64,000 bases of DNA from the IMG/VR virus record IMGVR_UViG_3300027770_000026, positions 124,001-188,000 of that record. One strand, written 5' to 3'. Each line of letters opens with the position of its first letter. Positions within the stretch are counted from its first letter, which is position 1. The notes beneath the pieces are model-generated. The model worked only from the letters and a program-made list of their open reading frames with translations, was not told where the DNA came from and ran no database searches. The translations under genes and the position numbers were made by a program. Of the stretch, positions 1 to 64,000 are shown piece after piece.

Positions 1-1
1 T

Positions 2-1051
2 CAGCTCCTGCCAACGGTTGGGGTTAATCTTGTAAAGGTCAGCCACCTTAAGCGCGGCGCGCAAGCTGATCTCGCGCATCTTGTTCGCATTCTCAGTGAT
101 GAAATTCACAATCTCCGTCGACTGCTCTTCAGTGAAGCCGTACTTCTCAGCGTCGAACAGCGTACCCGTAGCAGCAATCTGACGCAACCGCAGCAGCTTC
201 TCGCGCGTGGTGTGGATGGTCAGGTCCAAGTAGTGGCAGCGCGACTGGAGTGCGTCAATGTGATCCTTCAGCTTCTTGCTCTTGATGTTATCGAACTTCA
301 AATTAGTAATGAAGATCACCGAACCCTTAAAGTCGAAAGCGTTGGGGATACCCTCACGACGCAGCAATGCGCTATCGCTGTTCCAGTGAATGCGCCGCCG
401 GCTGCTGCTGTCGAGCGCAGCCTTGAGGATGTTGAGGCTGAGGTCTTCAAGCAAGATGCTGTCGCAGTCGTCAAACACCAACACGCAGTTGGAGTCGCTG
501 AAGTCAAACAGCTTCTTGTAGAGGCCAATGGGCGTCATCGCACCCTTGACCACTTCGTGCTTGACGACCTTGATCAGCTTGTCAAACATGCTCGCTGTCT
601 CTAGCGTCTGTTCAACGCCGTAGCTCTTGCCCACGCCTGGGGCACCGCTCACAATCATTGCGCGGATGTTGCCTTCCTTAGCAGCCATCGTCATCTCGTT
701 GAGCACCTCAAAGCGGGCACCCACACGTTGCATGATCTGCTCGTCGGTCTCGTCAGTGTCAACGGGCGTCTCGTACATGACGTCGTCATCCTCGCTCTTG
801 TTAACAACAGCAGGCGTGAACGCAATCACGTTGTTGGGAATTTCGCTAGCAGCAACGGGCTGGATAGAGCGAATGCTCTCTACCGTAATACGGATGTTCT
901 TACCGGCGTAGTCGCCCATGTCGTTGCCAGCAAGTACAGTAACGAAGCCGCCCTTGGCGCCTTCCTTGTAATCCTGCACAAGGCGGAACGTCTGATTGCG
1001 GATCTGCATACCGCGATACTTACCGCTAGTAATACGAACGAAATTTGCCAT
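2..1051 (-). CDS. AAA+ family ATPase, early gene (3' end runs off window edge; absent from ORF track)
   Basis: ATG at 1051 (MANFVRITSG...) after a GGAGA RBS. The same frame reads ...AALKVADLYKINPNRWQEL at position 2 with no stop. Walker A SGAPGVGKS and Walker B-like VLVFDDCD. Confidence 0.85.
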   Translation of the reverse strand, partial: MANFVRITSGKYRGMQIRNQTFRLVQDYKEGAKGGFVTVLAGNDMGDYAGKNIRITVESIRSIQPVAASEIPNNVIAFTPAVVNKSEDDDVMYETPVDTDETDEQIMQRVGARFEVLNEMTMAAKEGNIRAMIVSGAPGVGKSYGVEQTLETASMFDKLIKVVKHEVVKGAMTPIGLYKKLFDFSDSNCVLVFDDCDSILLEDLSLNILKAALDSSSRRRIHWNSDSALLRREGIPNAFDFKGSVIFITNLKFDNIKSKKLKDHIDALQSRCHYLDLTIHTTREKLLRLRQIAATGTLFDAEKYGFTEEQSTEIVNFITENANKMREISLRAALKVADLYKINPNRWQEL

Positions 1052-1088
1052 TTGCTTGTTCTCCATATCGTTGTTCCCTATGTGTCGT

Positions 1089-1116
1089 ATTATACAGCCA
1101 TCCAGGTGCAGTGCAA
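1089..1116 (-). promoter_or_regulatory. sigma70-type early promoter TTGCAC-N16-TATAAT
   Basis: Perfect -10 and near-consensus -35 upstream of the ATPase RBS. Confidence 0.7.
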
Positions 1117-1139
1117 CTCTTTTTGGCAGAAAGAATTCT

Positions 1140-1223
1140 AATAAAATCAATAACTTAGCAAGGGCGCACGTAAGTCATTGACTCTACAGGGATTTTAGTT
1201 TTCCCAATAAAATCAACAACTTA
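1140..1223. promoter_or_regulatory. Cluster of three IHF-consensus-like sites (WATCAANNNNTTR)
   Basis: AATCAATAACTTA 1145-1157 (+), AGTCAATGACTTA 1171-1183 (-, one mismatch), AATCAACAACTTA 1211-1223 (+). Confidence 0.6.
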
Positions 1224-1257
1224 CGCAGCCTGGGGCTATTTTGAGCGTTTTTTAGGG

Positions 1258-1461
1258 TTAATCTACCCCAAAATCGTCGTCTAAATCGTCATCAACTTGG
1301 TTTTGCCACTTGCGCAGGTCTGCAGCAGTAGCACGACGGTAGTCGTGATCAGATGGTTCCACGCGATGCTTGAATTGGTCATCCTCGCGCAGGGCCCGGG
1401 CAACAGGGTTACGCTTGATAACCTTGCTGGGATTCTTCGACTTCATAACGCTCTTTTTCAC
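1258..1461 (-). CDS. small basic/acidic phage protein (RNPVA motif, weakly ArfA-like)
   Basis: 67-aa ORF with AAGGAG RBS, coupled to the upstream gene. Confidence 0.6.
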   Translation of the reverse strand: MKKSVMKSKNPSKVIKRNPVARALREDDQFKHRVEPSDHDYRRATAADLRKWQNQVDDDLDDDFGVD

Positions 1462-2168
1462 TCCTTAACAAGATAAAGCACACGATTTAGTTTGGTGGTG
1501 TTGCCGTCTATGTGCGCCTTAACGGTACCACGTATGTAAACGTAATCATCTTCGTAAACATCTTGCTTGCTATGCCAGTAGAGGTAGAGATTGCCATCGT
1601 CTCCCAGCAAAATATGTCCATTGGTTTCTTGATATACTGTGTTCTTTGAAGGAAATACACGCAACACAGTACCACGTACTTCAATACGGTCCTTGAGCTT
1701 GCCCACACAACGAGAGGTCAGTTTGGACCGTTCAATCAGCTCGCCACGACGCTGATTTTCGCGATGTGTAATATAGTAGCCGGGCTGGTTAACCCCAAAC
1801 GTAAAGTTAGTAGATTGGTTAACATCAACTTCTTCCTGCATAAACAGGGTGACTACAATCTTGCCATAGTTGCTGATCTTGCCTGCAATCATATCCAGCA
1901 AGCGACCACGCTGATACTCAATCAGTTCCTGCGCAAGAGCTCGGTCGTCCTCTGTAATTAGAGAGTCATCAGCTAGTGCTGCTTGAGCAAACTGTTGGCG
2001 TTTGAGCACATCAACATGCGAGTGCCCGTCTGGATACTGTTCTCCAATTACGCGATGCCCGCAAACCATTGCAGCCCAGAAATTCTCTGCAGGGATAAAA
2101 TTGGATACATGCTTGACTTGCTTTTTGGAACGCTTCACAACAAAGTCCAAATAACTGTAACAGCGCAC
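1458..2168 (-). CDS. hypothetical early protein with C-terminal OB-fold-like domain (start uncertain)
   Basis: C-terminal pattern G..K.RIEVRGTV...IRGTVKAH...TKLNRV. Candidate TTGACA-N17-TAATAT promoter at about 2169-2197 suggests the true start is slightly downstream of 2168. Confidence 0.65.
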   Translation of the reverse strand: MRCYSYLDFVVKRSKKQVKHVSNFIPAENFWAAMVCGHRVIGEQYPDGHSHVDVLKRQQFAQAALADDSLITEDDRALAQELIEYQRGRLLDMIAGKISNYGKIVVTLFMQEEVDVNQSTNFTFGVNQPGYYITHRENQRRGELIERSKLTSRCVGKLKDRIEVRGTVLRVFPSKNTVYQETNGHILLGDDGNLYLYWHSKQDVYEDDYVYIRGTVKAHIDGNTTKLNRVLYLVKE

Positions 2169-2200
2169 ATATTAATACGTTACTAGGGTTGTGTCAACTT

Positions 2201-2971
2201 TTATTTTGGGTCCAGTGGTTTTTCTATACCAGTTTTGGCACAATAGTCCTTAGTAGTATCCATCCAGGCAAATCTCTCCCATCCCCATTCGCCCTGATTT
2301 AGCCGGCGACCACGGGTTACTTCTCCAATATGGTTAACAATGGGAGAGCCGTCTGTGTTCTTAAGTGTGGATCCACATTGTGTTCCGTTTGTGCGTTCTT
2401 TGGCAGTTACCATTACTAAACCTTCACCCGGACACATATCAGTAGATTCTTTGATATTCATCTGAGATATCCAATAAGGATAAAAACATGCCATCGGACT
2501 AAAATAAGTATGTTCGTAATTAATTCGATAGTTATCTAAAATAACATCGTCGGGTCTTGTAAACTCTTCAACATCGCTAGCATACCAAATTTGTCTTTTT
2601 AGATTAATATGAAATAACTGTGGCAGCTCATTCATTATTTTAATAAGATCATCTATGTGCAACGGCTGCAGTAGTTCTACATCGTCTTCCTGATGCCAAA
2701 CGTAATCGTATTCTTTCTCACTTAATAGCTCATTGACATGTTGCCAAGTAGTTGATATACCTTGATTCTCTGCATGCAATACAATACGAGTATATCCATA
2801 CTTTTGAGCAAGAGCTTCAACGAACGTATCATTTCGACCCGTTGGCCAATCGTCAATAAAAATTCCATCTACTTCATGATCTCCAAAGTCTAAATTCTTA
2901 TGAAAAGACTCCAGAGTAGGTATTAGATATTTGAGACGGTTTGTGGAAAAAATTACTTTACAAATTCGCAT
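2201..2971 (-). CDS. glycosyltransferase, GT-A fold (family 2-like)
   Basis: FIDD, NQG and WHQEDD (DxD-like) motifs and a HIG motif near the C-terminus. Confidence 0.75.
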   Translation of the reverse strand: MRICKVIFSTNRLKYLIPTLESFHKNLDFGDHEVDGIFIDDWPTGRNDTFVEALAQKYGYTRIVLHAENQGISTTWQHVNELLSEKEYDYVWHQEDDVELLQPLHIDDLIKIMNELPQLFHINLKRQIWYASDVEEFTRPDDVILDNYRINYEHTYFSPMACFYPYWISQMNIKESTDMCPGEGLVMVTAKERTNGTQCGSTLKNTDGSPIVNHIGEVTRGRRLNQGEWGWERFAWMDTTKDYCAKTGIEKPLDPK

Positions 2972-2974
2972 GTG

Positions 2975-3430
2975 TTATACCTTTGCATCTTCCATGCCGG
3001 CGGTACGTAGCTTAACTACATTGTTTATCTGAAACTGTTTAGCATCCAAACTCTTGATGATGCCTAGCCATTTGTTACGCATAAGTGCGACTTCGTTAAC
3101 AAGTGTTTCATAATCAATAACTTCGTCCTCGCCGTCTGCATACTTATCTGCATCACGACTAGACAATGCTCGATTATAACTTTCCAAAAACTTTTTATAG
3201 TGTTTGGTTTTAATTTTGCGCAATTGGATATTAATATATTCCAATATTGCTTCAATCTCTTGTAGTTGGCAAAACCGCTGCTCTACCACTCCGGGCAGTT
3301 CAGCGGATTGCTTTTCTACTACTCCACGAAGCTGTACTTCGGTGCGGGCAACTTGATATTCATTTTCATAATAGTCCAGAGCATCTGGAATAGTAGAAAT
3401 GTCGCGTGTTACTTTATGGTACCAAGTCAC
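2975..3430 (-). CDS. uvsY: UvsY-like recombination mediator
   Basis: Helical 151-aa protein with LSSRDADKYADGE and KQFQINNVVKLRTAGMED, typical of UvsY, downstream of uvsX. Confidence 0.85.
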   Translation of the reverse strand: MTWYHKVTRDISTIPDALDYYENEYQVARTEVQLRGVVEKQSAELPGVVEQRFCQLQEIEAILEYINIQLRKIKTKHYKKFLESYNRALSSRDADKYADGEDEVIDYETLVNEVALMRNKWLGIIKSLDAKQFQINNVVKLRTAGMEDAKV

Positions 3431-3438
3431 CCATCACC

Positions 3439-3714
3439 TCATTCGTAATCGTCGTCGTCGCTAGAATCGTAACTATCTTCTTCCTCTTCTTCCTCTTCGT
3501 ATTCCTCAGAGACAGCAGAGTCTTTGGATAGAGTATTTAGATACTTGTCATGTTCACTTAATCCGTCGTAAACAGTAGCAGGGGCTTCCCATGCTCGCAA
3601 CCAATCGTAGACGTGTTGCGCAAGGTCTTCACGCTCCTTATCGGGAACGTATCCTAATACGATATCATACAATTCAAACAGTACATCTTCACTAAGTGCA
3701 TCATTATAAGCCAT
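3439..3714 (-). CDS. small acidic hypothetical protein
   Basis: 91 aa, GGAGA RBS, poly-E/D tail, between uvsX and uvsY. Confidence 0.75.
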   Translation of the reverse strand: MAYNDALSEDVLFELYDIVLGYVPDKEREDLAQHVYDWLRAWEAPATVYDGLSEHDKYLNTLSKDSAVSEEYEEEEEEEDSYDSSDDDDYE

Positions 3715-3745
3715 TAAATAGTCTCCAAACTAAATGCTAGCTTAC

Positions 3746-4834
3746 TTATTCAGCTTCATCTTCGGTGTCAACTTCCTTAGCGATTACGGGCAGGATCTTT
3801 GCGTTCTTAGTAGCAAACTCGTCCATGACTAAGTCTAGGATACCATTCTCGTTAGCCGCCCATGCCTTGCGGAAGTACTTGTGTTCAGTACCCTTAAGGT
3901 CAGTGTATACGTAACGATTGCCATCCTTCTTGACCATGTTCTTAGTTTCCAACATATCGAACAAGCCGCTGTATGGGTCCATACCCGTATCATATGGAAT
4001 CTTAATCTGCATGCTTTCAAATGGCTTGGCGTACCGTGTCTTCATAATCTTACACGCTGCACGGATACCACGTACTTCGCTAATCTTGTTACCGTCTTCG
4101 TCTTCCTTTAGCTTGAGCTTGCGCATGGCAACCACAATGCTACTGGCGTAGATAAAGCCTTGTCCGCCTGAGATCTTGTCGTCCGGGTCAAACATGTCCT
4201 GACTAGCGTAAGTGTGATTAGTACACACCATACCTATGTTCCAGTCACCAAACATGTTTACAGTGTTGCGTACTAGACTGGTTAGTGCCTTAGGTTTGCG
4301 ACCCATGTCACCCTTCATGTCACCAGCTTCAAACTGGTTTACGTCGGTTGGTGTAAGCAACATGCCCAAACTGTCAATTACGAACAGAATCTTTGGACGA
4401 TCTTCTTCCTGTGTAGTAGCGTAGGTATCCTTGTATTCCTTCATGAAGTCACTGATAGTCTTAGCTACTTCGTCAATCATGGCCATGTTGAGCTTGAGCA
4501 ACTTGCTTTCGCTAGTGTCTACACCCAAGGCCTTAAGCCATGTTTCATCCAGTGCATTTTCAGTGTCTACTAGTACAACGAAAATGCCCTGCTCCTGTGC
4601 ATTACGAATTAGATTGCCTGAGCAGATAAAGCTCTTGCCCGCACCTGATTCTCCTGCAAACACTGTTACCTTACCCAGTGGAACTCCACGATGGAAGTCA
4701 CCTGAGATAAGATAGTTTAGAGTATAATTGCCTGTGCTGACCCAAGTATCTGGATCACGAAAGCCAATACTCAATCCCTGAATACTCTTGGTTAGAGTTT
4801 TACGAAACTTTGAAATGTCAAATGGTTTTACCAT
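3746..4834 (-). CDS. uvsX: UvsX/RecA-like recombinase
   Basis: Walker A GESGAGKS, VDTENA, IDSLG and GGQGFIYASS motifs. ATG at 4834 preferred over GTG 4843. Confidence 0.95.
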   Translation of the reverse strand: MVKPFDISKFRKTLTKSIQGLSIGFRDPDTWVSTGNYTLNYLISGDFHRGVPLGKVTVFAGESGAGKSFICSGNLIRNAQEQGIFVVLVDTENALDETWLKALGVDTSESKLLKLNMAMIDEVAKTISDFMKEYKDTYATTQEEDRPKILFVIDSLGMLLTPTDVNQFEAGDMKGDMGRKPKALTSLVRNTVNMFGDWNIGMVCTNHTYASQDMFDPDDKISGGQGFIYASSIVVAMRKLKLKEDEDGNKISEVRGIRAACKIMKTRYAKPFESMQIKIPYDTGMDPYSGLFDMLETKNMVKKDGNRYVYTDLKGTEHKYFRKAWAANENGILDLVMDEFATKNAKILPVIAKEVDTEDEAE

Positions 4835-4858
4835 ATTATTCACTCACATGTTAAGAAC

Positions 4859-4882
4859 GTTGGGGTAGGTAACTACCCCAAC
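4859..4882. terminator. perfect hairpin GTTGGGGTAG-GTAA-CTACCCCAAC between gp32 and uvsX (terminator/attenuator or processing site)
   Basis: 10-bp perfect inverted repeat just after the gp32 stop, with only a weak U tail on the minus strand. Confidence 0.55.
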
Positions 4883-4892
4883 TACAAGGCTA

Positions 4893-5894
4893 TTAGGCCT
4901 TGTTCTGGCGTGCCTTGATGGCTGCGAGAATGTCTTCTGCTCGCTTGCTTGTGGTTGTTGCCGGTGCAGCAGTTACTGCAGGTTTGACTGGAACTTCAAA
5001 CTCTGTAGACGTACCGGCTGACTCAAAAGGGATATCATCATCCGCATCAACCACACGCGCCGCTGGCTTTGGGGCACTGCGCGGAGCAGCATCACCATCA
5101 CCACCTACGCTCAGACCCGATGGACGGAAGAACTGACCCCACTTGGCTGCGTCATATGGCTTACCATCTACGCTGGCTTCAAACATTTCCTTCATGACCT
5201 TAAGGGCCATTTCGGTTGGCTTGGTTGGGAGGAAGTCACGCAGACTGAACAGTCCGTGCTTCTCAATTGCTGCCATCTCAACGTCATTGAGCGCACGTTC
5301 ACGACGTGCATAGCTGCTGCTATTGTAGTCCGAGAACTTGCCCTTAACAGTCTTACTGACACGGAAGTCTGTGCCTTTGACATAGTCAGTTGGCAAGTTC
5401 TCCATATCTGGATCCATCAATGCTGCCTTAATTGGGGTAAACAACTGTGGGCTAATAATGAATCGACGAATTGGATTCTCGGGAAGATTGTCTTCTTTGA
5501 GCGAAGCCGGATCAACCACAAAGCCCTGGAACAAGTAAGTACGCTTCTTCCAATACTTACGACCCATTTCTTCCATGCTTGGATCCTTGAACCAAGTACG
5601 GACTTCAGCAAGGATTGGGCAATTCTCGCCCCACATTTCTACACATGGGACCTGCACCAATACTGGCTTGCTGCTGGGATCACCTGCAACGCCCGGGAAC
5701 GGAAGCTTGATCATTGCCTTCTCTACCCAGAAGAAAGTGTTGGTTTGATCACCATCTGGGAGGAAACGAATTGTTGCTGTTGTGTTTTCTGCGATGTTCC
5801 AATGCGGGAATACTGCATTGTCACCACCACCGCCGCCGAGGGCCTTTGACTCTTGTTGTGCTAGTTTCGCACGAATTTCTGCTAATGTTGCCAT
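4893..5894 (-). CDS. gp32: single-stranded DNA-binding protein, T4 gp32-like
   Basis: IRFLP, CPI, KGTDF..K.....DY..S motifs and C-terminal EDILAAIKAR. Adjacent to uvsX. Confidence 0.9.
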   Translation of the reverse strand: MATLAEIRAKLAQQESKALGGGGGDNAVFPHWNIAENTTATIRFLPDGDQTNTFFWVEKAMIKLPFPGVAGDPSSKPVLVQVPCVEMWGENCPILAEVRTWFKDPSMEEMGRKYWKKRTYLFQGFVVDPASLKEDNLPENPIRRFIISPQLFTPIKAALMDPDMENLPTDYVKGTDFRVSKTVKGKFSDYNSSSYARRERALNDVEMAAIEKHGLFSLRDFLPTKPTEMALKVMKEMFEASVDGKPYDAAKWGQFFRPSGLSVGGDGDAAPRSAPKPAARVVDADDDIPFESAGTSTEFEVPVKPAVTAAPATTTSKRAEDILAAIKARQNKA

Positions 5895-5957
5895 TTTAAT
5901 AAACTCCTAGTTTTCCTTAGTTTCTACGTAACACCATGCCACTGCATGATGTACACT

Positions 5958-5987
5958 ATTATATATGCCTAGGAGCTGTTAAGTCAA
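5958..5987 (-). promoter_or_regulatory. sigma70-type promoter TTGACT-N18-TATAAT for the gp32-uvsX-uvsY operon
   Basis: Near-consensus hexamers upstream of the gp32 leader. Confidence 0.7.
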
Positions 5988-5991
5988 ATTT

Positions 5992-7752
5992 CTATTTGAG
6001 CCCCAAGCCGTTGCGTGTGGCTTGGTAAAGTGTTTGGCCTTTTACTTTCAGTTTTGAGTTCACACCTGTTAATTGGAAGAAGCGTTTTTCATCACCGGCT
6101 GCTGCAGCTTCACGTGCCTTACTGCCGCTAATACCTTCTACGCCCTTGCTGTCTGGATCACGTTCGCCGCTGCTGGCAAAGTTTAGCACCACATGTTCGC
6201 GTCCTTTTGGACCACGAGCAAAGTCTGTAGTACGCACCAGACCACTGTTCCAACTGTTGAGTAGTTTTTCGATACTCTTTGGTCCCGCACCAATTCGATC
6301 CGATCCACCCACAAAGGTCATGTTACGATAACCCTGTTCGTATAGATAGTTGGCTGCGTCAATTGGTGTTTTGAATGCGCCCGATATAATATTCCCTGCG
6401 TATGCTGGATAGATCTGTTTGATAAATTCTGCTTTGGTTTGTGGATCCAACGGATTCTCATCATTATCAACAGTACTGCTGAGGAATATAAATGCCTTAT
6501 CACCACCTGCTTCCACAGTAGTTTGCATCAATTGCTTGTGTCCAAGTGTTGGTGGATTCATTCTACCAAAGCAAAATACTGCTTTGGGCATGGTGCTCTT
6601 GGTTGCAATCTCTTCCGGAGACACTGCAAACTTGGCGCGCAATGCTCGTGTAAAACCTAATCGGTCTACCAACTTGACATTACCACCACCAAATACATAG
6701 CCTTCATGTCCGGCGTCGCCGTTGATCTCAGCATGCACTGCGCTGTTCTTTACCTGCTTGTCTACTTGTTGTTTAACATGTAGCTTGAGATCTGTGAGTA
6801 CAGCCCACATTTCCCACAATGCTTCAAGACCTTTGGCTCCATCTTTTTGATATAGCCAACCGTCTTTGTTTTCGCCCAGCAGTTTCTTTGCTGCCGCAGG
6901 GCTTAGTTGTACTTGGAGATAATCCATAAAGCGAGGCACAATGCGAGAGCTTACATCATTCTCGTCAATCATTTGTGAAATAAACTTGCTCATTGCGGTA
7001 AGCACAGTCTTGGCCTTCATGCCTGCAAGGTCATTGATAAACTTGTTAACAGTGTCTGTATTACTTGCAACTGTACGTTTGGCTGCGGACAACTGTTGCT
7101 TGCCGATTGTAACCTTAGGTGTGTCCTTCATCTCACCCGTAAAGAACACAATGCCTGCACCTTCGCGTAACCCTTGTAATCCACGTAGAGGAATACTAGC
7201 CGATGTTAAGCTAGGGAAGAATGTGTGTACAGCAATACCGCCGTTGCTACGAGCAATGTCCTTACCAAGTGGAGTTTCCACTCCCACAGAGTATTTTACT
7301 GTGCGTGGCTGGAATACGTATTCGCCATTCTTTGTGTCTGGTTTTCCATACCACATGAGGTCGCCAAACCAATACTGGTCTGCTTTCTTAGGTACAATCT
7401 TTTCTAGCAAAGGGCGTATTGCGTCCTCTGCTTCCCATAATTCTACACGTTGAGCGCCACGTGGTTCGTCATATGCACGTATGGTACTAAACTCTGCTTG
7501 GCCTTTGGCTACTTTAGCAAATTGATAATGGTCAACAAATACTACCTTACCTGCAGCATCACGACCAAATACAATGCCTACACTGCCGTCCCATTTAATG
7601 GACAGTTCTTGCGGATTGGCTTCTAGATTAACTAATGCTTCTAACGCTCGCTTGCCACCATCGGGTTCTGTGACCCAGTCCTCGATGTGAGCTGTACCTG
7701 CTTCAAGCAGCGTACGCTTTGCTTTATGCTGCAATACTTCAAATATTTTCAT
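5992..7752 (-). CDS. fusion: ligase-type nucleotidyltransferase domain (KWDG; DUF6267-like) plus HxGH cytidylyltransferase-like domain
   Basis: SIKWDG, GHEGYV and KLVDR motifs, then FGRMNPPTLGH, GGSDR and ISGSKAR. Likely start MKIFEV at 7752. Confidence 0.75.
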   Translation of the reverse strand: MKIFEVLQHKAKRTLLEAGTAHIEDWVTEPDGGKRALEALVNLEANPQELSIKWDGSVGIVFGRDAAGKVVFVDHYQFAKVAKGQAEFSTIRAYDEPRGAQRVELWEAEDAIRPLLEKIVPKKADQYWFGDLMWYGKPDTKNGEYVFQPRTVKYSVGVETPLGKDIARSNGGIAVHTFFPSLTSASIPLRGLQGLREGAGIVFFTGEMKDTPKVTIGKQQLSAAKRTVASNTDTVNKFINDLAGMKAKTVLTAMSKFISQMIDENDVSSRIVPRFMDYLQVQLSPAAAKKLLGENKDGWLYQKDGAKGLEALWEMWAVLTDLKLHVKQQVDKQVKNSAVHAEINGDAGHEGYVFGGGNVKLVDRLGFTRALRAKFAVSPEEIATKSTMPKAVFCFGRMNPPTLGHKQLMQTTVEAGGDKAFIFLSSTVDNDENPLDPQTKAEFIKQIYPAYAGNIISGAFKTPIDAANYLYEQGYRNMTFVGGSDRIGAGPKSIEKLLNSWNSGLVRTTDFARGPKGREHVVLNFASSGERDPDSKGVEGISGSKAREAAAAGDEKRFFQLTGVNSKLKVKGQTLYQATRNGLGLK

Positions 7753-7756
7753 GCTG

Positions 7757-8551
7757 TTACTTACTGTGTGGGAATAGATGCTTGACTGCGTTCCACTTCT
7801 TAGGAACAACTTTCAGCACACGTTCCAAACCTGAGATACTGGATATGTCGCGACCATTCGCATGTGTGCCCACCATAAGTTTAGCAACGCCATCCTTATC
7901 TGCCCAACTAACTAAGACTCTGCCAGTTTCACGATCTACTACGCCCTTGTCTGGACTTAGCTGTAGCGCACTGTTTGGCTTTCCCTTGGCGTCAACAATT
8001 TCTGTCTTGCCGCTAACGGGACTAGGTGTCATCTTGATCAGTGTGGGCCATATTTCTAACCAAAGGTCTCCGCCGCGCATAGTAGGATCAGTGGAGTAGT
8101 CCATCTGATGTCCTTTAATTGCAATGGCTGCATCAGGTTTAACAATTAGGTCCACTTGTGCAAACTTGTCTTGATCAAATCTCACAACACAGTTAAGTGA
8201 CGCTCCGTTGTTTTTGATACCTTTCTCAGTAAGAGCTTGTGCCAACTTCTGCTTGCTACCTTTAAGGTCCTTATCGGAAAATGCACTTAGTACATCTTTT
8301 TCATCTAGCATGATGTCAATGTCGCCAGAATCTTTTTTACGATTGTTTGGGTCGTAGTATGGATGTGTTTCATCCCATATGCCCGCGCCGCCCATAGTCC
8401 AGTCGGCATGCTTGACGCCCACTGCAAGTAGTATCTTAGACAACTTGTCTTTGATTTCTTTAAAGTCTTTTTTAGTGACCCGTGTGACAGATACGCCCAT
8501 CTTCTCAGCGGCCTTCTGACTCATCTCTTGCAGTAGTTCTTGTATCTTCAT
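7757..8551 (-). CDS. Pol-beta-superfamily nucleotidyltransferase-like protein
   Basis: GGAG...DSGDIDI and QVDL motifs. Confidence 0.7.
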   Translation of the reverse strand: MKIQELLQEMSQKAAEKMGVSVTRVTKKDFKEIKDKLSKILLAVGVKHADWTMGGAGIWDETHPYYDPNNRKKDSGDIDIMLDEKDVLSAFSDKDLKGSKQKLAQALTEKGIKNNGASLNCVVRFDQDKFAQVDLIVKPDAAIAIKGHQMDYSTDPTMRGGDLWLEIWPTLIKMTPSPVSGKTEIVDAKGKPNSALQLSPDKGVVDRETGRVLVSWADKDGVAKLMVGTHANGRDISSISGLERVLKVVPKKWNAVKHLFPHSK

Positions 8552-8554
8552 GCG

Positions 8555-10756
8555 TTACTCTGCTCGTGCTTTGAGATGCTTGAGGCTCTTGATTGCGTCA
8601 CGTGCCATTGTGTCCTTTACTGCAGGCTTTTGCTTGTCATGCTTTTCTAAGAAGTTCTTGATAACTGTCATTGATACGTAGTGAGATGTCCCATCTTCAA
8701 AACGTACTTTATGATTACCATCTACGTCCTTAGCTTTACGTAGTTGCATTACAATGTGTGGGATCTTGTCATCATCCGCATCATCTTCTTTATCGTCATC
8801 CTTTGCTTCGTGCAATGGATCATCTTCGTAGAAGTCGTTAGGTGAACGATGGCCATGATGTTCTGTTGAACCACGAACCATTTCGTACTCAACATAATCC
8901 TTAACACGATTGATATAGTCGGCTGCCAGAGTAATCTTGGCCTGTACCCAACCTTCTAGCTCGCCCATACTGTCAAGCATGTTGTGCAAGTCACTTGCGT
9001 TCTTTACCATCTGGTACAGTTGTGACTGTGCCATTTGAACTTCATGATCATCTCTCACATCTAGCATGACCTGATGACCTTCTTTTATAACTTTGGCTTT
9101 TTTCTTTCTAGACTCTTGTACTGGCTGCTCAGGTTGTGCAGTTTCGTCACCGGGTGCAGGTAGTGCAGCAGGTGCTGGTTCCTCTGCTGGCATTTCTTCT
9201 GTATCATCTGCAGCATCCTTTGCTGCACTAATTGCTTCCTTCATGCCCAACGGATCCGTAACCCATGCTCCTAGCAACTTGCGATAAGAAATACCTGACT
9301 CTTCTGATACTTCGTGAATTGCATCGTACTGCTTGTCTAGATCATAGTCTCCGCCTAGTTTTTCGTGAATATCCGATAGTGCAGACTTAACTTCACTTTC
9401 GTCTTCGCCACGTTGCTCGCGGTCTTCTCTGGTTATGATCTGAGTAAATGGAATTGCACCTGCTGGGGTAATAATTATTTTCTTTTTTGTATCAACCTGA
9501 ATTGGGCCTGGTTTGAATTTTTGCTGACCACCTGCACCTGGCATTTGCCCTGGTTTCTGCTGCATCTGCTGTTGTTGCGCTTGTTGTGGTTGTTGCTGTT
9601 GTCCTGGCGCTGGCTGCTGTTGACTTGCCATACCTTGACCAAAAGAACCAACTGCTTGTCCAGCAACATTTGCACCTTTGACTACTGCATTACTTGCCAT
9701 ATTGCCTGCAGCTTGTGCGCCTTTGACTACTGCATTACTTGCCATATTACCTGCAGCTTGTGCGCCTTTAGCTACTACGTTACCTGCAGCTTGTGCGCCT
9801 TTAGCTACTACGTTACCTACAGCTTGTGCTCCTTTTACTGCAGCAGTGCCCAAAGCCTTTGCACCCTGTACTACTGCGCCACCAACACGGGCAGCACCTG
9901 TAGCTAATGCTCCAGCGCCTGCAGCTAATGCTGGAAGAATTTCATCTATTTGTTCTTCGCCCATGTACACTTCGGGTTCGTTGTTGGGCTTCTTACCTGG
10001 CTTTGGCTTCGGCTTTGGCTTCGGCTTTGGCTTCAACACTCCAAATGGATCAGTGTCTTGCTTTGGTTCAACAATTGGTGATAAACTTTTATCTTTTGGA
10101 TCTATTGGTTTACGTATTAGTACTTCGTGAATACTCAAAGGTTGAAATGCCTTACTGAACCATTCGCGTACTGCTGATTCATCCATACCAGCACTCAGAC
10201 GAACACGAGCCGGTACGTTCTTAGCATAAGCAGAATCGTATATAACGCTCCACTCCTCAGATACCATTTCCTTATTATCGCATTCGCACGGCATTGCTTC
10301 ACACACTGGGCAAGCATCCTCGCCTTCTTTTACTTGATAGTTCTTGCCATCTACCTTGAATGACTTCTTGTGTTGCATCTTAGCAGCAGCAAGTGCGCCA
10401 CTAAACTCGTTGCCTTCTTCCATGTCATCTTCGTCAACTAGGTTTTCGGCAATACGTGTCTCTTCGTCGTGTGCGCCTTTTGCAGAATTTAATTCATCTG
10501 CAAAGTCTGCAAATCCGTTCTTTTTAGAAAGGCTATCAAACCCGCTCTTCACTTCATCATGACTTACTCCACGCATGCCGCCAGCGACCCGTGCAGTAAC
10601 CTTATCGGGAGTAGCAGTAGGCTCGGGGCGACTTAATACATCTGAGTGTATTGTTTTTAGTGCGCCTTCAACGTCTTCAGTAATCATACCTTTTTCTTTA
10701 GTGGACGGTGTATTAATTACCGATAGCCATTTCTTCATGTTTTCTTGAGTTGTCAT
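8555..10756 (-). CDS. modular low-complexity protein, probable internal head/ejection protein
   Basis: 733 aa made of short modules separated by hydrophobic-x-E sites. CPVC..PCEC motif, PK, Q-rich and Gly/Ala repeats. Lies in a late operon. Confidence 0.7.
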   Translation of the reverse strand: MTTQENMKKWLSVINTPSTKEKGMITEDVEGALKTIHSDVLSRPEPTATPDKVTARVAGGMRGVSHDEVKSGFDSLSKKNGFADFADELNSAKGAHDEETRIAENLVDEDDMEEGNEFSGALAAAKMQHKKSFKVDGKNYQVKEGEDACPVCEAMPCECDNKEMVSEEWSVIYDSAYAKNVPARVRLSAGMDESAVREWFSKAFQPLSIHEVLIRKPIDPKDKSLSPIVEPKQDTDPFGVLKPKPKPKPKPKPGKKPNNEPEVYMGEEQIDEILPALAAGAGALATGAARVGGAVVQGAKALGTAAVKGAQAVGNVVAKGAQAAGNVVAKGAQAAGNMASNAVVKGAQAAGNMASNAVVKGANVAGQAVGSFGQGMASQQQPAPGQQQQPQQAQQQQMQQKPGQMPGAGGQQKFKPGPIQVDTKKKIIITPAGAIPFTQIITREDREQRGEDESEVKSALSDIHEKLGGDYDLDKQYDAIHEVSEESGISYRKLLGAWVTDPLGMKEAISAAKDAADDTEEMPAEEPAPAALPAPGDETAQPEQPVQESRKKKAKVIKEGHQVMLDVRDDHEVQMAQSQLYQMVKNASDLHNMLDSMGELEGWVQAKITLAADYINRVKDYVEYEMVRGSTEHHGHRSPNDFYEDDPLHEAKDDDKEDDADDDKIPHIVMQLRKAKDVDGNHKVRFEDGTSHYVSMTVIKNFLEKHDKQKPAVKDTMARDAIKSLKHLKARAE
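9676..9831. repeat. coding tandem repeats (2x45 nt plus 2x33 nt; KGAQAAGN units)
   Basis: Units start at 9676, 9721, 9766 and 9799. Confidence 0.9.
9999..10034. repeat. 12-nt tandem repeat x3 (GGCTTTGGCTTC; encodes KP repeats)
   Basis: Direct observation. Confidence 0.9.
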
Positions 10757-10770
10757 GAGTTAGTTAATCC

Positions 10771-11217
10771 TTATCTTGTCTTTAGTGTGCTGCGTAGGAA
10801 CCATGCATGCTTCTTGTGCGCTTCCATTCTGTCAGCGAGGAAGTTGCTGAGTGCATGTTCCTTGTTAGTTTCTGCTAGATCATATGATGCTTGCAGAGAA
10901 TTTAGTATTACTTCGTTTTCTGCAAGTAGACCACTTGCCATTTCAAGTGCGTTTGGAATCTTGCTGCTTTCTTGCACTTGACTGAGCTGCTTAAATCGCT
11001 CTAGTGTTCCTGGTGCGTAGCTTTGTAGCTGACGAATATGCTCGGCAAATGGGTCAACAGATCCTTGTACTTCCGAATAAATTTCTTCAAACAATTTGTG
11101 AAATTCGTAAAAGTCCGCTCCTTCTACGTTCCAGTGATATCCCCAGGCCTTAACATAGAACACAAATGTGTTTGAAAATGCAATCTTAAGTTGCTGAATT
11201 AGTTCGTCCATATACAA
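10771..11217 (-). CDS. dps: Dps/ferritin-like protein
   Basis: YHWNVEG.DF.EFHKLFEE.Y, D..AEHIR and HKKHAWFL signatures. Confidence 0.92.
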   Translation of the reverse strand: MYMDELIQQLKIAFSNTFVFYVKAWGYHWNVEGADFYEFHKLFEEIYSEVQGSVDPFAEHIRQLQSYAPGTLERFKQLSQVQESSKIPNALEMASGLLAENEVILNSLQASYDLAETNKEHALSNFLADRMEAHKKHAWFLRSTLKTR

Positions 11218-11232
11218 TCTCCGCTAGTGTTG

Positions 11233-11871
11233 TTATTTAGCGAAGTTAAAAGACTTTTTGGTATACTCTGCACGGGTCCATCCCATGAGATACCTAGCTT
11301 TCCAATCGTTTTGTGCAAAGCCCTGCAGGTGCTGCCATTCTCCTTGATGCTTGCGTATTTGTTGTGCAAGATCCTGCCAATCTTGTTGAGTTAACCAGCT
11401 TTCAGTTTGCAAGCGTTTATCATTGATGCGATTGAGATCATAATCGTCTAGCTCAATATGCAGCACTTCAACCGCGTCGCCGGTGTCATCCAAATGATCC
11501 ATAGCAAAGTCAAAGCCCCATTTAGGTTTAGTCTGTGCCATAAAAGCTGCACCTGGGTGATTATAGCATTTAATTTGGGCTAATGCATCTTCCGCAAAAT
11601 CACAGCGGTGTAACAGCATGCAGTGATCTAGGTGTAATCCATTTTTAATAATAGGCAGTAGCTCTAGCCAGGGATTCTGAAACGCCCAATGATTGAGGCA
11701 GTCTGATAAGGCAAAATAGTTGTCTTGATATAACTTGCGTTCGGCTACTGTAAGTTCAAATCCATCTTTGTCGTAGTAGTTAAAGTCGCTTCGCCTAACA
11801 TTGTGTGCTTCGCCCCGGCATGTAATATCCGCGCAAAAGCCCGCACCCGTAGATCGCTTTAACATAGTCAC
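11233..11871 (-). CDS. hypothetical protein
   Basis: 212-aa ORF in operon (YDKDGFEL, KPKWGFDF). Start may be ATG 11865. Confidence 0.75.
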   Translation of the reverse strand: MTMLKRSTGAGFCADITCRGEAHNVRRSDFNYYDKDGFELTVAERKLYQDNYFALSDCLNHWAFQNPWLELLPIIKNGLHLDHCMLLHRCDFAEDALAQIKCYNHPGAAFMAQTKPKWGFDFAMDHLDDTGDAVEVLHIELDDYDLNRINDKRLQTESWLTQQDWQDLAQQIRKHQGEWQHLQGFAQNDWKARYLMGWTRAEYTKKSFNFAK

Positions 11872-11875
11872 ATGT

Positions 11876-12442
11876 TTAATTTAGCTGGTTGATACAGCGT
11901 ACTATATTTTTTGCCCAGTTACTGGCTTTTTCTGCTAGTTCCCGATCGGATTCAATCTTCTTACCATCCTGGATGGTGCTTTCTAGCATACTCTTAGGTG
12001 GCGCTGTGAAACCCAGATAGCTAGCAAATGCGTTATGTATACCGTGTATGTGTTGGAAGCCGTCACTACTACCGCTTACTATGGTAGCAAATACTTTCTT
12101 AGCCATTGGGTTAATTTTGTGTTCGTTAGCCCAATCGTCAAAGTTGTCCATGCGCTCGATAAAGCTTTGGGCTAAACTGCTATGCACACCCCACCAAATT
12201 GGGGTAGCAATAACAACAGCGTCCATATCAATTACACTTTTGAGTAATGCCGTCATATCATCTGCACTGCCGTCGTCTGCTGCAAAGTTTGTGCTAAAGT
12301 CGTAAGTCATGCCTTTGAGCGACCGTACTACAACATCGGCGCCTTCGCGTTCCAGTGCTTGTTTAGCCACGCGACACAGTACTCGTGTGTTGCTGGGTTT
12401 GTTTACAGCTTTTAAGCTGGCTTCTACTATTAATATACGCAT
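11876..12442 (-). CDS. flavodoxin-like NAD(P)H-dependent FMN reductase family protein
   Basis: S...SNT FMN-phosphate loop, D.VVIATPIWWG, FIERMD. Confidence 0.85.
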   Translation of the reverse strand: MRILIVEASLKAVNKPSNTRVLCRVAKQALEREGADVVVRSLKGMTYDFSTNFAADDGSADDMTALLKSVIDMDAVVIATPIWWGVHSSLAQSFIERMDNFDDWANEHKINPMAKKVFATIVSGSSDGFQHIHGIHNAFASYLGFTAPPKSMLESTIQDGKKIESDRELAEKASNWAKNIVRCINQLN

Positions 12443-12465
12443 GTGAGTATTTATTGATCTTTAAT

Positions 12466-13344
12466 TTAAGTTGTCCAAGGGCGACCTGTAACTAGTCCGC
12501 CTACGTTAGGATTGTCTACTACTGTATTACCCACATACTGTGTGGGTAATTGTGTGATATCATAGGTAGCACGTGGATTGCCCGAGGCAGCACGATTAGT
12601 TGCAGCTAAATTTAATTTAGCTTTTTGTCTAGCCTCTTTGTCTGCTCCCCCACCTGTACCTGGTACATATATAACAAACGAAGTCCCGTCAGGTATTAAC
12701 GCTGAATTAAGTTCGTTGATTCCAGTACCAGTTAAATTGATGCCGCCGGCTGTGGCAATATTCCAAGTAGGAACTACTTCGGCAGGCAATTCAACATTGG
12801 ACGCAGGTGTTTGCATTGCTCTTATAAAACTAGGCTGTCCGTTAGCAGGTACAAATGTCCAAAGTCTACCAACAGGGGGTGTACCCGAAGAGTAGGAAAA
12901 ACTAGTTATAACACCATCGTCTTCTGCACACACATAGTCCCATACTATGTCATTTCCGGGCGAAACTCCTCCAAGAAGTTGCGTACCAAGCATGGTTAGT
13001 TGGCCACTACTAGCCGAATATCCGCCGGCGCCATATGTACAAACAACATTGCTAAAAGTTCCATTAGCGTTCAATGTAAAGCTAATTAGGGCTTGGCCAT
13101 AGGTAAAGGGTCTTGCTTCTGGAGGATTAATTTGATCAAATACATATTCTTTGGCAGATAGTGCTGGTAGAGCAAGTACTAGTGCTATGTAGGCATCTAT
13201 TGGGCCACTGTCTTTTCTAACACTAAATCCAGCACCGTATGAGTCATAGTTAAACGTGCCTGCGGCTACTAGATAACTGCCAGTAAAACTAGTTGCTGTT
13301 ATTTCAGTTGGTATTGTCAGTGTCGAAATTCCGTTAGCGGCCAT
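12466..13344 (-). CDS. putative virion/decoration protein
   Basis: 292 aa, G/S/T-rich beta-type composition, own TAAATA promoter (13361-13366) and GGGAG RBS. Confidence 0.7.
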   Translation of the reverse strand: MAANGISTLTIPTEITATSFTGSYLVAAGTFNYDSYGAGFSVRKDSGPIDAYIALVLALPALSAKEYVFDQINPPEARPFTYGQALISFTLNANGTFSNVVCTYGAGGYSASSGQLTMLGTQLLGGVSPGNDIVWDYVCAEDDGVITSFSYSSGTPPVGRLWTFVPANGQPSFIRAMQTPASNVELPAEVVPTWNIATAGGINLTGTGINELNSALIPDGTSFVIYVPGTGGGADKEARQKAKLNLAATNRAASGNPRATYDITQLPTQYVGNTVVDNPNVGGLVTGRPWTT

Positions 13345-13422
13345 TGTAATGTCTCCCAGTTATTTAGCATGCAGTGCGAGATTATTTTGGTAAAATTCAA
13401 ATAAATAACAAGAGGGCATTTT

Positions 13423-13644
13423 ATGAGAAAACTACTACTAACTGCTGCGTTCGTGCTGTTAACTGCGGGCTGTAGCGAACATTATCGTTATGCTTGCCAA
13501 GATCCAGCACACTGGAATGACGCAGAATGCAAGCGTCCACGCTGCGAAGTTGACGGCAATTGCCGCGATGAACTAACCGGTGGAGTCAGCGAGAAGATAC
13601 TAGACCCCGATCACCACAAGACTGAGGAACCCGTAAATGAGTAA
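13423..13644 (+). CDS. Cys-rich lipoprotein in lysis cassette (possible o-spanin-like)
   Basis: Signal peptide II with lipobox LTAGC plus four further Cys. Confidence 0.7.
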   Translation: MRKLLLTAAFVLLTAGCSEHYRYACQDPAHWNDAECKRPRCEVDGNCRDELTGGVSEKILDPDHHKTEEPVNE

Positions 13645-13918
13645 TCCACGTTATACAAGCGATGAGCTACACGCTCGTTTGAAGTTTTTTATTGGCGTAA
13701 CACTGTCGCTAACACTAGTTGGTATTGTGTTTGTTGTACTGTACAGCCTAATATTTGTAACACAGCCAATTGGTGTACAAAGTCCAAATGACGCAGAATT
13801 CTTTAAGCTGGTAACTCCAATTGCAACATTCCTCACAGGTCTACTGTCGGGCATAATGTTTGGCAAGAGCCCAGACGAGCCCAAGCCTGAAGCTCCACCA
13901 GAAGATACTATTGCATGA
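13637..13918 (+). CDS. two-TM membrane protein, holin candidate
   Basis: Two hydrophobic segments, overlapping the endolysin start. Confidence 0.6.
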   Translation: MSNPRYTSDELHARLKFFIGVTLSLTLVGIVFVVLYSLIFVTQPIGVQSPNDAEFFKLVTPIATFLTGLLSGIMFGKSPDEPKPEAPPEDTIA

Positions 13919-15036
13919 GTTTAAGTACACTACAAGAAAAAATGGGCGTTACAGCCGACGGAGCGTTTGGTAAAGGAACGCTCACTGCGGCTATGAAATA
14001 TTTCAAGCTAACACCTGATCGAGCAGCACACTTCTTTGGACAAGTTGGGCACGAAACAGGCGGCTTTAAAAGTTTCACCGAAAATCTCAACTATAGTGCA
14101 GAAGGCTTACTGAAGACATTTAGCAAGTACTTTGATACTGCTAGTGCTGCTGCTTGCGCACGTAATCCCGAGAAGATTGCCAATGTAGTGTACGCTAATC
14201 GCATGGGCAATGGTGATAGGGCTAGCGGCGATGGATGGAAGTATCGTGGACGTGGTGCACTACAGTTAACTGGCAAGGAAAACTATCAAGCACTAGCAGA
14301 CGCACTGGGCAAGCAGGAGATCATGCAGGATCCAGACCTAGTAGCAGACGACTATGCGTTTGATAGTGCCATGTTCTTCTTTAACAAGAACAAGCTATGG
14401 GCTATATGTGATCACGGTGTTAATGATGCTGCCATACTCGCACTAACTAAAAAGATTAATGGCGGCACACATGGACTAGATGATCGTACAGAGAGAACTA
14501 AGAAATATGCAGAATGGCTCAAAGGCGAAACGGCACCTGCTACAACACCAGCAGCCGCTGGCGGTAATATGCTAAGTGAAAATTTTGCACTACGAGACTT
14601 CATCAAAAGCGAAACTGCGACACGTAAGAAGATAGACAATACTCCATCACCTGCACATCTTGCAGCACTTAAAGCTGTGGCTAAGAACATATTAGAGCCT
14701 GTGCTTGCTCACTACAAAAAACCCATACGCATCAACAGTGCGTATCGTGGACCTGCACTTAACAAAGCAGTGGGCGGTAGTGCTAAGAGTCAACACTGCA
14801 ATGGTGAAGCTGTGGACTTTGAAATTGACGAGTTATCTAATCCAGAACTAGCCATGTGGGTTAGTAAGAATTTAGAATTTGATCAGTTGATACTAGAGTT
14901 TTATAATCCCAAAGAGGGACCAAATAGTGGGTGGGTGCATTGCAGCTATAAGGCTACAGGTACCAATCGTCGTCAAATCCTAACTGCTGTAACAGCAGGA
15001 GGAAAGACAGTTTACAAACCAGGATTTGTACTATGA
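13915..15036 (+). CDS. bifunctional endolysin: PG-binding segment, GH19 glycosidase and C-terminal peptidase M15A
   Basis: ADGAFGKGT; HET, YRGRGALQLTG.NY and INGG (GH19); TAPATTPAAAGG linker; NSAYR, SQH..GEAVD and WVH (M15). Confidence 0.9.
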   Translation: MSLSTLQEKMGVTADGAFGKGTLTAAMKYFKLTPDRAAHFFGQVGHETGGFKSFTENLNYSAEGLLKTFSKYFDTASAAACARNPEKIANVVYANRMGNGDRASGDGWKYRGRGALQLTGKENYQALADALGKQEIMQDPDLVADDYAFDSAMFFFNKNKLWAICDHGVNDAAILALTKKINGGTHGLDDRTERTKKYAEWLKGETAPATTPAAAGGNMLSENFALRDFIKSETATRKKIDNTPSPAHLAALKAVAKNILEPVLAHYKKPIRINSAYRGPALNKAVGGSAKSQHCNGEAVDFEIDELSNPELAMWVSKNLEFDQLILEFYNPKEGPNSGWVHCSYKATGTNRRQILTAVTAGGKTVYKPGFVL

Positions 15037-15305
15037 CCGTAACAAATTGGATTTTAAAAGTAACAGTGGGTACACTGGCGTGCATTGTCGTTGCTGTAGT
15101 TGTTGTTCTTATGGGTGGATTGTTTAATCCCATTGTAGACAACAACAAAATCTTTGAAATTATTGGTCCAGCATTTAGCACAGTGATTGGCGCGTTTGTT
15201 GGCTTGCTTGGCGGTATTTCTCTAAACAAGGCAGATGCTGCGGCTGCAGTTGAAGCTGATGCTAAAGCAGCGGAAGAGCAAAAGAAGAAGGACGAAGCCA
15301 AGTAG
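15033..15305 (+). CDS. two-TM membrane protein, holin/antiholin candidate
   Basis: Two hydrophobic segments and a charged C-tail, overlapping the endolysin stop. Confidence 0.6.
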   Translation: MTVTNWILKVTVGTLACIVVAVVVVLMGGLFNPIVDNNKIFEIIGPAFSTVIGAFVGLLGGISLNKADAAAAVEADAKAAEEQKKKDEAK

Positions 15306-15320
15306 TATTAAATATCCTGC

Positions 15321-15770
15321 ATGCAGGATAATACCAACTACTGGCGCAGCTTAACTTGGCCGGCCGCCCCCAACGATAACGACTACGAGTTGTTTGCGCA
15401 GCATTGCCAAGGTACAGTGCTGCTGATGGGCAGTACCCGTTTACTACTACCCCTAGCTAGTGAAGCATGGGATACTGAACCAGTGTATGATGATAGTAAA
15501 ATTAAGACTAGAGATTGGTTCTCCTTAGACACACACTATGATACCATCATCATTGATGGCGCACTATCATTTGGGCAAGAGTTTACAGCGCGTCTGCTGC
15601 CCATTGTGCTAGCACATTGTGATTGCTTTGTAGCGCGTGTGTTTTTACGCACCACTTGGCCCGCACGTTATGCTGTTTACTTTCCACGCGCACACGAACT
15701 TGACCCACAACCACAGGAGATTGAAGTAAACGATGTTTACTCATTTTATATATGGAACAACAAATACTAG
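15321..15770 (+). CDS. hypothetical protein with degenerate SAM-methyltransferase-like fold
   Basis: VLLMGST, WD, RDW and YDTIIIDG pattern. Confidence 0.55.
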   Translation: MQDNTNYWRSLTWPAAPNDNDYELFAQHCQGTVLLMGSTRLLLPLASEAWDTEPVYDDSKIKTRDWFSLDTHYDTIIIDGALSFGQEFTARLLPIVLAHCDCFVARVFLRTTWPARYAVYFPRAHELDPQPQEIEVNDVYSFYIWNNKY

Positions 15771-16342
15771 TAATGTACTCAGGCGGATTAGATAGTCTCG
15801 GTACCATCTACCAACTGCTAACTGATCCCCAGTACAAGGATTACACATTGCATGTACATCACGTACATCAACGCAATGTTGAGAATAGAAATCGTGCGGA
15901 AGCTATTGCAGTTGAACTTGTAGTCAATGAACTAGAGCGTATGGGTTACAATTTTGTCTACAGTGAAAGTGAAATTGCATCCCAGCCCTATAATGGCAGC
16001 TTCATGTACGACACCGACAGTGTTAACTTTTTTGCAGGTTACATCTGCTCCGTAAACCCCAACATAAAACATGTGGCAATGGGCATGAATGCCAACGATG
16101 AAAATCACAATCTAAATGAACGACGTGTACGAGCTGATGCTATACTTGCTGCGTTTACCCCAGTAAAGAAGATCTATCCCGTACTCAACATGAGCAAGCG
16201 TGAGATTTATGATATGTTACCTGCAAATTTAAGAAACATGTTTTGGAGCTGTCGTACACCCGTGTACACAGACACCAAGGTTAATCCCTGTGGTCGTTGT
16301 AAGACCTGTGTACAGCTAAGAGAAGCAGGGATTAGGGGCTAG
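15752..16342 (+). CDS. QueC-like PP-loop ATPase
   Basis: YSGGLDS PP-loop, YP.L..SK.EI, WSC...PCGRCKTC zinc site. Confidence 0.8.
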   Translation: MEQQILVMYSGGLDSLGTIYQLLTDPQYKDYTLHVHHVHQRNVENRNRAEAIAVELVVNELERMGYNFVYSESEIASQPYNGSFMYDTDSVNFFAGYICSVNPNIKHVAMGMNANDENHNLNERRVRADAILAAFTPVKKIYPVLNMSKREIYDMLPANLRNMFWSCRTPVYTDTKVNPCGRCKTCVQLREAGIRG

Positions 16343-17006
16343 TATACTTGGCCACAGTTGCGGAGTAGTTTGATCCTGTTATAGTAGTGTCAATGGTTAA
16401 TGCGTCAAACTTGCCTATGTATCTAGCATTTACTTCTATAGAAGTAAAATCAACTACGCCAATTCCAAACACAGACGATGGCGGTGCATTTCTTGTAATC
16501 GAGGATGCAGTAACCGCCGTTTCATTATTCAATGACATACCAATCACACTAGTGGCAGCATTGTAGTAGAGATACAGATGATTCCATGCATTTAATTCCA
16601 CAGTACCTACGGAAGTTAGTGCAGATATTGCTGACATTTCCCATGTTCTGCCACGTAGATATCCACTGCTATTAATTTCTAACATGGAATAGTGATAGTT
16701 TCCGTTCTCCACCGCTTGTCCTAGTTCAGCTATGAGTGTTTTACCCCAGCTGGTAGGATAAAACCACAAGTTGATATTAAAACTTGGAAGACTACCAAAT
16801 GGCGAAGTTAACAAGTATTCCTGTCCGGTGAGACGTTGTACGCCAGCGGTGGTTGCGTCAGGATAAGTCATTGTCCCATATGTTTGATGGCCTGCATTGG
16901 TGTCATACCAATTATATGACACACTGTTAGAAATATAGGAGCCCTGTGGAATTATAGGCACCCAGCTCCTACTTGCACTTTCTACTATTGTTTGTAAGAT
17001 AGGCAT
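16332..17006 (-). CDS. ConA/LamG-like lectin-fold virion protein
   Basis: INLWFYP, NAWNHL and G..D.L pattern. Last gene of the fibre operon. Confidence 0.65.
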   Translation of the reverse strand: MPILQTIVESASRSWVPIIPQGSYISNSVSYNWYDTNAGHQTYGTMTYPDATTAGVQRLTGQEYLLTSPFGSLPSFNINLWFYPTSWGKTLIAELGQAVENGNYHYSMLEINSSGYLRGRTWEMSAISALTSVGTVELNAWNHLYLYYNAATSVIGMSLNNETAVTASSITRNAPPSSVFGIGVVDFTSIEVNARYIGKFDALTIDTTITGSNYSATVAKYTSP

Positions 17007-17012
17007 TAACGC

Positions 17013-20000
17013 TTACCAGTTGTCTACAATACTAGGACCGCTCAGAATCCAACGATTAGTGTCAACCTTTAGCAGTGTATAAATTTCTGTATTGCCCCCG
17101 CTACCGCCACTAATTCTCCAGTCGTTATGATTGCCACCTTCGCCACCAAAGTTGTAACTGTAGCCCGCGGCGTTAATTATTAATCCGTTGGACACGTCGC
17201 CGTCCGTATTAACGTAGATATAACCGTTATTAAAATTATCTACTACCAAGCTAACTGTGTAGCCAATTGGCAATTGAGTTGCTGAATTGTTAGGAACAAC
17301 TAGTGTACTCCCACTTTCACCGCCACTGTAGTAGATAAACTGACCGTTGTGGCTAGCGTTTAGCGTATTGCTCTGATTACCTGGATCAGTAAATGCTCTT
17401 CTAACGCCAGCAAAGTCTGCGTTTGATGTCAGTCTACCCAGTAGGAAGATGCTTACTTCTTCAGTTGGTGTTTGTGTGGTAACATTGGGAGTAGCAGTGC
17501 TGCTTGTCTTTCTAGCATCGTAAACGGTTGGGGTATACCCGCTTATGGACAAACTACCTGCAAGCCATTGATAATCACCAGCTGACCATACATTACCACT
17601 AGTATCAAGTTGTACAACTAACGCACCGAGGGTGCCGGAAAACACACCGCCGCCAATTGCTATGTATCCGTTTTTAACAGCAATATTACTTCCTGAATTA
17701 TACTGCCAGTTGGCACTACCAGTATCTGAATTATTAGTAAGTATTCTTTGCCATACTACATTACCCGCTTCATCAAATTTACCAGCAAACATGCTGGTAG
17801 ATGACGGGTCAACAGTGCCTGACATGTATAGATAGTTGTCATCGCCAACTACTATGCTGCAAGTAATATCATCGCAAGTACCGTCTACTATCTGTGTCCA
17901 CAGTTTATTACCGTTGATGTCAAACTTTGACAAGTACATGGAACTGCCACTAAATCCGCCGTATGTGCCGCAAACATAAACATTACCGTATTGGTCTATG
18001 TCAGCATCTGCACCACTGCAGTTACTTCCTGATGATCGGTTAAGTATGAACTTCTGCCACAACAAGGTGCCATTGGATTGATACTTGGCAACTATTGTGC
18101 CAGCGTCTGCACCCGATACTGCACCAACTTTAACCACCATATCGTCGTCAGGACTGAGAACACCAAATGATGTTCCTAAAATAGTTGTAACTGTGTTGCC
18201 TACAGTCCAATCTCCGGTAGCATCTGCACTAACTGTAAACGTAGGTATACCCACTGTGTCCACTGTATAATTAAAAGTTACACCGCCAGCAGTTACTGTA
18301 CCGCTTGCATTAGCCCATCTAATATTTTGTGCTGACTCAGCATATAGCGCAGTGACTTCGTTTGTGAAATTACCAATGTTAGCAGCATATCCAACAACTA
18401 CTATTTCACTGCTTGGGCCCACGCCCATACCGTAAGCTTCGTCGTTTTGTTGACCGTCCAGCGTCTTTGACCAAGTAACTGTACCATCTGCAGGATTAAT
18501 TTTGGCAGTGACTATACTATTATCAGTGCCGTTATCCACAAAGCCTACCATTATGGGATTACCACTAGTGTCTACGTCTACTACCCAACCTATGCCAATA
18601 TCACCGTAATCGTAGCTCTTAGACCATACAACTACTCCGGTAGTTTGATTGATCTTTGTCAAGACTGGGTACGGACCGGTAGTACTGATGGAGCCAGCAA
18701 CGTAGACGAATCCATTTGCGTTATCTACTGCTAATCCCCAACCATTGGTATAGGTTTCAATAGTAAATTTCATACTCCACACTTGTGTACCGTTGGCAGT
18801 AAACCGAGCAAGACTAGTGTATGAAGAAGTAGTGGTATCAATTTGGTGTTTAAACAACGCAAAAATGTCGCCGTTAGTAGCGTACTCTGTGCTAGTGGCT
18901 ACAACAGGAACATCGTGATATGTATATGTGCTGAAGTCCTGCACCCACTGATTAGTTTTCTCTCCTGCCCATGCTGTTGTTTGTACTGTAGCATCTGGGA
19001 ATGTCAAACTACCATCTGGGTTAAACACCCATTGATTGGTATGGGATTGTCCGGTATATACATTTACAGCGCCATCGTCACCGGTTGCTGGATAATATTC
19101 TTCTCTGTACCCAGCACGGATGTTAACATCGCCGCCTTGGCCAATATTTGAGCCTGGGTTTGAATCGTTAATGTAATCAACAGTGCAGTTACCAGCGGTG
19201 ATATCAATAAACCCACCGTTGCCTTGATCGGAATATCCACCCTCAATGCGAACGTATCCGCCGGCTCCTGTGCCCTGACCTTGACCGCCACGTAGTTTAA
19301 TGTCGCCACCGCTTCCGCCGGCATAGACACCGTTAGTAAGTACGCCTTCACCGCCGGTGCCGCCCCAAAGGTAAACGTCGCCGCCTTCGCCTGGGTTTGG
19401 TGATAACCAATCACTGTCGTCTGTGTTATCAAATCCCTTACGTCCTTGAATGACGATGCGTCGAGCAGCAGGATAATCAACGGTAGGTTTGGGTCCTGTG
19501 ATAATAACTTGGTTAGCTGGATCATTACTGATCTGTAGTGTTCTACCTTCCAACCCGTAATTGTTACGATAACCTACTTGCGACATAATTGGCGGTGTTA
19601 AACTACCGTCCGCATCAAATGTCCATGTACTGGATCTTGCTGTTAAGGGTACATAATCATTTTGCCAACCTCCTCCCACTGTGACTGCTGTAGCTATCAG
19701 TGATGCAGATGTAATTGTTAGTGCGGGATTGGTTACTGTGGTTGTAGCTGTTATATCAACAAGTGTTAGATCATGATCAGCAAAAGTAAAAGTAAAGGAA
19801 GAATTTGATATAGTAAGCTCATCAGAGCCGCCACTTGCAAACGTTCCCGTCAATTCGCCATCTAGTGGATATTGTACAGTGAGATTTTTATTATTTCCGT
19901 CAATTGTTATTGCAAAAGAAATAGTAATATATTTTCCGGTAGGATCAACAATGCTATCACTACTGCTATTGTCGCCGTAACCTGCTCCAAATGCTAAGTC

Positions 20001-21863
20001 GTTTGGAGACGAAAAAGTTCTTGACCACACACAGTCTCCAGTTAGCACATCTAACTTGAGTAGTACGATCTCGTTGTTTGATGACGTGGAATGTTCTGCT
20101 GTAAGATAAACAAATCCCGCATGATAAACCAGACCTGTTCCGCGTAGGTTATATGCATGAGATATTTTCTTTTGCCAACGGCTGACACCTACATTATTAA
20201 TGTTAGTTGATGCAACTATAATATAGTCTGGAGGAGTATCGTTGCCGTTGATTACAACATAGAGATTTCCACTAGGATCTTTGCAAATGTCTTCGCCACG
20301 TAAATTACTTGTGGTGTAGTTAGTGCCAATTCCGTACAAGGCAGTGGTCAGCGAGGGCGGCGCGAACGTTACGGTTCCCAGAATACATTTATAATAGTTA
20401 CTCTGTGCATAGTAACTGCCCACTGCAGCATAAAATACGCTATCATTATTAACTATGGACTTAAAATAACCATCATTATCTATGTCATCTGGTGCGAACA
20501 CGGCTACCAGTGGGGATTGTATATTATTAAAATCTATACCAGCAATCATTGGTCCTTCAAACTGGCCAGAAATAGCAGCAGAATCGGTGCTTGCGTCTGC
20601 TTCTATATCGGTTATTTTTACATCGGCAATTCTAAGTGGGGCTCTTGGTGTTCCTGTCAGGTCAACTAAGTTACCGTCGGTATCCATAGTACCAATATAA
20701 CTTATAATGTCAAGCCATGCATAGCTAGCCACAGCAATTGACTCGTAGGTTGACACTGTAGCTGGCATATAACGCATGCTAGCGTTATAGCTGCCACATG
20801 GCATTCCCGCATTATCAGTCCATGTCTTGCGCCATATTAGTGTGCCGTTGGGGCTATATTTTAAGTATAGGTGATTGCCTTCGCTGTAATCATTGCTAAC
20901 TGTGCTACCTAATACATACGTATAGCCCGCAGCGTCGTATGTAACACTGCCGTTGATAATGAATGAAGGGTCTATCTGTGCAAAATCACCAAATATGTTG
21001 TACCACGGACGACGATCTTCTGCTGTTATTGTGGTTTCAAGTTGAGCTTGAATGTCCACACTACCCGTGTGATCAACCTTTACAAACTTATCGTCGTCAC
21101 CTAGGAACACATCGTAATTTAGATTGTCGCCACTGTCGATGTGCAAGTGACTGTAGTTTTCGTTTGTGCCGCCGCGTACGGTAATATATTTGTTAGCAAC
21201 AAAATCTGTATTGGTTAAGCTGAATTTTACACCATCAACTGAGTTGTCACTGAGTATAGCGCCACTATTTGGTACTGTTAAATTACCGTTAGTGTCAAAT
21301 GTCCATTCTGTGCCGTCTGCCGAAACAATTATACTGCCATCAGATACCGGAATGTCTACACTACTGGTACCATTGAAAATACTTGATTCGCTGCCACCGC
21401 CAATATTCTCAATTGCATTTGGACGCATCTTAGGACGGAATGGGATTTGTGCCCAGTCGCCCGTTACCCAACTTGTAAACATGTTAGGATATGTGTCTGT
21501 GCCAATATACGCATACATGTTAGTTGATTCGTTAGCGGTTGACTGTACAGAAGTATAAGCTGTTCCCGCAGTCACTACATCAATACTGTCAATATGGCCA
21601 TCGTTGTCAATCTCAGGTACTTCGTATGTAGCTAAATTGCTTGGGGTATCGCCATTGTCATAGATATTGTAATTAACTGCGTCGATGACTACCGGAGGCA
21701 CATCAAATATGCGAGACTGATTGCCTGCTTCGTTTACTTCGTCTGCCGAGTATGTGGATGCTTGTGTAACTCCAGGAATGACTATTGTAGTCTCGCCTGC
21801 TTGCAGATCTACTCCGCCTACACGCAGTGTTGAGCTTTGAATTTCAAATGGTTTATTTGCCAT
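17013..21863 (-). CDS. large modular fibre/adhesin protein (beta-propeller-like regions and Gly-rich beta-helix repeats)
   Basis: 1616 aa with K....G...W.K repeats, GGDV.I.(A/G)G repeats and WTFD..G.LT.P linkers. Confidence 0.75.
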   Translation of the reverse strand: MANKPFEIQSSTLRVGGVDLQAGETTIVIPGVTQASTYSADEVNEAGNQSRIFDVPPVVIDAVNYNIYDNGDTPSNLATYEVPEIDNDGHIDSIDVVTAGTAYTSVQSTANESTNMYAYIGTDTYPNMFTSWVTGDWAQIPFRPKMRPNAIENIGGGSESSIFNGTSSVDIPVSDGSIIVSADGTEWTFDTNGNLTVPNSGAILSDNSVDGVKFSLTNTDFVANKYITVRGGTNENYSHLHIDSGDNLNYDVFLGDDDKFVKVDHTGSVDIQAQLETTITAEDRRPWYNIFGDFAQIDPSFIINGSVTYDAAGYTYVLGSTVSNDYSEGNHLYLKYSPNGTLIWRKTWTDNAGMPCGSYNASMRYMPATVSTYESIAVASYAWLDIISYIGTMDTDGNLVDLTGTPRAPLRIADVKITDIEADASTDSAAISGQFEGPMIAGIDFNNIQSPLVAVFAPDDIDNDGYFKSIVNNDSVFYAAVGSYYAQSNYYKCILGTVTFAPPSLTTALYGIGTNYTTSNLRGEDICKDPSGNLYVVINGNDTPPDYIIVASTNINNVGVSRWQKKISHAYNLRGTGLVYHAGFVYLTAEHSTSSNNEIVLLKLDVLTGDCVWSRTFSSPNDLAFGAGYGDNSSSDSIVDPTGKYITISFAITIDGNNKNLTVQYPLDGELTGTFASGGSDELTISNSSFTFTFADHDLTLVDITATTTVTNPALTITSASLIATAVTVGGGWQNDYVPLTARSSTWTFDADGSLTPPIMSQVGYRNNYGLEGRTLQISNDPANQVIITGPKPTVDYPAARRIVIQGRKGFDNTDDSDWLSPNPGEGGDVYLWGGTGGEGVLTNGVYAGGSGGDIKLRGGQGQGTGAGGYVRIEGGYSDQGNGGFIDITAGNCTVDYINDSNPGSNIGQGGDVNIRAGYREEYYPATGDDGAVNVYTGQSHTNQWVFNPDGSLTFPDATVQTTAWAGEKTNQWVQDFSTYTYHDVPVVATSTEYATNGDIFALFKHQIDTTTSSYTSLARFTANGTQVWSMKFTIETYTNGWGLAVDNANGFVYVAGSISTTGPYPVLTKINQTTGVVVWSKSYDYGDIGIGWVVDVDTSGNPIMVGFVDNGTDNSIVTAKINPADGTVTWSKTLDGQQNDEAYGMGVGPSSEIVVVGYAANIGNFTNEVTALYAESAQNIRWANASGTVTAGGVTFNYTVDTVGIPTFTVSADATGDWTVGNTVTTILGTSFGVLSPDDDMVVKVGAVSGADAGTIVAKYQSNGTLLWQKFILNRSSGSNCSGADADIDQYGNVYVCGTYGGFSGSSMYLSKFDINGNKLWTQIVDGTCDDITCSIVVGDDNYLYMSGTVDPSSTSMFAGKFDEAGNVVWQRILTNNSDTGSANWQYNSGSNIAVKNGYIAIGGGVFSGTLGALVVQLDTSGNVWSAGDYQWLAGSLSISGYTPTVYDARKTSSTATPNVTTQTPTEEVSIFLLGRLTSNADFAGVRRAFTDPGNQSNTLNASHNGQFIYYSGGESGSTLVVPNNSATQLPIGYTVSLVVDNFNNGYIYVNTDGDVSNGLIINAAGYSYNFGGEGGNHNDWRISGGSGGNTEIYTLLKVDTNRWILSGPSIVDNW

Positions 21864-21872
21864 GTTTTTTCC

Positions 21873-23915
21873 TTAATCTCTTGTAGTCATTTCAACAGAA
21901 TGTATTCTCAGTGATGCGTTCGAACCGCATGCTGCAGTTTTAGTAGCAACTACTTCGATTGATTTGGTTGTACTGTTTCGCTGTACGGTAAATGTTACTA
22001 ACGGAGAGGTGCTGGTGTAGACTGTGCCATACACTGTCATCACTGGCTCGCCGCCAGGACCACTAAAGCTACTAGCATATCCTCTGCTTGCAATGATTGC
22101 TTCGCATGCTTGACTATGCCAACCTGTTCCGTCGCCTGTTTCATCGGCTTCAACTTGTATCACTAACTTAACAGAACTAATATAATTTTGTACGCTGGTC
22201 CAAACTACTGCACTAGATGCATTTAGGTCTGGTGTTGTTGTTCGTGTGAAACTGTTGTTGAATTCTAATTCACCGTATTTGCCAAAACGCCATTGATTCC
22301 ATCCATTATTCCAATTTGGATCATGCAACGCAACTTGGTGAAAAGAAATTGGCGCACCGGTGTTAGTAGAATTAATGGGAATTGTATATGTACCGGCATC
22401 AAATGTTGCCGGATCCGTTGACGATACATAATGCTGTACGTCATCGTTCTCTGTTATAAATTCTATACTATAAGTCTGAGTCAGATACGTCTCAAGGCTA
22501 GCCTGCATTGTTGCATCGTAACTACTGAATATTAACGTTGCGCCATCCCATATTGCTGTATCGTAAAACCCTTTAAGGTTTGATGTTGATGTGATTATAT
22601 TTACGTGATCAGCTGCCCATATATTACCTTCGCCACCTTTAAGGATGTTAGTCGTCTGGAGATCAAAGGCGCCCTGAGCTGTTAAATTTAAATTATTTGA
22701 AGCTTGGATACGTAGCTCAGGCGTGTAGTAGCTACCTATTTTTTTTACAGTCTTAATTGTTAGATTATCATCGGTCAATGATATCTCATTATTACCAATT
22801 TTGATATTGCCTGGATCATATGCAGTTAATTGATGTGAGCCGTCTCCAAACAAAATACCACTCTGAGAACCGGTTGGGCTTATTTGTCTGCGATAGTACG
22901 CAAAATTGCCGCTGTTCTCTTTTCCCCAATCGGTAAACTTAATGAGATAATACGTGTCGTTGACCGTATCCCACATGATTAGTTCACTGCCAACTAGTTG
23001 CCAACCACCGTGTGACGCAGCGTACAACGGCTTCCATGTTCTTGTTGTAATATCAGTAAAGTCTGCCCAACCATCTGCGTTCCATAATGTGCCTGTTGGC
23101 GAAACATCTGGATCCCAGCTTGCTTCTGCATCACTGTTATAGATGCCGCCGGTGCTTGCTCGCATAATAGTAAGGTCGGTATCTATTGCATCTGCTGCGG
23201 CAGTATCCGCTAATGTGCGTACAAAGTGATAGCTTCCCGCGGTATTAATCAATGAACGGGTATAGGAAAATCCGCCATTGCCATTTAATGTTCCGTTACC
23301 AAAATTGCCGCCGCCGTTGCCAGGTTGCCAAAAGTGAAACTTGATCTTGTAATATTTGTCATTGACTGTATCATGCATGACAAATTCTTTATCTACAACA
23401 CCTGAACCAATGCCATGACCGTTGTTAGCCGCAAGTTCAAATGTGGTATATGTTCGTGCCTTAACATCAGCAAGATCGTTCCAGCCTTCAGAATTCCACT
23501 CTGTACCTAGTGGACTAACATTCCCATTATAACTTGCTTCGACATTGTTAGCACTATTATAAATGCCACCGTTATTACCACGCTTAATTGTTAAGCCGGT
23601 ATCAATAACATCAACTGTGGTTGGACTGTTATTTGGACGTTCAAAGTCAACAGTATTAGAAAGCGTAACAGGGACAGTGTAGGGAGGTGCTGCTGTCAGT
23701 ACGAGAAAAGGCATTTCATTATTAACTGAACCGGTATATCCAACTGTACCCGACGAACCGGTGTAACCAATAACATTAGCAGCAAGCAGCTGATTCAGAG
23801 TGCCTACTGTAACCTTTCTTGTTATATTTGTTTCTACGTCAGTAATAGGTAAAACATCATTTGCCGATAAGTTAGCCAATGATTGAGTAGGCAAGTTTGA
23901 TATTTTAATAGCCAT
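21873..23915 (-). CDS. fibre-like virion protein with an internal duplicated domain
   Basis: MAIKISNLP N-terminus, GYTGS motifs, two copies of D.IDT.LTI.R...GGIYN...SP.GT.WN..GW. Confidence 0.7.
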   Translation of the reverse strand: MAIKISNLPTQSLANLSANDVLPITDVETNITRKVTVGTLNQLLAANVIGYTGSSGTVGYTGSVNNEMPFLVLTAAPPYTVPVTLSNTVDFERPNNSPTTVDVIDTGLTIKRGNNGGIYNSANNVEASYNGNVSPLGTEWNSEGWNDLADVKARTYTTFELAANNGHGIGSGVVDKEFVMHDTVNDKYYKIKFHFWQPGNGGGNFGNGTLNGNGGFSYTRSLINTAGSYHFVRTLADTAAADAIDTDLTIMRASTGGIYNSDAEASWDPDVSPTGTLWNADGWADFTDITTRTWKPLYAASHGGWQLVGSELIMWDTVNDTYYLIKFTDWGKENSGNFAYYRRQISPTGSQSGILFGDGSHQLTAYDPGNIKIGNNEISLTDDNLTIKTVKKIGSYYTPELRIQASNNLNLTAQGAFDLQTTNILKGGEGNIWAADHVNIITSTSNLKGFYDTAIWDGATLIFSSYDATMQASLETYLTQTYSIEFITENDDVQHYVSSTDPATFDAGTYTIPINSTNTGAPISFHQVALHDPNWNNGWNQWRFGKYGELEFNNSFTRTTTPDLNASSAVVWTSVQNYISSVKLVIQVEADETGDGTGWHSQACEAIIASRGYASSFSGPGGEPVMTVYGTVYTSTSPLVTFTVQRNSTTKSIEVVATKTAACGSNASLRIHSVEMTTRD

Positions 23916-23926
23916 TCTATATTACC

Positions 23927-24094
23927 TTAATTTTTGCGTTCACGCAACAATCGTTGATATCTTGCTGCGGCCCACGTTAAACTAGCACTACTAGGGTGTG
24001 CTTGGAATTTTTCCGCAGCTTCCTGCAGAGCTTGTTGTTTAAGTGATTTGTTTGTATCATTTAAACGATGCGAAAACATTTCCTGCAACTTCAT
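23927..24094 (-). CDS. 55-aa protein MKLQEMFSHRLND... (below ORF-track cutoff)
   Basis: ATG overlaps the upstream stop (TAATG). The ORF fills the gap exactly and has an MKLQE N-terminus. Confidence 0.7.
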   Translation of the reverse strand: MKLQEMFSHRLNDTNKSLKQQALQEAAEKFQAHPSSASLTWAAARYQRLLRERKN

Positions 24095-25719
24095 TAGTAA
24101 CTTCTTCCTGTTATCTTTTTGCCCAATGCGCCAATTGGATCGCTCAGTACATCGATTACATCGTGTACCTTGCTTAGTTTTTGTTGATAAGTTTGCCCAA
24201 CGTCAGCTATATCTGCTTTGAATTTTTGAAATCCAGTTAGAGGTTGATCGTCACCTCTGTCGTGCGATCGGCGGCCGTATACTTCGTCGGGACTGCCTTC
24301 AGCTTTAGCTAATACTGCATAATTCACATTTCCGTCGATAGGAAAGTGATGTACTAACCACCAAAACTTATGCTGTTCCACTGTGGAGTTGAATCCGTAA
24401 GTTCCGTCCTGGCGATCAATTACAATAGGCGGGGTTAGTTTGTTACTTTCTAACTTGTACTTAAATGCCTTTACTTCGTCTTTGGGTATGGTTGCAACCA
24501 GTCTGGACAAATCTTTGTTTAGTCCCAAACGGCGTAGCATACCATCTGTTATCTGCACTCGCTTACCTGGACCTTGTGCTAGTTTTGACGGCTTCTTTTC
24601 TGGTTCTTGTGCTGCTTGCGGTGCTGCTTGCGGACGTTGCGGCTGTGGTGCTGCTTGTGGCGCAGGTTGGGGGCGCGGTGGCTGCTGTGGAGCAGCAGGC
24701 GCTTCTGTTAAGTCAACAGAATTAATCCAGTTAACACATTCTGCAACACTCTTGTCCACAGCATTATCCACCGTATGCTCGCCTAGTATGCGTTCAATCA
24801 AAGGTAGCATTGCTGCAACACTTTCGGGAATAGTACTGAAATATGTGCCTAGATTAGTAACGGGCTCTACATATGTTTCCGCAAGATTCTGTGTGTATGC
24901 TTTGTAACCACGCGAACCATTCATTAGCTTGAGGTCTCTGCGGCAGTTAACTTGCTTTTCCTTAAGCAGCTTTAGCAGGGGAACAGTTTTGTTTTCGCAA
25001 ATCTTTTGTGAACGAATTTCGCTTACAAACTTCTTAATGGTGCACAATGTATTTGTAGTTTCTAATATACGCTGTCCCACACGGTCATTCCAATTACCAC
25101 CTTCATCCATGTGGCGTGCCATTGCACGACATCCTGCTAGGTTGACAAATGGAAAGCGAAATCTTTCGCCCTGATTGTTTTCAATGAATAATGCACGAAT
25201 GTTACGACTGCGAGCGCCGTGAACATCGTCGTTAATAATGTCCGCATGCTTGACTTTGATGCGAACATTTTCTAATGCTTGATAGCTACTACGCTTAGTA
25301 CCCGACAATGGAGCAAAGCGACTTTCAGACATTGATTCTTTTGACTGCTTGTCTTGAATTAGGGACTTAATGTCCTTAACTGTCATACCTGACTTGTCTA
25401 GGTCAACTAGATCAAACCCTAGCTGACGGGGTACAGTGTATGCACGTAGGTCACCAACAAACTTAAACCAACGCTTCTTGTCGTTGTTAGCAAACGTATT
25501 GGTTATATTTCTGTTGAAATAAATCTTAAGGTCTGTGGGCTCCATCAGACTGAGAGTAACCATAGTTTCTTTGTCGTTCTGATTAAACAACATGTTGAAA
25601 ATTCTAGCATCGCGAGGGACTAGCGTTGACATGCCCTTCTCGTCAATCATAGTAATGGTTTCAAACCTGTTGCGAATCTTATTAAACAATTCTTCGCAGT
25701 GTTTGTTAGTTAAGTTCAT
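24094..25719 (-). CDS. conserved phage structural/head-associated protein
   Basis: 541 aa with RSRNI..LFIEN..GERF.FP...L.G.RAMARH motif and a P/Q/A linker. Late promoter at 25725-25730. Confidence 0.7.
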   Translation of the reverse strand: MNLTNKHCEELFNKIRNRFETITMIDEKGMSTLVPRDARIFNMLFNQNDKETMVTLSLMEPTDLKIYFNRNITNTFANNDKKRWFKFVGDLRAYTVPRQLGFDLVDLDKSGMTVKDIKSLIQDKQSKESMSESRFAPLSGTKRSSYQALENVRIKVKHADIINDDVHGARSRNIRALFIENNQGERFRFPFVNLAGCRAMARHMDEGGNWNDRVGQRILETTNTLCTIKKFVSEIRSQKICENKTVPLLKLLKEKQVNCRRDLKLMNGSRGYKAYTQNLAETYVEPVTNLGTYFSTIPESVAAMLPLIERILGEHTVDNAVDKSVAECVNWINSVDLTEAPAAPQQPPRPQPAPQAAPQPQRPQAAPQAAQEPEKKPSKLAQGPGKRVQITDGMLRRLGLNKDLSRLVATIPKDEVKAFKYKLESNKLTPPIVIDRQDGTYGFNSTVEQHKFWWLVHHFPIDGNVNYAVLAKAEGSPDEVYGRRSHDRGDDQPLTGFQKFKADIADVGQTYQQKLSKVHDVIDVLSDPIGALGKKITGRSY

Positions 25720-25743
25720 GTTAGTATTTACCTAAATCCAAAA

Positions 25744-27297
25744 TTAATTGATTGGCCTGCTGAATACAAACGGCATGGGCAAATCATTATCCGTTAGTCT
25801 ATCTTTAATTTCGTCGTACAATCCCTGATCCCATTCGCTAACCAATCTCGCCATGCGTGTTATAAGCAATACAGCGGATACTAAATCGTCTGTTTCGCCC
25901 CATTTAGCCGCAAAACTGCTGCCTTTAGCTTCAAAATTCTTAAGTTCTGATATTAGTGCTGCACTGTGAATCACAATTCTATCAGTTTCCACTAGATTTT
26001 TTAATTTAGCGCATGCAGCTAGCTTTTCCCTGTTGGTTGTAGTGAAGCCTTTGCGTGATCTACCGGGCTCCGTTAGGAACAATCCAGCAAATTTATCTTC
26101 ACCTAGATCTCTTATTACTACAAGTGCTGCTTCGCCCAGTGTATTGTTTTCCACAGTATAATAAATCTTGTCATTTTCCCGTGTGTATTCCAATATCTGT
26201 TGCGTTAATTGGCGTAGTATGTTAACCTGCTGCTCAATTGGCGTCTTATTGTGCTGCCACTCTGCTACCTGATACATGCCCGGCAGTTCAAAGACTTCTA
26301 TTGCAGCCTTGTCGCCGCCTGTACCCAAGCAAGGATCCAGTGCTAGCAAATAGGTCTTACCCGGCTTAGGCTTGCGATACCATCGTATCTGCCCAGTCTT
26401 AAATTGTGGATCAGTTGCTTGCATGCGCGATAAATGTAGTGGGTCAATTAGCGTTTCGCTAGCAATAATGAACTCAAGATCGTGTTCACGCCGGAACTTT
26501 TCATCGCCAATTCTACTGCGTTCTTCTGCTGCCCATTCCTCGTCACGTTCAGGATGTTGGCGCCAATCTGCTTTGAATCCATAAAAGCCATTACGTCCCA
26601 GCATGGTCTTATTGCCATATTCGTCAATACACTTGTTGGCTTCGCGCCAAATATCGCTAAACTGGTCTTCGTCGCTGTTGGGTGTGCTAGTAATAATACA
26701 CTTACCACCCGTACTCAGTGTAGGCGATATGGAAGTCCAAAACTCACGTCCAATACGTGGCTGCACGAATGCAAATTCGTCCGCATACACCAAGCTCAGG
26801 CTCATACCGCGTCCTGTTGTTTCTGTAGTGGTTGCGCTTACAATACGCGAGCCGTTGTCAAATTCTATGCTGCCTTTATTGTAGCTAGTAGATCCTGCAC
26901 GTATAAAGTCAGGTACGCTTTCATACCCAAAACGTATTCTGCTCATGATTTCCTGCGCACCTGTGTACTTGTGCGCAGCGATTAGGATAGTTACGTCAGG
27001 ATTAAACATAGCATACCATATGAGATAGCCCGAAGCACAGGTAGTCTTCCCCGTTTGTCTACTCAGCATGGCTACACAGAATCTGTTATTGTGATATGCG
27101 TTAACTAGGTCTACTTGGAATCCAAACGGATCAAATAGCATGCGTCCCTTAACTGGATGCTGTATGTAAAAGTACTTGCGCATGAAGTACATAGGGCCCG
27201 TAACGGGATCTGCACACAATTGCAATTCGTCCAGTTGGTCCTCTGTAAAAGTCTCAACTTTGTGTGCTTGTTTAACTAGGGCCGGCTGAGAATTCAT
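25744..27297 (-). CDS. terL: terminase large subunit (T4 gp17-like)
   Basis: SRQTGKT Walker A, YADEFAF Walker B, TSTPN, LALDP, VENN and DDLV nuclease motifs. Confidence 0.95.
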   Translation of the reverse strand: MNSQPALVKQAHKVETFTEDQLDELQLCADPVTGPMYFMRKYFYIQHPVKGRMLFDPFGFQVDLVNAYHNNRFCVAMLSRQTGKTTCASGYLIWYAMFNPDVTILIAAHKYTGAQEIMSRIRFGYESVPDFIRAGSTSYNKGSIEFDNGSRIVSATTTETTGRGMSLSLVYADEFAFVQPRIGREFWTSISPTLSTGGKCIITSTPNSDEDQFSDIWREANKCIDEYGNKTMLGRNGFYGFKADWRQHPERDEEWAAEERSRIGDEKFRREHDLEFIIASETLIDPLHLSRMQATDPQFKTGQIRWYRKPKPGKTYLLALDPCLGTGGDKAAIEVFELPGMYQVAEWQHNKTPIEQQVNILRQLTQQILEYTRENDKIYYTVENNTLGEAALVVIRDLGEDKFAGLFLTEPGRSRKGFTTTNREKLAACAKLKNLVETDRIVIHSAALISELKNFEAKGSSFAAKWGETDDLVSAVLLITRMARLVSEWDQGLYDEIKDRLTDNDLPMPFVFSRPIN

Positions 27298-27351
27298 AAC
27301 AGTATTTACTTTGGGCTCAGATAGCTTATTTTTTATTCCTATTATATTTCT

Positions 27352-27933
27352 TTATAGATTATGATAAAACTCTTCACCATCAATTTCTAGATCGTTATTA
27401 TATCTTACCGTTATTTCAATGGCAGGAGTATTCATGTGCATACTGTGAAAGATTACCGTAGGAACAACTATTATAATTGTTTCGCCTGTTGAGTTATTTT
27501 TCCACAAGCTTTCCATATTAGCATTATTTTTTTTATCTTTTAAACGTTTCCAGCTAGTAGTGGAAATTAATTTATCAAATAATGATTGCAACGTTATTTC
27601 GGCAATTTCGTCGTCTTCCGGTGGGGGAGTTTTACTGCGCTGTAACGCATCTTGTGCTGCTTGTTTCTTAGCACGGAATGCGCCAAGGTCAACTACATCA
27701 CCTTCACGCAAGGTAGATTTAATCTTTAGTAAGGTCCAACTAGCATCTGCGTCGCTAGCAAACATACGCATTGCATCATCTATATGCATGGCTACGATGT
27801 TGTAAGACTTACTTACATATTGCTCTGCATCTTCCCGAGACATGGGTAGTGGGTCAATGCTACGGTAAGCCTTGTCAGGATTATGAACCACAACATAATC
27901 GCGTGGTTCACCTCTCGTTCCTGAATTAATTAC
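27352..27933 (-). CDS. -1 frame extension of the 490-aa protein (or stand-alone GTG-start ORF 27352-27891)
   Basis: Frame is open from 27951 across the upstream stop. No ATG until codon 17 of the GTG ORF, and the GTG at 27891 lies within a predicted stem. Confidence 0.65.
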   Translation of the reverse strand, partial: VINSGTRGEPRDYVVVHNPDKAYRSIDPLPMSREDAEQYVSKSYNIVAMHIDDAMRMFASDADASWTLLKIKSTLREGDVVDLGAFRAKKQAAQDALQRSKTPPPEDDEIAEITLQSLFDKLISTTSWKRLKDKKNNANMESLWKNNSTGETIIIVVPTVIFHSMHMNTPAIEITVRYNNDLEIDGEEFYHNL

Positions 27934-27942
27934 TTTTTTTTT
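27875..27942 (-). other. candidate programmed -1 ribosomal frameshift signal (A_AAA_AAG plus downstream stem-loop)
   Basis: TCA AAA AAA AAG TAA, then 8-nt spacer, TCAGGA/TCCTGA outer stem and TGAACCAC/GTGGTTCA inner stem. Confidence 0.7.
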
Positions 27943-29402
27943 GAGCCTTCTTTAATTTTGTCAGCTATCTTGTGTGCTTTGGTAATTGTGCTTTTTTCCA
28001 ATGGTGGCTTGTCGCCTGTTGCTTTCATTGCAGCAGCCATCCCAATTGCATACTTGTTCTTAGCTTTCTTTTTCTTAGCTTCGTTTACACTTTCCGTAGC
28101 TTGTCTTCTCAACAATGCAGGTGTTCTTTCGTCATGCGGACCGTAGTATCCTGCTTCTTCGGCTTCTTTGCTACCTTTGTATTCCTTTGGTGCTGGCTCA
28201 TCTATTTCATCTTCTACATTTGATGCAGTCATGCTTAAAGAATATTTGTCCAACAATTCTAATGCAGCATCGTCATGTCGACGATTGCCGGTATTGTCAT
28301 ACGCTAACTTGTGTTGTGCATAACGCTTCATGTCGGCTGCTGCTTCTGGACCGTGTGCATCGGTTACTGCAATGACAACCTGCAGTGCTTCGTGTTTAGC
28401 TCTTGCACGGGCCTCTGAATCTTCCTGAGCATCCTTCTCTGTGCCGTAGTGACGTGCATAACGATTCCACATGTCTCTGAGAGAAAGTTCTTCGCCTTCT
28501 TGTTCGGCAACTGGCATAGGACGACCGCGTCCATGTGTGCCGTGCGATAGCTTTTCAGGATGCGCTGCTGGCCCCATGCCTGCACGTTGTGCTGCTGGTA
28601 CATCTAAGGCTGCTAGTTTGTCTGGGCTAAATCTGTTGTCTCTGCTGAGATCTAGACTTACTCCTCTACCCTTACCCGGACCTGTATCACCTACCAGATG
28701 CTTCATGTCACTAAATGCTTCCTGCACTACATAAACAGGCGATTGTGTCATCACACGGTTTTCAATTACGGGATACACTTTGATGAATCCGTCCTGATTA
28801 CGAACTGCGTATTCACGCGAGCCGTCAATGAACGATTTTGCACCTTCGCTAATTGCACGACCCACAGCACTCATGTCTAGTTCATCTGCATAGTGCTGAA
28901 TCTTAGTTGCTTTCCATTCCTGCATGAGACGATCTTCCATGAGATCGTCTTCTGACTTGGGAAGTGGATTATCGCCGTGACCTGCCTTTGTTACCTTATT
29001 AGGAGTACTAGCTGTGTGGTCAGTGTTAACAATGTCCAACAAGTTCTTCATGGTCTTAGGCTTTGGTGCATTTGCTAATGCTTCTTCTACTTGCTCTTCC
29101 ATTACTGCACCGCATGATGCTTCTTCTGCGTGCTCGTATTCCGGTAATGCACCAAGTCCCGACTTCTGCATGATTGCTCGCATTGCACCCGATGGTAGTT
29201 CCTGTGCCGCCACCTTTACTACAGGAGCTGCAACAGGCTCTTCATGAGCATGCGCTGGGCTCATGCCCGACAGCTTTTGAAGTATTGCAATCAGTTCGTT
29301 TGGATCTTCACTACGTATTGTAGTATTTTGCATTACACCATCTCCACTTGGGTCGCTCTCATTGGAGCGTGTGTCGATGTTTAAATTGTATTTTGTTGGC
29401 AT
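27930..29402 (-). CDS. modular low-complexity protein, probable internal head/core protein
   Basis: 490 aa, GAGGA RBS, many hydrophobic-x-E sites, C-terminal basic module NKYAIGMAAA. Confidence 0.75.
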   Translation of the reverse strand: MPTKYNLNIDTRSNESDPSGDGVMQNTTIRSEDPNELIAILQKLSGMSPAHAHEEPVAAPVVKVAAQELPSGAMRAIMQKSGLGALPEYEHAEEASCGAVMEEQVEEALANAPKPKTMKNLLDIVNTDHTASTPNKVTKAGHGDNPLPKSEDDLMEDRLMQEWKATKIQHYADELDMSAVGRAISEGAKSFIDGSREYAVRNQDGFIKVYPVIENRVMTQSPVYVVQEAFSDMKHLVGDTGPGKGRGVSLDLSRDNRFSPDKLAALDVPAAQRAGMGPAAHPEKLSHGTHGRGRPMPVAEQEGEELSLRDMWNRYARHYGTEKDAQEDSEARARAKHEALQVVIAVTDAHGPEAAADMKRYAQHKLAYDNTGNRRHDDAALELLDKYSLSMTASNVEDEIDEPAPKEYKGSKEAEEAGYYGPHDERTPALLRRQATESVNEAKKKKAKNKYAIGMAAAMKATGDKPPLEKSTITKAHKIADKIKEGSKKK

Positions 29403-29419
29403 TGTTTATTCCTCAAGCC

Positions 29420-29980
29420 TTATAGTTTCGGACGCGATTTATTACCCAGTGGGCTCATGTTCTTTGAGCCGTACACAGGGCCAGCGTCAGCTTTGGGCTT
29501 ACCGCCTGCAATTTCATATTTGAATTCACTCTTGTTCTTCTTGACCAGTTCCTGATTATACTCGTCGCCGTAATACTTTTTACCGTCTTCTGTCTTTTCG
29601 TAGTCGGTACCTAGTACTGCTTTGCCGCTCAGTTCCTTTTCTTCACGATCAGTTTCTAAGGGTTCTTCTGGTGTGCGAACAATAATCTTGTTCATGGTAA
29701 TCTTCAATCCATTTGCTAGCACGTCACGTATTGACTCGCGAGCAGCGGGAAGCCCCAACACTACATCTACCATGTAAACTTCTGTGGGACCAATATCTGC
29801 AAAGTCCAGCGCACGACCTTGTAGGATTGTTTTCTTGACAGTTCCTACTTTCTTAACGTCAAATTTAGCGAGAAGCGATTCCATTTTGTCCTGCATGTCG
29901 GCGTCCACCGGTACAGCAAACTTAATACGGAATATGTATTCCTTCTCAGCTTCTTCGATATATTCAAATAGTTTTTTCAT
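29420..29980 (-). CDS. hypothetical late protein (MKKLFEYIEEA)
   Basis: ATG 29980 follows TAAATA at 30001-30006 and AAGGG. The track start at 30061 overlaps the neighbouring gene. Confidence 0.75.
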   Translation of the reverse strand: MKKLFEYIEEAEKEYIFRIKFAVPVDADMQDKMESLLAKFDVKKVGTVKKTILQGRALDFADIGPTEVYMVDVVLGLPAARESIRDVLANGLKITMNKIIVRTPEEPLETDREEKELSGKAVLGTDYEKTEDGKKYYGDEYNQELVKKNKSEFKYEIAGGKPKADAGPVYGSKNMSPLGNKSRPKL

Positions 29981-29999
29981 AATGATAGCCCTTGATGCT

Positions 30000-30479
30000 T
30001 TATTTAGCGTTTTCTTTTGAATTCTTAATGGTTGCGAGTAATTGATTTCTATTCCCCACAATACGACCCTGTGTTTCAGTCACGCCGTTAGGTCCATTTG
30101 TGCTGCTAGCTTTGGCCCGCAAGGCCTGCAATTGCAAGCTTACTGTGCGCAGTTTAGCGTCAGTCTTACCCTGCTTGGCGTCTAGCGCAGTCTTTAATAA
30201 TTGCGCCGCAACTGCTAATAGCTCTGCACTATGGCGCGGTTCTACGTTCATTGCTAGCTCTTTAATTTCCCTGTACGTGGCCATTGCTTCGTCTGCAATG
30301 TGATCCACTTCCCCTTCTGTTTCGGGAATGTTGCGTACCTGAGGTAATGCTTTGTCTACACGGGTACCTAAATCATTTAATTCTGATTCCTCTGTAATTT
30401 CTAAGGGCAATGCAAAATCCGTAGTTTCCCCGCTTGCCACAGTTGACATATTAAACAATTCTTCTAATTGTTTGTTCAT
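30000..30479 (-). CDS. putative terminase small subunit
   Basis: 159-aa helical protein (ELAMNVEPR..AELL..A.QLL, VG.RNQLL) resembling gp16-type proteins, near terL. Confidence 0.5.
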   Translation of the reverse strand: MNKQLEELFNMSTVASGETTDFALPLEITEESELNDLGTRVDKALPQVRNIPETEGEVDHIADEAMATYREIKELAMNVEPRHSAELLAVAAQLLKTALDAKQGKTDAKLRTVSLQLQALRAKASSTNGPNGVTETQGRIVGNRNQLLATIKNSKENAK

Positions 30480-30901
30480 TTTTTAAACAAATCCTTTTCA
30501 TTTATCACGCGAAAGAAAATTCCCTTTTGCTTGCACCAGGATGCTGCTGCTTGCCATTTAACATAGTTAAGTGCAACTGCTGCTTGATTCTGTATATTCT
30601 TGCCGGCTGCTTCCATATATGTCTGACTCGAAGGTTTAATTTCTATAAGCTCTGCATGTTGTTTACCATTTTTATCCTGGTACACGATAAAAATGTCGGG
30701 TATATATACTGTGTGTTTTCCCGTAAATGGATTCTTGTAGGGTATTTGTATGCACTCGCTAGCCCATTGTACTACAGATGGATGATTATCTGCAAATCTG
30801 AAGAATGCTAATTCCCAGCTAGAACGATATTTTGGCACACGGTTACCCGCATACTTCTCGGGGTTTCTAGGCTGGAAGTTGCCCTTCATCCACTTTCCCA
30901 T
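30476..30901 (-). CDS. gp4: head completion nuclease (T4 gp4-like, TnsA-N fold)
   Basis: P.NPEKY.G, YRSSWE, W.SE...IPY, Y.PD, IEIKP and KW.AA motifs. Confidence 0.9.
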   Translation of the reverse strand: MGKWMKGNFQPRNPEKYAGNRVPKYRSSWELAFFRFADNHPSVVQWASECIQIPYKNPFTGKHTVYIPDIFIVYQDKNGKQHAELIEIKPSSQTYMEAAGKNIQNQAAVALNYVKWQAAASWCKQKGIFFRVINEKDLFKK

Positions 30902-31245
30902 TACACTACTAACCTACTATATACTTGATTAGTTACCACTGGTGATTCGTATCCTACGTAGCTGCTGCTTGCACGGGCAATATTCATTAGGTACGCTGTT
31001 AGCTGCTGCATCTCTGCACTGTCGGCACCGTTATACGTTTTTAATAAATCCAGCACATCTACTTTTGATCCGCCGTTATCTATTGTGGTACTAATTAGTG
31101 CGCCCGCTAGCAGTTCTGCAGCAGTTGCAGTAAAGTTTCTACGTTCAAACCAAACTTTAACAATATTAAAGATATCAGTGGAAACTGTATATCCTTTAAG
31201 GCTTGTACTTTGTCCCGGTGTGTTATTGATATTAGTAATGGCCAT
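30901..31245 (-). CDS. hypothetical structural protein
   Basis: 114-aa coupled ORF with AGGA RBS. Confidence 0.7.
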   Translation of the reverse strand: MAITNINNTPGQSTSLKGYTVSTDIFNIVKVWFERRNFTATAAELLAGALISTTIDNGGSKVDVLDLLKTYNGADSAEMQQLTAYLMNIARASSSYVGYESPVVTNQVYSRLVV

Positions 31246-31246
31246 T

Positions 31247-31549
31247 TTAAATTCCTGGAGGTCCCGGTGGTTGTGGATTTATTATTACCCCATCCCCGTC
31301 TGACTTTACCGCACCCGGCACAGTGGTTGCTGCAACACGCGACGATTTAGTGTTGGACACAATCTGATTAGTGGATGTAGGTTTTGCCACCGTGGTAGTT
31401 GTTTTGGGCAGTATGTTAGATTTTGCAACTGCGGTAGCAGTCACAGTCATTGTACCGTCTGCCGCAATAGCAACCTTATTAACATACTTTGTGCTGGTAT
31501 TATCGCCTTGATAACGTGCAGGCTGTGATACTGTTGTGTTAACCGCCAT
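31247..31549 (-). CDS. hypothetical T/A/V-rich protein
   Basis: 100-aa ORF filling the gap and overlapping the upstream gene by 11 nt. Weak RBS. Confidence 0.55.
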   Translation of the reverse strand: MAVNTTVSQPARYQGDNTSTKYVNKVAIAADGTMTVTATAVAKSNILPKTTTTVAKPTSTNQIVSNTKSSRVAATTVPGAVKSDGDGVIINPQPPGPPGI

Positions 31550-32801
31550 TTTTAGTAGTACTCTTATTTGGGAATATCTTGTTAGTAACTGCAGATATTG
31601 CGGTATTCTGAATAGTATTCTTAACCACTGTACCTAATTCTGATTTAACACCGGGAACAAAGTTCTTATTACTAATAGTTTTAGCAATGCCAATTGCACT
31701 GATCAGATCGCTTAAGCGAGGGCGACCTTTGGTAATGTTACCAATGATTCCTTCTGCACGATCTAGTAGTCCACCCGGGCCTAATAGTGAACGTGGGCTA
31801 CCACGCATTAATGGACTAGAATGATTGTCATAAAATCTCACTGCATCCAGTATGCTTGCTGCTGATACTTGATCCATATAGCTCACGCCTTCGTACGCTA
31901 TGGACATTTTACAAGTAGCTGTACCGTTTTGCGAATAGTCAAAGCTATCGTGGTCCCAGCCTGTGATACGAGGATTGTGCAGTACTATCATGCTGGCTTG
32001 CTTTTGTCCCAGCGGGAATATTTCAATTGCTTTGAGCAAGTGATAGGATTTATCCACGCCAGTTGAATGGAATACTGAACCGTTTGCGCCCCATGCATCG
32101 CTAAACATTGTGCCCACTGTGTCTGCTGTGGTAATTGATTGTAGCAGTAGGGGATACTTTAATGCCATATCCCATTCTGCGCCCGGACGTGGTGTGGATG
32201 TGTCGTCAGTTTGAGTCTGAGAAACTTTATTTGCTTCCGCAGTATTACTGACAGATTTTTTGAAAATTGATTTAACAGCATTACCTACTGCGTTAATTAA
32301 TTTAGAAAATGGATCTCTCATTTTGTTTGGGGAATCAGTACCACTTTTAATAATATATTTGGTACCATCGGCAAAATACCAATTGTAATAAAATGCCCAG
32401 AATGCCCAAATGATATCGCTTGTGTCGTCGTGGAACGTGACGTTTATGGGCTTGTACTTGATCTTTTTATAACTGATTGCAACCTTGTTATATTGATTGT
32501 GTACTGTGTGGTCAATGTCAAAGCTTGGCAGGTCAATGCTCTTGGTTAGTACGCTGAGTACATCGCTATTACGTTGACTACCAATTGTTTCCGCAAATTC
32601 TTTGGCTTCGTACACATTGTTAAGTGCGTCAGTATTAAACACAAAGTTAACGTGGAACATGCCCTTAAACTTAGGGCTGCGGATCATGTCTTCTGCTGTG
32701 AAAACTTTAGCTGCGTGTGACCAATCCTGGACTCCATCCTGGGCCGTAATGCCGGAAGTAAATCCCTTGATCTCTCGCTTTAAAAAACTGCCTATGCCCA
32801 T
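31539..32801 (-). CDS. tail tube-like baseplate/tube initiator protein (gp48/gp54-like)
   Basis: KSIDLP, NQYN, Y.PINVTFHDD and NPRIT...HD.FDY tube-fold motifs. Confidence 0.65.
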   Translation of the reverse strand: MGIGSFLKREIKGFTSGITAQDGVQDWSHAAKVFTAEDMIRSPKFKGMFHVNFVFNTDALNNVYEAKEFAETIGSQRNSDVLSVLTKSIDLPSFDIDHTVHNQYNKVAISYKKIKYKPINVTFHDDTSDIIWAFWAFYYNWYFADGTKYIIKSGTDSPNKMRDPFSKLINAVGNAVKSIFKKSVSNTAEANKVSQTQTDDTSTPRPGAEWDMALKYPLLLQSITTADTVGTMFSDAWGANGSVFHSTGVDKSYHLLKAIEIFPLGQKQASMIVLHNPRITGWDHDSFDYSQNGTATCKMSIAYEGVSYMDQVSAASILDAVRFYDNHSSPLMRGSPRSLLGPGGLLDRAEGIIGNITKGRPRLSDLISAIGIAKTISNKNFVPGVKSELGTVVKNTIQNTAISAVTNKIFPNKSTTKNGG

Positions 32802-32819
32802 ATGTGTATCTCCATATGT

Positions 32820-32827
32820 TATTTATA
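32820..32827 (-). promoter_or_regulatory. T4-type late promoter TATAAATA
   Basis: Exact T4 late consensus upstream of a GGAGA RBS. Confidence 0.8.
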
Positions 32828-32838
32828 GCCAAAAAGAA

Positions 32839-32859
32839 AGGGGCAAAAAATGCCCCCTT
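32839..32859 (-). terminator. intrinsic terminator after the tail tube gene
   Basis: AAGGGGCA/TGCCCCTT stem followed by TCTTTTT on the minus strand. Confidence 0.75.
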
Positions 32860-32885
32860 CCCATAAGCAGATGTACCAGCAGGTA

Positions 32886-33503
32886 TTAGCCTGTTGATAG
32901 CACGTTGATTGAACGGCCAACGGCCGCGCCAACACCATTCTCCATTGGAATCTGGAGTGCGTTATCAAACTTAATTGTCATTGTAATTTCAACAGCGCCT
33001 GATTCAGCATATGATATTGCACCATAGTCTACGCTGTTTAGGTAGCAACCGTAGCATTCCCATGTTTCAAGAACATTTGGAGTATATGCGCCGTTGCCGC
33101 CGTCTAGCATTTCTAAGCGTGTTACAAACTTGTAGCTTGTACCTGCGCTTGCACTTGCTTGCTCGAAGAAGTCCAATTGACGCTGTAGCTGCTCACCAAC
33201 GAGCTTGCTAACCTGCCCCTGAACGTCGTCACGTACAACCAGGTTCATGTCTTGCCATGAATGCTTGCCTGCTAGCTTGACCTTGCTGTTGTACACATCT
33301 AGTACAACTTCTTCAAAGCTAACGTTTGGACGTGATACGCTAACTACCTGCTTGGTCAATTCGCTTCTAGGACTTGTAACGCCAAAATTCTCAAGTGTAA
33401 CGCGGAAGCGATACTTGAGTTTAGGCATCAATAGGCCCTGAGAGGTTGCACTCTGGTCACTGGCCAGTGGTACGGTAAATCTTGTTAAACTTGTAATACT
33501 CAT
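32886..33503 (-). CDS. gp19: tail tube protein (gp19-like)
   Basis: PKLKYRFRV, RP.VSF, AGK.SW and WECYGCY motifs, immediately downstream of the sheath. Confidence 0.85.
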   Translation of the reverse strand: MSITSLTRFTVPLASDQSATSQGLLMPKLKYRFRVTLENFGVTSPRSELTKQVVSVSRPNVSFEEVVLDVYNSKVKLAGKHSWQDMNLVVRDDVQGQVSKLVGEQLQRQLDFFEQASASAGTSYKFVTRLEMLDGGNGAYTPNVLETWECYGCYLNSVDYGAISYAESGAVEITMTIKFDNALQIPMENGVGAAVGRSINVLSTG

Positions 33504-33591
33504 GTTATAAGCTCTCCTTAGTGAGCATCTGCTGTGTGCAATTATTTAGCCATTTGAAATATTTTTTGATGAGGGTATTTTAGTCAAAAAA

Positions 33592-33611
33592 ATAGGGGCC
33601 GTAGCCCCTAT
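33592..33611. terminator. intrinsic (possibly bidirectional) terminator after the sheath gene
   Basis: ATAGGGGC-CGTA-GCCCCTAT flanked by A and T runs. Confidence 0.85.
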
Positions 33612-33631
33612 CTTTTGCTTGGCGTAATTGC

Positions 33632-36600
33632 TTAGGCCAATGCTTCTCCAGTATTCTTGATACGGATTGGGATGTAGATGAATTCCACGGCCTTCACAGG
33701 CTTAATGGCAATATCAATCCACAGCTCGTTACGATCAATGCGCTCTGGTGTATTGTTGCTGGTATCGCACACTACGAGGAAGTCGTACAATGCACGTAGT
33801 CCAACTAGCTCGTTGAAGAATGTTTCAACTGCTTGTTTGACTTCGTTACGTGTCAATGTATCGTTTGGCTCGAAGAAGTATGGTTTTACTAACACTTCTA
33901 GTTGCTTGCGAACATACACAATCAAACGTGCTACGTTCACACGGTCTAGGGCACTTGCAGTTACTGCTAGTGTCTTCTGACCCCAAACAACTATTCCCCC
34001 TGTTGGCTGGATGACAATTGGGTTTAGTCTGTTCTGATACATTACATCGCGAACGCCCTGTCCTAGTGGACTTGGTACGAACTCACCCTCCGAGCTTAGG
34101 TAGCCAACGCTTGTGGCATTGTTAACAACACCACGACGTAGACCAGCTGGGGCAAACCATGGATACGCAACTTGATCGTTTAGGGCGATTGTGCGCAGCA
34201 TGATGTGACTTGCTGGTACCATTACATCTTCACCTGTTAGGTTTGATGTATATGCGTTTGGATAGAACACTGCAGAGTATTCATTTAGTGTTACTAGTCC
34301 TTCTTCACTGTTTGTTGGAGCATTGTTTGCATTGGTTGCCCAATTAAACAAGTCTGTACCAGTTGGCTGCAAGCGGAATGGAGGGTCAACTAGTACAAAC
34401 GCTGTGCCCTTACGGTCAGTGTTTAGTACTACCATTTCGTCCAGCAATTCTGGATAACCTGGGCATGCAATGAGTGTAAAGTCATTTTGCTCTTGGCGTG
34501 CATCCAAGCTAGCGTTGAGACCTGCTTGCATTGCTTCAACGATAACACGACGTTGTGCCTTGCGGCCCATGTATGGTGAACCGTCTGACTTGACTCCTAC
34601 CTTGCTTACCCATGCATCACGTAAAGTTACTGTAGCGTCAAAGTAGTTAACCTTGTACTCTTTGACATTGTAACCGCTGCGGCGTGTGTTGAACAACAAC
34701 ATACCTTGTGGGTACAAGTCTGGATCTGGTGCATCGCTGTCTACGTAACTGCTATCCAACAGGTCCACGATGTCTGAACTGTCTGATGCAGCATCGCCAT
34801 CACGGTAACGAGCATCAGCAAACAAGACACCATTTTCTGTTGTTTGGTCCGTGTTGTTGATTGTTTCCCATGTGCTTGTGCCTGCATTGTAACGCTTGAT
34901 TAGAGGATAGTTTTCTAGATCACTAGTGTCAATCCACAAATCGTTTGTTGCTAATGCAGTCACGCCGTCGCTCTGGTACTCTGGCTGAGTTGCAGAAACG
35001 ACTGGGCCCAATGGGTCAGTTAACCCAAACTCATCGTGATAACCAGTCCACGAGCTACCGTTGTGTACCATGATGTCTACTTCGTCTACCAGGCTGTTGT
35101 ACCACAATGTACCATCAACTGGTGTAGTACGAGGTTCTGCAACACCTGCAGTGTATGTCAATGTCAACCAATTAGTAACTAGACCAGCTGTGATGCCGCA
35201 AGCTGCCAATGGTGAGCCGCCGCCGTCGGCTAAGACGAAGTCATTACCCTTACTGTGTGCAATGGTCAATGTGTTATCTGTATTAACTGTCATTGTCATG
35301 TTTGGAATACTTGCACGACCAAATGCTGTTGCAAGACCTGCAGCAGTTAAAGGATCACCAGCACCAGCGTTATCCAATGTTACTGTGTAGGTAATTCCAC
35401 CAACAATTACATCAAAGTCGTCACCATCCACTAGTGTAGGACTTGTTGTTATGCCGCTAGTTGTTAGCGGAATACCAGTTGCGTCCCACTTGACTATTTC
35501 CATCTGCAAAGTATCAAGGTTTGCAATGTCATATGGCATGTATAGCGCATTAGGAGCGATAGTGTTAGCCGATACACCATCTGTTGCTAGTCCTGCTATC
35601 GCAGGATCGTTAGCAAAGTCAGCCGACAGAGCATATAGCGGAGTTGATACTGTTACCCAATCACCTGCTGCACTCATACGCTTAACAGCGATGTTTGCAC
35701 CATTGTTTGGGCTAGTTGTCTTGAACCAAATTGATCCAGTTGGACGTGGATTTGCACCACCTGTCTTGAAGCCTGGAACAATTGTGTGCTTGTTCTGATG
35801 TAGATCAACTGTCTTGTATTCTACGTTTTCTGTCAGACCAAGCAGTGCTGACAAACCGTTTGTAGTAGCCGAATCAATTGTTACGCTAATCGAACTGTAA
35901 ATGACCAGTTTGTTGCTTTCAATTATAGCCTTCATGTTTGCATTAAGTGTACCGTTGGCATTGATTGCATCAACTAGGTCTTCAAGGTAGTTATTTGGGG
36001 CGTTGGGCACTGCGATGGTCGTGCCATTGATTACCAAGTCCCATGTATCGGTAATTGCAGTAGTAACTTCCACTGTTCCGCGCACTGTTGCGTGACGACG
36101 CTTCCATTCAGCTGTACCAATTAGTGCCCAGTTCTGATTTAGATCTGACCGACCGCCTTTATAGTAAGCTTTGATTGCCCCACTAACGATTGACACAGCG
36201 TAGTCGCCTGTACTACCTGTTTGTGGTAGTGGCAATCCGGCTGTTAACTCTGCACTGGATGTGATTAGTAATGGAGATACTACAGTGAATACCTGATCAG
36301 CTGCATTCCATTCCTGCAAGCCCCATGCTGTTTCTGCGAGGTCCAACCAGTATGTACCTGTTGCAACTTCGCCTGTTGCGGCACTCGAACTTGGTACTAG
36401 TTCTGTTAGATTTACATCTGGACGCATGATGTAGGCCTTGCTGGCCACGCCCAGGAAGCTGTATGCTGCTAGCAGACCGTACTCATTGAGTTCGTCGCCT
36501 TGAACAACTGCTCCACTAACTTTAGTAAAGCTTGGTACGCCAAAGTTTGTTGCTAGTTCACGTTGGCTTGTAACCAACTGCACCTTATTAATATTTGCTG

Positions 36601-36751
36601 CCAATGTACCGGTAGCTGTACCGGTTCCTGCAGGATTAGTCTTATCTTGCGCAGATGGCGCAATGATAAGCGGGACTGGGCCCGCCGCTGCAGGCAAATA
36701 TTGACTTTCGTCAATAATTGTAATTTCTGTTCCAACCGAAGTTAAAGCCAT
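33632..36751 (-). CDS. gp18: contractile tail sheath protein (gp18-like) with large insertion
   Basis: PWFAPAG.RRG, NPI, WGQKT, DRVNVARL, CDTSNNTP and KPVKAVEFI motifs. Confidence 0.95.
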   Translation of the reverse strand: MALTSVGTEITIIDESQYLPAAAGPVPLIIAPSAQDKTNPAGTGTATGTLAANINKVQLVTSQRELATNFGVPSFTKVSGAVVQGDELNEYGLLAAYSFLGVASKAYIMRPDVNLTELVPSSSAATGEVATGTYWLDLAETAWGLQEWNAADQVFTVVSPLLITSSAELTAGLPLPQTGSTGDYAVSIVSGAIKAYYKGGRSDLNQNWALIGTAEWKRRHATVRGTVEVTTAITDTWDLVINGTTIAVPNAPNNYLEDLVDAINANGTLNANMKAIIESNKLVIYSSISVTIDSATTNGLSALLGLTENVEYKTVDLHQNKHTIVPGFKTGGANPRPTGSIWFKTTSPNNGANIAVKRMSAAGDWVTVSTPLYALSADFANDPAIAGLATDGVSANTIAPNALYMPYDIANLDTLQMEIVKWDATGIPLTTSGITTSPTLVDGDDFDVIVGGITYTVTLDNAGAGDPLTAAGLATAFGRASIPNMTMTVNTDNTLTIAHSKGNDFVLADGGGSPLAACGITAGLVTNWLTLTYTAGVAEPRTTPVDGTLWYNSLVDEVDIMVHNGSSWTGYHDEFGLTDPLGPVVSATQPEYQSDGVTALATNDLWIDTSDLENYPLIKRYNAGTSTWETINNTDQTTENGVLFADARYRDGDAASDSSDIVDLLDSSYVDSDAPDPDLYPQGMLLFNTRRSGYNVKEYKVNYFDATVTLRDAWVSKVGVKSDGSPYMGRKAQRRVIVEAMQAGLNASLDARQEQNDFTLIACPGYPELLDEMVVLNTDRKGTAFVLVDPPFRLQPTGTDLFNWATNANNAPTNSEEGLVTLNEYSAVFYPNAYTSNLTGEDVMVPASHIMLRTIALNDQVAYPWFAPAGLRRGVVNNATSVGYLSSEGEFVPSPLGQGVRDVMYQNRLNPIVIQPTGGIVVWGQKTLAVTASALDRVNVARLIVYVRKQLEVLVKPYFFEPNDTLTRNEVKQAVETFFNELVGLRALYDFLVVCDTSNNTPERIDRNELWIDIAIKPVKAVEFIYIPIRIKNTGEALA

Positions 36752-36828
36752 GTGTTTATATCCTCTTGTAATGACTCGCGGTATGCACCGTGTGTCAATA
36801 TTTAGCGGATAGGGGCTTTTTTATGACG

Positions 36829-37455
36829 TTATGCGGACTCAAACATGCATCTAATGCGATATTTAAGCAGATCCAGCGGACCGTTGTTTTCGATTACGTT
36901 ATCAAACTCAGTTCCAACCCAAGACCATTCACTAGCATGTACATTTTGTACTAGCCAAATCTTGTCTGCAGTATCATGATTGACATTAGCGTTAACTGCA
37001 CGGTCATACCAGTTGGGATTGGGTCCGCGCTTAACCCACCAAACTTCGCCACCTAGATTGCGAATGGTGCGTACTTCGTTTGGGAAACGGCAATCGGGAA
37101 TAATAATGTTAAAGGGATTATTACGGATTCTATTCTCTACGCTAGCAGCCCAGATATCATCGTGAAAGCTCATGCGACATACTTCTGTGCCCCACTGCTG
37201 TAGTACCCATCGCGGCGTTAAGTGGGATATGTGCAATCTGGTAGCCCACCACGTGTCTACTTGCTCGCGCCATACGCGACTAGCTTCTGTGTCGCCTTCT
37301 AACAAGTGCCTTGGCCAGCCAAATACTGCTGCTACAGAATCCTTAAGTGTATCCGCAAAGCTAACTTTGGTATAGGCATATTCTTCATCCAGTATGTCTG
37401 CTACTGTGCCCTTGCCAGAGCCAATGAATCCGCAAATTGCAATAATCTTATTCAT
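36829..37455 (-). CDS. deoxynucleoside monophosphate kinase (T4 gp1-like)
   Basis: GFIGSGKGT, FAD.LK, TPR..LQ..GTE, DCRFPNE and H.SE motifs. ATG at 37455. Confidence 0.92.
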   Translation of the reverse strand: MNKIIAICGFIGSGKGTVADILDEEYAYTKVSFADTLKDSVAAVFGWPRHLLEGDTEASRVWREQVDTWWATRLHISHLTPRWVLQQWGTEVCRMSFHDDIWAASVENRIRNNPFNIIIPDCRFPNEVRTIRNLGGEVWWVKRGPNPNWYDRAVNANVNHDTADKIWLVQNVHASEWSWVGTEFDNVIENNGPLDLLKYRIRCMFESA

Positions 37456-37461
37456 GCTGTA

Positions 37462-37489
37462 ATTATAACAGCAAACACACAAATATCAA
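37462..37489 (-). promoter_or_regulatory. sigma70-type promoter TTGATA-N16-TATAAT with extended -10 (TGn), 6 nt before ATG
   Basis: Direct observation. No SD between promoter and ATG. Confidence 0.7.
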
Positions 37490-37855
37490 CTATTTTTGTT
37501 TGGGAGTTGGACTATTCTTTTGAGTATCGCTGGGTTCTTGGCTAGTGGGGGTAGATATTAACTTAGCACTCACTCCCATTAGTTTGGCTGCTAGTTCAAT
37601 GATGCGTTGCTCTTCTGGTGCATAGCTGACCATTGTCAGTTGTTCACCAAATGCACTTTCTCGTTCAAAGTGTAAATTAGGATCACCGCTTGCTGCTGCT
37701 GCAGCTAATGCTAAACCGTAACGATATTGTGTGTAGAAATCATTGTTCTTTAATTGTGGGATAACATAAGTTGCGGGCAGAGTTTCTTGAACAGCCGGAG
37801 CAAGTGACCCTGTATTCTGTTCGCAAATTAAGATTAATTCTTGCAGGCTTTTCAT
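37490..37855 (-). CDS. hypothetical late protein (MKSLQEL N-terminus)
   Basis: 121-aa ORF coupled to the neck gene. Confidence 0.75.
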   Translation of the reverse strand: MKSLQELILICEQNTGSLAPAVQETLPATYVIPQLKNNDFYTQYRYGLALAAAAASGDPNLHFERESAFGEQLTMVSYAPEEQRIIELAAKLMGVSAKLISTPTSQEPSDTQKNSPTPKQK

Positions 37856-37858
37856 ATG

Positions 37859-38608
37859 TTATCCAATAATAAATGTAAGTGGTTGTGAGTTGTCCACGTA
37901 CAGCTTGAGTTCTTCAATCAGCTTTTCCATTTCAGCCTGACCTTCTGTTTTGAGTGCTGTGCCGTTTAGTTGTGCGCTACCGCCTGGACTTGCAATAGTG
38001 GCAAACTTCTCACGTGCCTGTCCCAGCATCATCTTACACTGTGCTAGCGAAAAGCTCTTGAGCCACGGGCCAACATATGGATCAACTAACAACATGTCTT
38101 CGGGCTTTTGCATGAATACATGCAGCAGCACTGTTTCGTTTGATAATACCTTACGTGGTATAGTCAGCTTGCGACTCACGGGATTGTAATAGTAAACCAC
38201 GTAGCCACCAAACATGCGGAAGCTGAGTTCTTGATAGCCCGCAAACAGTTCGTAGGTCAACAAGCCACCGGTGCGGCCCGTGTTGACCAAGTAGGTGTTA
38301 ACGTATGCAGATTGAAATGGGTCAAAGAAACTGGTACCTGCTGTTGCAGTACCTAGCCCTCGACGATGCACGTTTCTAACTGAGACTGTCTCTGCGGGTA
38401 GAGTGTATTCAGTCTGGTCTGTTTCCAGTTCTAGAAATGCGTGGGCTTCTTCTGCGCTGTTCTGTCCGCGCTGACGGTAGGTTGCAATAGCAAAATCCAA
38501 AGCACTGTCGTAGTGCTCTGGATCAAGTTCAACGTCAACCATCTGATCACCTAGACGCAGTCTTACGAAATCATAAACTTGCTGTCGGGGCGTGATAGTA
38601 ATGGGCAT
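37859..38608 (-). CDS. gp13: neck protein (gp13-like)
   Basis: LRLG...VDVEL, W.K...LA..K..LG..R.KF and PGG...LNG motifs. Confidence 0.85.
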   Translation of the reverse strand: MPITITPRQQVYDFVRLRLGDQMVDVELDPEHYDSALDFAIATYRQRGQNSAEEAHAFLELETDQTEYTLPAETVSVRNVHRRGLGTATAGTSFFDPFQSAYVNTYLVNTGRTGGLLTYELFAGYQELSFRMFGGYVVYYYNPVSRKLTIPRKVLSNETVLLHVFMQKPEDMLLVDPYVGPWLKSFSLAQCKMMLGQAREKFATIASPGGSAQLNGTALKTEGQAEMEKLIEELKLYVDNSQPLTFIIG

Positions 38609-38647
38609 AAAGGAACTCCTTGCAGAGTATTTATGCCCGTCGTCAAG

Positions 38648-39823
38648 TTATGCGTTCACACGCAGCAACAGAGTTTGGTCATTAATGCGGGGCTTCATCT
38701 TGAGCTCTACGCCCTTGATAGCGTCAAACCACTTGCGCAGTTGGTTCTTGCCCAGGGCCATAAACTCTGCCAACTGTTTCTCGGGCTTGCGCAGCGTTTT
38801 CTGAATGCTGGATTTCTCCAACGTACCCGTAAAGCCCGTGCCCTTGACCAAGATACTGCCCGGAAACTCGCTGCGGTACACGCCCAACTTGCGCGTCTTG
38901 CTGTTATAAACCCACAGCTCGCTCACGTTGAGACAGTTGACAGGGTTGATGCTGGTGATCTTGAACTCGTCGTTCTTGACCATATACTTGAGCTTGCGCA
39001 CCAGCTTGACCTTGTCTACAGGCTTCTTCTTACGGACCTTAGCTACCTTCTTCTCTGCAGACAAGCGGTTAGCACTAACCAAGCATTCGTCGCAGAATTC
39101 AATAGCAGCTTTGAGCCCGCGATTAGTTACCCAACGGTAACCTTCCTGCATCTGCAGGATGCCATCGTCAGTGGAACGCTTTTCCGCAAGCACAGTCTTG
39201 ATCTCGGCCAGTTCCTGCATCACAGGTTCCAGTGCCTTGCCCAGCTTCTTAAAGTGGATTGCACTGAGCTTGCCGCTGTTGGTAATGTTAGCAGCATTCG
39301 CGCTCTTCTGCGTTCCCTTCATGAGCTCGTATGCAGTCTCGCTAATGGCGTACACGATGTCGTCCACCTGCAGATCCATACGCTCCTGCACCCCCATCTT
39401 CTTCTCGGGTGACAGTTCCTCTACAGCCTTGACCGCAGCCATCTCCGCAGCATAGCCCGCAGTAATCATTTCCCAAATACGGGTCTGTTCCTCGTCCGTA
39501 AGAGGAAAGCCTTGTACCGCAATGCGGGACAAGTGACACAAGGACGAATTGAGAGCCTTGTCCGGCACCTTGTTCAGTATGAGGAGATCTGCTTTAGCAG
39601 TTGCCTCGCGGAAATGACGAACCCAGTCCTCAAGGAACTTGCGATTGTCCTTGTGGTCGCACATATAATTGAGCCAATTCAGCCCAAATAGCATCTGGGT
39701 CTTGCGATTAGCGTCCGTAACGGTACCCGGTTCCCAGGTGTACTCGTTTCCCTTAAACTTGATATCAGCCATGTTTGTGCTGATTGTGTGCTTTTTTAGT
39801 GCAGTTGTCTTGTTCACGCGCAC
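38648..39823 (-). CDS. hypothetical early protein
   Basis: 391 aa, AAGGAG RBS plus GTG, own sigma70 promoter, C-terminal WVYNSKTRKL...KTLRKP...RIN motif. Confidence 0.8.
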   Translation of the reverse strand: MRVNKTTALKKHTISTNMADIKFKGNEYTWEPGTVTDANRKTQMLFGLNWLNYMCDHKDNRKFLEDWVRHFREATAKADLLILNKVPDKALNSSLCHLSRIAVQGFPLTDEEQTRIWEMITAGYAAEMAAVKAVEELSPEKKMGVQERMDLQVDDIVYAISETAYELMKGTQKSANAANITNSGKLSAIHFKKLGKALEPVMQELAEIKTVLAEKRSTDDGILQMQEGYRWVTNRGLKAAIEFCDECLVSANRLSAEKKVAKVRKKKPVDKVKLVRKLKYMVKNDEFKITSINPVNCLNVSELWVYNSKTRKLGVYRSEFPGSILVKGTGFTGTLEKSSIQKTLRKPEKQLAEFMALGKNQLRKWFDAIKGVELKMKPRINDQTLLLRVNA

Positions 39824-39841
39824 TCCTTACTGTGTTTGGAT

Positions 39842-39901
39842 ATTATATAGTATTCTAGCGTAAGATACAACCAAAATAGTTCTAGCAAAATCAATGACTT
39901 A
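39842..39901 (-). promoter_or_regulatory. sigma70 promoter TTGTAT-N17-TATAAT with upstream IHF-consensus site
   Basis: -10 at 39842-39847, -35 at 39865-39870, AATCAATGACTTA at 39889-39901. Confidence 0.7.
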
Positions 39902-39934
39902 CGCGCGGGCATAAATATCATATAGGAGAATCGT

Positions 39935-41083
39935 ATGCCCAGATTAAGTATGTGGCGGCCCGAATACAGTAAAGACTACTACTGGATTGACCGTTCGTCA
40001 AGAGAATATTTCATGATTGGTGGTGTGGGCATTTATGTACACAAATATCTAGGCGTGTCAACCGATTCTAGAGACAGTTCGGGACCTGCACAACCTGCAG
40101 GGGGCGATCTAAGTGTTACGGGAATTCAGGATCTGTTGCTCATGGAAAACCGTGATCGCAAGTATGATCCAAACATTTATGAGCTACGTGGCGTTTATAA
40201 CCCAAACGACACGGACTTTGACCTAAGTCAATTTGGCTTGTTCCTTAGTAATGACAATTTGTTTGTCAGCTTTCACATCAATGACATGGTTGAGCGTCTA
40301 GGCAGAACACTCATGAGCGGTGACGTACTAGAATTCCCTAACCTCAAAGATCCATTCGCTATTCACGACGTAGCAAAAGCACTCAAGCGTTTCTATGTTG
40401 TTAATGACACTAGTCGCAGCGCAGAAGGATTTAGTCCCACATGGTATCCGCACATTTGGCGTGCTAAGGTTGGACCACTTGTGGATGCACAGGAGTACAA
40501 GGATATCTTTGGTAACGGACAAAATCCCAACGACTTACTCAACTATCTCAGCAACTACAACAAGGTCAAGGCTGTTAATGATGCAGTTGTTGCCCAAGCA
40601 GAAGCAGATGTTCCGCAAAGCGGTTACGACACTAGCATGTTCTGGGTTAACCCAACCAATGCAGACGGCAGTATTAATGTAACTAACGAACTAGATATTG
40701 CAGCAGAGACTGGAACCCCATTAGCCATTGAAGGCGAAGGTTACGGTACACCAACGGCCAATGGATATCTTACTACATATCTTCTAGGCGACGGTGATGC
40801 TCCAAATGGTATTACCAGTGGGTTTGGAACTGCGTTCCCGATGAGTCCTGCAACAGGCGATTACTTTAAACGTACAGACTTTTTGCCTGCTCGCTTGTTC
40901 CGTTACGATGGCTTCCGCTGGATGTTCGTTGAGGATGCCGTGAGAACCAATATAAGTAACAACGATACTAAGAATACACTCAAAGGCACCTTTGTTAACA
41001 ACACTAACATTACCGAGACTTCTCGTGGCAATATCAACGAGCGTCAAACACTCAATGACTTGTTGAAACCCAAGGCTGATTAA
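39935..41083 (+). CDS. gp14: neck/head closure protein (gp14-like)
   Basis: IQDLLLMENRDRKYD, LSQFGLF and GDVLE motifs. TAAATA promoter and AGGAG RBS. Confidence 0.7.
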   Translation: MPRLSMWRPEYSKDYYWIDRSSREYFMIGGVGIYVHKYLGVSTDSRDSSGPAQPAGGDLSVTGIQDLLLMENRDRKYDPNIYELRGVYNPNDTDFDLSQFGLFLSNDNLFVSFHINDMVERLGRTLMSGDVLEFPNLKDPFAIHDVAKALKRFYVVNDTSRSAEGFSPTWYPHIWRAKVGPLVDAQEYKDIFGNGQNPNDLLNYLSNYNKVKAVNDAVVAQAEADVPQSGYDTSMFWVNPTNADGSINVTNELDIAAETGTPLAIEGEGYGTPTANGYLTTYLLGDGDAPNGITSGFGTAFPMSPATGDYFKRTDFLPARLFRYDGFRWMFVEDAVRTNISNNDTKNTLKGTFVNNTNITETSRGNINERQTLNDLLKPKAD

Positions 41084-41085
41084 TT

Positions 41086-42612
41086 ATGAGCTCTTATTTT
41101 TACAGTGGACAGATACGTAGATTTCTAGGACAGTTCATTCGTGTAATGAGTGGGTTCAAGGTCAAGTTTGGACGTGACGCCAATGGTAGCGAAGTGTTCC
41201 GTGAAGTTCCGTGTACTTACGGAGACCCTAGTCGTCAGGTAGCGCAGATCATGCGCAGTAATAGTGCAAACGTTGCGCTAACTGTGCCGCAGATTAGCTG
41301 CTATATTGTTGACCTAAAGTATTCACGCGAACGTATTATGGAACCAAACTTTGTCAAAAAGGTTCAGGTAATAGAACGTGCAATCGATCCTGCTACCGGA
41401 CTGTATACCAGTGCGCCCGGCGACAAGTATACAGTGGAACGACTAATGCCCGTACCATATGACCTAAGTGTTAAAGCAGACATATGGACCAGCAGTACTG
41501 ATCAGAAGATGCAGTTGTTAGAACAAATTGGCGTATTGTTTAATCCCAGTATGGAAATACAGGGCAGCGATACATTCTTAGACTGGACCAGTTTAAGCTA
41601 TGTTGAACTAGACGGTTTGCAGTGGAGTAGCAGACAAGTTCCAGTTGGCACCGAAGATCCAATCGATATTGCTAGTATGACCTTTACCATGCCCATATGG
41701 TTAAGTGCTCCTGCTAAAGTCAAGAAGATGGGTGTTATCACAAACATTGTGGAAAATCTTTATACATCCGATGGACAGGTTCGCCCGGATCTAGCAGAAC
41801 AAGGATTCACTGCCGAAGACTTTATATTTGATATACGCTTGCAAAACAGCGGCAGTACTATGGACGATTTCTCCAGCAGTATATCGTCAACAGGCAACAC
41901 AGTTAATCAGTTTCCTGATCCAAACAATCCCAGCGAAACACGATATCAGAACGTGGGACATAATCCAAGACAACGTATTGGCTTGCCGTATGATGTTATT
42001 GTCATAAACGGTGTTGCCCGTGCAGTGAGAAAAGAAACTCCGTCCAGCGACAATGGTGTTAACTCAAACGTCACTGCATCGTCTTACGCGCTTTGGAATG
42101 AAATACTACCGTTATGCTCTACTACATTCCAAGATGGTATTACAAGACTGTACTTGCGATTGAGCGATGACGTAGAAGTAGTAGGTGTGGTATCACTAGA
42201 TCCCTCTGACAATTCAAGACTGATGTTTACTGTAGACGCAGACACTATTCCTAGCAATACACTAGATGCAGTTAATCGAATAGTAAATCCCATACAGTCT
42301 GGTCCTAGTACTGGCTTGCCTGCTAAGGCATTAGGTCAACGTTATCTACTGTTAGACGATATTGGTTCAAGTGCTGATACAGGCGATGCACTTGCGTGGC
42401 GTGGGGCGGATAGTTCTGAGCTTGTTGCCAAGAAGCATGACATTGTGGAATACAATGGTAGCAGATGGGTCGTAAGTTATAGCCCAGCAGGAACAGAAAC
42501 CGTACAATATGTTACAAATCTAACAAATAGCCAGCAGTTCAAATGGGACGGATTTGAATGGCTGCGTAGTTGGGAAGGTGTTTACCGAGAGGGCGAATGG
42601 AGACTACACTAA
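41086..42612 (+). CDS. gp15: tail terminator/sheath stabiliser (gp15-like) with C-terminal extension
   Basis: YFY..QIRR, VP..YG, PVPYDL and Q.LEQI..LFNP motifs. Confidence 0.8.
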   Translation: MSSYFYSGQIRRFLGQFIRVMSGFKVKFGRDANGSEVFREVPCTYGDPSRQVAQIMRSNSANVALTVPQISCYIVDLKYSRERIMEPNFVKKVQVIERAIDPATGLYTSAPGDKYTVERLMPVPYDLSVKADIWTSSTDQKMQLLEQIGVLFNPSMEIQGSDTFLDWTSLSYVELDGLQWSSRQVPVGTEDPIDIASMTFTMPIWLSAPAKVKKMGVITNIVENLYTSDGQVRPDLAEQGFTAEDFIFDIRLQNSGSTMDDFSSSISSTGNTVNQFPDPNNPSETRYQNVGHNPRQRIGLPYDVIVINGVARAVRKETPSSDNGVNSNVTASSYALWNEILPLCSTTFQDGITRLYLRLSDDVEVVGVVSLDPSDNSRLMFTVDADTIPSNTLDAVNRIVNPIQSGPSTGLPAKALGQRYLLLDDIGSSADTGDALAWRGADSSELVAKKHDIVEYNGSRWVVSYSPAGTETVQYVTNLTNSQQFKWDGFEWLRSWEGVYREGEWRLH

Positions 42613-43016
42613 ACGCTCGCGGTTGTTTCATCTACGCGAGAAACACAGGTAGGTTTTTATTTTTACTGAGTAACGAGACAGGACGCTTTCAGTATACCTG
42701 GGGTATCCCCGGTGGTAAACAGGAACCCAACGAAACTGCAAGAGATTGTATTGTCCGTGAAATAGAAGAAGAAACTGGATACAAGATTCTAACTAACTTC
42801 ATCCCGGTAGATACGTTTACAAACGAACGTGGGTCTTTTTGCTATAGTACGTATTTTTGCAGTGTAGGGCGAGAGTTTATACCAGCTCTGAGCAACGAGC
42901 ACTGCGGCTATTGTTGGACACCATTAGACAATTTTCCTCGCCCCATGCATACTGGCGTGTTTAACAGCATGCGGGAAGAGCTAACTCGTGACTTGCTAAA
43001 AGAACTAATAAAGTAA
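42597..43016 (+). CDS. Nudix hydrolase
   Basis: GGKQEPNETARDCIVREIEEETG Nudix box. ATG 42597 with GAGAGG RBS. Confidence 0.9.
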   Translation: METTLNARGCFIYARNTGRFLFLLSNETGRFQYTWGIPGGKQEPNETARDCIVREIEEETGYKILTNFIPVDTFTNERGSFCYSTYFCSVGREFIPALSNEHCGYCWTPLDNFPRPMHTGVFNSMREELTRDLLKELIK

Positions 43017-43658
43017 TTAAGCGATTCCAGTTGAACTAGACTGCAACGTAATGTTAGCTGTATCTAACACAACACTGTCGCTAGTATTTCTAATAGACAA
43101 TGACAGGATTCCAAGTGCCTCGTTATCTACAGTGCCGTTTGTAGATGTAGCAAGAGTCCACGTTTGAGTAGTAGATAACGATGTCCATACTCCAGCACCT
43201 TCGGTCCCCGTGAATGTCCCACCGGTACTAGTTGGGTCAAGTGTCCAAATAGCTTGAACAGAGTAGTCACTAGGATTTTTATTTCCTGGAAGCCATTCAC
43301 CAGTATAACTACCCGAAGCAGATCCAGCAGTTGTTGATGCTATATTATAGGTAAATGTGCCATCGCTTCTTAATCGAACAGTTGCACTACAGCTTGACGA
43401 TGCCACGCTAGTTGATGCTGCACTAACGCTATGACCAGTAATATAAACTTCTGACTTACCAAGTAAATCACTTATTTTTATTGTTCCAGTTGTTGGTACT
43501 GTTGCGCCAACTGAACCAGAATTAATATCAGAAGATTTCACATATGTTCCGTTACGAAGGAAAGCACGTAATGTCTGACTAGTAGCATTAAACTGCGTGT
43601 TTATTTCGCTAAGTTTAAATGGATCGCCCGAGGATGCTGTTGTTTGTAAACGTCCCAT
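43017..43658 (-). CDS. fibre-tip/adhesin-like protein, paralogue 1
   Basis: N-terminal LQTTASSG.P..L.EI..QF...VPT.GTI module shared with the next gene. Confidence 0.65.
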   Translation of the reverse strand: MGRLQTTASSGDPFKLSEINTQFNATSQTLRAFLRNGTYVKSSDINSGSVGATVPTTGTIKISDLLGKSEVYITGHSVSAASTSVASSSCSATVRLRSDGTFTYNIASTTAGSASGSYTGEWLPGNKNPSDYSVQAIWTLDPTSTGGTFTGTEGAGVWTSLSTTQTWTLATSTNGTVDNEALGILSLSIRNTSDSVVLDTANITLQSSSTGIA

Positions 43659-43669
43659 GCTATATCTCC

Positions 43670-44308
43670 TTAGGTAATCTCAAATGTAACTGTGCCGGTA
43701 GCATTGATACTTTGTGTGTTAAGCCATGTATATACAGTATAGTTTCCGCCGGAATTATACGTAGTTGATCCGGTAGATCCCGATGCAGTTGCTCTAGTTA
43801 CGGTCACAGACGCTGCTTGTGTCATAGTAAGACTAGTCCAAGTTGCACTTGAAGTATAATCGCCACCTGCTAATATCAGTGTAGTAGTATACGTAATACT
43901 AGGGAAAGGAAATGATATTGTTACGCGAGTTCCAAATATACCGCCAATAGTAGCTTGCGCTGTTGAACTAGCAGAAATTCCAAAAAGACTATAACCTGTT
44001 AAACTACCAAATGCTCCAATTCCGCTTAAATTGTTTGAATATCCATAATAAACTACGGTACCACTAGTACTAGTGCCGCTAGTAATACTAGATTTAAAAA
44101 TTTTATCAGTACTAAGAAAATTTAATACATCCACTGTGCCACTTGTTGGTATAGTAGCATTAGCTTGGTGATTAGGAACATATCCGCCACCGCGGCGATA
44201 ACTGGTAAGGGTGTTTGGTCCAGTGTTTGAACCAGTATATCCAAACTCTCCTTTAATCTCGTTAATTGTTAATGGATTACCACCACTTGCTGTACTCTGT
44301 AAGGTCAT
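43670..44308 (-). CDS. fibre-tip/adhesin-like protein, paralogue 2
   Basis: LQSTASGG.P..I.EI..EF...YRRGG.YV...IPTSGT module, coupled to the S74-bearing fibre. Confidence 0.65.
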   Translation of the reverse strand: MTLQSTASGGNPLTINEIKGEFGYTGSNTGPNTLTSYRRGGGYVPNHQANATIPTSGTVDVLNFLSTDKIFKSSITSGTSTSGTVVYYGYSNNLSGIGAFGSLTGYSLFGISASSTAQATIGGIFGTRVTISFPFPSITYTTTLILAGGDYTSSATWTSLTMTQAASVTVTRATASGSTGSTTYNSGGNYTVYTWLNTQSINATGTVTFEIT

Positions 44309-45972
44309 GGCTTGTTGGCTAATTGCTGTTCTAGTGACGATACCTTGTTTGTAAGTTCTTTTACTGCTTCAATTAATAATGGAACCAGCTTGTCATATTT
44401 TACAGCAAGTGCACCGTTATAGCTTTCTACTGCTTCGGGTAGTACTTGTTGTACTTCCTGCGCAATAACACCAACTTGATTGCTAGTGTCGATCATTCCA
44501 TTAACTTTACCATTTTCATTCCATGTGTAGTGTACGCCACGTAGTGTATTAATCTTTGCAAGTGCGTTAGTCATTGGTCCACTGATTTCTTTATATCTTA
44601 TATCTGATGTTGCAGCAAAGTCTGTTGCAGTAACTGTGCCAGTGCTAGGGTTAACTACAAATACCGAGTTGTAATAGATATTCGTTAATGGATCTACTGT
44701 ATTGTCTGTGAACAACACATAACGATTTGTGTTTGTACTGTTTGTACCAAATGTTACACCAGTACCTTGACTGCCAACATAGCCCTGCGGACCTTGTGCT
44801 CCTATATTACCCTGTGGCCCTTGTGGTCCACGCGAACCAACAAATCCTTGTGGGCCAACACTTCCGGTGTATCCACCACCACCCCCACCTGACGAGGATC
44901 CAGTAAAACCAGTAGCTCCTTGTGGTCCAACACTTCCGGTGTATCCGCCAGCTGCACTACCAGTATATCCCTGCGGGCCTTGTGGTCCTTGTGGACCCTG
45001 TGGGCCGCGCGATCCTGTGTAACCTGGGTTTGCACTCCAGGTCATTGTGCCAGCGCCGTTAGTCGTTAGTGCATATCCAGATAATCCGTCAGCTGCTGGT
45101 AATGCATATGTAATACTGCTACTACCTGCAAAACCTGCTGCAGCAAGGCCAACATATGCTCCATTAGTTGCATATATCTTTAGACCTGCACTGCTAACGG
45201 CTAGTCTTTGCGATCCTGCCGTAGATACACCAACCGTGTTTGTTGTGGGAAAATATACACCAGTATCGGGATCACCTGTTGTTGTAATACTAGGTAATGC
45301 TGCAGTACCTGCATCAAATTCCACTGTGCCAAATGCAGTAGTACCTGTTACATCTAAGTTAACTACTGTTAACGTGTTAGTGCTTGCGTTATATTCAAAG
45401 CCTGCCTCTGTTGCTACTAGCCCAGCAGTTGTAGTGTAAAGAACACGACCTGTGGTACCGCCTGAAATCTTAAATCCGCCTGCAGTAACTGTACCTGTTA
45501 CATCTAAGTTACCAGTGAATATGCCGTTTGTTGCAGTGACGTCACCTGTTGCAGTGATGTCTGCAGCAACGATGTTACTGTTGCTTACTGTTGGGCCAAT
45601 TAGATCAAAGTCTGTACCGTTATAAACGTACAACTGACCTGTGTCTGACTTAAACCAAAAGTCGCCACTTGCATTTGTTGTGGGACGGGCTGTTGCAATA
45701 ACAGTTGCACTGTGTGGCTTAAAGCCCGATCCGTTATAAACATTTAATCTACCAGTAGAAGTATTATACCAAATTTGTCCAACTAGTGGATTTGATGGGG
45801 CTGTAGAATTAGCAAAGCTTTCTAGTATTCGTACCAAGTTCTGATTCAGTGTTGAACCATATCCTGGATAGTTCTTACCCACCAGTGTAATAGAAGTTTT
45901 AGTGGTATCTAGTGTACCATCCTGTAGTGTTATTAATGTTTGACCATTACTTTTGGTTATAATATATGACAT
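44305..45972 (-). CDS. tail fibre with collagen-like repeats and C-terminal intramolecular chaperone (Peptidase S74)
   Basis: GPQ and GYTGS repeats, then SDIRYK...GVIAQEV...PEAV...V.Y.KLVPLLIEAVKEL. Confidence 0.9.
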   Translation of the reverse strand: MSYIITKSNGQTLITLQDGTLDTTKTSITLVGKNYPGYGSTLNQNLVRILESFANSTAPSNPLVGQIWYNTSTGRLNVYNGSGFKPHSATVIATARPTTNASGDFWFKSDTGQLYVYNGTDFDLIGPTVSNSNIVAADITATGDVTATNGIFTGNLDVTGTVTAGGFKISGGTTGRVLYTTTAGLVATEAGFEYNASTNTLTVVNLDVTGTTAFGTVEFDAGTAALPSITTTGDPDTGVYFPTTNTVGVSTAGSQRLAVSSAGLKIYATNGAYVGLAAAGFAGSSSITYALPAADGLSGYALTTNGAGTMTWSANPGYTGSRGPQGPQGPQGPQGYTGSAAGGYTGSVGPQGATGFTGSSSGGGGGGYTGSVGPQGFVGSRGPQGPQGNIGAQGPQGYVGSQGTGVTFGTNSTNTNRYVLFTDNTVDPLTNIYYNSVFVVNPSTGTVTATDFAATSDIRYKEISGPMTNALAKINTLRGVHYTWNENGKVNGMIDTSNQVGVIAQEVQQVLPEAVESYNGALAVKYDKLVPLLIEAVKELTNKVSSLEQQLANKP

Positions 45973-45987
45973 GTTTGTTCTCTTCTA

Positions 45988-48252
45988 TTACGCTATCTTC
46001 ATTATGAAGTATAGGGTGTAGTATGGAGGCAACGTACTTACAGTATGGGTATGTACCCCATCGCTATTGATTGCGTGAGTATGTGGGTCTCCTGCTCCAA
46101 CACTGCCAACCAATGGTGTTGATAGACCGTTAGTTGATCTGTATGCGCCAACAGAAGCAGGGCCTGTTATCGACTTACCAGCAACTGCAAGACCTGGTGC
46201 ATTGTTAAATCCGTATGACACGTTATCGGTGTCAGTTCCTCCATCAACATATAATGTGTGTGCGTGTGATGGCAGTTCTCCCGCAGTTAGTACGTGCCCG
46301 CCTGTTAGGCCACCATGCGTGTGTGCACCGTTTGACGCCGTTGTACTAGAGCTGCTGCCACCTTCATAGCGAACTTCGCCCGGTGTTGTTGCTGGATTGC
46401 TGTAGTCTGCGCTTGCGCCCATTACAAACTTATTAACTAAGTTTGGTGTGCCGCTGGTGCCGTCACAAATATGCCAATTGGCAGGAACCGCAGCAGCAGT
46501 ACCGTACCACATGATTATTGATCCAACCGGAAGTGTAGTTGACGCGGCACTAATGTCAACATTAACTGTGTTACCAACAGACGAAGTTACGTTAACGTCA
46601 GTGCCGGTAAAGTTAATAGTTGTCACACCCGATGAAGTGCCTACACCTGAACCAGTGTCCTGTACTGTTACACCTGATATACCAGTTCCGTACGTTGTGA
46701 TTGCACTTCTTACAAATGCGGTAGTTGCAATCTTAGTTGAGTTGTCACTTGTTGCCGGAGTAGTTGATATTGGAGCGCCAGTAAAGGTAGGACTTGCAAT
46801 ATCTGCCTTAACATCCACATAAGCTTTTGTTGCAGGATGTGAATTTGCACTTGGTGTTGGCACTGTAATTGTTGCGCCAGTGAAGTTATGCGTTCCGGTA
46901 AAAGTATTGCCAGACTTTAATGCATAGTCGCCTTCAATTACAGTTACACGGTTAGCTACTGTAGTTAGGTCGCTAACATTTGCCTTAGTAATCAGTGTAC
47001 CTGTAATAACATCCTGTACAAACTTAGTATTAGCAATCTGTGCATCGCTTTGTGCAAGATTGCTAATATTTGGTACTGTAGGAATACCAGTTAGGTCAGT
47101 ATTATCAAACTGACCTTTAACATATTCTGTGGTTGCAATACGTGTGCTATTTTCGCTAAACGACAGTACTCCGGTTGCAGTTGGTGCTCCTGTTAGTACT
47201 GTATTGTTAAACTGTGCCTTAACATATGCTGTGGTTGCAAACTTTGTAGTATTGTCTGAAGTTGATGCAGTTACACCAGTGACGGTGCTAGCAAATACTG
47301 CTGCTCCGTCAACTTGTAATGTACCTGTGCCTGCAACATGCAATGTTGCTGCAGGGGAGGCAGTATTAATACCAACTTCTTGTCCTGTTGTTACAGTGAA
47401 TGTACTTTGTAATCCAGTACCATTGGTAGTCTGTAGATAGATGTTCCCGCCATTAACTGTGTTGCTTATGCGGAAGTTATTGCTTTGTGGGTATAGTTGA
47501 ATCTGAGATGCTGACCCAACACTTAGGCCAGTGTTAGCATTCAATGTTCCGGCAATAACTCCATTTGCATTGTTACGAATAATGTTATTAGCCGATAAAG
47601 TACTTGTACCGTCTTTGAGTGTTTCTGCAACAGTTGCAAGTCCACGAATCTTAAAGTCCCAGGTAGTATCGTCGCCAATGTTTAGTCCTGGTGCTAGTGT
47701 TGGTAAAGGAACGCTCTTGAATCCAATTTGCGCACTTGCAGGTACAAATGTTTCGTCTGTAATGATTGCCACGTTCTTGTTATTAACCAATACACGCAGT
47801 ACAGTGTGCGAGCCGCCCGCAGTGTCGATGATTGTATCAGCTAGTACTTGTGTTTCTGCTATACCTGATGGGCCAACTAAACGGAAAGAACCGCCGCTAT
47901 AAACATACAACTTTCTGTCGTTGGTATCAAACCATAATTGATTTTCTACTGGACTAGTTGGTTGAGAGTTTTGAAATACGCCGGTAACTAAACTGTTAAA
48001 TTGCGAACCTGAATAAACTTTGAGACTCTTACCTGCCTTATCGTACCATAGCTGACCGGTTAAAGGACCAGTAGGTGCAGTAACTGCTGCAAAGTTTTCT
48101 GCTAGGTGAACAATGTTTTCATTCAGTGCTTCACCAAATGCAACATAGTTTTTACCTATTAGAGTTAAACCTGCTTGTTCTACTGCAGTGCCTTGTGGTA
48201 CGGTTAAAAATACCGAACCATCGCTTTTATTAATTTCGTAATTAACGGTCAT
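45988..48252 (-). CDS. tail fibre with tail-collar domain and His-repeat tip
   Basis: ATT.(Y/F)V repeats, PVGSIIMW...W.ICDG..GTPNL, HTH/HAH motifs and LPPYY.L.FIMK. Confidence 0.88.
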   Translation of the reverse strand: MTVNYEINKSDGSVFLTVPQGTAVEQAGLTLIGKNYVAFGEALNENIVHLAENFAAVTAPTGPLTGQLWYDKAGKSLKVYSGSQFNSLVTGVFQNSQPTSPVENQLWFDTNDRKLYVYSGGSFRLVGPSGIAETQVLADTIIDTAGGSHTVLRVLVNNKNVAIITDETFVPASAQIGFKSVPLPTLAPGLNIGDDTTWDFKIRGLATVAETLKDGTSTLSANNIIRNNANGVIAGTLNANTGLSVGSASQIQLYPQSNNFRISNTVNGGNIYLQTTNGTGLQSTFTVTTGQEVGINTASPAATLHVAGTGTLQVDGAAVFASTVTGVTASTSDNTTKFATTAYVKAQFNNTVLTGAPTATGVLSFSENSTRIATTEYVKGQFDNTDLTGIPTVPNISNLAQSDAQIANTKFVQDVITGTLITKANVSDLTTVANRVTVIEGDYALKSGNTFTGTHNFTGATITVPTPSANSHPATKAYVDVKADIASPTFTGAPISTTPATSDNSTKIATTAFVRSAITTYGTGISGVTVQDTGSGVGTSSGVTTINFTGTDVNVTSSVGNTVNVDISAASTTLPVGSIIMWYGTAAAVPANWHICDGTSGTPNLVNKFVMGASADYSNPATTPGEVRYEGGSSSSTTASNGAHTHGGLTGGHVLTAGELPSHAHTLYVDGGTDTDNVSYGFNNAPGLAVAGKSITGPASVGAYRSTNGLSTPLVGSVGAGDPHTHAINSDGVHTHTVSTLPPYYTLYFIMKIA

Positions 48253-49586
48253 TGGTTATCCGCCTGTTCCGTGTAAACTAGCTTTTCGCCTGTTAGCTTT
48301 TCTAACAAACGAGCCATCTTAAGCATGTCTACGTTAATCTTTTTGCCGCCACGTTGACTGTAATACGACCAAGCCATTGGCTCACTTGGACCTTCTGGGA
48401 TCAGACTAAAGTTGTGGGGCGATATCTGTGTGTCGTTTCCAGCAGAGTCCATAACAAACATTTCGCCACCGCTGACATAAAATAATGCAGCACCTGCTAC
48501 GCCTGCGGAGGGGATAACACCGTCAAATATGACCAAGCTGTTTTCTGCACCACTTGGGCTTGTTGTTCCGCCGATCAATATGTTACCGTTTGTTGGTCTA
48601 AGAACAATTGCGCCAGTTGATCTAGTATTAGCTACTATAATGTCAGTGCCTGATATGCTAATGGTAGCAGATCCGATTGAACCTATAGTTAGACCCGAGT
48701 TACTCACTGATGTAAAGCCGGTATTAGTTCTAACTACACCCGACACATCTAGTGCTGCTACGGGATCAGTCTTGTTAATGCCAACATAACCCGATGAACT
48801 GGTTAAGCCAACGCCTGCAACTGTTAGTACTTTATTGGCTTGTCCCGAACTTGCTTTAGCTTCTAGGTATACAACGCCGCTATTCTCGGTATTTGCAAGT
48901 GTTACTGAACCAGTTGCTGTTTTAATTGCACCTTGTGCAGTATCACCAATTAAGAATCCGTTATTGTTTGTGAGATATAATTGTGCAGTGGATGGCATTG
49001 TCATGCCAATTACTACATCGCTAAATCCAGTCTCGCCATCTGCCGTATATGCATCCTCGCTGAATGCGGCAACGCGAGAATTACCAACATACATGCTGAT
49101 AATTTCGTGTGATCCAGGCGAAGGTTGCGTATCTGCTGCAGTATCGTGTTCTAATCCGTTTTTACCTAAGCCTGGATCTGCTAGTGGGCCAATTAGTCTT
49201 GCGGATGCTGTTATGTCTGTCCCTTGACTCTTGACATACAATTGTCCAGTTGAGGAATTAAGCCAAAAGTCACCCTGCTTCCAGTATGCTGTAGGTTCTG
49301 TAGTAGAAACGTATGGGCCGCCAACTTCTTTGAAGCGAGAGCCATCATAAACTTTAAGTTTAGCAACTGTGGACGTCTTGTCGTACCAAAGCTGTCCTGT
49401 TATGGGCTTTGTTGGGGAGCTAGTATTCGCAAAGTTTTCTAGCAGCTTTACAAAATTCTGATTCTGAGCTAATCCAAAACTGAAATAGTTTTTACCTATC
49501 AGCGTTAGGTCAGTTGTATTATCCGCGGTACTATCTGCTACTGAAACTAGCGTAGTACCGTCGGTTTTTGTAATTAAATAGGCCAT
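48249..49586 (-). CDS. tail fibre/baseplate-attached fibre paralogue
   Basis: Same N-terminal LTLIGKNY...LLENFA...GQLWYD domain as the two downstream fibres. ATG at 49586. Confidence 0.8.
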   Translation of the reverse strand: MAYLITKTDGTTLVSVADSTADNTTDLTLIGKNYFSFGLAQNQNFVKLLENFANTSSPTKPITGQLWYDKTSTVAKLKVYDGSRFKEVGGPYVSTTEPTAYWKQGDFWLNSSTGQLYVKSQGTDITASARLIGPLADPGLGKNGLEHDTAADTQPSPGSHEIISMYVGNSRVAAFSEDAYTADGETGFSDVVIGMTMPSTAQLYLTNNNGFLIGDTAQGAIKTATGSVTLANTENSGVVYLEAKASSGQANKVLTVAGVGLTSSSGYVGINKTDPVAALDVSGVVRTNTGFTSVSNSGLTIGSIGSATISISGTDIIVANTRSTGAIVLRPTNGNILIGGTTSPSGAENSLVIFDGVIPSAGVAGAALFYVSGGEMFVMDSAGNDTQISPHNFSLIPEGPSEPMAWSYYSQRGGKKINVDMLKMARLLEKLTGEKLVYTEQADNQ

Positions 49587-49654
49587 TACGTTAAATTCCT
49601 TATCCAACTATTTATTGCAGTTGGACCAAAAGCCCTAACGCAATCTACAGCCAG

Positions 49655-50242
49655 TTATACAGTCTCTGTAAATGTTGTGAAGCTTTGAATTCGTAGGGTG
49701 TAATCCACCTGAATAATACGATTCAAACTCTTCTGAACGGGGTGGAATACAACATGGGTAATCAAACGCTTGTTTGTGCCCGTGTTATCGTCCCAACACT
49801 TTAGTCCCAATTCGTCAAACACATAGTCACTAGTACTGGTTGCGTTGTCAAATGCTTCTTGCCCAAGAGGCTCGCCGTAGTCTAGTGTGCAAGTAACTAC
49901 GATATCAGTATACTTCTTGCCTACAGTGTGGCGAACTTCCAAACGATTACGTGCAGGATCAGTATTGAGCCCGTTGTTGTCGTTTACAGTCTTGTAATAA
50001 GTTTCATTATGCAGTCCTGCACTTTGATTCAGCGTGTTTGGGGCTAGGTATGTGATAATTCCCGTGCTGTCGATGGTTGTCCCACCGTTGCCAAACGCCA
50101 TTTCTTGAATGAACCCATGTCCGCGATCTGCTAGTGCATTAGCCATAGCAATTGAAATGTTTTCATAATGGATAGCGTTGTCCTTATCCACTAGTATAAT
50201 GCCAGTCTCTGGCTCCCAAATCTTAATATGTCCCTGAATCAT
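49655..50242 (-). CDS. baseplate-associated structural protein
   Basis: 195 aa with MAFGNGG, FDELGL and THVVFHPVQKS motifs, in the baseplate operon. Confidence 0.7.
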   Translation of the reverse strand: MIQGHIKIWEPETGIILVDKDNAIHYENISIAMANALADRGHGFIQEMAFGNGGTTIDSTGIITYLAPNTLNQSAGLHNETYYKTVNDNNGLNTDPARNRLEVRHTVGKKYTDIVVTCTLDYGEPLGQEAFDNATSTSDYVFDELGLKCWDDNTGTNKRLITHVVFHPVQKSLNRIIQVDYTLRIQSFTTFTETV

Positions 50243-50243
50243 G

Positions 50244-50381
50244 TTATTCTGACCTCTGTTCTACTAAAACTTCACCAGTTTCTGCATCGATTATCTTAAG
50301 TTTGCCCGAAAATAGCAGTCCTGCTGCATCATTTGGTGCTTGCTTATCCTCGCTTGCGGGTAGGTTAGTATCGTTATTCAT
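50244..50381 (-). CDS. 45-aa microprotein (MNNDTNL...SGKLKIIDAETGEVLVEQRSE)
   Basis: Fills the gap, TAAATA 5 nt before ATG, stop 1 nt before the next ATG. Confidence 0.75.
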   Translation of the reverse strand: MNNDTNLPASEDKQAPNDAAGLLFSGKLKIIDAETGEVLVEQRSE

Positions 50382-50389
50382 ACGTGTAT

Positions 50390-53300
50390 TTATGATATGT
50401 CAAATACCGTAGTTTTTTCTCTAATAAAGATAGCCCATTGAGTATCAGTATCAGCCATGCTAGACGTTGGGTCTGTTACATCATACCAGTTATAAGCTTG
50501 CTTGATTGCAAGTACAACTCGTAGCCCACTCTTAGGTGCTTCGTTAAACGTAACCTGATAGTACGATCCTGCGCTTTGATCCACTGTATAGCCTGATGTC
50601 ATCTTTTTACCAGCTACGTATACTAGCACCGAGTCCGTATCATGTTCGGAAGTAGTCAGTAGTAATGGCAGCGCAAAAGACACAGTGGCTCCGTTTGCAG
50701 AGTATGTTTCGCTATTCATGTACTCGGATGCGGGTAACTGATTTCTGTAGCTCATGTCCACTGCAAGTGTACCTACGCGATGATTTCCTGCGCCGGTGCC
50801 TTTCGTTGCTCTTCTCAAACGACTAATGTAGTCTGACCCTTTCTCCCAGTATTCAATTCGTTCCTTGCCAATCATTACTACGCCCGGACGATTGATTAGC
50901 GGGGACGGTGCAACAAGTGCAGAAGCATTAGTTAGATAAATTCTGTCACTGGCTGTAGTAACTGCTTGAGAAACTGTTGTTGAGTTTTCCAATGGTAATC
51001 TGTATGCACTCAGGCTGCCCATCATATCTTTGAATACCCTAAAGCCTATTGTTGAGCTAGTAGTTGATGTTCCTGCAAAGTAGTGAACAACAATTACGTC
51101 ATTGTCGTCAATGCCGCCTGCAATATTCACTATTCTATTGGATTCGGCTTGTAAGTACCATCCTACGACAGGAGCAATGTATACTCCGTTCTTGTATACT
51201 TGTACACGGTTAACTGCAATAATATCATCGCTCAGAACAATCTGTCCGCGAGAATAGAAGTTTGCAAGTTGTTGCTGTGTTGGACTTAATCCAATTCCGT
51301 ATATGCCATATCCTTGATACTGAATGTGCAGTGTATTATCAATGCCAAACACTTCTGTTCTGATACCGGTTAGCGCAGTGTCGTTATACGTTGTAACTAG
51401 TATTTTAGTATTAGTAGAACCGTCGTCTACCATTGATGTCAGTGTTAAGGTGCTACCTTGTACATAGTAATCGCCGCTTGGTAATACTGTTATAGTAACT
51501 ACATCGTTTAGTGCGGGTGTAGCCGTCAACGTAACAACGCCTGAACTGTAACTGCTAATAGATACTATTTGGCCGTTAACTGTTGCTTGAATATCGCCCG
51601 CTACTAGTCCCGCAATATTAAAGTTTGGGCATACTGGTATGTTAAATTGAGCAGTTGCTCCGGTGCCTAGTGCGTATGCTGTTGCAGGCGGGGTTAAACG
51701 TAAGCCTGCTTCTGCACCTTCTGCAACAGCATATGCAATTGTACTAGTGCTCAATGGGGCTGGCGCGCCAGATGGATTTGTTATTGTATAATTCAATGAT
51801 CCATTAATAAAAATTGATTCTACAAAACTTTCTGTGTAGTTTTTGAGATCAACCGGTACACCTGCTACTGTGAGGTATGAAACAATTCTAATTACTGCCC
51901 CAATTGCAGGAGCAGGACTAATAGTTACTAATACATCATTTTCATAAGGAGCTGAATCGCTTGCAAAGGTATGTGCGGTCTTTATTCCATCAACTACAAC
52001 AATACATTGACGCAATGGATTATCAAGTCCTACTCCGGTTACTCGAAACACTTCGCTAGATCCGTTACCTACAAAGTTTTGAACTTGTTCTACGCTTGGC
52101 CCATTATCGTTTGTTACTACAGCAGTGATAATGCTGTTTGCTGCAGGTGCCGTATTAAATTGTAACTCTGCATTTATTTGTCCCAATATGTTAGAGTAAT
52201 CAATAATATATGCAACACCTGGATCCTGTACCAGTCCGTTAACAAATACTGTTATATTATCGACACTACTTGGTACTGGGTTGAGCGCAAAATACGTAGT
52301 TGTTCCGTTTCCTGATATTGTTTGGATACTAATATTCTGATTTTGTGACTCAGCTGTGAATACCTTAACATCCAATGCGTCAAACACTTGCCCCGACACT
52401 AGTTCTTCTGTGCTTGGTGTCGTATCTGGTCCAATGAAGCTGCCGCCCGAATTAGAAACTTCAGCAGATGGGTCGTAACCGCTAGACGACGCAAATCGTC
52501 CACCAGATTGATATGTGTCATACCCGCCTAATTCTACTAAGTTGCCGTACGGGTCTAGTTCCCAATTGTCAAAATCAACAGAATCAAATCCACGCGCCTG
52601 ACTTGCAAAGCCTGGTCCAGTTGAGAATTTAGGACTTACAATCTTAGTCTGATCGTAATCTGCTCCTAACAACAATGGCAGTAACGGAGGATTCAATATC
52701 AACGATATAGTTGTATTGTTACTTGGTGCTGTTGCAAAGTTTATGGTCATCTCGCTTGGATACACCGTGTAATCGCTTGGCTCTACTAGAATATCGCCCA
52801 ATGCAACCTGCATTAATTCTTCGTACATGAAGTCTTGTGGCAGGTCAAATGTAGTGGTTACGCCGTCGCCAATATGTGTTTGAATAATTCTTTCTGGTAT
52901 GCCGGCTTGTCCAGGTTGCGGATCGTAGAATGCTGCAATTCTATCGGCTGCATGCCAATCGTCAAATCCTGGATTATCCTGTGCAGGATCGCGTGTTTCC
53001 GGATAAAGAATATCTGCTGTTCCCTTAACACGGTCAAATCTCATTCCAGTTTTAAACATTCTAACTGGAGTCTTACCTAGTACTGCATATGCTCTTGCGC
53101 CCGATCCATGTCCGGGCAAGCTAACGATTTCTACTGTTGGGGGAGTCAGATATCCCTCGCCTTCGTCTACTACTATGATTTGACGAATTGCATCAAGATT
53201 TACTACACCTGGGCCGCCTGCTACGTTTGCAAGCACATCACCTGGCAAGTCTGTAGTATCAATTGAACTGTCCTTAATTGCTTGCTGATCCAACCATAGC

Positions 53301-56300
53301 TTTCTAGCAGAGAAATAATTATCCGCACCTAATGTTTCAAACGATTGTGCAAATCCTAAATTTACTGCGTAAGCACTAGCAAGTCTGACGTTTCCTTCTA
53401 GTACAGTTTTACCGCCTGTTAACTTAATTGTTGGCGCAATGTCGTATCCAGTACCACCGTCAGCTACTACGATTGCAACTACGCTGTATCCTCGGTTATC
53501 TCTGTAACTGCGCCATGGCCATTCATTTTCAAATCTGCTTGCTTGCTCCGGGTCGTCAACTACACTTGTTTCATAGTGGTTATCAACTAGATGAGGAGGG
53601 CAGTCAAAGTCTGTTGTCAGACTACCAAACACGTCCTTGCCCGAGTATACAGAAGTGTATTCTCGTATCTTAGTATGATAAGGTTTGACTTCTGTAATAT
53701 ACTTTTCTAAGCTGTCGTCTATGTCTAGCGCGTACACAGGACGTTCTGCAAGTTCAGCAACAAAGTGTTTGACTTTAATGAAGCTACTCTTGAATGCCCA
53801 GTCTAGCTGACGCTGTTCAACTAATGCATGACGGACCATACGGAAAAACCAGCTGTTCCACAAATACTTGTATTCATTTACAAATACGTTGTCACGCATT
53901 GCTGTCAGAATGTTTCTAAGTTCAATGGTAGGCTCAGAGTCAAATACTGCACTGTCAAACGAACTTGTATCAAATGACATTGATGTATTGAAATCTGCTG
54001 CAGTGATGTCTAGCTTAATAGTGCCGTTTTCCAGTGCCATTATGGTGGTATCACCTGTTGAATCCTTACGCAGAACTCTCCAGTAGCCCGGACCCAATAC
54101 TTTAACATTAGTATCTACATAATTGCTGTCCTGAAACTCTTGCTCAGTAGCAAGTGTTACTGCTGCGATTGATCCCTCGGGATAGTCTGTAGAATAATAA
54201 TCAAGTCGCGACCAATAGCGTGTTGTATCGTATTTCTGTACACGTGATAGCATTAAGTTTGTGCCGTCCCACATATAGATCGTCCACAAATTTTTACGTG
54301 TCTCGTCGCTTTCAACTAGCAACAAATATCCTGCAGGTTTTGCCAGCAAGTCGCTAACAATAATATCTGCGTATGTAGGAACAGATTCGTCCCAGTTTTG
54401 ATACTCGGTAGTAAGTGTTGTTGAGCCATCGTCAAACGTTGTATCACCTGTGTCGATTGTTAAGTCTTGAACTTCCATGATCAATGGCTGTGGATCAGAC
54501 TGATTCATTGTGCCTAGATCAACATCTTCAACAATGATAGATGCTAGATATTCATTTAGATATTCTGCGCAAACTTCAATTGCCCCTACACGGTCGTTAA
54601 ACATTGTCTGACGTGGACGAATCTTAACGCCCAGTCGCTTGTGCGCAGCTAGTTCAACATCTGGTACATTATTTCCTGCTAGGTCACGCCCCGTCAGGCT
54701 GTCGACCATCTTGTTAACAAGTGAAGTTGGCGGTGCAACGTTATCGCCTTCGCTTAACAATGTCCATTCTACGTGACGTGGGCTATTTTGCTCAACTCGC
54801 AGAACTTCAATTTGTAGAATTTGTTCGCCGTCTACTAAATTATCACGCAAGTTTTGAGTAACAACTCCGGCACTGCCCGCAGCAGCTACCCATTGGTATG
54901 GGCCATTAGTTAATGCTGTTGCGATGCTTGCTACACTCAGTGTTTTCTTACTTGACTGCGAGATAGACTGCTTGCCCGCAACCCAGAAGTAGTATCGGAA
55001 CACCGTAGCGCCGTTGCTGTCTGTTGTAACTTTGGTATTATACGGCTGCAGTCCGCCCAGTGGAGGTGTACCCATTGACGGAGTCATACCATTGACATTG
55101 TACGCTGACGGCACTGTGGTGCTTTCAATCCATTCACATACAGTAATAGTACTGCCTGGGAATAATTGACCCCAGTTCTTTATCTTGTACGATAAGTCGC
55201 CTTGTTCATACCATAACCATACTGCAGTTGAATTATCCCACCATGTAGTTCCAACTTTTTCTTCTGCCCAGAAAGTATTTCCGGGCGAATTCTCTTGATA
55301 GATAGATGGGTCAATTGATAATGTATAATCAACATTGATCATAGCTTCACTGTCGTGTAGATCCTTTAGCGGATCCCATAAAGATAAGAACTCAATAACC
55401 TGATCTTGTACTGGATCGTAGCTGAGTGCGCGATTAATTAGTTTAGTATCAACCACTTGCTCTTGTTGTGTTTCTGCAGCCCATCCGTCTTGCGTATTAT
55501 CGTATTCGTATATCTTGCCGCGAACTGACCAAGGACTTGCAATGATAACTGTATCGTTTACTTCCGATAGTGCTGAACCAAATCCTGTAGTAGAATCATC
55601 TACTGCACTAATAGGATTGAATACAGATCCTTCCCACACATACTGTGTACTATATAAACTCGAACCCGGTGCTGCGCCGTAACGACTGTGCAATCCAAAG
55701 CTTTCTACTGCACCGTATCCAATGATTACATCTGTAAATGTAGTGTCGTTGGCATCAAAAGTTGTTGTACTGCTATCCAGTATTAACTTCCATACATATG
55801 GTGCAGTTGGGTTGCCTACTAGTAGCTTGCCGCTGGTTGTAAACTTAACAGTTTTACCAAACAAGTTTAATCCGTTAGTGTTTGGTCCAGTTAGTACCTG
55901 TGTTAACGACGCAGTTCCTGATGTTGCACTAAAGTCGTAGATTCTAACAATACCGTCAGACACTAGTGTATCAAATGTAGTGTCGCCTGTATCAATGATT
56001 GTGCCAAACGTATCGTAAGTAGTGAATCTTGATCCCACTGCCACACGTACATTTTCACCAACTGTAGTAATGTCAATTGGGTGCTGCGACTTAATGGGGA
56101 TACTTGTAGTCCCTGTTACGATCGCATTTATGTCTTGTGTTAGAATACCGTTCTCGTCAATAGTATACACATAAATGTGGCCATTACCTGCAGTATCTAG
56201 TATTGCTACCTTGTTAGAGTCTGCGGCCATTACAATACCAGTACCTGTTGCTGTTTGTGTAACAGGCGCTAGTTGTATGCTGTATGTATCAGTTGCTGCA

Positions 56301-59300
56301 GCAGAGCCTGTGTATGCAGTGTGTGTGCCCAAACCTACTACAGGAGTAGTAAGATCTTCGTCAATATATAAACTTACAGCAAAGTTATCAATCTTTTCTA
56401 CATAGAATGTACCGCCGTTAATAGCATTGCTGTTTGACTGTACAACTCCTGTTACACCTGTGATAGTAATTGCTTGTTTGTCACTAAGTCCGTGATAGAG
56501 ATTTAGTGCAATTGTTCCAGCTGCTGTTGCAGTCTTAGATAGTGTAATTCTGTTTACGCCCGGAGTATAATCTTCTTCTATATTAATAATGACTGTGTTA
56601 CTTTGAACACCGGTACCTGATACTTGTGTACCAATCTGTACGCCTGCAACAGAACTAGCTGTTGTCACGTATGCACTTGATACGGAAGTAGTGCATGCTG
56701 CAATACCAAATGTCATGTCAATTGGGTCAGGGTACGAATTAACTGTTATATTTTTAACAGGTAATGTAAAGTTACCATACTTCAATTTGTAAATTGTAGC
56801 TTCGCCGGGTGAACCAATTAGCATTAGCGTATCGCTTACACGGGCAAGTGTTGTGCCAAACTTAGCACTGGTTATACCCACAGGAGCGTCAATGGTATAT
56901 CCCAATGTCCAGTCGCCTGTTGGTCCTCTGTTCCAAACTTGTACAGAGCCGTACTCTGTACCAATTATACTATTAGCAGGGCACCCAATAATTAGAGTTT
57001 CGCTGTCCAAGTGTGATATTGAATAACCAAATTCACATGCTGCACTTACGTCCGATGTACTACCGCGTAGTCTATCAACATATGCTAGATCGCCGCCTGC
57101 TTCTGAGCGTTCAAAAATTAATACTGCCTGATCGGTTTGCCCGCCGGCAGCAGTTGCTTCTGCTCTTGCTGCAGTCCAAATAATTGAACGATATGTCCAT
57201 GCGTGTACCCTGGATCCAGTAACTGAATAGTTAGAAGTTGGGGCAGTTAGCCCAGCTGGTTGCGGGCCCACTAGCCATGGATCTTGTTTCTTTAGAACTG
57301 CCCATCCGCCATCGTATGCATCGATCCATAGACGATCGCCTACTTCACTTTCGTACACACGAACTGCAGAGTCTATGTGACTTGAATACGCTACACCTGC
57401 TGCAGTATATGTATTATAAGCCTGTGAGTTTACGGGAATTGTTAGTGCTTGATCGTCGTACAACGAAATCTTATTTGTGCTTACATATTTTGCGTAGTAA
57501 ACTTTGCCGTTAAGTTCAGCCATTCCCGCAATACGATCAATAATTAAACGTTCGCCGCCAATATATGAATGATCGTTGGCAAATGTTAGCACCACTGGGT
57601 TAGTGTTAGTTGCTGCAGTAATAACGTTAAATTCTACTGAATTAAAATTATTGTACTGGACTGGTAGTAACTTAACAATGAAGGCACTAAAGGTATCACC
57701 CTCGTTCAATCCGGTACCGTTAACTATTGTAAAGCTAGTAGTAGATTCAACAGTTTGTACAACTTGATATCCGTTTATACCTGGTACAGGTTGTAGTTGC
57801 CCTGGAGCAGATACCTCGGAGTATGTCAAATCGTCTAGAGTGACTAGCCAGATATCTTCATTTTCTGCAAGATCAAGCTTGCTGTCCAATGACACTACAT
57901 CATTAGCTAGTATTGTTATATTAAATGGGCCAAAACGCTTAGTCTTGTAGATGGCCGAATCAGTTAGTGCTGTTTGTGCAACCCAAATAATTGTGCCATT
58001 TTTGTTCATCAGACTTGCATTGATGTTTGATAGTTGATCGTGCGATAGCACTGTTGCATCAACCTGATCTATTCTTGCATAGCCTGCATATTTTTGTTTG
58101 AATTTTGCTGTAGTCAGCGGGAAGATGCTTCCGCTAACACGTTCGCCTTGATCAAGAATTTTGTCTGCAGGTATTCCTACAACATTACGTTCGTAAGATG
58201 TTGCGTTATCTAGATCTAGTGCTATCTTAGAAAATTCTAAATCGTTTGAGTCTAGTAGTAATTCAACTTCGTCTGTGTTATCTGCTAGACCAAATTCGCC
58301 AATACGGAATGCCCATTCGTCTTTGATATCAACTGACAATTCACTGTTAGGATTAATGCCGCGTAGTAACTTGGTTACTGCTTGCTCTGTACCCTTTTGC
58401 GTAATCATGCCTTGATAGAACTTAAACTGAGATTCGTCATCTACTAATAATGACTGTAGATAATCTCTTGGCTGGAATCCAATCAAGTGACGAGCATAAG
58501 AACTAACGTCGCTTGTAATCTGATCAACACTGAGGTCATAGAACTGTTCAAGACGCGCAGCCATTGATTCTAAGTTTGGCTGCAGGAACTTCTTAGGTTG
58601 CTTTGCCAGCTTCTTCCACTTAGAATAATCAAATATATCACCACTGTTATGCACAGTTGTTGTTATGTATACTGTGGTGCTAATCTTAACAAGATCGCCA
58701 TTTCTGTAATCTGTGTAACTCTGCCAATCGTTGATGTTAGCTTGATCTAGGGTGAAGCCTGGTGCAAACAGTTTACCATTCCAACTATTGCTCTTACTTC
58801 CCTTAATCTTTAAACGTTCTTGTCTTGCGCCAGTTGTTGAATCAAATACGATATCACTGAAATCAGTCTTATCGTCAAACACAACCAAATGGTCAAACTC
58901 GCTTATAACTGCTTTTAGCAAGTAGATTGAGCGATCTGCTGTAACAGACGATACTGTGATTAGGTCAAAGTTTCTGTCTACTGCAATGCTGTTTGCACGT
59001 AGTGGTGTACCGTTTTGATCCAACACGCCGTTAGGATCCGAATATACTCCGTACAGTGGGTCAAGGTCACCTTGCGGGACATACATCTGCACAAACTGAC
59101 TTGCAGGGCTTAGTGTTAACGACGACCCGTTGTTCCAGTTCTGTAGACTCCAAAATAGGAATTCTCTACCAGATAGTATCCAATTGCGAATTGAGCCTAG
59201 GTCATTGTCGAACTGATCAAATACAAATCCTTGATTTTCTAGATAACGTCCGTATGCAATTATAAAGTCAAATACTTCTTGCGCAGTTGAAAAGACGGTT

Positions 59301-62300
59301 CCGTAATAAACCTTAGCAGGATTTGTACTGAATGTTTTCCAATATGTTGCAACAATACCACCTTGTACAGGCAATGTTTGTAGTGCTGCAAAGTTTTCAA
59401 AGTCAAACGCACTGCTGCTTGTGTGATCTGTTGTTACTCTGAAGAATAGTCCGTTATACTTGACTACTTGTCCTTTAATGTAATAGTAACCGTCTCTCCA
59501 ATCTAGATAAGACGACGACTGCTCGCCTACACGCAATGAGTCTTTTTGACCTTCGTCATGTAAGCTTGGTAATATACTGAAGTATGCTTTCTCTGTGTCG
59601 TATCCTTCTACTCTCCAGCCGGTATCAGTACGGGTAATAATTACGCCACTATAGGTTAATGTATCAATTGGACTGCTTTGATCTAGTAGCAATTGATAGT
59701 TGCTATCCGGTAGCAAGCTTAATGAGTTCTTACTGCCAGGTGCAACTGCGTTAATGTATACCTGCAACTTATCCTTGTCAGTAAAGCCAGTCATTCTAAA
59801 CATCAGTCGAGGGCATATACCCGATACAAAATTGTTAAACTCGCTTAGGTCAATATTAAGTGACTTGGCTCTTGCTTGTATCCAAACAAAATATCCAGTA
59901 GTGTAAGTATTAGTAACACTTGCTTCGACATCAGATTGACGTACTACTTTACCTACTGAGGTAATAGTTGTGTCGTATATCTTTTGCAGAGTATTAGTTA
60001 CTGCATCAAATGCAGTATCAAGTAAATCAAATCCTGATCCAAAGTATAGACGAGAATTGGTCAATGCCTGATACAGTTGCACAGCAAATGGATATTCGCT
60101 GCTTCTAATCCAAGCTTGTTCTACCGGACTGCAGTCACCAAACTGCCAATCACGATTTAACAATCTTTGATCTGTAATCTTAACTAGCTGTGATGCATCA
60201 GGTGACAATAGTACGCCGTGATCGTCTACTGGGATGATATCCTGTAGTCTGTGTTCGGCATTGTATCGCACATAACGTGTGTCAACACCTGCACGATAAC
60301 CCTGACGAATTAGACCCTGTTCTAGGTCTTCCCACAGTTTTGTATTTTGCTTGGTGTATGGAGCAGTGCCGTATTCACTTGCCCACCATGTTGGCTCTTC
60401 GTGGAAGCCTAGCATTTCCCATGGTGTAACGTTTGGATATGGTGTGTCAAAATAGTGACGATATACTCCAAACCAGCTGCCAATTAGAATCTTATTACCA
60501 AACACATCTTCCTGACCGCGATAATTCCATTGCCACGGGTCACTAGTAACAGGATGACTGCTGTAGTTTAGCTTGGACTTAAGGATCCATTGTCCAAAGA
60601 ATCTGTCAAATACATCGATGTAATTCTGAAAGTCTCTTTCGCTAGAACGATAGTAGCCCGGCAGTAATGCAAATTTATCTAGTACCTGCTTGTAAGAATC
60701 ACTGCCTTGTTTCTTGATGTTGTTATAGATTCTGTTCTCTAGTTCAAGTAGCAGTTCGTCGCGCTGATCGCCAAATGCTGGCGTCAGGCTTCCGTCGTGT
60801 CCTCTAATAACAGTTACTAGTCCCGATGGCTGCTGTATAGTTGTTAGTGCTGGCACATATGCTGGTGCAATGCCCAGCTTTGCAGGAGTAGCAGCAACCC
60901 AGTTCTCTGTAGTAGTATCGTACTGACGAACAACAATCACATCATTCTGTGTTAGCGGATAATTGGTTGAGATTGTAAGCGACGACAAAGGAGTATCAAA
61001 GTCGTAGTCTTGGTAACGTGCGAGTAGTATGCCGTTGTGATAAACTAGTACAGCCTTTCTATTTGACTCTTCATCTACGTATGCCGTAGTTAGAGGATAG
61101 GTCTTGTCTTCCTGATAGCGAACCTTATAGCTATTTTCCACAAAGTTTGTATATCCCGGAACCATGTCACTGTCATAGAATGGGAAGTCTGCTGTTTTAC
61201 CCAGTACGTATTCCGATAGAATACTGTCCAGCATTGTTGGCACTGGATTTTCTTCGTCAAATACAACTGTATTATACTTCTGTATTACAGAATTTTTAAA
61301 TTTAGTAAATTCGTTACGTGCATATTCTAAGCTTTGAACAAAGCCCAGTGTTCTATTCTTTAGCAAGGCCATTGCTAATAAGATGTTACCGTTGTGATAA
61401 CCAAACTTAGTGCAATAGGAATCTAGTGTTGGTTGTATGAATAGATTGTTGTTGCCAACTGAACGACCATCTAACGTTGTTAGTAACTGTGCGCCGCTAG
61501 TTAAATGAGATGCTAGTTCACCAAACGTCATTACAGAAATTTGTTGATTGGAAGGATTTGTTGTTAGACTTAAAGGAAGCCTCAACACCAAGTCTGTTTC
61601 TGTAATGTCGTCATTAGTCCAATGTGTGATCATTAACTTGTCGTTGACTTTTAATGTATTTCTGAATACTAGTAAACTGTTTGCTTTAACTTGCTTTACT
61701 TTTCCGTCAACTGCTGTTGCATAGTCAATTACTCTATCAACCAGATCGTAGTCTTGACCCTGATACAGCAATTGATCGTTGAGCTCAACTATAACTGTTT
61801 GTTGTACATCACTCTCAATGACGGAGATTTTTAATTCAACTTCGTTAGTTTCTACGTCCACGTAACGTAGATCAATTACAGGAGGTTTGCCAATGATTGG
61901 ACTATCAAGCACAACAGAACGAAGCGAATCATCGTTTACGTTAAGTGTGTAGAAACTTTCGCAAGCTAGTTCTGTAGTAGTTTCTGACAGAGTAAATTGG
62001 AATATGTCCTGGCTATGATTCCATTCAAACTGAATGTCGCCAGTTAAGCCAACAGACTTATAACTCAGAGGGAAGCCAATTTCGCTATCGTTAGTACCTG
62101 TTCCTCGTTTGAACGAGAACAACTTGCTACCAATGAATGTGCTACCTACATATGTTGCTCGATCGCCAATGCTTGTTTTGTTAGAATCAAACAAATCAAA
62201 CAGTGGTTCTTGATTGATTGCTGTTTTATTCTGCGACTGAACCCACTCATTGTTTAGATAATAAAAATTCTTACCTGCATTACTATTGCCGTCAGTAACT

Positions 62301-64000
62301 ACGATACCATCATAATCGCTAACACTTGCAACTTCTGTTAACACAATATTAGGCTGATAGTCGTATGCTGTTAATTCAATATCGTCTAGTGATAATAGTG
62401 TTGTTACTAGCGTAATTTCAATACGTTCTTCTGTACCAATGGTTACACCAGCAGTAGCTGTTACACCAGCACCCGGTGCTGCAATTACTACAGTCACTGC
62501 GGTTGTAGAAGTAGTTGGGTTGGTAATAGTAATAAAATCTACTGCATCTCCAACTAATGTTGCAACTGCAGAACCACCAACAGGTAAACTAGTAACAGTA
62601 TCTATTAGACTTACAGTAGGAGCTGTAGCATACCCACTTCCTCCGTTAGTTACTGTAATTTCTGTAATTGCAGGAATGTTATATACTACATCTGTTGAGT
62701 ACAGATTAGAAGGTATAATATCATCACCATTTTTAAGTTCAATTGTTTTATTTCTAAAATCACCTTGAATGTTGAATACATCACCGGTGTTGGTAGCTAG
62801 CCATTCGTATGGCGCTGTGCCAATTGCACCCGGATTGTATATAGACTTACGTCCTTCGTCTAGACTGGCAATTGTTACTTCGTAAATCTTGTTTCGTACC
62901 TGCAAATCTGTATCAGCAGAGAACACAACTTTCATGCCGTTCTCTAGGCCAACACCATCCGCAGAATATCCAGATGCTGCCATCACGTTGCTTAGAGCAT
63001 CAATTTCTACTTGATCAAATGCATCTACTACTGCAACGTTACGACGTGCATGATTATACAATGCGATATCGTTGTCAAATTCCACAACAGGACGTTTGGC
63101 TTTTTCTGCTTGATCGATTACAAAATCTTGCTCCAGTACTTTAGCAGTATGCTCTAGTACGCGATAATGGAACCAACGATTACTGCGACTCCACGCATTC
63201 CCGTCTAGACTAGAACGTGCAATAGTAATGTAATGCTTGTTTAGAAAGCCGTAGTTGATATCTTGTTCTAGTCCGTTTGGTACTAATAAATCAACGTCAA
63301 GCAAACGAATACTGCTACCAACACCTTCTACGTAATATGTTTTGTTACGATAAGAAGCAGGTAGTACTGTTGCATCAAATGTTACTTTGAGTCCATTCAT
63401 GAACGTAACATCGCCAATTGCAAATCTCTGCTGTCCAATTACGTCTCGTTCAATATCGATAGACGGGACGCCAGTGAATGCCGATGCTGTAGTTGGTACT
63501 TGAATTGTACTAGACTGTTGGATTGGGCTACCTGTCCAACTTGGACCAACTACATATGGGAATACCGGATCGTTAGCGTTGTCAACTGTTAAGAAGTATG
63601 CATACGTTCCGTTAGGGAAATCTGGTGTTACGCAAAAACGTCCATTGTTAACGTCAAGTGTTCCTAGATTTGCAATGTATTCGTAGTCTTCAACATATCT
63701 ACCGTCTGGTGTGCCGCGAACAGCAGTTGCACCTTTGATGCGATAGCTGCTGGTCATGTTAATGATTGAGCCGCTGCCGTCTGCGTTAGTATAACCACGT
63801 GGTCCGTAGATTGGGAAGCCGTCAAACGCATACCCTAGTATCTTACTATGTCCGCTAACTGAATCGCCTAGTTCTGAACTGTATGCGTGATAGTGGAACA
63901 CACCGTTAATGTCTGGATGTCCTGCAAATTCTGTAGGACTGACGTGCTGCACATCCTCGCTGCGATTAAATTCATTTGCTAAATTGCTGCTAGTACTATC
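50390..64000 (-). CDS. giant baseplate wedge/structural protein, >4536 aa (5' end outside window), including a YHYH domain
   Basis: Frame open to 64000. YHYH-domain motifs (FHYH, GYAFDGFPIYG, LD.NNGR, YAYF.T), FG-GAP-like repeats, W...Y..G..V modules, YITEVKPYHTKIRE motif and G(N/D)G.T..F repeats. Confidence 0.85.
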   Translation of the reverse strand, partial: DSTSSNLANEFNRSEDVQHVSPTEFAGHPDINGVFHYHAYSSELGDSVSGHSKILGYAFDGFPIYGPRGYTNADGSGSIINMTSSYRIKGATAVRGTPDGRYVEDYEYIANLGTLDVNNGRFCVTPDFPNGTYAYFLTVDNANDPVFPYVVGPSWTGSPIQQSSTIQVPTTASAFTGVPSIDIERDVIGQQRFAIGDVTFMNGLKVTFDATVLPASYRNKTYYVEGVGSSIRLLDVDLLVPNGLEQDINYGFLNKHYITIARSSLDGNAWSRSNRWFHYRVLEHTAKVLEQDFVIDQAEKAKRPVVEFDNDIALYNHARRNVAVVDAFDQVEIDALSNVMAASGYSADGVGLENGMKVVFSADTDLQVRNKIYEVTIASLDEGRKSIYNPGAIGTAPYEWLATNTGDVFNIQGDFRNKTIELKNGDDIIPSNLYSTDVVYNIPAITEITVTNGGSGYATAPTVSLIDTVTSLPVGGSAVATLVGDAVDFITITNPTTSTTAVTVVIAAPGAGVTATAGVTIGTEERIEITLVTTLLSLDDIELTAYDYQPNIVLTEVASVSDYDGIVVTDGNSNAGKNFYYLNNEWVQSQNKTAINQEPLFDLFDSNKTSIGDRATYVGSTFIGSKLFSFKRGTGTNDSEIGFPLSYKSVGLTGDIQFEWNHSQDIFQFTLSETTTELACESFYTLNVNDDSLRSVVLDSPIIGKPPVIDLRYVDVETNEVELKISVIESDVQQTVIVELNDQLLYQGQDYDLVDRVIDYATAVDGKVKQVKANSLLVFRNTLKVNDKLMITHWTNDDITETDLVLRLPLSLTTNPSNQQISVMTFGELASHLTSGAQLLTTLDGRSVGNNNLFIQPTLDSYCTKFGYHNGNILLAMALLKNRTLGFVQSLEYARNEFTKFKNSVIQKYNTVVFDEENPVPTMLDSILSEYVLGKTADFPFYDSDMVPGYTNFVENSYKVRYQEDKTYPLTTAYVDEESNRKAVLVYHNGILLARYQDYDFDTPLSSLTISTNYPLTQNDVIVVRQYDTTTENWVAATPAKLGIAPAYVPALTTIQQPSGLVTVIRGHDGSLTPAFGDQRDELLLELENRIYNNIKKQGSDSYKQVLDKFALLPGYYRSSERDFQNYIDVFDRFFGQWILKSKLNYSSHPVTSDPWQWNYRGQEDVFGNKILIGSWFGVYRHYFDTPYPNVTPWEMLGFHEEPTWWASEYGTAPYTKQNTKLWEDLEQGLIRQGYRAGVDTRYVRYNAEHRLQDIIPVDDHGVLLSPDASQLVKITDQRLLNRDWQFGDCSPVEQAWIRSSEYPFAVQLYQALTNSRLYFGSGFDLLDTAFDAVTNTLQKIYDTTITSVGKVVRQSDVEASVTNTYTTGYFVWIQARAKSLNIDLSEFNNFVSGICPRLMFRMTGFTDKDKLQVYINAVAPGSKNSLSLLPDSNYQLLLDQSSPIDTLTYSGVIITRTDTGWRVEGYDTEKAYFSILPSLHDEGQKDSLRVGEQSSSYLDWRDGYYYIKGQVVKYNGLFFRVTTDHTSSSAFDFENFAALQTLPVQGGIVATYWKTFSTNPAKVYYGTVFSTAQEVFDFIIAYGRYLENQGFVFDQFDNDLGSIRNWILSGREFLFWSLQNWNNGSSLTLSPASQFVQMYVPQGDLDPLYGVYSDPNGVLDQNGTPLRANSIAVDRNFDLITVSSVTADRSIYLLKAVISEFDHLVVFDDKTDFSDIVFDSTTGARQERLKIKGSKSNSWNGKLFAPGFTLDQANINDWQSYTDYRNGDLVKISTTVYITTTVHNSGDIFDYSKWKKLAKQPKKFLQPNLESMAARLEQFYDLSVDQITSDVSSYARHLIGFQPRDYLQSLLVDDESQFKFYQGMITQKGTEQAVTKLLRGINPNSELSVDIKDEWAFRIGEFGLADNTDEVELLLDSNDLEFSKIALDLDNATSYERNVVGIPADKILDQGERVSGSIFPLTTAKFKQKYAGYARIDQVDATVLSHDQLSNINASLMNKNGTIIWVAQTALTDSAIYKTKRFGPFNITILANDVVSLDSKLDLAENEDIWLVTLDDLTYSEVSAPGQLQPVPGINGYQVVQTVESTTSFTIVNGTGLNEGDTFSAFIVKLLPVQYNNFNSVEFNVITAATNTNPVVLTFANDHSYIGGERLIIDRIAGMAELNGKVYYAKYVSTNKISLYDDQALTIPVNSQAYNTYTAAGVAYSSHIDSAVRVYESEVGDRLWIDAYDGGWAVLKKQDPWLVGPQPAGLTAPTSNYSVTGSRVHAWTYRSIIWTAARAEATAAGGQTDQAVLIFERSEAGGDLAYVDRLRGSTSDVSAACEFGYSISHLDSETLIIGCPANSIIGTEYGSVQVWNRGPTGDWTLGYTIDAPVGITSAKFGTTLARVSDTLMLIGSPGEATIYKLKYGNFTLPVKNITVNSYPDPIDMTFGIAACTTSVSSAYVTTASSVAGVQIGTQVSGTGVQSNTVIINIEEDYTPGVNRITLSKTATAAGTIALNLYHGLSDKQAITITGVTGVVQSNSNAINGGTFYVEKIDNFAVSLYIDEDLTTPVVGLGTHTAYTGSAAATDTYSIQLAPVTQTATGTGIVMAADSNKVAILDTAGNGHIYVYTIDENGILTQDINAIVTGTTSIPIKSQHPIDITTVGENVRVAVGSRFTTYDTFGTIIDTGDTTFDTLVSDGIVRIYDFSATSGTASLTQVLTGPNTNGLNLFGKTVKFTTSGKLLVGNPTAPYVWKLILDSSTTTFDANDTTFTDVIIGYGAVESFGLHSRYGAAPGSSLYSTQYVWEGSVFNPISAVDDSTTGFGSALSEVNDTVIIASPWSVRGKIYEYDNTQDGWAAETQQEQVVDTKLINRALSYDPVQDQVIEFLSLWDPLKDLHDSEAMINVDYTLSIDPSIYQENSPGNTFWAEEKVGTTWWDNSTAVWLWYEQGDLSYKIKNWGQLFPGSTITVCEWIESTTVPSAYNVNGMTPSMGTPPLGGLQPYNTKVTTDSNGATVFRYYFWVAGKQSISQSSKKTLSVASIATALTNGPYQWVAAAGSAGVVTQNLRDNLVDGEQILQIEVLRVEQNSPRHVEWTLLSEGDNVAPPTSLVNKMVDSLTGRDLAGNNVPDVELAAHKRLGVKIRPRQTMFNDRVGAIEVCAEYLNEYLASIIVEDVDLGTMNQSDPQPLIMEVQDLTIDTGDTTFDDGSTTLTTEYQNWDESVPTYADIIVSDLLAKPAGYLLLVESDETRKNLWTIYMWDGTNLMLSRVQKYDTTRYWSRLDYYSTDYPEGSIAAVTLATEQEFQDSNYVDTNVKVLGPGYWRVLRKDSTGDTTIMALENGTIKLDITAADFNTSMSFDTSSFDSAVFDSEPTIELRNILTAMRDNVFVNEYKYLWNSWFFRMVRHALVEQRQLDWAFKSSFIKVKHFVAELAERPVYALDIDDSLEKYITEVKPYHTKIREYTSVYSGKDVFGSLTTDFDCPPHLVDNHYETSVVDDPEQASRFENEWPWRSYRDNRGYSVVAIVVADGGTGYDIAPTIKLTGGKTVLEGNVRLASAYAVNLGFAQSFETLGADNYFSARKLWLDQQAIKDSSIDTTDLPGDVLANVAGGPGVVNLDAIRQIIVVDEGEGYLTPPTVEIVSLPGHGSGARAYAVLGKTPVRMFKTGMRFDRVKGTADILYPETRDPAQDNPGFDDWHAADRIAAFYDPQPGQAGIPERIIQTHIGDGVTTTFDLPQDFMYEELMQVALGDILVEPSDYTVYPSEMTINFATAPSNNTTISLILNPPLLPLLLGADYDQTKIVSPKFSTGPGFASQARGFDSVDFDNWELDPYGNLVELGGYDTYQSGGRFASSSGYDPSAEVSNSGGSFIGPDTTPSTEELVSGQVFDALDVKVFTAESQNQNISIQTISGNGTTTYFALNPVPSSVDNITVFVNGLVQDPGVAYIIDYSNILGQINAELQFNTAPAANSIITAVVTNDNGPSVEQVQNFVGNGSSEVFRVTGVGLDNPLRQCIVVVDGIKTAHTFASDSAPYENDVLVTISPAPAIGAVIRIVSYLTVAGVPVDLKNYTESFVESIFINGSLNYTITNPSGAPAPLSTSTIAYAVAEGAEAGLRLTPPATAYALGTGATAQFNIPVCPNFNIAGLVAGDIQATVNGQIVSISSYSSGVVTLTATPALNDVVTITVLPSGDYYVQGSTLTLTSMVDDGSTNTKILVTTYNDTALTGIRTEVFGIDNTLHIQYQGYGIYGIGLSPTQQQLANFYSRGQIVLSDDIIAVNRVQVYKNGVYIAPVVGWYLQAESNRIVNIAGGIDDNDVIVVHYFAGTSTTSSTIGFRVFKDMMGSLSAYRLPLENSTTVSQAVTTASDRIYLTNASALVAPSPLINRPGVVMIGKERIEYWEKGSDYISRLRRATKGTGAGNHRVGTLAVDMSYRNQLPASEYMNSETYSANGATVSFALPLLLTTSEHDTDSVLVYVAGKKMTSGYTVDQSAGSYYQVTFNEAPKSGLRVVLAIKQAYNWYDVTDPTSSMADTDTQWAIFIREKTTVFDIS

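What the first reader, a model, noticed from the sequence alone, without database searches (positions are those of the whole stretch)
7740..37855. Shared MKxxE(L/M/Y/V) N-terminal tag on unrelated late proteins
Seen: MKIFEVL (7752), MKIQELLQE (8551), MKLQEMF (24094), MKKLFEYIEE (29980) and MKSLQELILICE (37855). These proteins are otherwise dissimilar and all lie in late operons. Inference: a capsid-targeting code cleaved after a nearby hydrophobic-x-E site by a gp21-like prohead protease, defining the injected cargo set.
Basis: partly seen in the sequence, partly recalled or inferred. Interest (0 to 1): 0.6.

Follow-up and report, generated by a model that had tools for sequence, protein, structure and literature searches.

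The report
Capsid-targeting tags of a jumbo phage
The tag could therefore predict which proteins this uncultured phage group packages, although that is not yet proven.

Summary
The five N-termini exist as described. All are on the minus strand, and each ATG lies 0-25 nt after the upstream stop. They belong to a genome-wide, non-random tag, M-[K/R]-[I/L/V/A]-x-[E/D]-hydrophobic. It occurs in 20 of 312 ORFs of the 266-kb parent phage genome against 1.6 expected, and in about 30 when alternative starts are allowed. Carriers are unrelated to one another.

Outside the window the genome encodes a T4-type head module with a gp21-family (Peptidase_S77) protease. The tag matches the T4 capsid-targeting sequences of IPI/II/III and the gp24 propeptide, including a hydrophobic-x-Glu cut site at its end.

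In orthologue families, the tag and cut site are the best-conserved N-terminal features. Variable linkers separate them from the mature domain. Some homologues lack them and start exactly at the predicted mature end.

In PA5oct, the nearest cultured relative with a virion proteome, tagged ORFs are about 10-fold enriched among virion proteins (8/90 vs 4/430).

Cleavage, packaging and injection remain untested here, some carriers are enzymes, and look-alike N-termini occur on T4 proteins not among its known processed head proteins.

The parts
5992..7752 (-). Tagged gene 1 (586 aa): DUF6267 domain plus C-terminal cytidylyltransferase-like domain
   Evidence: Pfam DUF6267 covers residues 22-370. 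PHROG cytidyltransferase covers 385-584. The 120 best homologues were examined (of 205 with E<=1e-5).
7702..7752 (-). Tag, linker and predicted cut site of gene 1 (17 codons ending L-L-E)
   Evidence: In 119 anchored homologues, 112 keep M-x-[LIVA]-x-[ED]-hydrophobic at the N-terminus. 114 have hydrophobic-x-E immediately before the conserved domain start, and the spacing varies from 11 to 34 residues. Cyanophage orthologues lack the tag.
7757..8551 (-). Tagged gene 2 (264 aa), no family assignment
   Evidence: No PHROG or Pfam match. 27 homologues found.
8525..8551 (-). Tag of gene 2 (9 codons ending L-Q-E)
   Evidence: In its family many members carry a 9-residue tag ending hydrophobic-x-E directly before the conserved mature start. 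Tagless members begin with Met exactly at the position of that Glu.
23927..24094 (-). Tagged gene 3 (55 aa). Its ATG overlaps the stop of the upstream virion-protein gene. The tag occupies 24074-24094.
   Evidence: No homologue beyond an identical contig. It is the weakest of the five, because the first hydrophobic-x-E comes only at residues 23-25.
29420..29980 (-). Tagged gene 4 (186 aa), virion structural protein family
   Evidence: Matches phrog_14802 'virion structural protein'. Its PA5oct orthologue, the CDS at 126689-127291, was detected in virions by ESI-MS/MS.
29951..29980 (-). Tag of gene 4 (10 codons), the closest match to the T4 IPII/IPIII capsid-targeting sequence
   Evidence: Identical to the T4 sequence at M1, K2, E6, I8, E10 and A11, with hydrophobic residues at positions 4 and 7. 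In 20 orthologues E10 is invariant and Y7 and L8 are at least 90% conserved, out of only 5 invariant columns in the protein. The AF2 model has a helix at 2-11 ahead of a confident core.
37490..37855 (-). Tagged gene 5 (121 aa), unknown function. The tag occupies 37820-37855 and ends I-C-E.
   Evidence: Seven of the nine BLASTP hits near the terminase genes of related phages begin M-[KR]-x-x-E-[IVF]-[IL]-x-E; an eighth keeps only the first six positions and the ninth lacks the tag.
29996..30007 (-). T4-late-like promoter element (12-mer) 16 nt upstream of gene 4
   Evidence: The element xTAAATA is the most enriched upstream 7-mer in the genome. This exact 12-mer occurs three times in the genome, each time 26-28 nt from the ATG of a tagged gene. 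Sequence checked.
11234..11240 (-). Late-like promoter element heading the same-strand operon that contains genes 2 and 1
   Evidence: No terminator-like site above the chance level lies in between.
38628..38634 (-). Late-like promoter element upstream of the neck-protein gene that precedes gene 5
   Evidence: The PA5oct orthologue of the neck gene is a virion protein.

Best explanation
The shared N-terminus is a T4-type capsid-targeting propeptide. It is a short amphipathic segment, M-[K/R]-hydrophobic-x-[E/D]-hydrophobic-(hydrophobic)-x-E, that carries otherwise unrelated proteins into the assembling prohead, probably by binding the scaffolding core. The phage's gp21-family (Peptidase_S77) prohead protease then removes it by cutting after the Glu of a hydrophobic-x-Glu site at the end of the tag, or at the end of a short variable linker.

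What is shown:
- The tag is real, is statistically non-random, acts at the protein level, and sits on unrelated proteins.
- It is conserved together with the cut site across orthologue families, and it is modular, because tagless homologues exist.
- The genome has the matching protease, scaffold and capsid genes.
- In a cultured relative the tag marks virion proteins.

What is inferred:
- That the tag binds the prohead core.
- That it is cut at the predicted Glu.
- That the carriers, enzymes included, end up inside the head and are delivered to the host.
For: (1) Statistics. The tag occurs at 20/312 N-termini against 1.6 expected. In 79 related environmental phages it occurs at 29/1085 against 2.4 expected. 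26 of those have the full 9-mer ending hydrophobic-x-E, against 0.08 expected.

(2) Selection at the protein level. K/R, I/L and E/D are each encoded by several different codons among carriers.

(3) Matching machinery. Peptidase_S77 scores 90.6 bits, over its cut-off. It aligns to T4 gp21 (5JBL) with the His and Ser motifs present. There is a Gp23-type capsid protein, and portal, small core protein, scaffold and capsid genes are syntenic with PA5oct and T4.

(4) Likeness to the experimentally defined T4 tags, read from NC_000866: IPII/IPIII, IPI and the gp24 propeptide. The roles of CTS residues 4 and 7 (targeting) and 8 and 10 (processing) come from PMC9026906. PMC5694885 calls the 10-20-residue propeptides of gp24 and the IPs CTS.

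(5) Cut site. A hydrophobic-x-E ends within residues 7-13 in 14/23 carriers, against 50/289 other N-termini and 12% of internal windows.

(6) Family conservation and modularity.
- Gene-4 family: E10 is invariant.
- Gene-1 family: 114/119 members have the site directly before the domain, with variable spacing, and cyanophage orthologues are tagless.
- Gene-2 family: tagless members start exactly at the predicted mature end.
- Deoxyribonucleotidase family: 83/120 members are tagged, with a variable linker placing the catalytic HAD motif 13-28 residues from the Met, and cultured-phage homologues align only from residue 7-13.

(7) Virion association in PA5oct. 8/90 MS-detected virion ORFs carry the tag against 4/430 others (odds ratio 10.4, Fisher p = 1.7e-4). 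Three tagged G000 proteins have PA5oct homologues detected in virions, two of which also match the tag pattern and the third only loosely.

(8) The main carrier cluster (genome 84-116 kb) is dense in late-like promoters. It is syntenic with the PA5oct block that is richest in virion proteins.

(9) Tail, sheath, tube and baseplate orthologues do not carry the tag.
Against: - There is no proteomic or N-terminal data for this phage. PA5oct's peptide-level data were not available, so cleavage is unobserved in the whole clade.
- Several carriers are enzymes of a kind not usually packaged: deoxyribonucleotidase, NUDIX, ClpS-like and methyltransferase-like proteins.
- Six of 25 carriers have no hydrophobic-x-E within 17 residues (one search list), including gene 3 of the finding.
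- Four of 12 PA5oct carriers were not detected in virions.
- T4 UvsY and T4 lysozyme e have similar N-termini although neither is among the head proteins the literature read here lists as processed by gp21, so the pattern can arise as an ordinary N-terminal helix.
- The negative control genome was small: the first 50 kb of T5, with 1 hit in 144 ORFs.
- Direct association of the tag with an own late-like promoter is not significant (8/26 vs 48/286, p = 0.10).
Confidence: 0.7

Rival explanations
1. The tag is an N-terminal recognition signal for something other than the prohead. One example is a degron or adaptor-binding tag for the phage-encoded Clp/FtsH-type proteolytic machinery, timing the turnover of these proteins. 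Another is a sorting tag for a different phage assembly.
For: The genome and PA5oct encode ClpA-, ClpX- and ClpS-like proteins. One carrier is itself ClpS-like. From memory, unverified here, one class of ClpX N-terminal signals begins Met-basic-hydrophobic. Enzyme carriers fit regulated turnover better than packaging.
Against: A degron does not need the hydrophobic-x-Glu site that is conserved exactly at the tag/domain junction. The acidic residue at position 5 is the best-conserved tag position (109/120) and is not part of the remembered ClpX motif. Carriers are enriched in virions in PA5oct. The tag matches proven T4 packaging tags.
Confidence: 0.1
2. There is no dedicated function. The pattern is simply a favourable N-terminal amphipathic helix that belongs to each fold and recurs by convergence or lineage habit.
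For: T4 lysozyme e and UvsY have similar N-termini without a known tag role. The AF2 model of gene 4 shows the segment as a helix adjoining the core.
Against: It would not explain four observations: a 12-fold excess over column-shuffled expectation; the near-absence in 50 kb of T5; the variable-length linkers and tagless homologues that start at the predicted cut; or the virion enrichment.
Confidence: 0.1
3. The pattern reflects selection on the mRNA, such as A/U-rich, unstructured 5' coding ends for translation initiation. This would matter because many genes here lack a Shine-Dalgarno sequence or look leaderless.
For: Only about a quarter of genes have an SD-like site. About 18 genes have the late promoter element only 4-6 nt from the ATG. 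K, I, N, E and F are encoded by A/U-rich codons.
Against: The conserved positions use synonymous and non-synonymous alternatives that keep the residue class, not the bases: K by AAA/AAG or R by CGA/CGT/AGA, and E by GAA/GAG or D by GAT/GAC. Position-specific Glu and the downstream hydrophobic-x-Glu have no mRNA rationale. Carriers are not depleted or enriched for SD (6/26 vs 78/286).
Confidence: 0.05

Closest known systems
Capsid targeting sequence (CTS) of phage T4 internal proteins IPI, IPII and IPIII (Mullaney and Black 1996, as summarised in PMC9026906 and PMC5694885)
   Same: An N-terminal tag of about 10 residues sits on otherwise unrelated proteins. It has a basic residue after Met, hydrophobic or aromatic residues at the two targeting positions, an internal Glu, and ends in [I/L]-x-E where gp21 cuts. 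The same protease family (S77) and a gp23-type capsid are present. Genes 4 and 5 of the finding are in the same register as the T4 CTS.
   Different: Most carriers here use a register one residue shorter, and many have an extra variable linker before the cut site. The set is much larger: about 30 proteins, roughly 9% of ORFs, against three IPs plus a few others in T4. It includes recognisable enzymes. Nothing has been tested experimentally in this lineage.
T4 gp24 vertex-protein propeptide (10 residues, removed by gp21)
   Same: After the initial Met-Ala, its sequence follows the K-I-x-E-L-L-x-E pattern. That is essentially the 9-mer consensus found in this phage and in 26 N-termini of related phages.
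   Different: gp24 is a shell protein paralogous to the capsid protein. No second Gp23-family gene was found in this genome, and the carriers here are not capsid paralogues.
Propeptides of phiKZ / SPN3US-type giant phages (PMC5694885, PMC7411985)
   Same: A gp21-related protease cuts after Glu and processes many head and ejection proteins. The propeptides are thought to direct incorporation.
   Different: Those propeptides are mostly longer than 100 residues and the motif is A/S/G-x-E. Here the tags are 8-17 residues and the residue two before Glu is L/I/V.

Membership tests
T4-type capsid targeting sequence / gp21-cleaved short N-terminal propeptide | Sits at the extreme N-terminus, directly after the initiator Met | tested here: met
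   All carriers start with the tag. Starts are fixed by upstream stops and by orthologue starts. At internal Met the pattern occurs 4 times in 1596.
T4-type capsid targeting sequence / gp21-cleaved short N-terminal propeptide | T4 CTS residue pattern: basic residue 2, hydrophobic or aromatic residues 4 and 7 (targeting), I/L at 8 and E at 10 (processing) | tested here: met
   Genes 4 and 5 fit in the same register. In the gene-4 family Y7 and L8 are at least 90% conserved and E10 is invariant. The other carriers fit after a one-residue shift, as T4 gp24 does. The roles of the residues are taken from PMC9026906.
T4-type capsid targeting sequence / gp21-cleaved short N-terminal propeptide | Ends in a hydrophobic-x-Glu site that lies at the boundary with the mature domain | tested here: met
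   14/23 carriers against 17% of other N-termini. 114/119 in the gene-1 family. Tagless gene-2 homologues begin at that boundary. Not met for 6 of 25 carriers, including gene 3.
T4-type capsid targeting sequence / gp21-cleaved short N-terminal propeptide | The genome encodes a gp21-family (Peptidase_S77) prohead protease with catalytic residues, plus a scaffold and a gp23-type capsid protein | tested here: met
   PF03420 at 90.6 bits. Alignment to 5JBL with the His and Ser motifs. PF07068 at 335 bits. Head-module synteny with PA5oct and T4. These genes lie outside the window, at genome 211.8-217.6 kb.
T4-type capsid targeting sequence / gp21-cleaved short N-terminal propeptide | Portable: attached to unrelated cargo proteins and dispensable for their fold | tested here: met
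   No BLASTP similarity between carriers. Tagless homologues exist in three families. Linker length varies.
T4-type capsid targeting sequence / gp21-cleaved short N-terminal propeptide | Carriers are components of the virion head | tested here: inconclusive
   Tested only indirectly, in PA5oct: 8/90 virion ORFs against 4/430 others, and three homologue pairs. The proteome does not separate head from tail, and there are no data for this phage.
T4-type capsid targeting sequence / gp21-cleaved short N-terminal propeptide | The tag is removed in the mature virion and is sufficient to package a foreign protein | not testable with these tools
   This needs N-terminomics and fusion experiments.
phiKZ/SPN3US-type long propeptides | Propeptides mostly longer than 100 residues, with a small residue (A/S/G) two positions before the cleaved Glu | tested here: not met
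   Tags here are 8-17 residues with L/I/V at that position. The definition comes from PMC5694885.
ClpX N-terminal recognition signal (recalled from memory, not verified here) | Met-basic-hydrophobic-hydrophobic-hydrophobic, followed by a hydrophobic residue after five positions | tested here: inconclusive
   Positions 1-3 fit. Position 5 is acidic in 23/23 carriers and position 4 is mostly polar, which does not fit the remembered motif. That motif was not checked against a source.

The most novel reading that the evidence does not exclude
The tag is a readable 'packaging code' for a whole, mostly uncultured clade of PA5oct/RaK2-related jumbo phages. It would mark a large pre-loaded proteome, about 30 proteins or 9% of the genes in this genome. 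That proteome would include ready-made enzymes: a deoxyribonucleotidase, a NUDIX hydrolase, a GH19 wall hydrolase, a ligase-like/cytidylyltransferase fusion and a ClpS-like adaptor. These would be encapsidated, trimmed by the prohead protease and delivered with the DNA. If so, the injected arsenal of thousands of metagenomic phages could be predicted from sequence alone. Evolution would recruit ordinary enzymes into the virion simply by adding or removing a 9-residue tag.
Probability: 0.35. Interest if true: 0.75.

Novelty: new member of a known kind. Interest (0 to 1): 0.55.

Why it matters
T4's capsid-targeting sequence is the textbook case of a portable signal that loads proteins into a phage head, and it is already used to engineer protein-delivering phage particles.

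If the same code operates in the PA5oct/RaK2-related jumbo phages, three things follow.
- It gives a sequence-only way to list candidate head-internal and possibly injected proteins in a clade that is known almost entirely from metagenomes.
- It points to packaged enzymes as part of the infection strategy of large phages.
- It offers a ready tag for loading cargo into jumbo-phage capsids.

I found no paper linking such a tag to this phage group in the searchable library. The PA5oct omics paper does not discuss processing.

The claim can be tested directly in PA5oct, which can be cultured and already has a virion proteome.

Tried and rejected
- **Complex prediction.** There is no result either way.
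- **Fold search.** Foldseek of the AF2 model of gene 4 against the PDB gave only generic ferredoxin-like hits (ribosomal S6, PII) with TM below 0.35. This says nothing about function.
- **Protease paralogue idea.** The conserved start of the DUF6267 domain resembles the protease's His motif. The idea that gene 1 is a protease paralogue was rejected because BLASTP found no similarity.
- **Paralogy among carriers.** Rejected: there is no carrier-carrier hit.
- **Related loci for gene 1.** The search for related loci with gene 1 alone returned only an identical contig. The word search was needed instead.
- **PDB sequence search of gene 1.** No hit.
- **Pfam on ten carriers of the main cluster.** Only one domain was found, GH19.
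- **Sigma-70 promoter and terminator scans** around the five genes were at chance level.
- **PA5oct supplementary peptide tables** are not held.
- **Own late-like promoter.** Association between the tag and a late-like promoter of its own was not significant (p = 0.10).
- **Second virion proteome.** One (RaK2 or CBB) was considered but not fetched, for reasons of cost.
- **T5 negative control.** It covers only 50 kb.


Full report
**Context**

The window is bases 124001-188000 of a 265,892-bp IMG/VR virus record. CheckV estimates it to be about 80% complete. Its large terminase and major capsid protein place it among the jumbo myoviruses related to Pseudomonas phage PA5oct, RaK2, GAP32 and CBB. 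The capsid protein is 62-67% identical to theirs. The window itself is almost all minus-strand structural genes: terminase, sheath, tube, neck, baseplate, fibres and the start of a 4802-residue protein.

**Observation**

All five N-termini are present on the minus strand at the coordinates given. Each ATG lies 0-25 nt after the stop of the upstream gene, and orthologues begin at the same Met. The five proteins, and all other carriers, show no BLASTP similarity to each other.

I laid out the whole genome and called ORFs crudely, which gave 346 ORFs, 312 of them with a usable ATG start and at least 40 residues. The better description M-[KR]-[ILVA]-x-[ED]-[LMYVIF] occurs at 20, against 1.6 expected (maximum 8 in 2000 shuffles). 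It occurs only 4 times at 1596 internal Met residues.

Allowing alternative starts gives about 30 carriers. The densest group, 14 of about 40 genes, lies just upstream of the window at genome 84-116 kb.

The conserved positions are encoded by several different codons. Selection therefore acts on the protein, not the mRNA.

**Machinery**

The genome encodes a Peptidase_S77 (T4 gp21 family) protease at 214606-215238, over the Pfam cut-off. It aligns to the T4 gp21 structure 5JBL with the His and Ser motifs present. A Gp23-family capsid protein lies next to it.

The gene order is portal, small protein, core-like protein, protease, scaffold, capsid. It matches PA5oct and T4. The small protein after the portal carries a tag variant, and its PA5oct orthologue is a tagged virion protein. 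The capsid protein has an I-A-E site just before the conserved mature part. This suggests that the T4-like specificity, cutting after the Glu of hydrophobic-x-Glu, is retained.

**Comparison with T4**

I read the T4 N-termini from NC_000866.
- IPII and IPIII begin MKTYQEFIAE, followed by A.
- IPI begins MKTFKEF.
- gp24 begins MAKINELLRE, followed by S.

According to PMC9026906, the first ten residues of IPIII suffice for packaging. Residues 4 and 7 matter for targeting, and residues 8 and 10 for processing. PMC5694885 calls the 10-20-residue propeptides of gp24 and the IPs capsid targeting sequences.

Gene 4 of the finding matches the IPII/III tag at M1, K2, E6, I8, E10 and A11, with hydrophobic residues at positions 4 and 7. 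Gene 5 is in the same register. Most other carriers, and 26 N-termini in related phages, follow the gp24-like register M-[KR]-I-x-[ED]-I-[IVL]-x-E.

A hydrophobic-x-E ends within residues 7-13 in 14 of 23 carriers. The figure is 50 of 289 for other N-termini and 12% for internal windows.

**Orthologue families**

- **Gene 4.** Among 20 orthologues at 23-35% identity there are only five invariant columns. One is E10, and Y7 and L8 are at least 90% conserved.
- **Gene 5.** Seven of the nine related hits begin with the 9-mer; an eighth keeps only its first six positions and the ninth lacks the tag.
- **Gene 1** (DUF6267 plus cytidylyltransferase-like domain). I examined the 120 best homologues. 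112 of the 119 that could be anchored keep the tag core, and 114 of 119 have hydrophobic-x-E immediately before the conserved domain start. The distance between the two varies from 11 to 34 residues. T4-like cyanophages encode the same domain without any tag.
- **Gene 2.** Many homologues have a 9-residue tag ending hydrophobic-x-E directly before a conserved mature start. Others have no tag and begin with Met at exactly the position of that Glu.
- **A tagged deoxyribonucleotidase outside the window.** 83 of its 120 homologues carry the tag, followed by a variable linker that places the catalytic HAD motif 13-28 residues from the Met. Homologues in cultured phages align only from residue 7-13.

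This architecture has three parts: a conserved tag, a variable spacer, and a conserved Glu site at the domain boundary. It is also optional within a family. That is what a removable targeting propeptide looks like.

**Virion association**

PA5oct is the nearest cultured relative with a virion proteome recorded in its GenBank annotation (93 proteins, PMC7318152). I treated all ORFs alike and allowed any start within the first 40 codons. On that basis 8 of 90 matched virion ORFs carry the tag, against 4 of 430 others (odds ratio 10.4, p = 1.7e-4).

Three tagged proteins of this genome have PA5oct homologues detected in virions. One is gene 4 of the finding, whose homologue fits the tag pattern only loosely; the other two homologues match it. 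The main carrier cluster is syntenic with the PA5oct block richest in virion proteins. Tail and baseplate proteins do not carry the tag.

**Late expression**

The most enriched upstream 7-mers are variants of xTAAATA, which resembles the T4 late promoter. All five genes lie in tightly packed same-strand operons downstream of such elements, and gene 4 has its own. This supports 'late' by inference only.

**Caveats and rivals**

- Cleavage, packaging and injection are all unobserved.
- Carriers include enzymes: a deoxyribonucleotidase, a NUDIX hydrolase, a GH19 hydrolase, a ClpS-like protein and a methyltransferase-like protein.
- Gene 3 and five other carriers lack a nearby cut site.
- T4 UvsY and lysozyme e have similar N-termini, although neither is among T4's known processed head proteins.
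- The outside control was small. The first 50 kb of T5 gave 1 hit in 144 ORFs, against 30 in 773 for this genome.
- A degron or other sorting signal, an ordinary N-terminal helix, and mRNA-level selection were each considered. Each fails to explain the conserved Glu site at the domain boundary together with the virion enrichment.

**Verdict**

The T4-style capsid-targeting and propeptide reading is the best explanation, with confidence about 0.7. It is a new member of a known kind, and I found no report of it for this phage group in the searchable literature. The predicted cargo list is unusually large and rich in enzymes.

Noticed in passing
window 12442 (-), 50381 (-), 15321 (+); also genome 36307, 54431, 76220 and about 12 more: The T4-late-like element xTAAATA[AC] comes in two spacing classes. 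In one it starts 23-31 nt before the ATG and is followed by an AGGAG-type ribosome site. In the other it starts only 10-14 nt before the ATG with no ribosome site, which suggests leaderless or nearly leaderless late mRNAs for about 18 genes.
   Followed up: partly
window 29996-30007 (-); genome 99930 and 115266: The exact 12-mer CTAAATAAAGCA occurs only three times in the 266-kb genome. Each copy lies 26-28 nt upstream of the ATG of a tag-bearing gene.
   Followed up: no
window 50390-64000 (-), continuing beyond the window: A single ORF of about 4800 residues runs off the window. It is homologous to the 3857-residue PA5oct virion protein at 49627-61200 of MK797984.
   Followed up: no
window 13423-16342 (+): A plus-strand six-gene island interrupts the minus-strand structural operons. 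It holds a lipoprotein-signal protein, a 373-residue protein sharing a lysozyme-type domain with three other genes of the genome, and small hydrophobic proteins. It may be a lysis cassette.
   Followed up: no
window 30000-30479 (-): My greedy ORF picker dropped this 159-residue ORF and replaced it with a spurious plus-strand call. It is probably a real gene, and its stop codon lies inside the late-like promoter element of the next gene.
   Followed up: partly
L027 and L107 (IMG/VR contigs from other metagenomes): Contigs of 109 kb and 32 kb from two other metagenomes carry genes 100% identical to the terminase and to tagged gene 1. The same phage therefore recurs across samples.
   Followed up: no
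window 5992-7752 (-) and L109, L110: DUF6267 contains a K-W-D-G motif reminiscent of ligase or capping nucleotidyltransferases. In T4-like cyanophages the DUF6267 part and the cytidylyltransferase part are two adjacent genes, whereas here they are fused.
   Followed up: partly
PA5oct MK797984: 105688, 157529, 260677; 179881-180267: Three tagged PA5oct virion genes are annotated with GTG starts. The hypothetical gene at 179881-180267 would begin with a perfect 9-residue tag if started five codons downstream of its annotated start.
   Followed up: no
genome 84876 (68 aa, between the two ribonucleotide reductase genes): A small tagged ORF sits between the reductase subunit genes. Its first 24 residues alone match the start of PHROG 17311, so the tag region is shared with small proteins of other phages.
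   Followed up: no

What the first reader, a model, noticed from the sequence alone, without database searches (positions are those of the whole stretch)
5992..8551. Three different nucleotidyltransferase folds in two adjacent late genes with capsid-targeting-like leaders
Seen: one gene with a Pol-beta-type signature (GGAG...DSGDID...QVD), and one fusing a ligase/capping-type domain (KWDG, EGYV, KLVDR) to an HxGH domain (GRMNPPTLGH). They start MKIQELLQE and MKIFEVLQ...LLEA and end an operon read from a TAAATA promoter. Known: T4 internal proteins are packaged via an N-terminal MKTYQEFIAE signal, and phages counter tRNA-cleaving and NAD-depleting defences. Inference: a virion-packaged, co-injected nucleotidyl-transfer kit for RNA end repair, NAD/cofactor rebuilding or protein NMPylation, active before phage gene expression.
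Basis: partly seen in the sequence, partly recalled or inferred. Interest (0 to 1): 0.75.

Follow-up and report, generated by a model that had tools for sequence, protein, structure and literature searches.

The report
Capsid-targeted polymerase-ligase-adenylyltransferase kit of jumbo phage
Two neighbouring genes of a freshwater T4-like jumbo phage encode a small polymerase-X-like enzyme and a ligase-like/adenylyltransferase fusion that carry short T4-style capsid-targeting leaders, so the phage probably injects a ready-made nucleic-acid end-repair kit together with its DNA.

Summary
Window 7757-8551(-) encodes a 264-aa protein whose confident model is a minimal family-X polymerase (palm+thumb; G[GS], DxD and D invariant). 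Window 5992-7752(-) encodes a 586-aa fusion of DUF6267 and an NMNAT/PPAT-type HIGH nucleotidyltransferase. DUF6267 has a ligase-type KWDG/EGYV/K core, and RNA ligases are its only fold matches. In other phages these domains occur as triple fusions, sometimes with a second PolX-like paralogue, so they work together. Both proteins start with a disordered leader (MKIQELLQE; MKIFEVLQ...LLE) that ends in an aliphatic-x-Glu site. Of 121 relatives of the fusion, 114 keep the leader and the site. About 24 unrelated proteins of this genome share the leader, which resembles the T4 gp24, IP and Alt propeptides, and the genome encodes a gp21-type protease. The genes lie downstream of a TAAATA late-type promoter. 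In two cyanophages the cytidylyltransferase homologue was found in purified virions by mass spectrometry. Packaging and injection are therefore well supported but unproven, and the substrate (DNA or RNA ends, NAD-type cofactor) is unknown. I rate it a new variant of a known kind.

The parts
7757..8551 (-). P0002, 264 aa: minimal family-X-polymerase-like nucleotidyltransferase (palm + thumb)
8525..8551 (-). Leader of P0002 (residues 1-9, MKIQELLQE), predicted propeptide with an L-Q-E cleavage site
   Evidence: pLDDT <50 for residues 1-9. It resembles the T4 gp24 propeptide MAKINELLRE. Homologues have variable leaders ending [ILV]xE before [SG]G, and some start exactly at that point.
5992..7752 (-). 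P0001, 586 aa: leader + DUF6267 (ligase-like) + HIGH nucleotidyltransferase fusion
   Evidence: Pfam DUF6267 E 5e-25. PHROG cytidyltransferase E 3e-33. More than 205 homologous clusters, mostly on jumbo-phage contigs.
7702..7752 (-). Leader of P0001 (residues 1-17, MKIFEVLQHKAKRTLLE), predicted propeptide with an L-L-E site
   Evidence: Residues 1-19 have pLDDT <50. 114/121 family members start M-x-[ILVF]-x-[ED]-[ILFVM], and 114/121 have [I/L/V/M]-x-E just before G-I-x-H-x-E-D; propeptide length is 12-34 residues. Cyanophage orthologues lack it.
6619..7695 (-). DUF6267 domain (residues 20-378): covalent nucleotidyltransferase (RNA-ligase-like) core with a helical insert
5995..6600 (-). HIGH-signature nucleotidyltransferase domain (residues 385-586), NMNAT/PPAT type
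8555..10756 (-). P0003, 733-aa low-complexity protein upstream in the same transcription unit; function unknown
   Evidence: No family except weak TonB-proline matches. No leader. A partial homologue lies next to the module in L021.
10771..11211 (-). Dps-like DNA-binding protein gene, first gene after the promoter
   Evidence: phrog_3636 E 7e-33.
11234..11239 (-). TAAATA late-promoter-like element, 22 nt before the Dps-like ATG; nearest one upstream of the module
   Evidence: Genome-wide, 71 copies lie within 100 nt upstream, in sense, of ORFs, many of them structural genes (137 copies in all on both strands).
5958..5987 (-). Sigma-70-like promoter TTGACT-18-TATAAT (11/12) right after P0001, before gp32: start of the next unit

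Best explanation
The window comes from a T4-like jumbo phage of at least 266 kb from fresh water. The two genes are part of one conserved enzyme module. It comprises a minimal PolX-like nucleotidyltransferase (P0002), an RNA-ligase-like lysine nucleotidyltransferase (DUF6267) and an NMNAT/PPAT-type adenylyltransferase, the last two fused in P0001. A second PolX-like paralogue lies elsewhere in the genome. Shown: the folds, the invariant catalytic motifs, and the functional link, since the same domains occur as double and triple fusions in other phages. Inferred, step 1: the genes are made late from a TAAATA promoter. Their 9- and 17-residue N-terminal leaders act like T4 capsid-targeting sequences, taking the proteins into the prohead core. 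The gp21-type protease then cuts after LQE9 and LLE17, and the mature enzymes are ejected with the DNA. Inferred, step 2: in the new host the PolX-like enzyme extends or fills 3' ends and the ligase-like domain seals them, before phage genes are expressed. The substrates would be breaks in the incoming genome or in RNA. The HIGH domain supplies, regenerates or removes the adenylyl group (NAD-type cofactor or 5'-AMP). The closest analogies are the virion-packaged PolX/ligase repair set of ASFV and the polymerase-plus-ligase logic of bacterial LigD.
For: Folds and motifs. Fusions: P0155 and L019 carry PolX-like+DUF6267+HIGH in one chain (48% identity to P0001 over 585 aa). L021 fuses the 362-aa paralogue to the PolX-like domain directly upstream of the DUF6267 fusion, and L013 keeps all three genes adjacent. 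Atlas clusters join NT362-like or PolX-palm domains to DUF6267 or CTP_transf_like. Leader: 21/320 ORFs start M[KRH]xx[ED][ILFVM], against 8/1651 internal Met (p 2e-11) and 5/240 N-termini of T4 and cyanophages (p 0.014). Synonymous codons vary, so selection acts on the peptide. A second [ILVMF]xE at residues 5-12 occurs in 14/21 leader ORFs against 41/299 others. The carriers are unrelated enzymes: ClpS, NUDIX, 5'-nucleotidase, GH19. Family conservation is 114/121, with the P3 residue always I, L, V or M. T4 propeptides read from the T4 record: gp24 MAKINELLRE, IPII/III MKTYQEFIAE, Alt MELITE. T4 biology of CTS and gp21 cleavage after Glu: PMC9026906, PMC5694885. The genome has gp21-type protease, and its MCP has an IAE|S site at the position aligned with the gp23 site. 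Promoter. Virion MS of cyanophage homologues: S-SZBM1_140 (30% identity, E 3e-20 to the HIGH domain; its neighbour 141 is DUF6267), PMC9146016. S-CREM2 ORF154: PMC10665884. ASFV packages its BER enzymes: PMC12172490.
Confidence: 0.5

Rival explanations
1. The enzymes are ordinary intracellular replication or repair enzymes and are not packaged. The shared N-terminus would be a clade-specific N-terminal helix or translation-start preference with no targeting role.
For: The cyanophage orthologues sit between gp41/MazG and gp61 in the replication module and have no leader. The L013 PolX-like gene has no leader. Enrichment over other phages' N-termini is modest (p 0.01-0.03). The genes lie next to gp32, UvsX and UvsY.
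Against: Selection acts on the peptide, because synonymous codons vary. The leader is followed by an aliphatic-x-Glu site in 114/121 relatives, with a linker of variable length. It resembles known T4 propeptides and is disordered in the models. It is carried by unrelated enzymes and by the ORF in the gp67 position. The genes lie behind late-type promoters. The homologue was detected in purified cyanophage virions.
Confidence: 0.25
2. The module is a cofactor-supply device: the HIGH domain is an NMN (or phosphopantetheine) adenylyltransferase that rebuilds NAD+ (or CoA) for the infected cell, for example against NAD-depleting defences. The ligase-like domain would be an NAD-using or regulatory partner.
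Against: No NAMPT/NAPRTase gene is present in the 266 kb held. NMNAT alone cannot remake NAD+ from the products of NADases. The obligate fusion with PolX-like and ligase-like domains points to nucleic-acid chemistry. Pfam CTP_transf_like is below threshold, and no substrate-specific family matches.
Confidence: 0.12
3. The HIGH domain is a sugar-phosphate or glycerol-phosphate cytidylyltransferase acting on envelope precursors, as cyanophage papers suggest, and the neighbouring domains are unrelated.
For: Database names (cytidyltransferase). Weak PF01467 and TIGR00125 matches. Suggested in PMC9146016.
Confidence: 0.05

Closest known systems
T4 capsid-targeting sequences and gp21-processed head proteins (IPI-III, Alt, gp24)
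   Same: Both have a 9-17-residue N-terminal leader rich in K/R, Glu and aliphatic/aromatic residues that ends in [L/I]-x-E. The leader is shared by otherwise unrelated proteins. Both phages have a gp21-family protease. P0002's MKIQELLQE is nearly the gp24 propeptide MAKINELLRE.
   Different: About 24 carriers here, against a handful in T4, and many of them are recognisable enzymes. The register differs by one residue from MKTYQEFIAE. No experimental proof of targeting or cleavage exists.
ASFV Pol X and the virion-packaged ASFV base-excision-repair set; PolX-ligase fusions of giant viruses
   Different: No detectable sequence similarity (12-16% identity). The partner here is RNA-ligase-like DUF6267, not an OB-fold DNA ligase. 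A HIGH adenylyltransferase is added. No AP endonuclease was identified.
RNA ligases Rnl1/Rnl2/Rnl5 (T4 Rnl1, T. brucei REL1, Naegleria NgrRnl)
   Same: KxDG lysine motif, EGxV and a downstream Lys. They are the only solved folds that match the domain.
   Different: No profile-level similarity. DUF6267 has a large helical insert (residues about 218-334) and a conserved N-terminal HxED motif, and is fused to a HIGH domain.
NadM/archaeal NMNAT and PPAT (CoaD)
   Same: Rossmann-like HIGH fold with a T/HxGH motif and an ISxxxxR motif; size of about 160-200 residues.
   Different: 13-15% identity. Substrate unknown. Always linked to DUF6267 (adjacent gene in cyanophages, fused here).
Cyanomyovirus gene pair 'hypothetical protein + cytidylyltransferase' (e.g. 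P-HM1 PHM1_161/162, S-SZBM1_141/140)
   Same: Orthologous DUF6267 and HIGH domains in the same order. The cytidylyltransferase was seen in virions by MS.
   Different: Two separate genes, no leader, placed in the replication module, and no adjacent PolX-like gene noted.

Membership tests
Family X DNA polymerase (Pol beta superfamily, PolX branch) | Palm with hG[GS] and the DxD...D carboxylate triad | tested here: met
   G54-G55/G57, D77, D79 and D134 are invariant in 24 sequences.
Family X DNA polymerase (Pol beta superfamily, PolX branch) | Thumb subdomain following the palm, giving PolX-specific fold similarity | tested here: met
Family X DNA polymerase (Pol beta superfamily, PolX branch) | Sequence-profile membership (PF14792/PF14791) | tested here: not met
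   PF14792 E 0.1, 13.3 bits against a cut-off of 25. PDB profile search found nothing.
Family X DNA polymerase (Pol beta superfamily, PolX branch) | 8-kDa/fingers HhH domains; templated DNA synthesis | not testable with these tools
   At 264 aa there is no room for the 8-kDa lyase domain, as in ASFV PolX. Activity needs a primer-extension assay.
Covalent nucleotidyltransferases (ATP/NAD ligases, capping enzymes) | Motif I KxDG with the nucleotidyl-accepting lysine | tested here: met
   K53-W-D-G56 is invariant in 50 sequences and present in cyanophage orthologues.
Covalent nucleotidyltransferases (ATP/NAD ligases, capping enzymes) | Motifs IV (EGxV) and V (basic residues) | tested here: met
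   H349-E-G-Y-V353, K360 and R364 are invariant.
Covalent nucleotidyltransferases (ATP/NAD ligases, capping enzymes) | Ligase nucleotidyltransferase fold | tested here: inconclusive
Covalent nucleotidyltransferases (ATP/NAD ligases, capping enzymes) | Profile similarity to RNA_ligase/DNA_ligase families | tested here: not met
   No Pfam or NCBIfam ligase hit. hhalign against T4 Rnl1 and Rnl2 gave probability 0.1%. PF09414 is not found in the genome.
DUF6267 (PF19782) | Pfam profile above the gathering score | tested here: met
   89 bits against a cut-off of 27, E 5e-25, residues 22-370.
HIGH-signature (alpha/beta phosphodiesterase) nucleotidyltransferases, NMNAT/PPAT type | (H/T)xGH and ISxxxxR motifs on a Rossmann-like fold | tested here: met
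HIGH-signature (alpha/beta phosphodiesterase) nucleotidyltransferases, NMNAT/PPAT type | Curated profile membership and substrate class | tested here: inconclusive
   PF01467 gives 16.1 bits against a cut-off of 21. PHROG 3041 and 395 'cytidyltransferase' give E 3e-33 and 7e-25. The substrate cannot be read from the sequence.
T4-type capsid-targeted, gp21-processed head proteins | Short N-terminal propeptide ending in L/I-x-E, shared among unrelated proteins | tested here: met
T4-type capsid-targeted, gp21-processed head proteins | gp21-family prohead protease and T4-type head genes in the same genome | tested here: met
   PF03420 E 1e-26 and PF07068 E 5e-101.
T4-type capsid-targeted, gp21-processed head proteins | Late expression | tested here: inconclusive
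   There is only a promoter-like TAAATA upstream of the unit. No RNA data exist.
T4-type capsid-targeted, gp21-processed head proteins | Presence in virions with a processed N-terminus | not testable with these tools
   The phage is uncultured. The only support is indirect: the cyanophage cytidylyltransferase homologues were found in CsCl-purified virions.

The most novel reading that the evidence does not exclude
A whole clade of freshwater T4-like jumbo phages uses one short, protease-removable leader to load twenty or more different enzymes into the capsid. The cargo would include a four-domain PolX/PolX/ligase-like/NMNAT-like machine, NUDIX, 5'-nucleotidase, ClpS-like and GH19 proteins. 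That would be an injected enzymatic proteome far larger than T4's. The DUF6267-HIGH fusion would carry out a so far undescribed NAD- or AMP-linked end chemistry on nucleic acids, such as NAD-driven sealing or 5'-end capping or de-adenylation, at the moment of entry.
Probability: 0.25. Interest if true: 0.85.

Novelty: new variant of a known kind. Interest (0 to 1): 0.7.

Why it matters
The DUF6267/cytidylyltransferase pair is among the commonest uncharacterised genes of marine and freshwater T4-like phages: it matched 502 phage records and more than 200 metagenomic clusters. This locus gives the pair a testable biochemical frame of polymerase, ligase and adenylyltransferase acting together. 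It also gives a testable cell-biological frame, delivery through the capsid. If the leader is a true capsid-targeting sequence, one can read from sequence alone which proteins an uncultured jumbo phage injects. That would open the study of pre-expression counter-defence and genome-repair strategies, and it would offer new packaging tags for phage engineering in laboratory systems.

Tried and rejected
1. Near-identical DNA in the phage collection: none found.
2. Sequence searches of the PDB with either protein or with their profiles: nothing significant.
3. hhalign of the P0001 family profile against T4 Rnl1 and Rnl2 (single sequences): probability 0.1%, so uninformative.
4. hhalign of the P0002 profile against the 362-aa paralogue: probability 2%. 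By eye the GS/DxD/D motifs line up, and BLAST and fusions later established the link.
5. Complex prediction of P0001 with P0002: 'no answer' (score 0.00); this is no evidence either way.
6. RNA evidence: no RNA run holds this DNA. Only DNA metagenomes from fresh water do.
7. Idea that the leader is a DNA-level element (promoter or downstream box): rejected, because synonymous codons vary.
8. Idea that DUF6267 is the phage's only DNA ligase: rejected, because a canonical PF01068 ligase lies at genome 234095-235405.
9. Complete NAD salvage: no NAMPT/NAPRTase gene found.
10. Literature: nothing on DUF6267 or 'cytitidyltransferase'.
11. The homology of S-CREM2 ORF154 to this HIGH domain was not checked.
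Full report
**Context.** The window is bases 124001-188000 of a 265,892-bp IMG/VR virus record, about 80% complete. The DNA occurs in freshwater metagenomes. It is a T4-like jumbo phage. UvsY, UvsX and gp32 lie just downstream of the finding. A gp21-family prohead protease and a gp23 major capsid protein lie at genome 214.6-217.6 kb. No close cultured relative exists: megablast found nothing, and the best protein matches are cyanomyoviruses at under 30% identity.

**The observation.** Two tightly packed minus-strand genes fill the coordinates given.
- P0002 (w7757-8551, 264 aa) contains GGAG, DSGDID and QVD.
- P0001 (w5992-7752, 586 aa from the ATG at 7752) contains KWDG, EGYV, KLVDR and GRMNPPTLGH.
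- Their N-termini read MKIQELLQE and MKIFEVLQHKAKRTLLEA.

These residues are under selection. G54, G57, D77, D79 and D134 are invariant in 24 P0002 homologues. K53-W-D-G56, H349-E-G-x-V353, K360, G404-H405 and S542-G543/R547 are invariant in 50 P0001 homologues.

**What the proteins are: P0002.**
- It has no Pfam, PHROG or NCBIfam family and only 27 close homologues.
- It folds confidently (pLDDT 91.8, pTM 0.85).
- Other Pol-beta-superfamily enzymes (TUTases, MenT, CCA-adding, CD-NTases) align only the roughly 100-residue palm.

**What the proteins are: P0001.**
- Residues 22-370 are DUF6267 (E 5e-25). Residues 385-584 match phage 'cytidyltransferase' PHROGs (E 3e-33).
- It has a TxGH variant of the HIGH motif and an ISGSKAR motif.
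- With the invariant KxDG, EGxV and downstream Lys this makes an RNA-ligase-like covalent nucleotidyltransferase likely.

**The enzymes form one unit.** A profile search of 1.84 billion representatives with the P0002 family found 104 relatives. Several of them are fused to DUF6267.
- P0155 (888 aa) and the 886-aa ORF of L019 carry leader + PolX-like + DUF6267 + HIGH in one chain. P0155 is 48% identical to P0001 over 585 residues.
- In a 282-kb relative (L013) the order is PolX-like, a 341-aa protein, then the DUF6267-HIGH fusion.
- That 341-aa protein is the orthologue of a 362-aa leader-bearing ORF of this genome (94448-95536, next to a NUDIX gene).
- In L021 the same protein is fused to the PolX-like domain, directly upstream of the DUF6267 fusion.
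- Its Atlas model resembles PolX proteins of giant viruses that are themselves fused to DNA ligases, and also clusters joined to DUF6267 or CTP_transf_like.
- In T4-like cyanophages DUF6267 and the cytidylyltransferase are separate adjacent genes in the replication module.
- These 'Rosetta-stone' fusions are the strongest evidence that polymerase-like, ligase-like and adenylyltransferase activities act in one pathway.

**The leaders: evidence within this genome.**
- A crude ORF call of the whole genome showed that 21 of 320 ORFs begin M-[KRH]-x-x-[ED]-[ILFVM], and three more do so from alternative starts.
- The rate at internal Met is 8/1651 (p 2e-11). At N-termini of T4 and cyanophage loci it is 5/240 (p 0.014).
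- Synonymous codons vary freely, so the conservation is in the peptide.
- A second [ILVMF]-x-E follows at residues 5-12 in 14/21 leader ORFs, against 41/299 other ORFs (p 2e-7).
- The carriers are unrelated: ClpS-like, NT5C-like 5'-nucleotidase, NUDIX, GH19, many unknowns, and the 76-aa ORF in the gp67 position of the head module.

**The leaders: evidence across the family and against T4.**
- Within the P0001 family, 114 of 121 members start M-x-L-x-E-[LMIF]-F. Also 114 of 121 have I, L, V or M at P3 and Glu at P1 immediately before the conserved G-I-x-H-x-E-D. The linker varies, giving 12-34 residues in all.
- Cyanophage orthologues start directly at the domain.
- In the P0002 family the leaders vary and end [ILV]-x-E before [SG]-G. 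Some homologues begin exactly at that point, with no room upstream for a longer start.
- Both leaders are the only low-confidence parts of the models.
- Read from the T4 record, the known propeptides are gp24 MAKINELLRE, IPII/III MKTYQEFIAE, IPI MKTFKEF... and Alt MELITE. P0002's MKIQELLQE is almost the gp24 propeptide, and three ORFs here read ...EFITE.
- In T4 such 10-20-residue propeptides target proteins to the prohead core and are removed by gp21, which cuts after Glu, e.g. ITE-6 in Alt (PMC9026906, PMC5694885).
- The MCP here has IAE|S at the position aligned with the gp23 maturation site.
- Related loci from IMG/VR are equally rich in such N-termini, up to 7 of 32 ORFs.

**Expression.**
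- TAAATA is under-represented genome-wide (137 copies against about 270 expected).
- 71 copies sit within 100 nt upstream, in sense, of ORFs, including many structural genes.
- On the minus strand the elements at w13366, w12453 and w11239 precede three genes upstream of the module. None lies between w11234 and P0001, and the gaps between genes are 4-15 nt.
- Right after P0001 a strong sigma-70-like promoter (TTGACT-18-TATAAT) precedes gp32.
No RNA run holds this phage.

**Independent experimental hints.**
- In CsCl-purified virions of cyanophage S-SZBM1, LC-MS found 'one enzyme (cytidylyltransferase)', SSZBM1_140 (PMC9146016).
- I verified that this protein is 30% identical (E 3e-20) to the HIGH domain here, and that its upstream neighbour 141 is DUF6267 (E 4e-130).
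- DUF6267 itself was not listed in that proteome.
- A second virion proteome (S-CREM2, PMC10665884) also lists a cytidylyltransferase; its homology was not checked.
- ASFV offers a precedent for a particle-borne PolX/ligase repair set (PMC12172490).

**Mechanism.**
- *Shown:* three (with the paralogue, four) nucleotidyl-transfer domains with intact catalytic motifs, genetically linked by fusion.
- *Inferred, fairly well supported:* late synthesis, leader-mediated entry into the prohead, cleavage after LQE9 and LLE17, and ejection with the DNA.
- *Inferred, weakly:* the PolX-like enzymes extend or fill 3' ends and the ligase-like domain seals them. The substrates would be the incoming genome or RNA, before phage genes are expressed. 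The HIGH domain would provide or recycle the adenylyl donor, or remove 5'-AMP.
- *Cautions:* the phage also has a canonical ATP-dependent DNA ligase and no canonical RNA ligase or NAMPT in the sequence held. The extra ligase-like enzyme therefore probably has a special substrate, and a complete NAD salvage route is not evident.

**Verdict.** The thing is a new variant of known kinds: T4-type capsid targeting, and virus-borne polymerase-ligase repair. It involves uncharacterised, very widespread phage families. It deserves experimental follow-up.

Noticed in passing
whole genome; e.g. window 12448-12453(-), 5 nt before the ATG at w12442: The distance from TAAATA to the start codon is bimodal (3-9 nt and 15-24 nt). 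The short class would give leaderless or near-leaderless late mRNAs, often with no Shine-Dalgarno sequence.
   Followed up: partly
genome 94448-95536 (outside the window; locus L009:18451-19536, minus strand): A 362-aa leader-bearing protein (MRIREILREGGW...) is a second PolX-like paralogue. It is fused to the P0002-type domain in L021 and sits inside the module in L013. Here it lies next to a leader-bearing NUDIX gene (94002-94448).
   Followed up: partly
genome 53675-54061, 76220-76759, 111134-112090, 213537-213767 (loci L008, L009, L010, L012): Other proteins with the same leader include a ClpS-like adaptor, an NT5C-type 5'-nucleotidase, a GH19 hydrolase and the small ORF in the gp67 position of the head module.
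   Followed up: partly
window 8555-10756 (-): A 733-aa low-complexity protein with AVVKGAQAAGN repeats, a KP repeat and a Gln-rich tract lies in the same unit as the two enzymes. It has no family and no leader.
   Followed up: no
window 50390-64000 (-), continuing beyond the window: A single open reading frame of about 4,800 aa (genome 174390-188798).
   Followed up: no
Atlas clusters; P0069 and P0082: In other viruses DUF6267 is also fused to Cu/Zn superoxide dismutase and to pterin-4a-carbinolamine dehydratase. Many homologues of the fusion carry C-terminal extensions that bring them to about 1,000 aa.
   Followed up: no
L013:5488-8569 and 19808-20824: A 282-kb relative encodes DnaJ-like and ClpB-like proteins just upstream of the module, and a canonical PF09414 RNA ligase downstream.
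   Followed up: no
window 5958-5987 (-): A near-consensus sigma-70 promoter (11/12) lies in front of gp32, so host-type early promoters and TAAATA late-type promoters alternate within a few kb.
   Followed up: no

What the first reader, a model, noticed from the sequence alone, without database searches (positions are those of the whole stretch)
8555..10756. 733-aa 'string-of-beads' protein: candidate protease-processed polyprotein
Seen: short distinct modules separated by hydrophobic-x-E sites (ITE, IAE, MEE, VKE, VSE, MDE, IDE, MKE, VQE, IKE, LHE). Modules include CPVC..PCEC, a KP repeat, a Q-rich tract and a helical DHEVQMA...W...KIT.A.DY unit. Known: T4-type prohead proteases cut after (I/L/V)xE. 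Inference: a precursor releasing several small peptides or scaffold pieces inside the capsid. The 490-aa protein (27930-29402) is built the same way.
Basis: partly seen in the sequence, partly recalled or inferred. Interest (0 to 1): 0.6.

Follow-up and report, generated by a model that had tools for sequence, protein, structure and literature searches.

The report
Mosaic phage protein with protease-site joints
This 733-residue jumbo-phage protein is a chain of small, widely shuffled mini-domains joined at sequences that look like cutting sites of the phage's own T4-type head protease, so it is probably a precursor cut into many small pieces inside the capsid, although no cutting has been shown.

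Summary
The window comes from a 266-kb uncultivated jumbo myovirus that encodes a T4-type (S77) prohead protease, a scaffold and a capsid protein rich in hydrophobic-x-Glu sites.

The protein is a true string of beads. At least four of its modules recur in hundreds of other viral proteins, at any position and in varying copy number. One module (P0001 115-144) was found in 205 distinct contexts. It is preceded by Glu in all 205 and ends in hydrophobic-x-Glu in 187.

Mosaic proteins show a spacing-specific excess of this motif. They also have conserved N-terminal leaders like the T4 capsid-targeting sequence. All eight module-bearing viral records that are at least 60% complete encode the S77 protease.

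A cyanophage protein family of the same network (T4-GC119) and a homologue of a neighbouring gene were detected in purified S-SM1 virions.

Against the idea: the gene lies among non-structural genes, and cleavage and packaging are untested. The 490-aa protein belongs to the same network through one shared mobile module.

The parts
8555..10756 (-). Whole ORF P0001, 733 aa, a mosaic 'string-of-beads' protein
   Evidence: Full-length homologues P0003-P0006, aligned. AlphaFold gives mean pLDDT 45, with 540 of 733 residues below 50.
10676..10756 (-). Residues 1-27: N-terminal leader (x4-6-NMKKWLS...) ending in ITE27|D; candidate capsid-targeting propeptide
   Evidence: Conserved in P0003-P0005, always ending M(I/L)TE. 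From Met7 it has the same layout as the T4 IPI leader: MK-x-aromatic, then a T/P/S-rich stretch, then ITE|. Leaders of the same type (N-I/M-Y-x-I-L..) head many other mosaic proteins.
10445..10675 (-). Residues 28-104: helical module A, ending RIAE104
   Evidence: pLDDT is about 80 for residues 50-95. In P0005 this module is missing exactly between LTE| and the acidic leader of the next module.
10325..10444 (-). Residues 105-144: acidic leader (VDEDDMEE|) plus the 30-aa 'GNEF...GKxYxVKE|' mobile module
   Evidence: 217 representative clusters at E <= 1e-3 in the search with P0001:1-275, nearly all through this module, and at least 303 IMG/VR loci. In 205 unique contexts, Glu precedes the Gly in 205/205, P3 is M/V/I/F in 157/205, and the end is phi-x-E in 187/205. 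Invariant columns.
10256..10324 (-). Residues 145-167: Cys-x2-Cys...Pro-Cys-x-Cys knuckle, ending MVSEE167|W
   Evidence: Conserved in P0003-P0005. The same knuckle often follows the GNEF module in unrelated proteins.
10124..10255 (-). Residues 168-211: beta-hairpin plus helix module (WSVIYDS...REWF...IHE211)
   Evidence: Also found in P0023, P0027, P0030, P0031 and P0034 at other positions. Secondary structure.
9941..10123 (-). Residues 212-272: Pro/Lys-rich spacer with (KP)n, ending EEQIDE272|
   Evidence: Sub-threshold TonB_N polyproline match (26.1 bits against a cut-off of 33). 6-nt x 6 DNA repeat. The EEQ(I/L)DE joint recurs in P0003, P0008 and many mosaic proteins.
9641..9940 (-). Residues 273-372: Ala/Gly-rich repeats (glycine-zipper-like amphipathic helix)
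   Evidence: 45-nt x 2.6 (90%) and 33-nt x 2.7 (96%) tandem DNA repeats. The module start is shared with P0008. Proteins retrieved through this low-complexity stretch (P0007, P0009, P0010) carry Gly-zipper Pfam matches.
9512..9640 (-). Residues 373-415: Gln/Pro-rich tract
   Evidence: variable in length among homologues.
9206..9511 (-). Residues 416-517: small beta unit plus helical bundle
   Evidence: pLDDT is 74-87 for residues 450-510. Conserved in P0003-P0006. No named relatives.
9080..9205 (-). Residues 518-559: acidic/Pro linker ending VQE548 and VIKE559|G
   Evidence: The phi-x-E directly upstream of the helical module is kept in all homologues.
8807..9079 (-). Residues 560-650: helical-hairpin mobile module (DHEV..W.Q.KIT.AADY) and tail ending LHE650|AKD
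   Evidence: At least 270 IMG/VR loci, in ORFs of 86-948 aa at any position, including stand-alone ORFs of 86-107 aa. Found in cyanophages S-SM2, S-WAM2 and S-RIM8. phi-x-E lies in the N-boundary window in 60/81 copies, against 41% of random windows. The Atlas shows stand-alone viral clusters of 68-95 aa.
8558..8806 (-). Residues 651-733: C-terminal mobile module (..HIVMQLRKAKD..)
   Evidence: Absent from P0003-P0006. The same module ends the L013 and L054 proteins and lies inside the L006 protein (residues 476-540 of 632; BLASTP E 1e-4).
12448..12454 (-). T4-late-promoter-like ATAAATA, 12 nt upstream of the first gene of the co-directional gene string that contains P0001
   Evidence: There are 37 copies in the genome, and 26 lie within 60 nt upstream of an ORF start. 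No minus-strand terminator-like site lies between here and 5992.
7757..8551 (-). 264-aa downstream partner; it starts 4 nt after the P0001 stop and has the N-terminus MKIQELLQE|M
   Evidence: The same partner follows P0004 and a GNEF-module protein in L172.
5992..7809 (-). 605-aa DUF6267 plus cytidyltransferase protein; its C-terminal domain is homologous to a virion-detected cyanophage protein
   Evidence: Pfam and PHROG matches. 32% identity and E 2e-23 to S-SM1 T4-GC190, which was detected in S-SM1 virions (PMC3037559).
27930..29402 (-).
   Evidence: Homologues aligned.
27948..28061 (-). P0002 residues 448-485: mobile 'YAIGMAAAMK...KAHKIA' module, flanked by VNE|A and IKE|G
   Evidence: About 90% identical in hundreds of proteins. 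It occurs together with the P0001-type helical module in P0255, P0243 and S-RIM8 gp114. phi-x-E lies upstream in 90% and downstream in 67% of copies, against 31% of random windows.

Best explanation
P0001 is a mosaic cargo precursor of a T4-type jumbo phage. It is one translation product made of about ten small, independently mobile modules of 25-100 aa.

Inferred steps: a short N-terminal leader takes it into the assembling prohead core. There the phage's S77 (T4 gp21-type) protease cuts after Glu at the conserved hydrophobic-x-Glu joints, at about residues 27, 104, 114, 144, 167, 211, 272, 548/559 and 650. This frees a set of mini-proteins and peptides that stay with the DNA, are ejected, or leave the head.

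Shown here: the modular anatomy, the mobility of the modules, the conserved motif at the joints, the presence of the protease, and the virus-only distribution.

Inferred only: targeting to the capsid, the cleavage itself, and what the freed pieces do.
For: (1) The genome has Peptidase_S77 (1.2e-26). Next to it lie a 363-aa scaffold with 22 [ILVM]xE sites, the densest in the genome, and a capsid protein whose N-terminus holds LLE7, LLE20, MLE35 and IAE43|S.

(2) The modules are mobile. The helical module is in at least 270 viral loci, the GNEF module in at least 303, and the P0002 module in hundreds. They occur at any position and in 1-3 copies.

(3) Joints carry the motif. For the GNEF module, Glu precedes it in 205/205 contexts and phi-x-E ends it in 187/205. 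For the helical module the figure is 74% against 41% random. For the Y module it is 90% and 67% against 31%. Within the family, P0005 lacks module A exactly between two such sites and duplicates the GNEF unit.

(4) The excess is spacing-specific. In 122 mosaic ORFs, phi-x-E has observed/expected 1.49, against 1.22 in 1657 control ORFs from the same loci. phi-E (0.84) and phi-xx-E (0.78) are depleted, and phi-x-D and phi-x-K are not raised.

(5) All 8 module-bearing viral records that are at least 60% complete encode S77. The GNEF module occurs once in 185,579 prokaryote genomes, on a 5.6-kb phage-like contig.

(6) The leaders resemble the T4 CTS. T4 ipII/ipIII start MKTYQEFIAE|A and ipI starts MKTF..TP..ITE|A. 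Small helical-module ORFs start MK(T/S)(F/Y)KQLREE| (14/103 mosaic N-termini against 30/1444 controls). P0001 from Met7 reads MKKW..TP..ITE|.

(7) Published proteomics: T4-GC119 was detected in S-SM1 virions with 13 peptides, and so was the cytidyltransferase T4-GC190 (PMC3037559). T4-GC119 is the mosaic family whose S-SM2 and S-RIM8 members carry P0001/P0002-type modules. The window's 605-aa gene, in the same gene string as P0001, is homologous to GC190.

(8) A late-promoter-like motif heads the gene string.

(9) The T4 gp21 I/LxE specificity and the CTS rules come from PMC12991175 and PMC9026906.
Against: Nothing here demonstrates cleavage or presence in the virion.

P0001 sits in a conserved neighbourhood of non-structural genes: FMN reductase, Dps/ferritin, the 264-aa ORF, DUF6267-cytidyltransferase and, further on, RecA. 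It is about 80 kb from the head module.

The overall site count is only moderately above the genome background.

The conserved Glu residues at module edges could be structural caps or parts of acidic linkers.

The S-SM1 protein that was detected in virions lacks the specific modules of P0001 and P0002.

Two related Pfam modules (DUF5824, DUF5661) also occur in phages that are not T4-like: a 32-kb Pelagibacter phage and a Chaseviridae phage.

The S77 association has no matched control for how common S77 is among large aquatic phage contigs.

The similarity of the leaders to the CTS is short and was partly defined after seeing the data.
Confidence: 0.5

Rival explanations
1. It is an uncleaved multivalent hub. 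The protein works full length in the infected cell as a flexible scaffold whose mini-domains each bind a partner, for instance in DNA/RNA repair or replication with its neighbours. The hydrophobic-x-Glu at module edges would be a helix or strand cap plus acidic linker, not a protease site.
For: The conserved neighbourhood is non-structural. About 74% of residues are predicted disordered or of low confidence, and Q-rich and Ala/Gly-rich tracts are typical of hub or condensate proteins. The acidic stretch before the GNEF module is itself conserved as if it were part of the module.
Against: This does not explain several results: why phi-x-E but not phi-E or phi-xx-E is enriched; why three unrelated modules all end in the same motif; why stand-alone and N-terminal forms carry CTS-like leaders; or why related proteins are found in virions.
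Confidence: 0.25
2. It is an envelope-spanning ejection protein used whole. The (KP)n spacer acts as a rigid TonB-like periplasmic rod, and the Ala/Gly-rich glycine-zipper segment inserts into the host membrane during DNA delivery. The other modules would be accessory.
For: TonB_N polyproline similarity. Glycine-zipper matches in P0007, P0009 and P0010, which were retrieved with P0001 through low-complexity similarity. Ejection proteins with membrane segments are known in giant phages (PMC5694885).
Against: The TonB match is below the cut-off and is a composition match. These two segments are the least conserved parts and vary by recent tandem duplication. There is no TonB C-terminal domain. 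This rival is compatible with, rather than exclusive of, processing.
Confidence: 0.1
3. It is cut by the prohead protease, but outside the capsid. One version is a cytoplasmic polyprotein matured late in infection. Another is a sacrificial substrate that soaks up free protease activity, which host immunity can sense.
For: T4 gp21 activity is sensed by cytoplasmic CBASS enzymes through an LPE loop, so the protease can act on non-capsid substrates (PMC12991175). P0001 lies outside the head module, yet a late-type promoter heads its gene string.
Against: This is purely conceptual, with no data on it. CTS-like leaders and virion detection of related proteins favour the capsid route.
Confidence: 0.08
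4. It is a chance or artefactual ORF, or a mis-assembly of low-complexity sequence.
For: There are internal tandem DNA repeats and low-complexity tracts.
Against: Full-length homologues at 48-56% identity keep the same gene order in independent assemblies. Coding density and strand also fit a real gene.
Confidence: 0.01

Closest known systems
T4 internal proteins IPI, IPII, IPIII and Alt: CTS-led cargo trimmed by prohead protease gp21
   Same: The phage has the same protease family (S77). Both have a short N-terminal leader ending in hydrophobic-x-Glu, and the P0001 leader is laid out like that of IPI. The cargo is diverse and fast-evolving (PMC9026906, PMC3012670).
   Different: T4 IPs are single small proteins cut once or twice. 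P0001 would be cut about nine times into many unrelated mini-modules. It has no sequence homology to any IP. Packaging is not shown.
T4 prohead core proteins gp22, gp67 and gp68, cleaved to internal peptides
   Same: Multiple phi-x-E sites in one chain, with small peptide products. The window's own genome has such a scaffold with 22 sites.
   Different: P0001 is not in the head gene cluster and is not coiled-coil throughout. It consists of modules that are mobile between unrelated proteins.
phiKZ / 201phi2-1 / SPN3US inner-body and ejection proteins processed at (S/A/G)-x-Glu
   Same: A giant-phage head cargo is matured by a T4-related protease after Glu, and long propeptides carry several sites (PMC5694885).
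   Different: The P3 preference differs: here it is hydrophobic, and [STGA]xE is not enriched. There is no homology. The known cases remove propeptides rather than dissecting a chain of modules.
Polyvalent proteins of phages and conjugative elements (Iyer et al. 2017, PMC5512222)
   Same: Many unrelated domains lie in one polypeptide, architectures are combinatorial, and these proteins are predicted to be packaged and delivered, sometimes after processing.
   Different: Polyvalent proteins are built from recognisable enzymatic conflict domains and often carry their own peptidase. P0001 has no Pfam domain, its beads are 25-100 aa, and the proposed cutter is the separately encoded prohead protease.
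Cyanophage T4-GC119 / PHROG 727 proteins of the hyperplastic g16-g17 region (S-SM1 115, S-SM2 109, S-RIM8 gp114)
   Same: These are also strings of shuffled small modules of very variable length (276-2985 nt). The S-SM2 member carries the P0001-type helical module, and S-RIM8 gp114 carries both that module and the P0002-type module. They lie next to the terminase, like P0002. The family was detected in S-SM1 virions.
   Different: P0001 and P0002 do not match PHROG 727 and share only single modules with it. The S-SM1 member that was detected lacks those modules.

Membership tests
Substrates of T4-type (S77) prohead protease / CTS-bearing head cargo | The phage encodes a Peptidase_S77 (gp21-type) prohead protease | tested here: met
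   PF03420 hit at 1.2e-26, above the cut-off, at G000 C1:214675-215106; scaffold and MCP are adjacent.
Substrates of T4-type (S77) prohead protease / CTS-bearing head cargo | Cleavage motif (I/L and other hydrophobic residues)-x-Glu at exposed positions | tested here: met
   21 sites are present. Those at 27, 104, 114, 144, 167, 211, 272, 559 and 650 are conserved at block edges and lie in low-pLDDT linkers. This shows presence of the motif only, not cleavage.
Substrates of T4-type (S77) prohead protease / CTS-bearing head cargo | N-terminal capsid-targeting sequence | tested here: inconclusive
   The leader resembles T4 IPI in layout, and a class of leaders is shared by mosaic proteins. The similarity is short, and targeting was not tested.
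Substrates of T4-type (S77) prohead protease / CTS-bearing head cargo | Protein or its fragments present in proheads or virions; Glu-terminated fragments | not testable with these tools
   The only evidence is by association: T4-GC119 and GC190 in S-SM1 virions (PMC3037559).
Polyvalent proteins (Iyer et al. 2017) | Two to 15 distinct domains in one polypeptide with combinatorial architectures | tested here: met
   About 10 modules, of which at least 4 were found in other architectures.
Polyvalent proteins (Iyer et al. 2017) | Domains drawn from the known conflict repertoire (MPTase, ART, ParB-like, methylase, anti-restriction and others) | tested here: not met
   No Pfam, PHROG or PDB match for any module.
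Prohead scaffold (T4 gp22-like) | Encoded between the protease and the major capsid protein; long coiled coil | tested here: not met
   The scaffold is the 363-aa ORF at C1:215250-216341. P0001 lies about 80 kb away and is mostly non-helical linker.
TonB | TonB_N above the Pfam cut-off, plus a C-terminal TonB domain | tested here: not met
   26.1 bits against a cut-off of 33; only the polyproline part matches; no C-terminal domain.
PHROG 727 / T4-GC119 cyanophage mosaic family | Match to the family profile | tested here: not met
   P0001 and P0002 have no PHROG hits, while S-SM1 115, S-RIM8 gp114 and S-SM2 109 match at 1e-152 to 1e-208. Only single modules are shared.

The most novel reading that the evidence does not exclude
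T4-type aquatic and jumbo phages run a combinatorial 'mini-protein cassette' system. Dozens of families of 25-100-aa modules are strung together as polyproteins with standard protease-site joints and a capsid-targeting leader. The prohead protease frees them inside the head, and they are injected with the DNA as a variable set of host-takeover or anti-defence peptides. Because the joints are standard, recombination can swap modules freely. This would explain the hundreds of architectures seen.
Probability: 0.25. Interest if true: 0.8.

Novelty: new variant of a known kind. Interest (0 to 1): 0.62.

Why it matters
If the joints are real cleavage sites, one gene would deliver many packaged mini-proteins. 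That extends the T4 'internal protein' idea to a polyprotein format, and to a very large, uncharacterised and virus-only pool of modules in marine and freshwater T4-like and jumbo phages.

It would give a rule for annotating hundreds of 'hypothetical' mosaic ORFs: a leader, then modules, then phi-x-Glu joints.

It would also explain the hyperplastic g16-g17 region of cyanophages as a cargo locus. And it would offer natural tags and joints for loading foreign peptides into T4-type capsids.

The idea can be tested directly in cultured cyanophages that carry the same modules.

Tried and rejected
- Pfam and PHROG scans of P0001, P0002 and single modules gave nothing above cut-off.
- PDB sequence searches with P0001 and with the GNEF profile gave nothing meaningful.
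- blastn and tblastn against cultured phages found no full-length relative and no GNEF module. Only the helical module turned up, in a few cyanophages.
- Direct comparison of P0001 with P0002 showed no significant similarity.
- The window's 179-aa ORF against S-SM1 T4-GC403 showed no similarity, so that apparent synteny is not homology.
- The whole-protein motif count as the main argument was set aside, because the genome-wide background is already 1.18 and P0001 ranks only about 18th.
- The BLAST-end breakpoint test gave only a modest signal (0.34 against 0.24, and 0.31 against 0.23). It was replaced by the anchored module analysis.
- AlphaFold with a 7-row alignment gave mean pLDDT 45, too poor for fold searches, so none were run.
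- Atlas look-ups gave only viral 'hypothetical' clusters.
- Complex prediction with the protease plus the GNEF joint segment returned 'no answer' (score 0.00). This is not evidence either way.
- Scaffold and TonB readings were rejected (see membership tests).
- No literature was found on DUF5824, DUF5661, DUF6321 or DUF6267.
Full report
**Context.**
The window is bases 124001-188000 of a 265,892-bp IMG/VR viral record estimated to be 80% complete. It is a jumbo myovirus. Its large terminase is 55% identical to that of Pseudomonas phage PA5oct and 48-52% identical to those of Atu_ph07 and Phosso. A tail sheath, tube proteins and other virion proteins lie in the window.

Outside the window the genome has a T4-type head module: portal, Peptidase_S77 protease (PF03420, 1.2e-26), a 363-aa scaffold and a 396-aa major capsid protein. 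The scaffold carries 22 [ILVM]-x-Glu sites, 6.1 per 100 aa, the densest in the genome. The capsid protein's N-terminus has LLE7, LLE20, MLE35 and IAE43 followed by Ser. The T4 specificity (I/L-x-E, with weaker xxE sites influenced by secondary structure) is cited from PMC12991175.

**The observation.**
The ORF 8555-10756 (minus strand) is intact and encodes 733 aa (P0001). All listed motifs are present.

By count alone the signal is weak. There are 21 [ILVM]xE sites against 11.7 in shuffles (p about 0.004). But the genome-wide observed/expected ratio is 1.18, and P0001 (1.79) is about 18th among the longer ORFs.

AlphaFold with the few available homologues gives mean pLDDT 45. Only two segments are confident (about 50-95 and 450-510), and small helix or hairpin elements are scattered through low-confidence linkers. 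This fits beads on a string.

**Homologues and anatomy.**
Four full-length relatives (P0003-P0006, 41-56% identity over the aligned parts) come from independent assemblies. They keep the same gene order: FMN reductase, a 206-212-aa ORF, ferritin/Dps, the P0001 homologue, a 264-aa ORF, a DUF6267 protein and, further on, RecA.

Their alignment shows conserved blocks separated by variable linkers. Hydrophobic-x-Glu is conserved at block edges:
- M(I/L)TE at about residue 27
- R(I/V)(A/S)E at 104
- DMEE at 114
- VKE at 144
- (S/A)EE at 167
- IHE at 211
- EEQ(I/L)DE at 272
- phi-x-E directly before the helical module, at 559

LHE650 precedes a C-terminal module that only P0001 has.

P0005 lacks module A exactly between the first two sites and has the next module twice. 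P0006 swaps the N-terminal part for zinc-ribbon-like units.

**The modules are mobile.**
The helical module (about 560-630) occurs in at least 270 IMG/VR loci. The ORFs range from 86 to 948 aa, the module sits at any position, and stand-alone forms of 86-107 aa exist. It also occurs in cyanophages S-SM2, S-WAM2, S-H9-1 and S-RIM8.

An exhaustive search with residues 1-275 found 217 representative clusters, nearly all sharing one 30-aa unit (P0001 115-144, 'GNEF...GKxYxVKE'). That unit is present 1-3 times per protein in proteins of 94-1165 aa, and in at least 303 IMG/VR loci. In 185,579 prokaryote genomes it occurs once, on a 5.6-kb phage-like contig.

The C-terminal module of P0001 recurs at the C-terminus of two other mosaic proteins (L013, L054) and internally in a third (L006). 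The module at 168-211 recurs in five other clusters.

**Joints.**
Anchoring on the conserved cores gives the following:
- GNEF unit, 205 distinct contexts: Glu immediately precedes the unit in 205. The residue two before that Glu is M, V, I or F in 157. The unit ends in hydrophobic-x-Glu in 187. The boundary Glu residues and the Val at P3 of the distal site are invariant profile columns.
- Helical module: hydrophobic-x-Glu lies in the 22-aa window where homology begins in 60 of 81 contexts, against 41% of random windows. The following residue is usually N, A, G or S.
- P0002-type module: 90% upstream and 67% downstream, against 31% random.

Across 122 mosaic ORFs and 1657 control ORFs from the same loci, phi-x-E has observed/expected 1.49 against 1.22. 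phi-E (0.84) and phi-xx-E (0.78) are depleted in the mosaics, and phi-x-D and phi-x-K are not raised. So the excess is specific for the spacing the protease reads. A cruder test on BLAST alignment ends points the same way.

These counts include related sequences. They are descriptive, not independent trials.

**Link to the protease and the capsid.**
All eight module-bearing viral records that are at least 60% complete encode S77. The misses are fragments of 42% completeness or less. No matched control for the base rate of S77 was possible.

The T4 genome gives the capsid-targeting leaders MKTYQEFIAE|A (ipII, ipIII) and MKTF..TTTP..ITE|A (ipI). In T4, residues 4 and 7 of the CTS direct targeting and residues 8 and 10 direct processing (PMC9026906).

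Small cyanophage-type ORFs with the helical module start MK(T/S)(F/Y)KQLREE followed by Cys. A T4-CTS-like head pattern is found in 14 of 103 distinct mosaic N-termini against 30 of 1444 controls. Other mosaic proteins share two or three further leader types, each ending in hydrophobic-x-Glu. P0001's own leader (x4-6, then N-M-K-K-W-L-S.., ending ITE27) belongs to one of them. From Met7 it has the IPI layout.

**Published proteomics.**
Sullivan et al. 2010 (PMC3037559) detected T4-GC119 in purified S-SM1 virions with 13 peptides. They also detected the 'citidylyltransferase' T4-GC190.

T4-GC119 is the length-hypervariable family (276-2985 nt) in the g16-g17 hyperplastic region. Its S-SM2 member holds the P0001-type helical module. 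S-RIM8 gp114, in the same PHROG 727, holds both the P0001-type and the P0002-type modules. The S-SM1 member itself lacks these two modules, so this is evidence by association.

The window's 605-aa protein lies two genes downstream of P0001 on the same strand. It is homologous to GC190 (32% identity, E 2e-23). The S-SM1 protein begins MKKFSAFLNE|A, which matches the T4 CTS in length and key positions. Cytidyltransferase domains are also fused to mosaic modules elsewhere (the L061 ORF, HTVC008M, PHROG 3041).

**Expression.**
ATAAATA, the core of the T4 late promoter, occurs 37 times in the genome, and 26 copies lie within 60 nt upstream of an ORF start, including several structural genes. One copy lies 12 nt upstream of the FMN reductase gene. 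No minus-strand terminator-like site lies between there and the end of the 605-aa gene. P0001 is therefore probably late, like head genes. This is inference.

**The second protein.**
P0002 (27930-29402) has no direct similarity to P0001. Its C-terminal 38-aa module is about 90% identical in hundreds of proteins. That module is combined with the helical module in P0255, P0243 and S-RIM8 gp114.

P0002 lies between neck/head-completion genes and the terminase, the same kind of position as the cyanophage family. Its own homologues show conserved blocks with variable inserts but fewer obvious joints. 'Built the same way' is therefore right at the level of the network, and less so in detail.

**Weighing.**
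The anatomy, the mobility, the motif at the joints, the virus-only distribution and the presence of the protease are shown. Targeting, cleavage and the roles of the pieces are inferred.

The main counter-evidence is the non-structural neighbourhood, the lack of any direct observation, and the possibility that the edge Glu residues are structural. Related Pfam modules (DUF5824, DUF5661) also occur in phages that are not T4-like, although in one of these the module is fused to a DUF2213 head protein.

I put the processed-cargo reading at about 0.5 and an uncleaved hub at about 0.25. The remaining weight goes to a membrane-active ejection protein or extra-capsid cleavage.

**Comparison.**
It works like T4 internal proteins and core proteins: a leader, the S77 protease, and a cut after Glu. 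It also works like the polyvalent proteins of Iyer et al. (PMC5512222). It is a member of neither by homology.

I found no description of such module strings, or of these modules, in the searched literature.

Noticed in passing
whole genome G000; in the window e.g. 7757-8551 (-): 18 of 315 ORFs, otherwise unrelated, start with M-(R/K)-(I/L)-x-(E)-(I/L/F), and most have Glu again at position 7-10 (MRIHELTE, MKIQELLQE, MRIREILRE...). The pattern is about 11 times more frequent at N-termini than at internal Met. It recurs in a related contig (L172: MRFYELTQ, MKINEIVQ, MRLSQLTQ). It looks like a shared N-terminal signal reminiscent of the T4 capsid-targeting sequence.
   Followed up: partly
window 12448-12454 (-), 32820-32826 (-), 38628-38634 (-), 39911-39917 (+), 49609-49615 (-): ATAAATA (TATAAATA in the strongest copies) behaves like a T4-type late promoter. 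There are 37 copies in 266 kb and 26 lie within 60 nt upstream of ORF starts. This is fewer copies than base composition predicts, and they are concentrated before genes.
   Followed up: partly
window 5992-7809 (-): The 605-aa protein fuses DUF6267 to a cytidyltransferase-like domain. The DUF6267 part contains a K-W-D-G stretch that looks like motif I of ATP-dependent ligases; this is my reading and was not tested. The listed TTG start is probably too early: a Met 19 codons in begins MKIFEVLQ. The domain is homologous to a protein found in S-SM1 virions.
   Followed up: partly
window 7757-8551 (-); L085 9439-10233; L172 818-1675: A 264-285-aa ORF with a G-x-G/S...D-I-D stretch always follows the mosaic gene, even when the mosaic gene itself is different. 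The stretch suggests a polymerase-beta-type nucleotidyltransferase, but there is no Pfam hit.
   Followed up: no
window 50390-64000 (-): A giant ORF of more than 4,500 aa runs off the end of the window. A 1616-aa ORF (17013-21863) and a 680-aa ORF have no PHROG match.
   Followed up: no
window 9670-9835 and 9998-10034: There are near-perfect tandem DNA repeats inside P0001: 45 nt x 2.6 at 90%, 33 nt x 2.7 at 96%, and 6 nt x 6. The Ala/Gly-rich and KP segments are therefore recent expansions and differ among homologues.
   Followed up: yes
window 24094-25719 (-): The 541-aa virion structural protein (PHROG 13484) has relatives of about 700 aa (P0012, P0013, P0017). Their extra C-terminal parts share low-complexity sequence with P0001. 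Its own phi-x-E ratio is 2.08.
   Followed up: no
P0003-P0006 C-termini; window 27930-27947 (P0002 C-terminus): Both protein families end in a short poly-Lys tail directly after a hydrophobic-x-Glu..IFE-D-R-x-I-x-KKKK in one and ..IKE-GSKKK in the other.
   Followed up: no
L168 (Vibrio phage vB_VpaM_VPs20) 3377-4645: A DUF5661-like module of the same network is fused to a DUF2213 head protein in a 54-kb Chaseviridae phage. So at least one module is tied to head assembly outside the T4-like group.
   Followed up: no
window 10771-11217, 11876-12442 (-): A Dps/ferritin-like protein and an NADPH-dependent FMN reductase are encoded just upstream of P0001. They are conserved there in related phages, which is an unusual pair for a phage gene string with a late-type promoter.
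   Followed up: no
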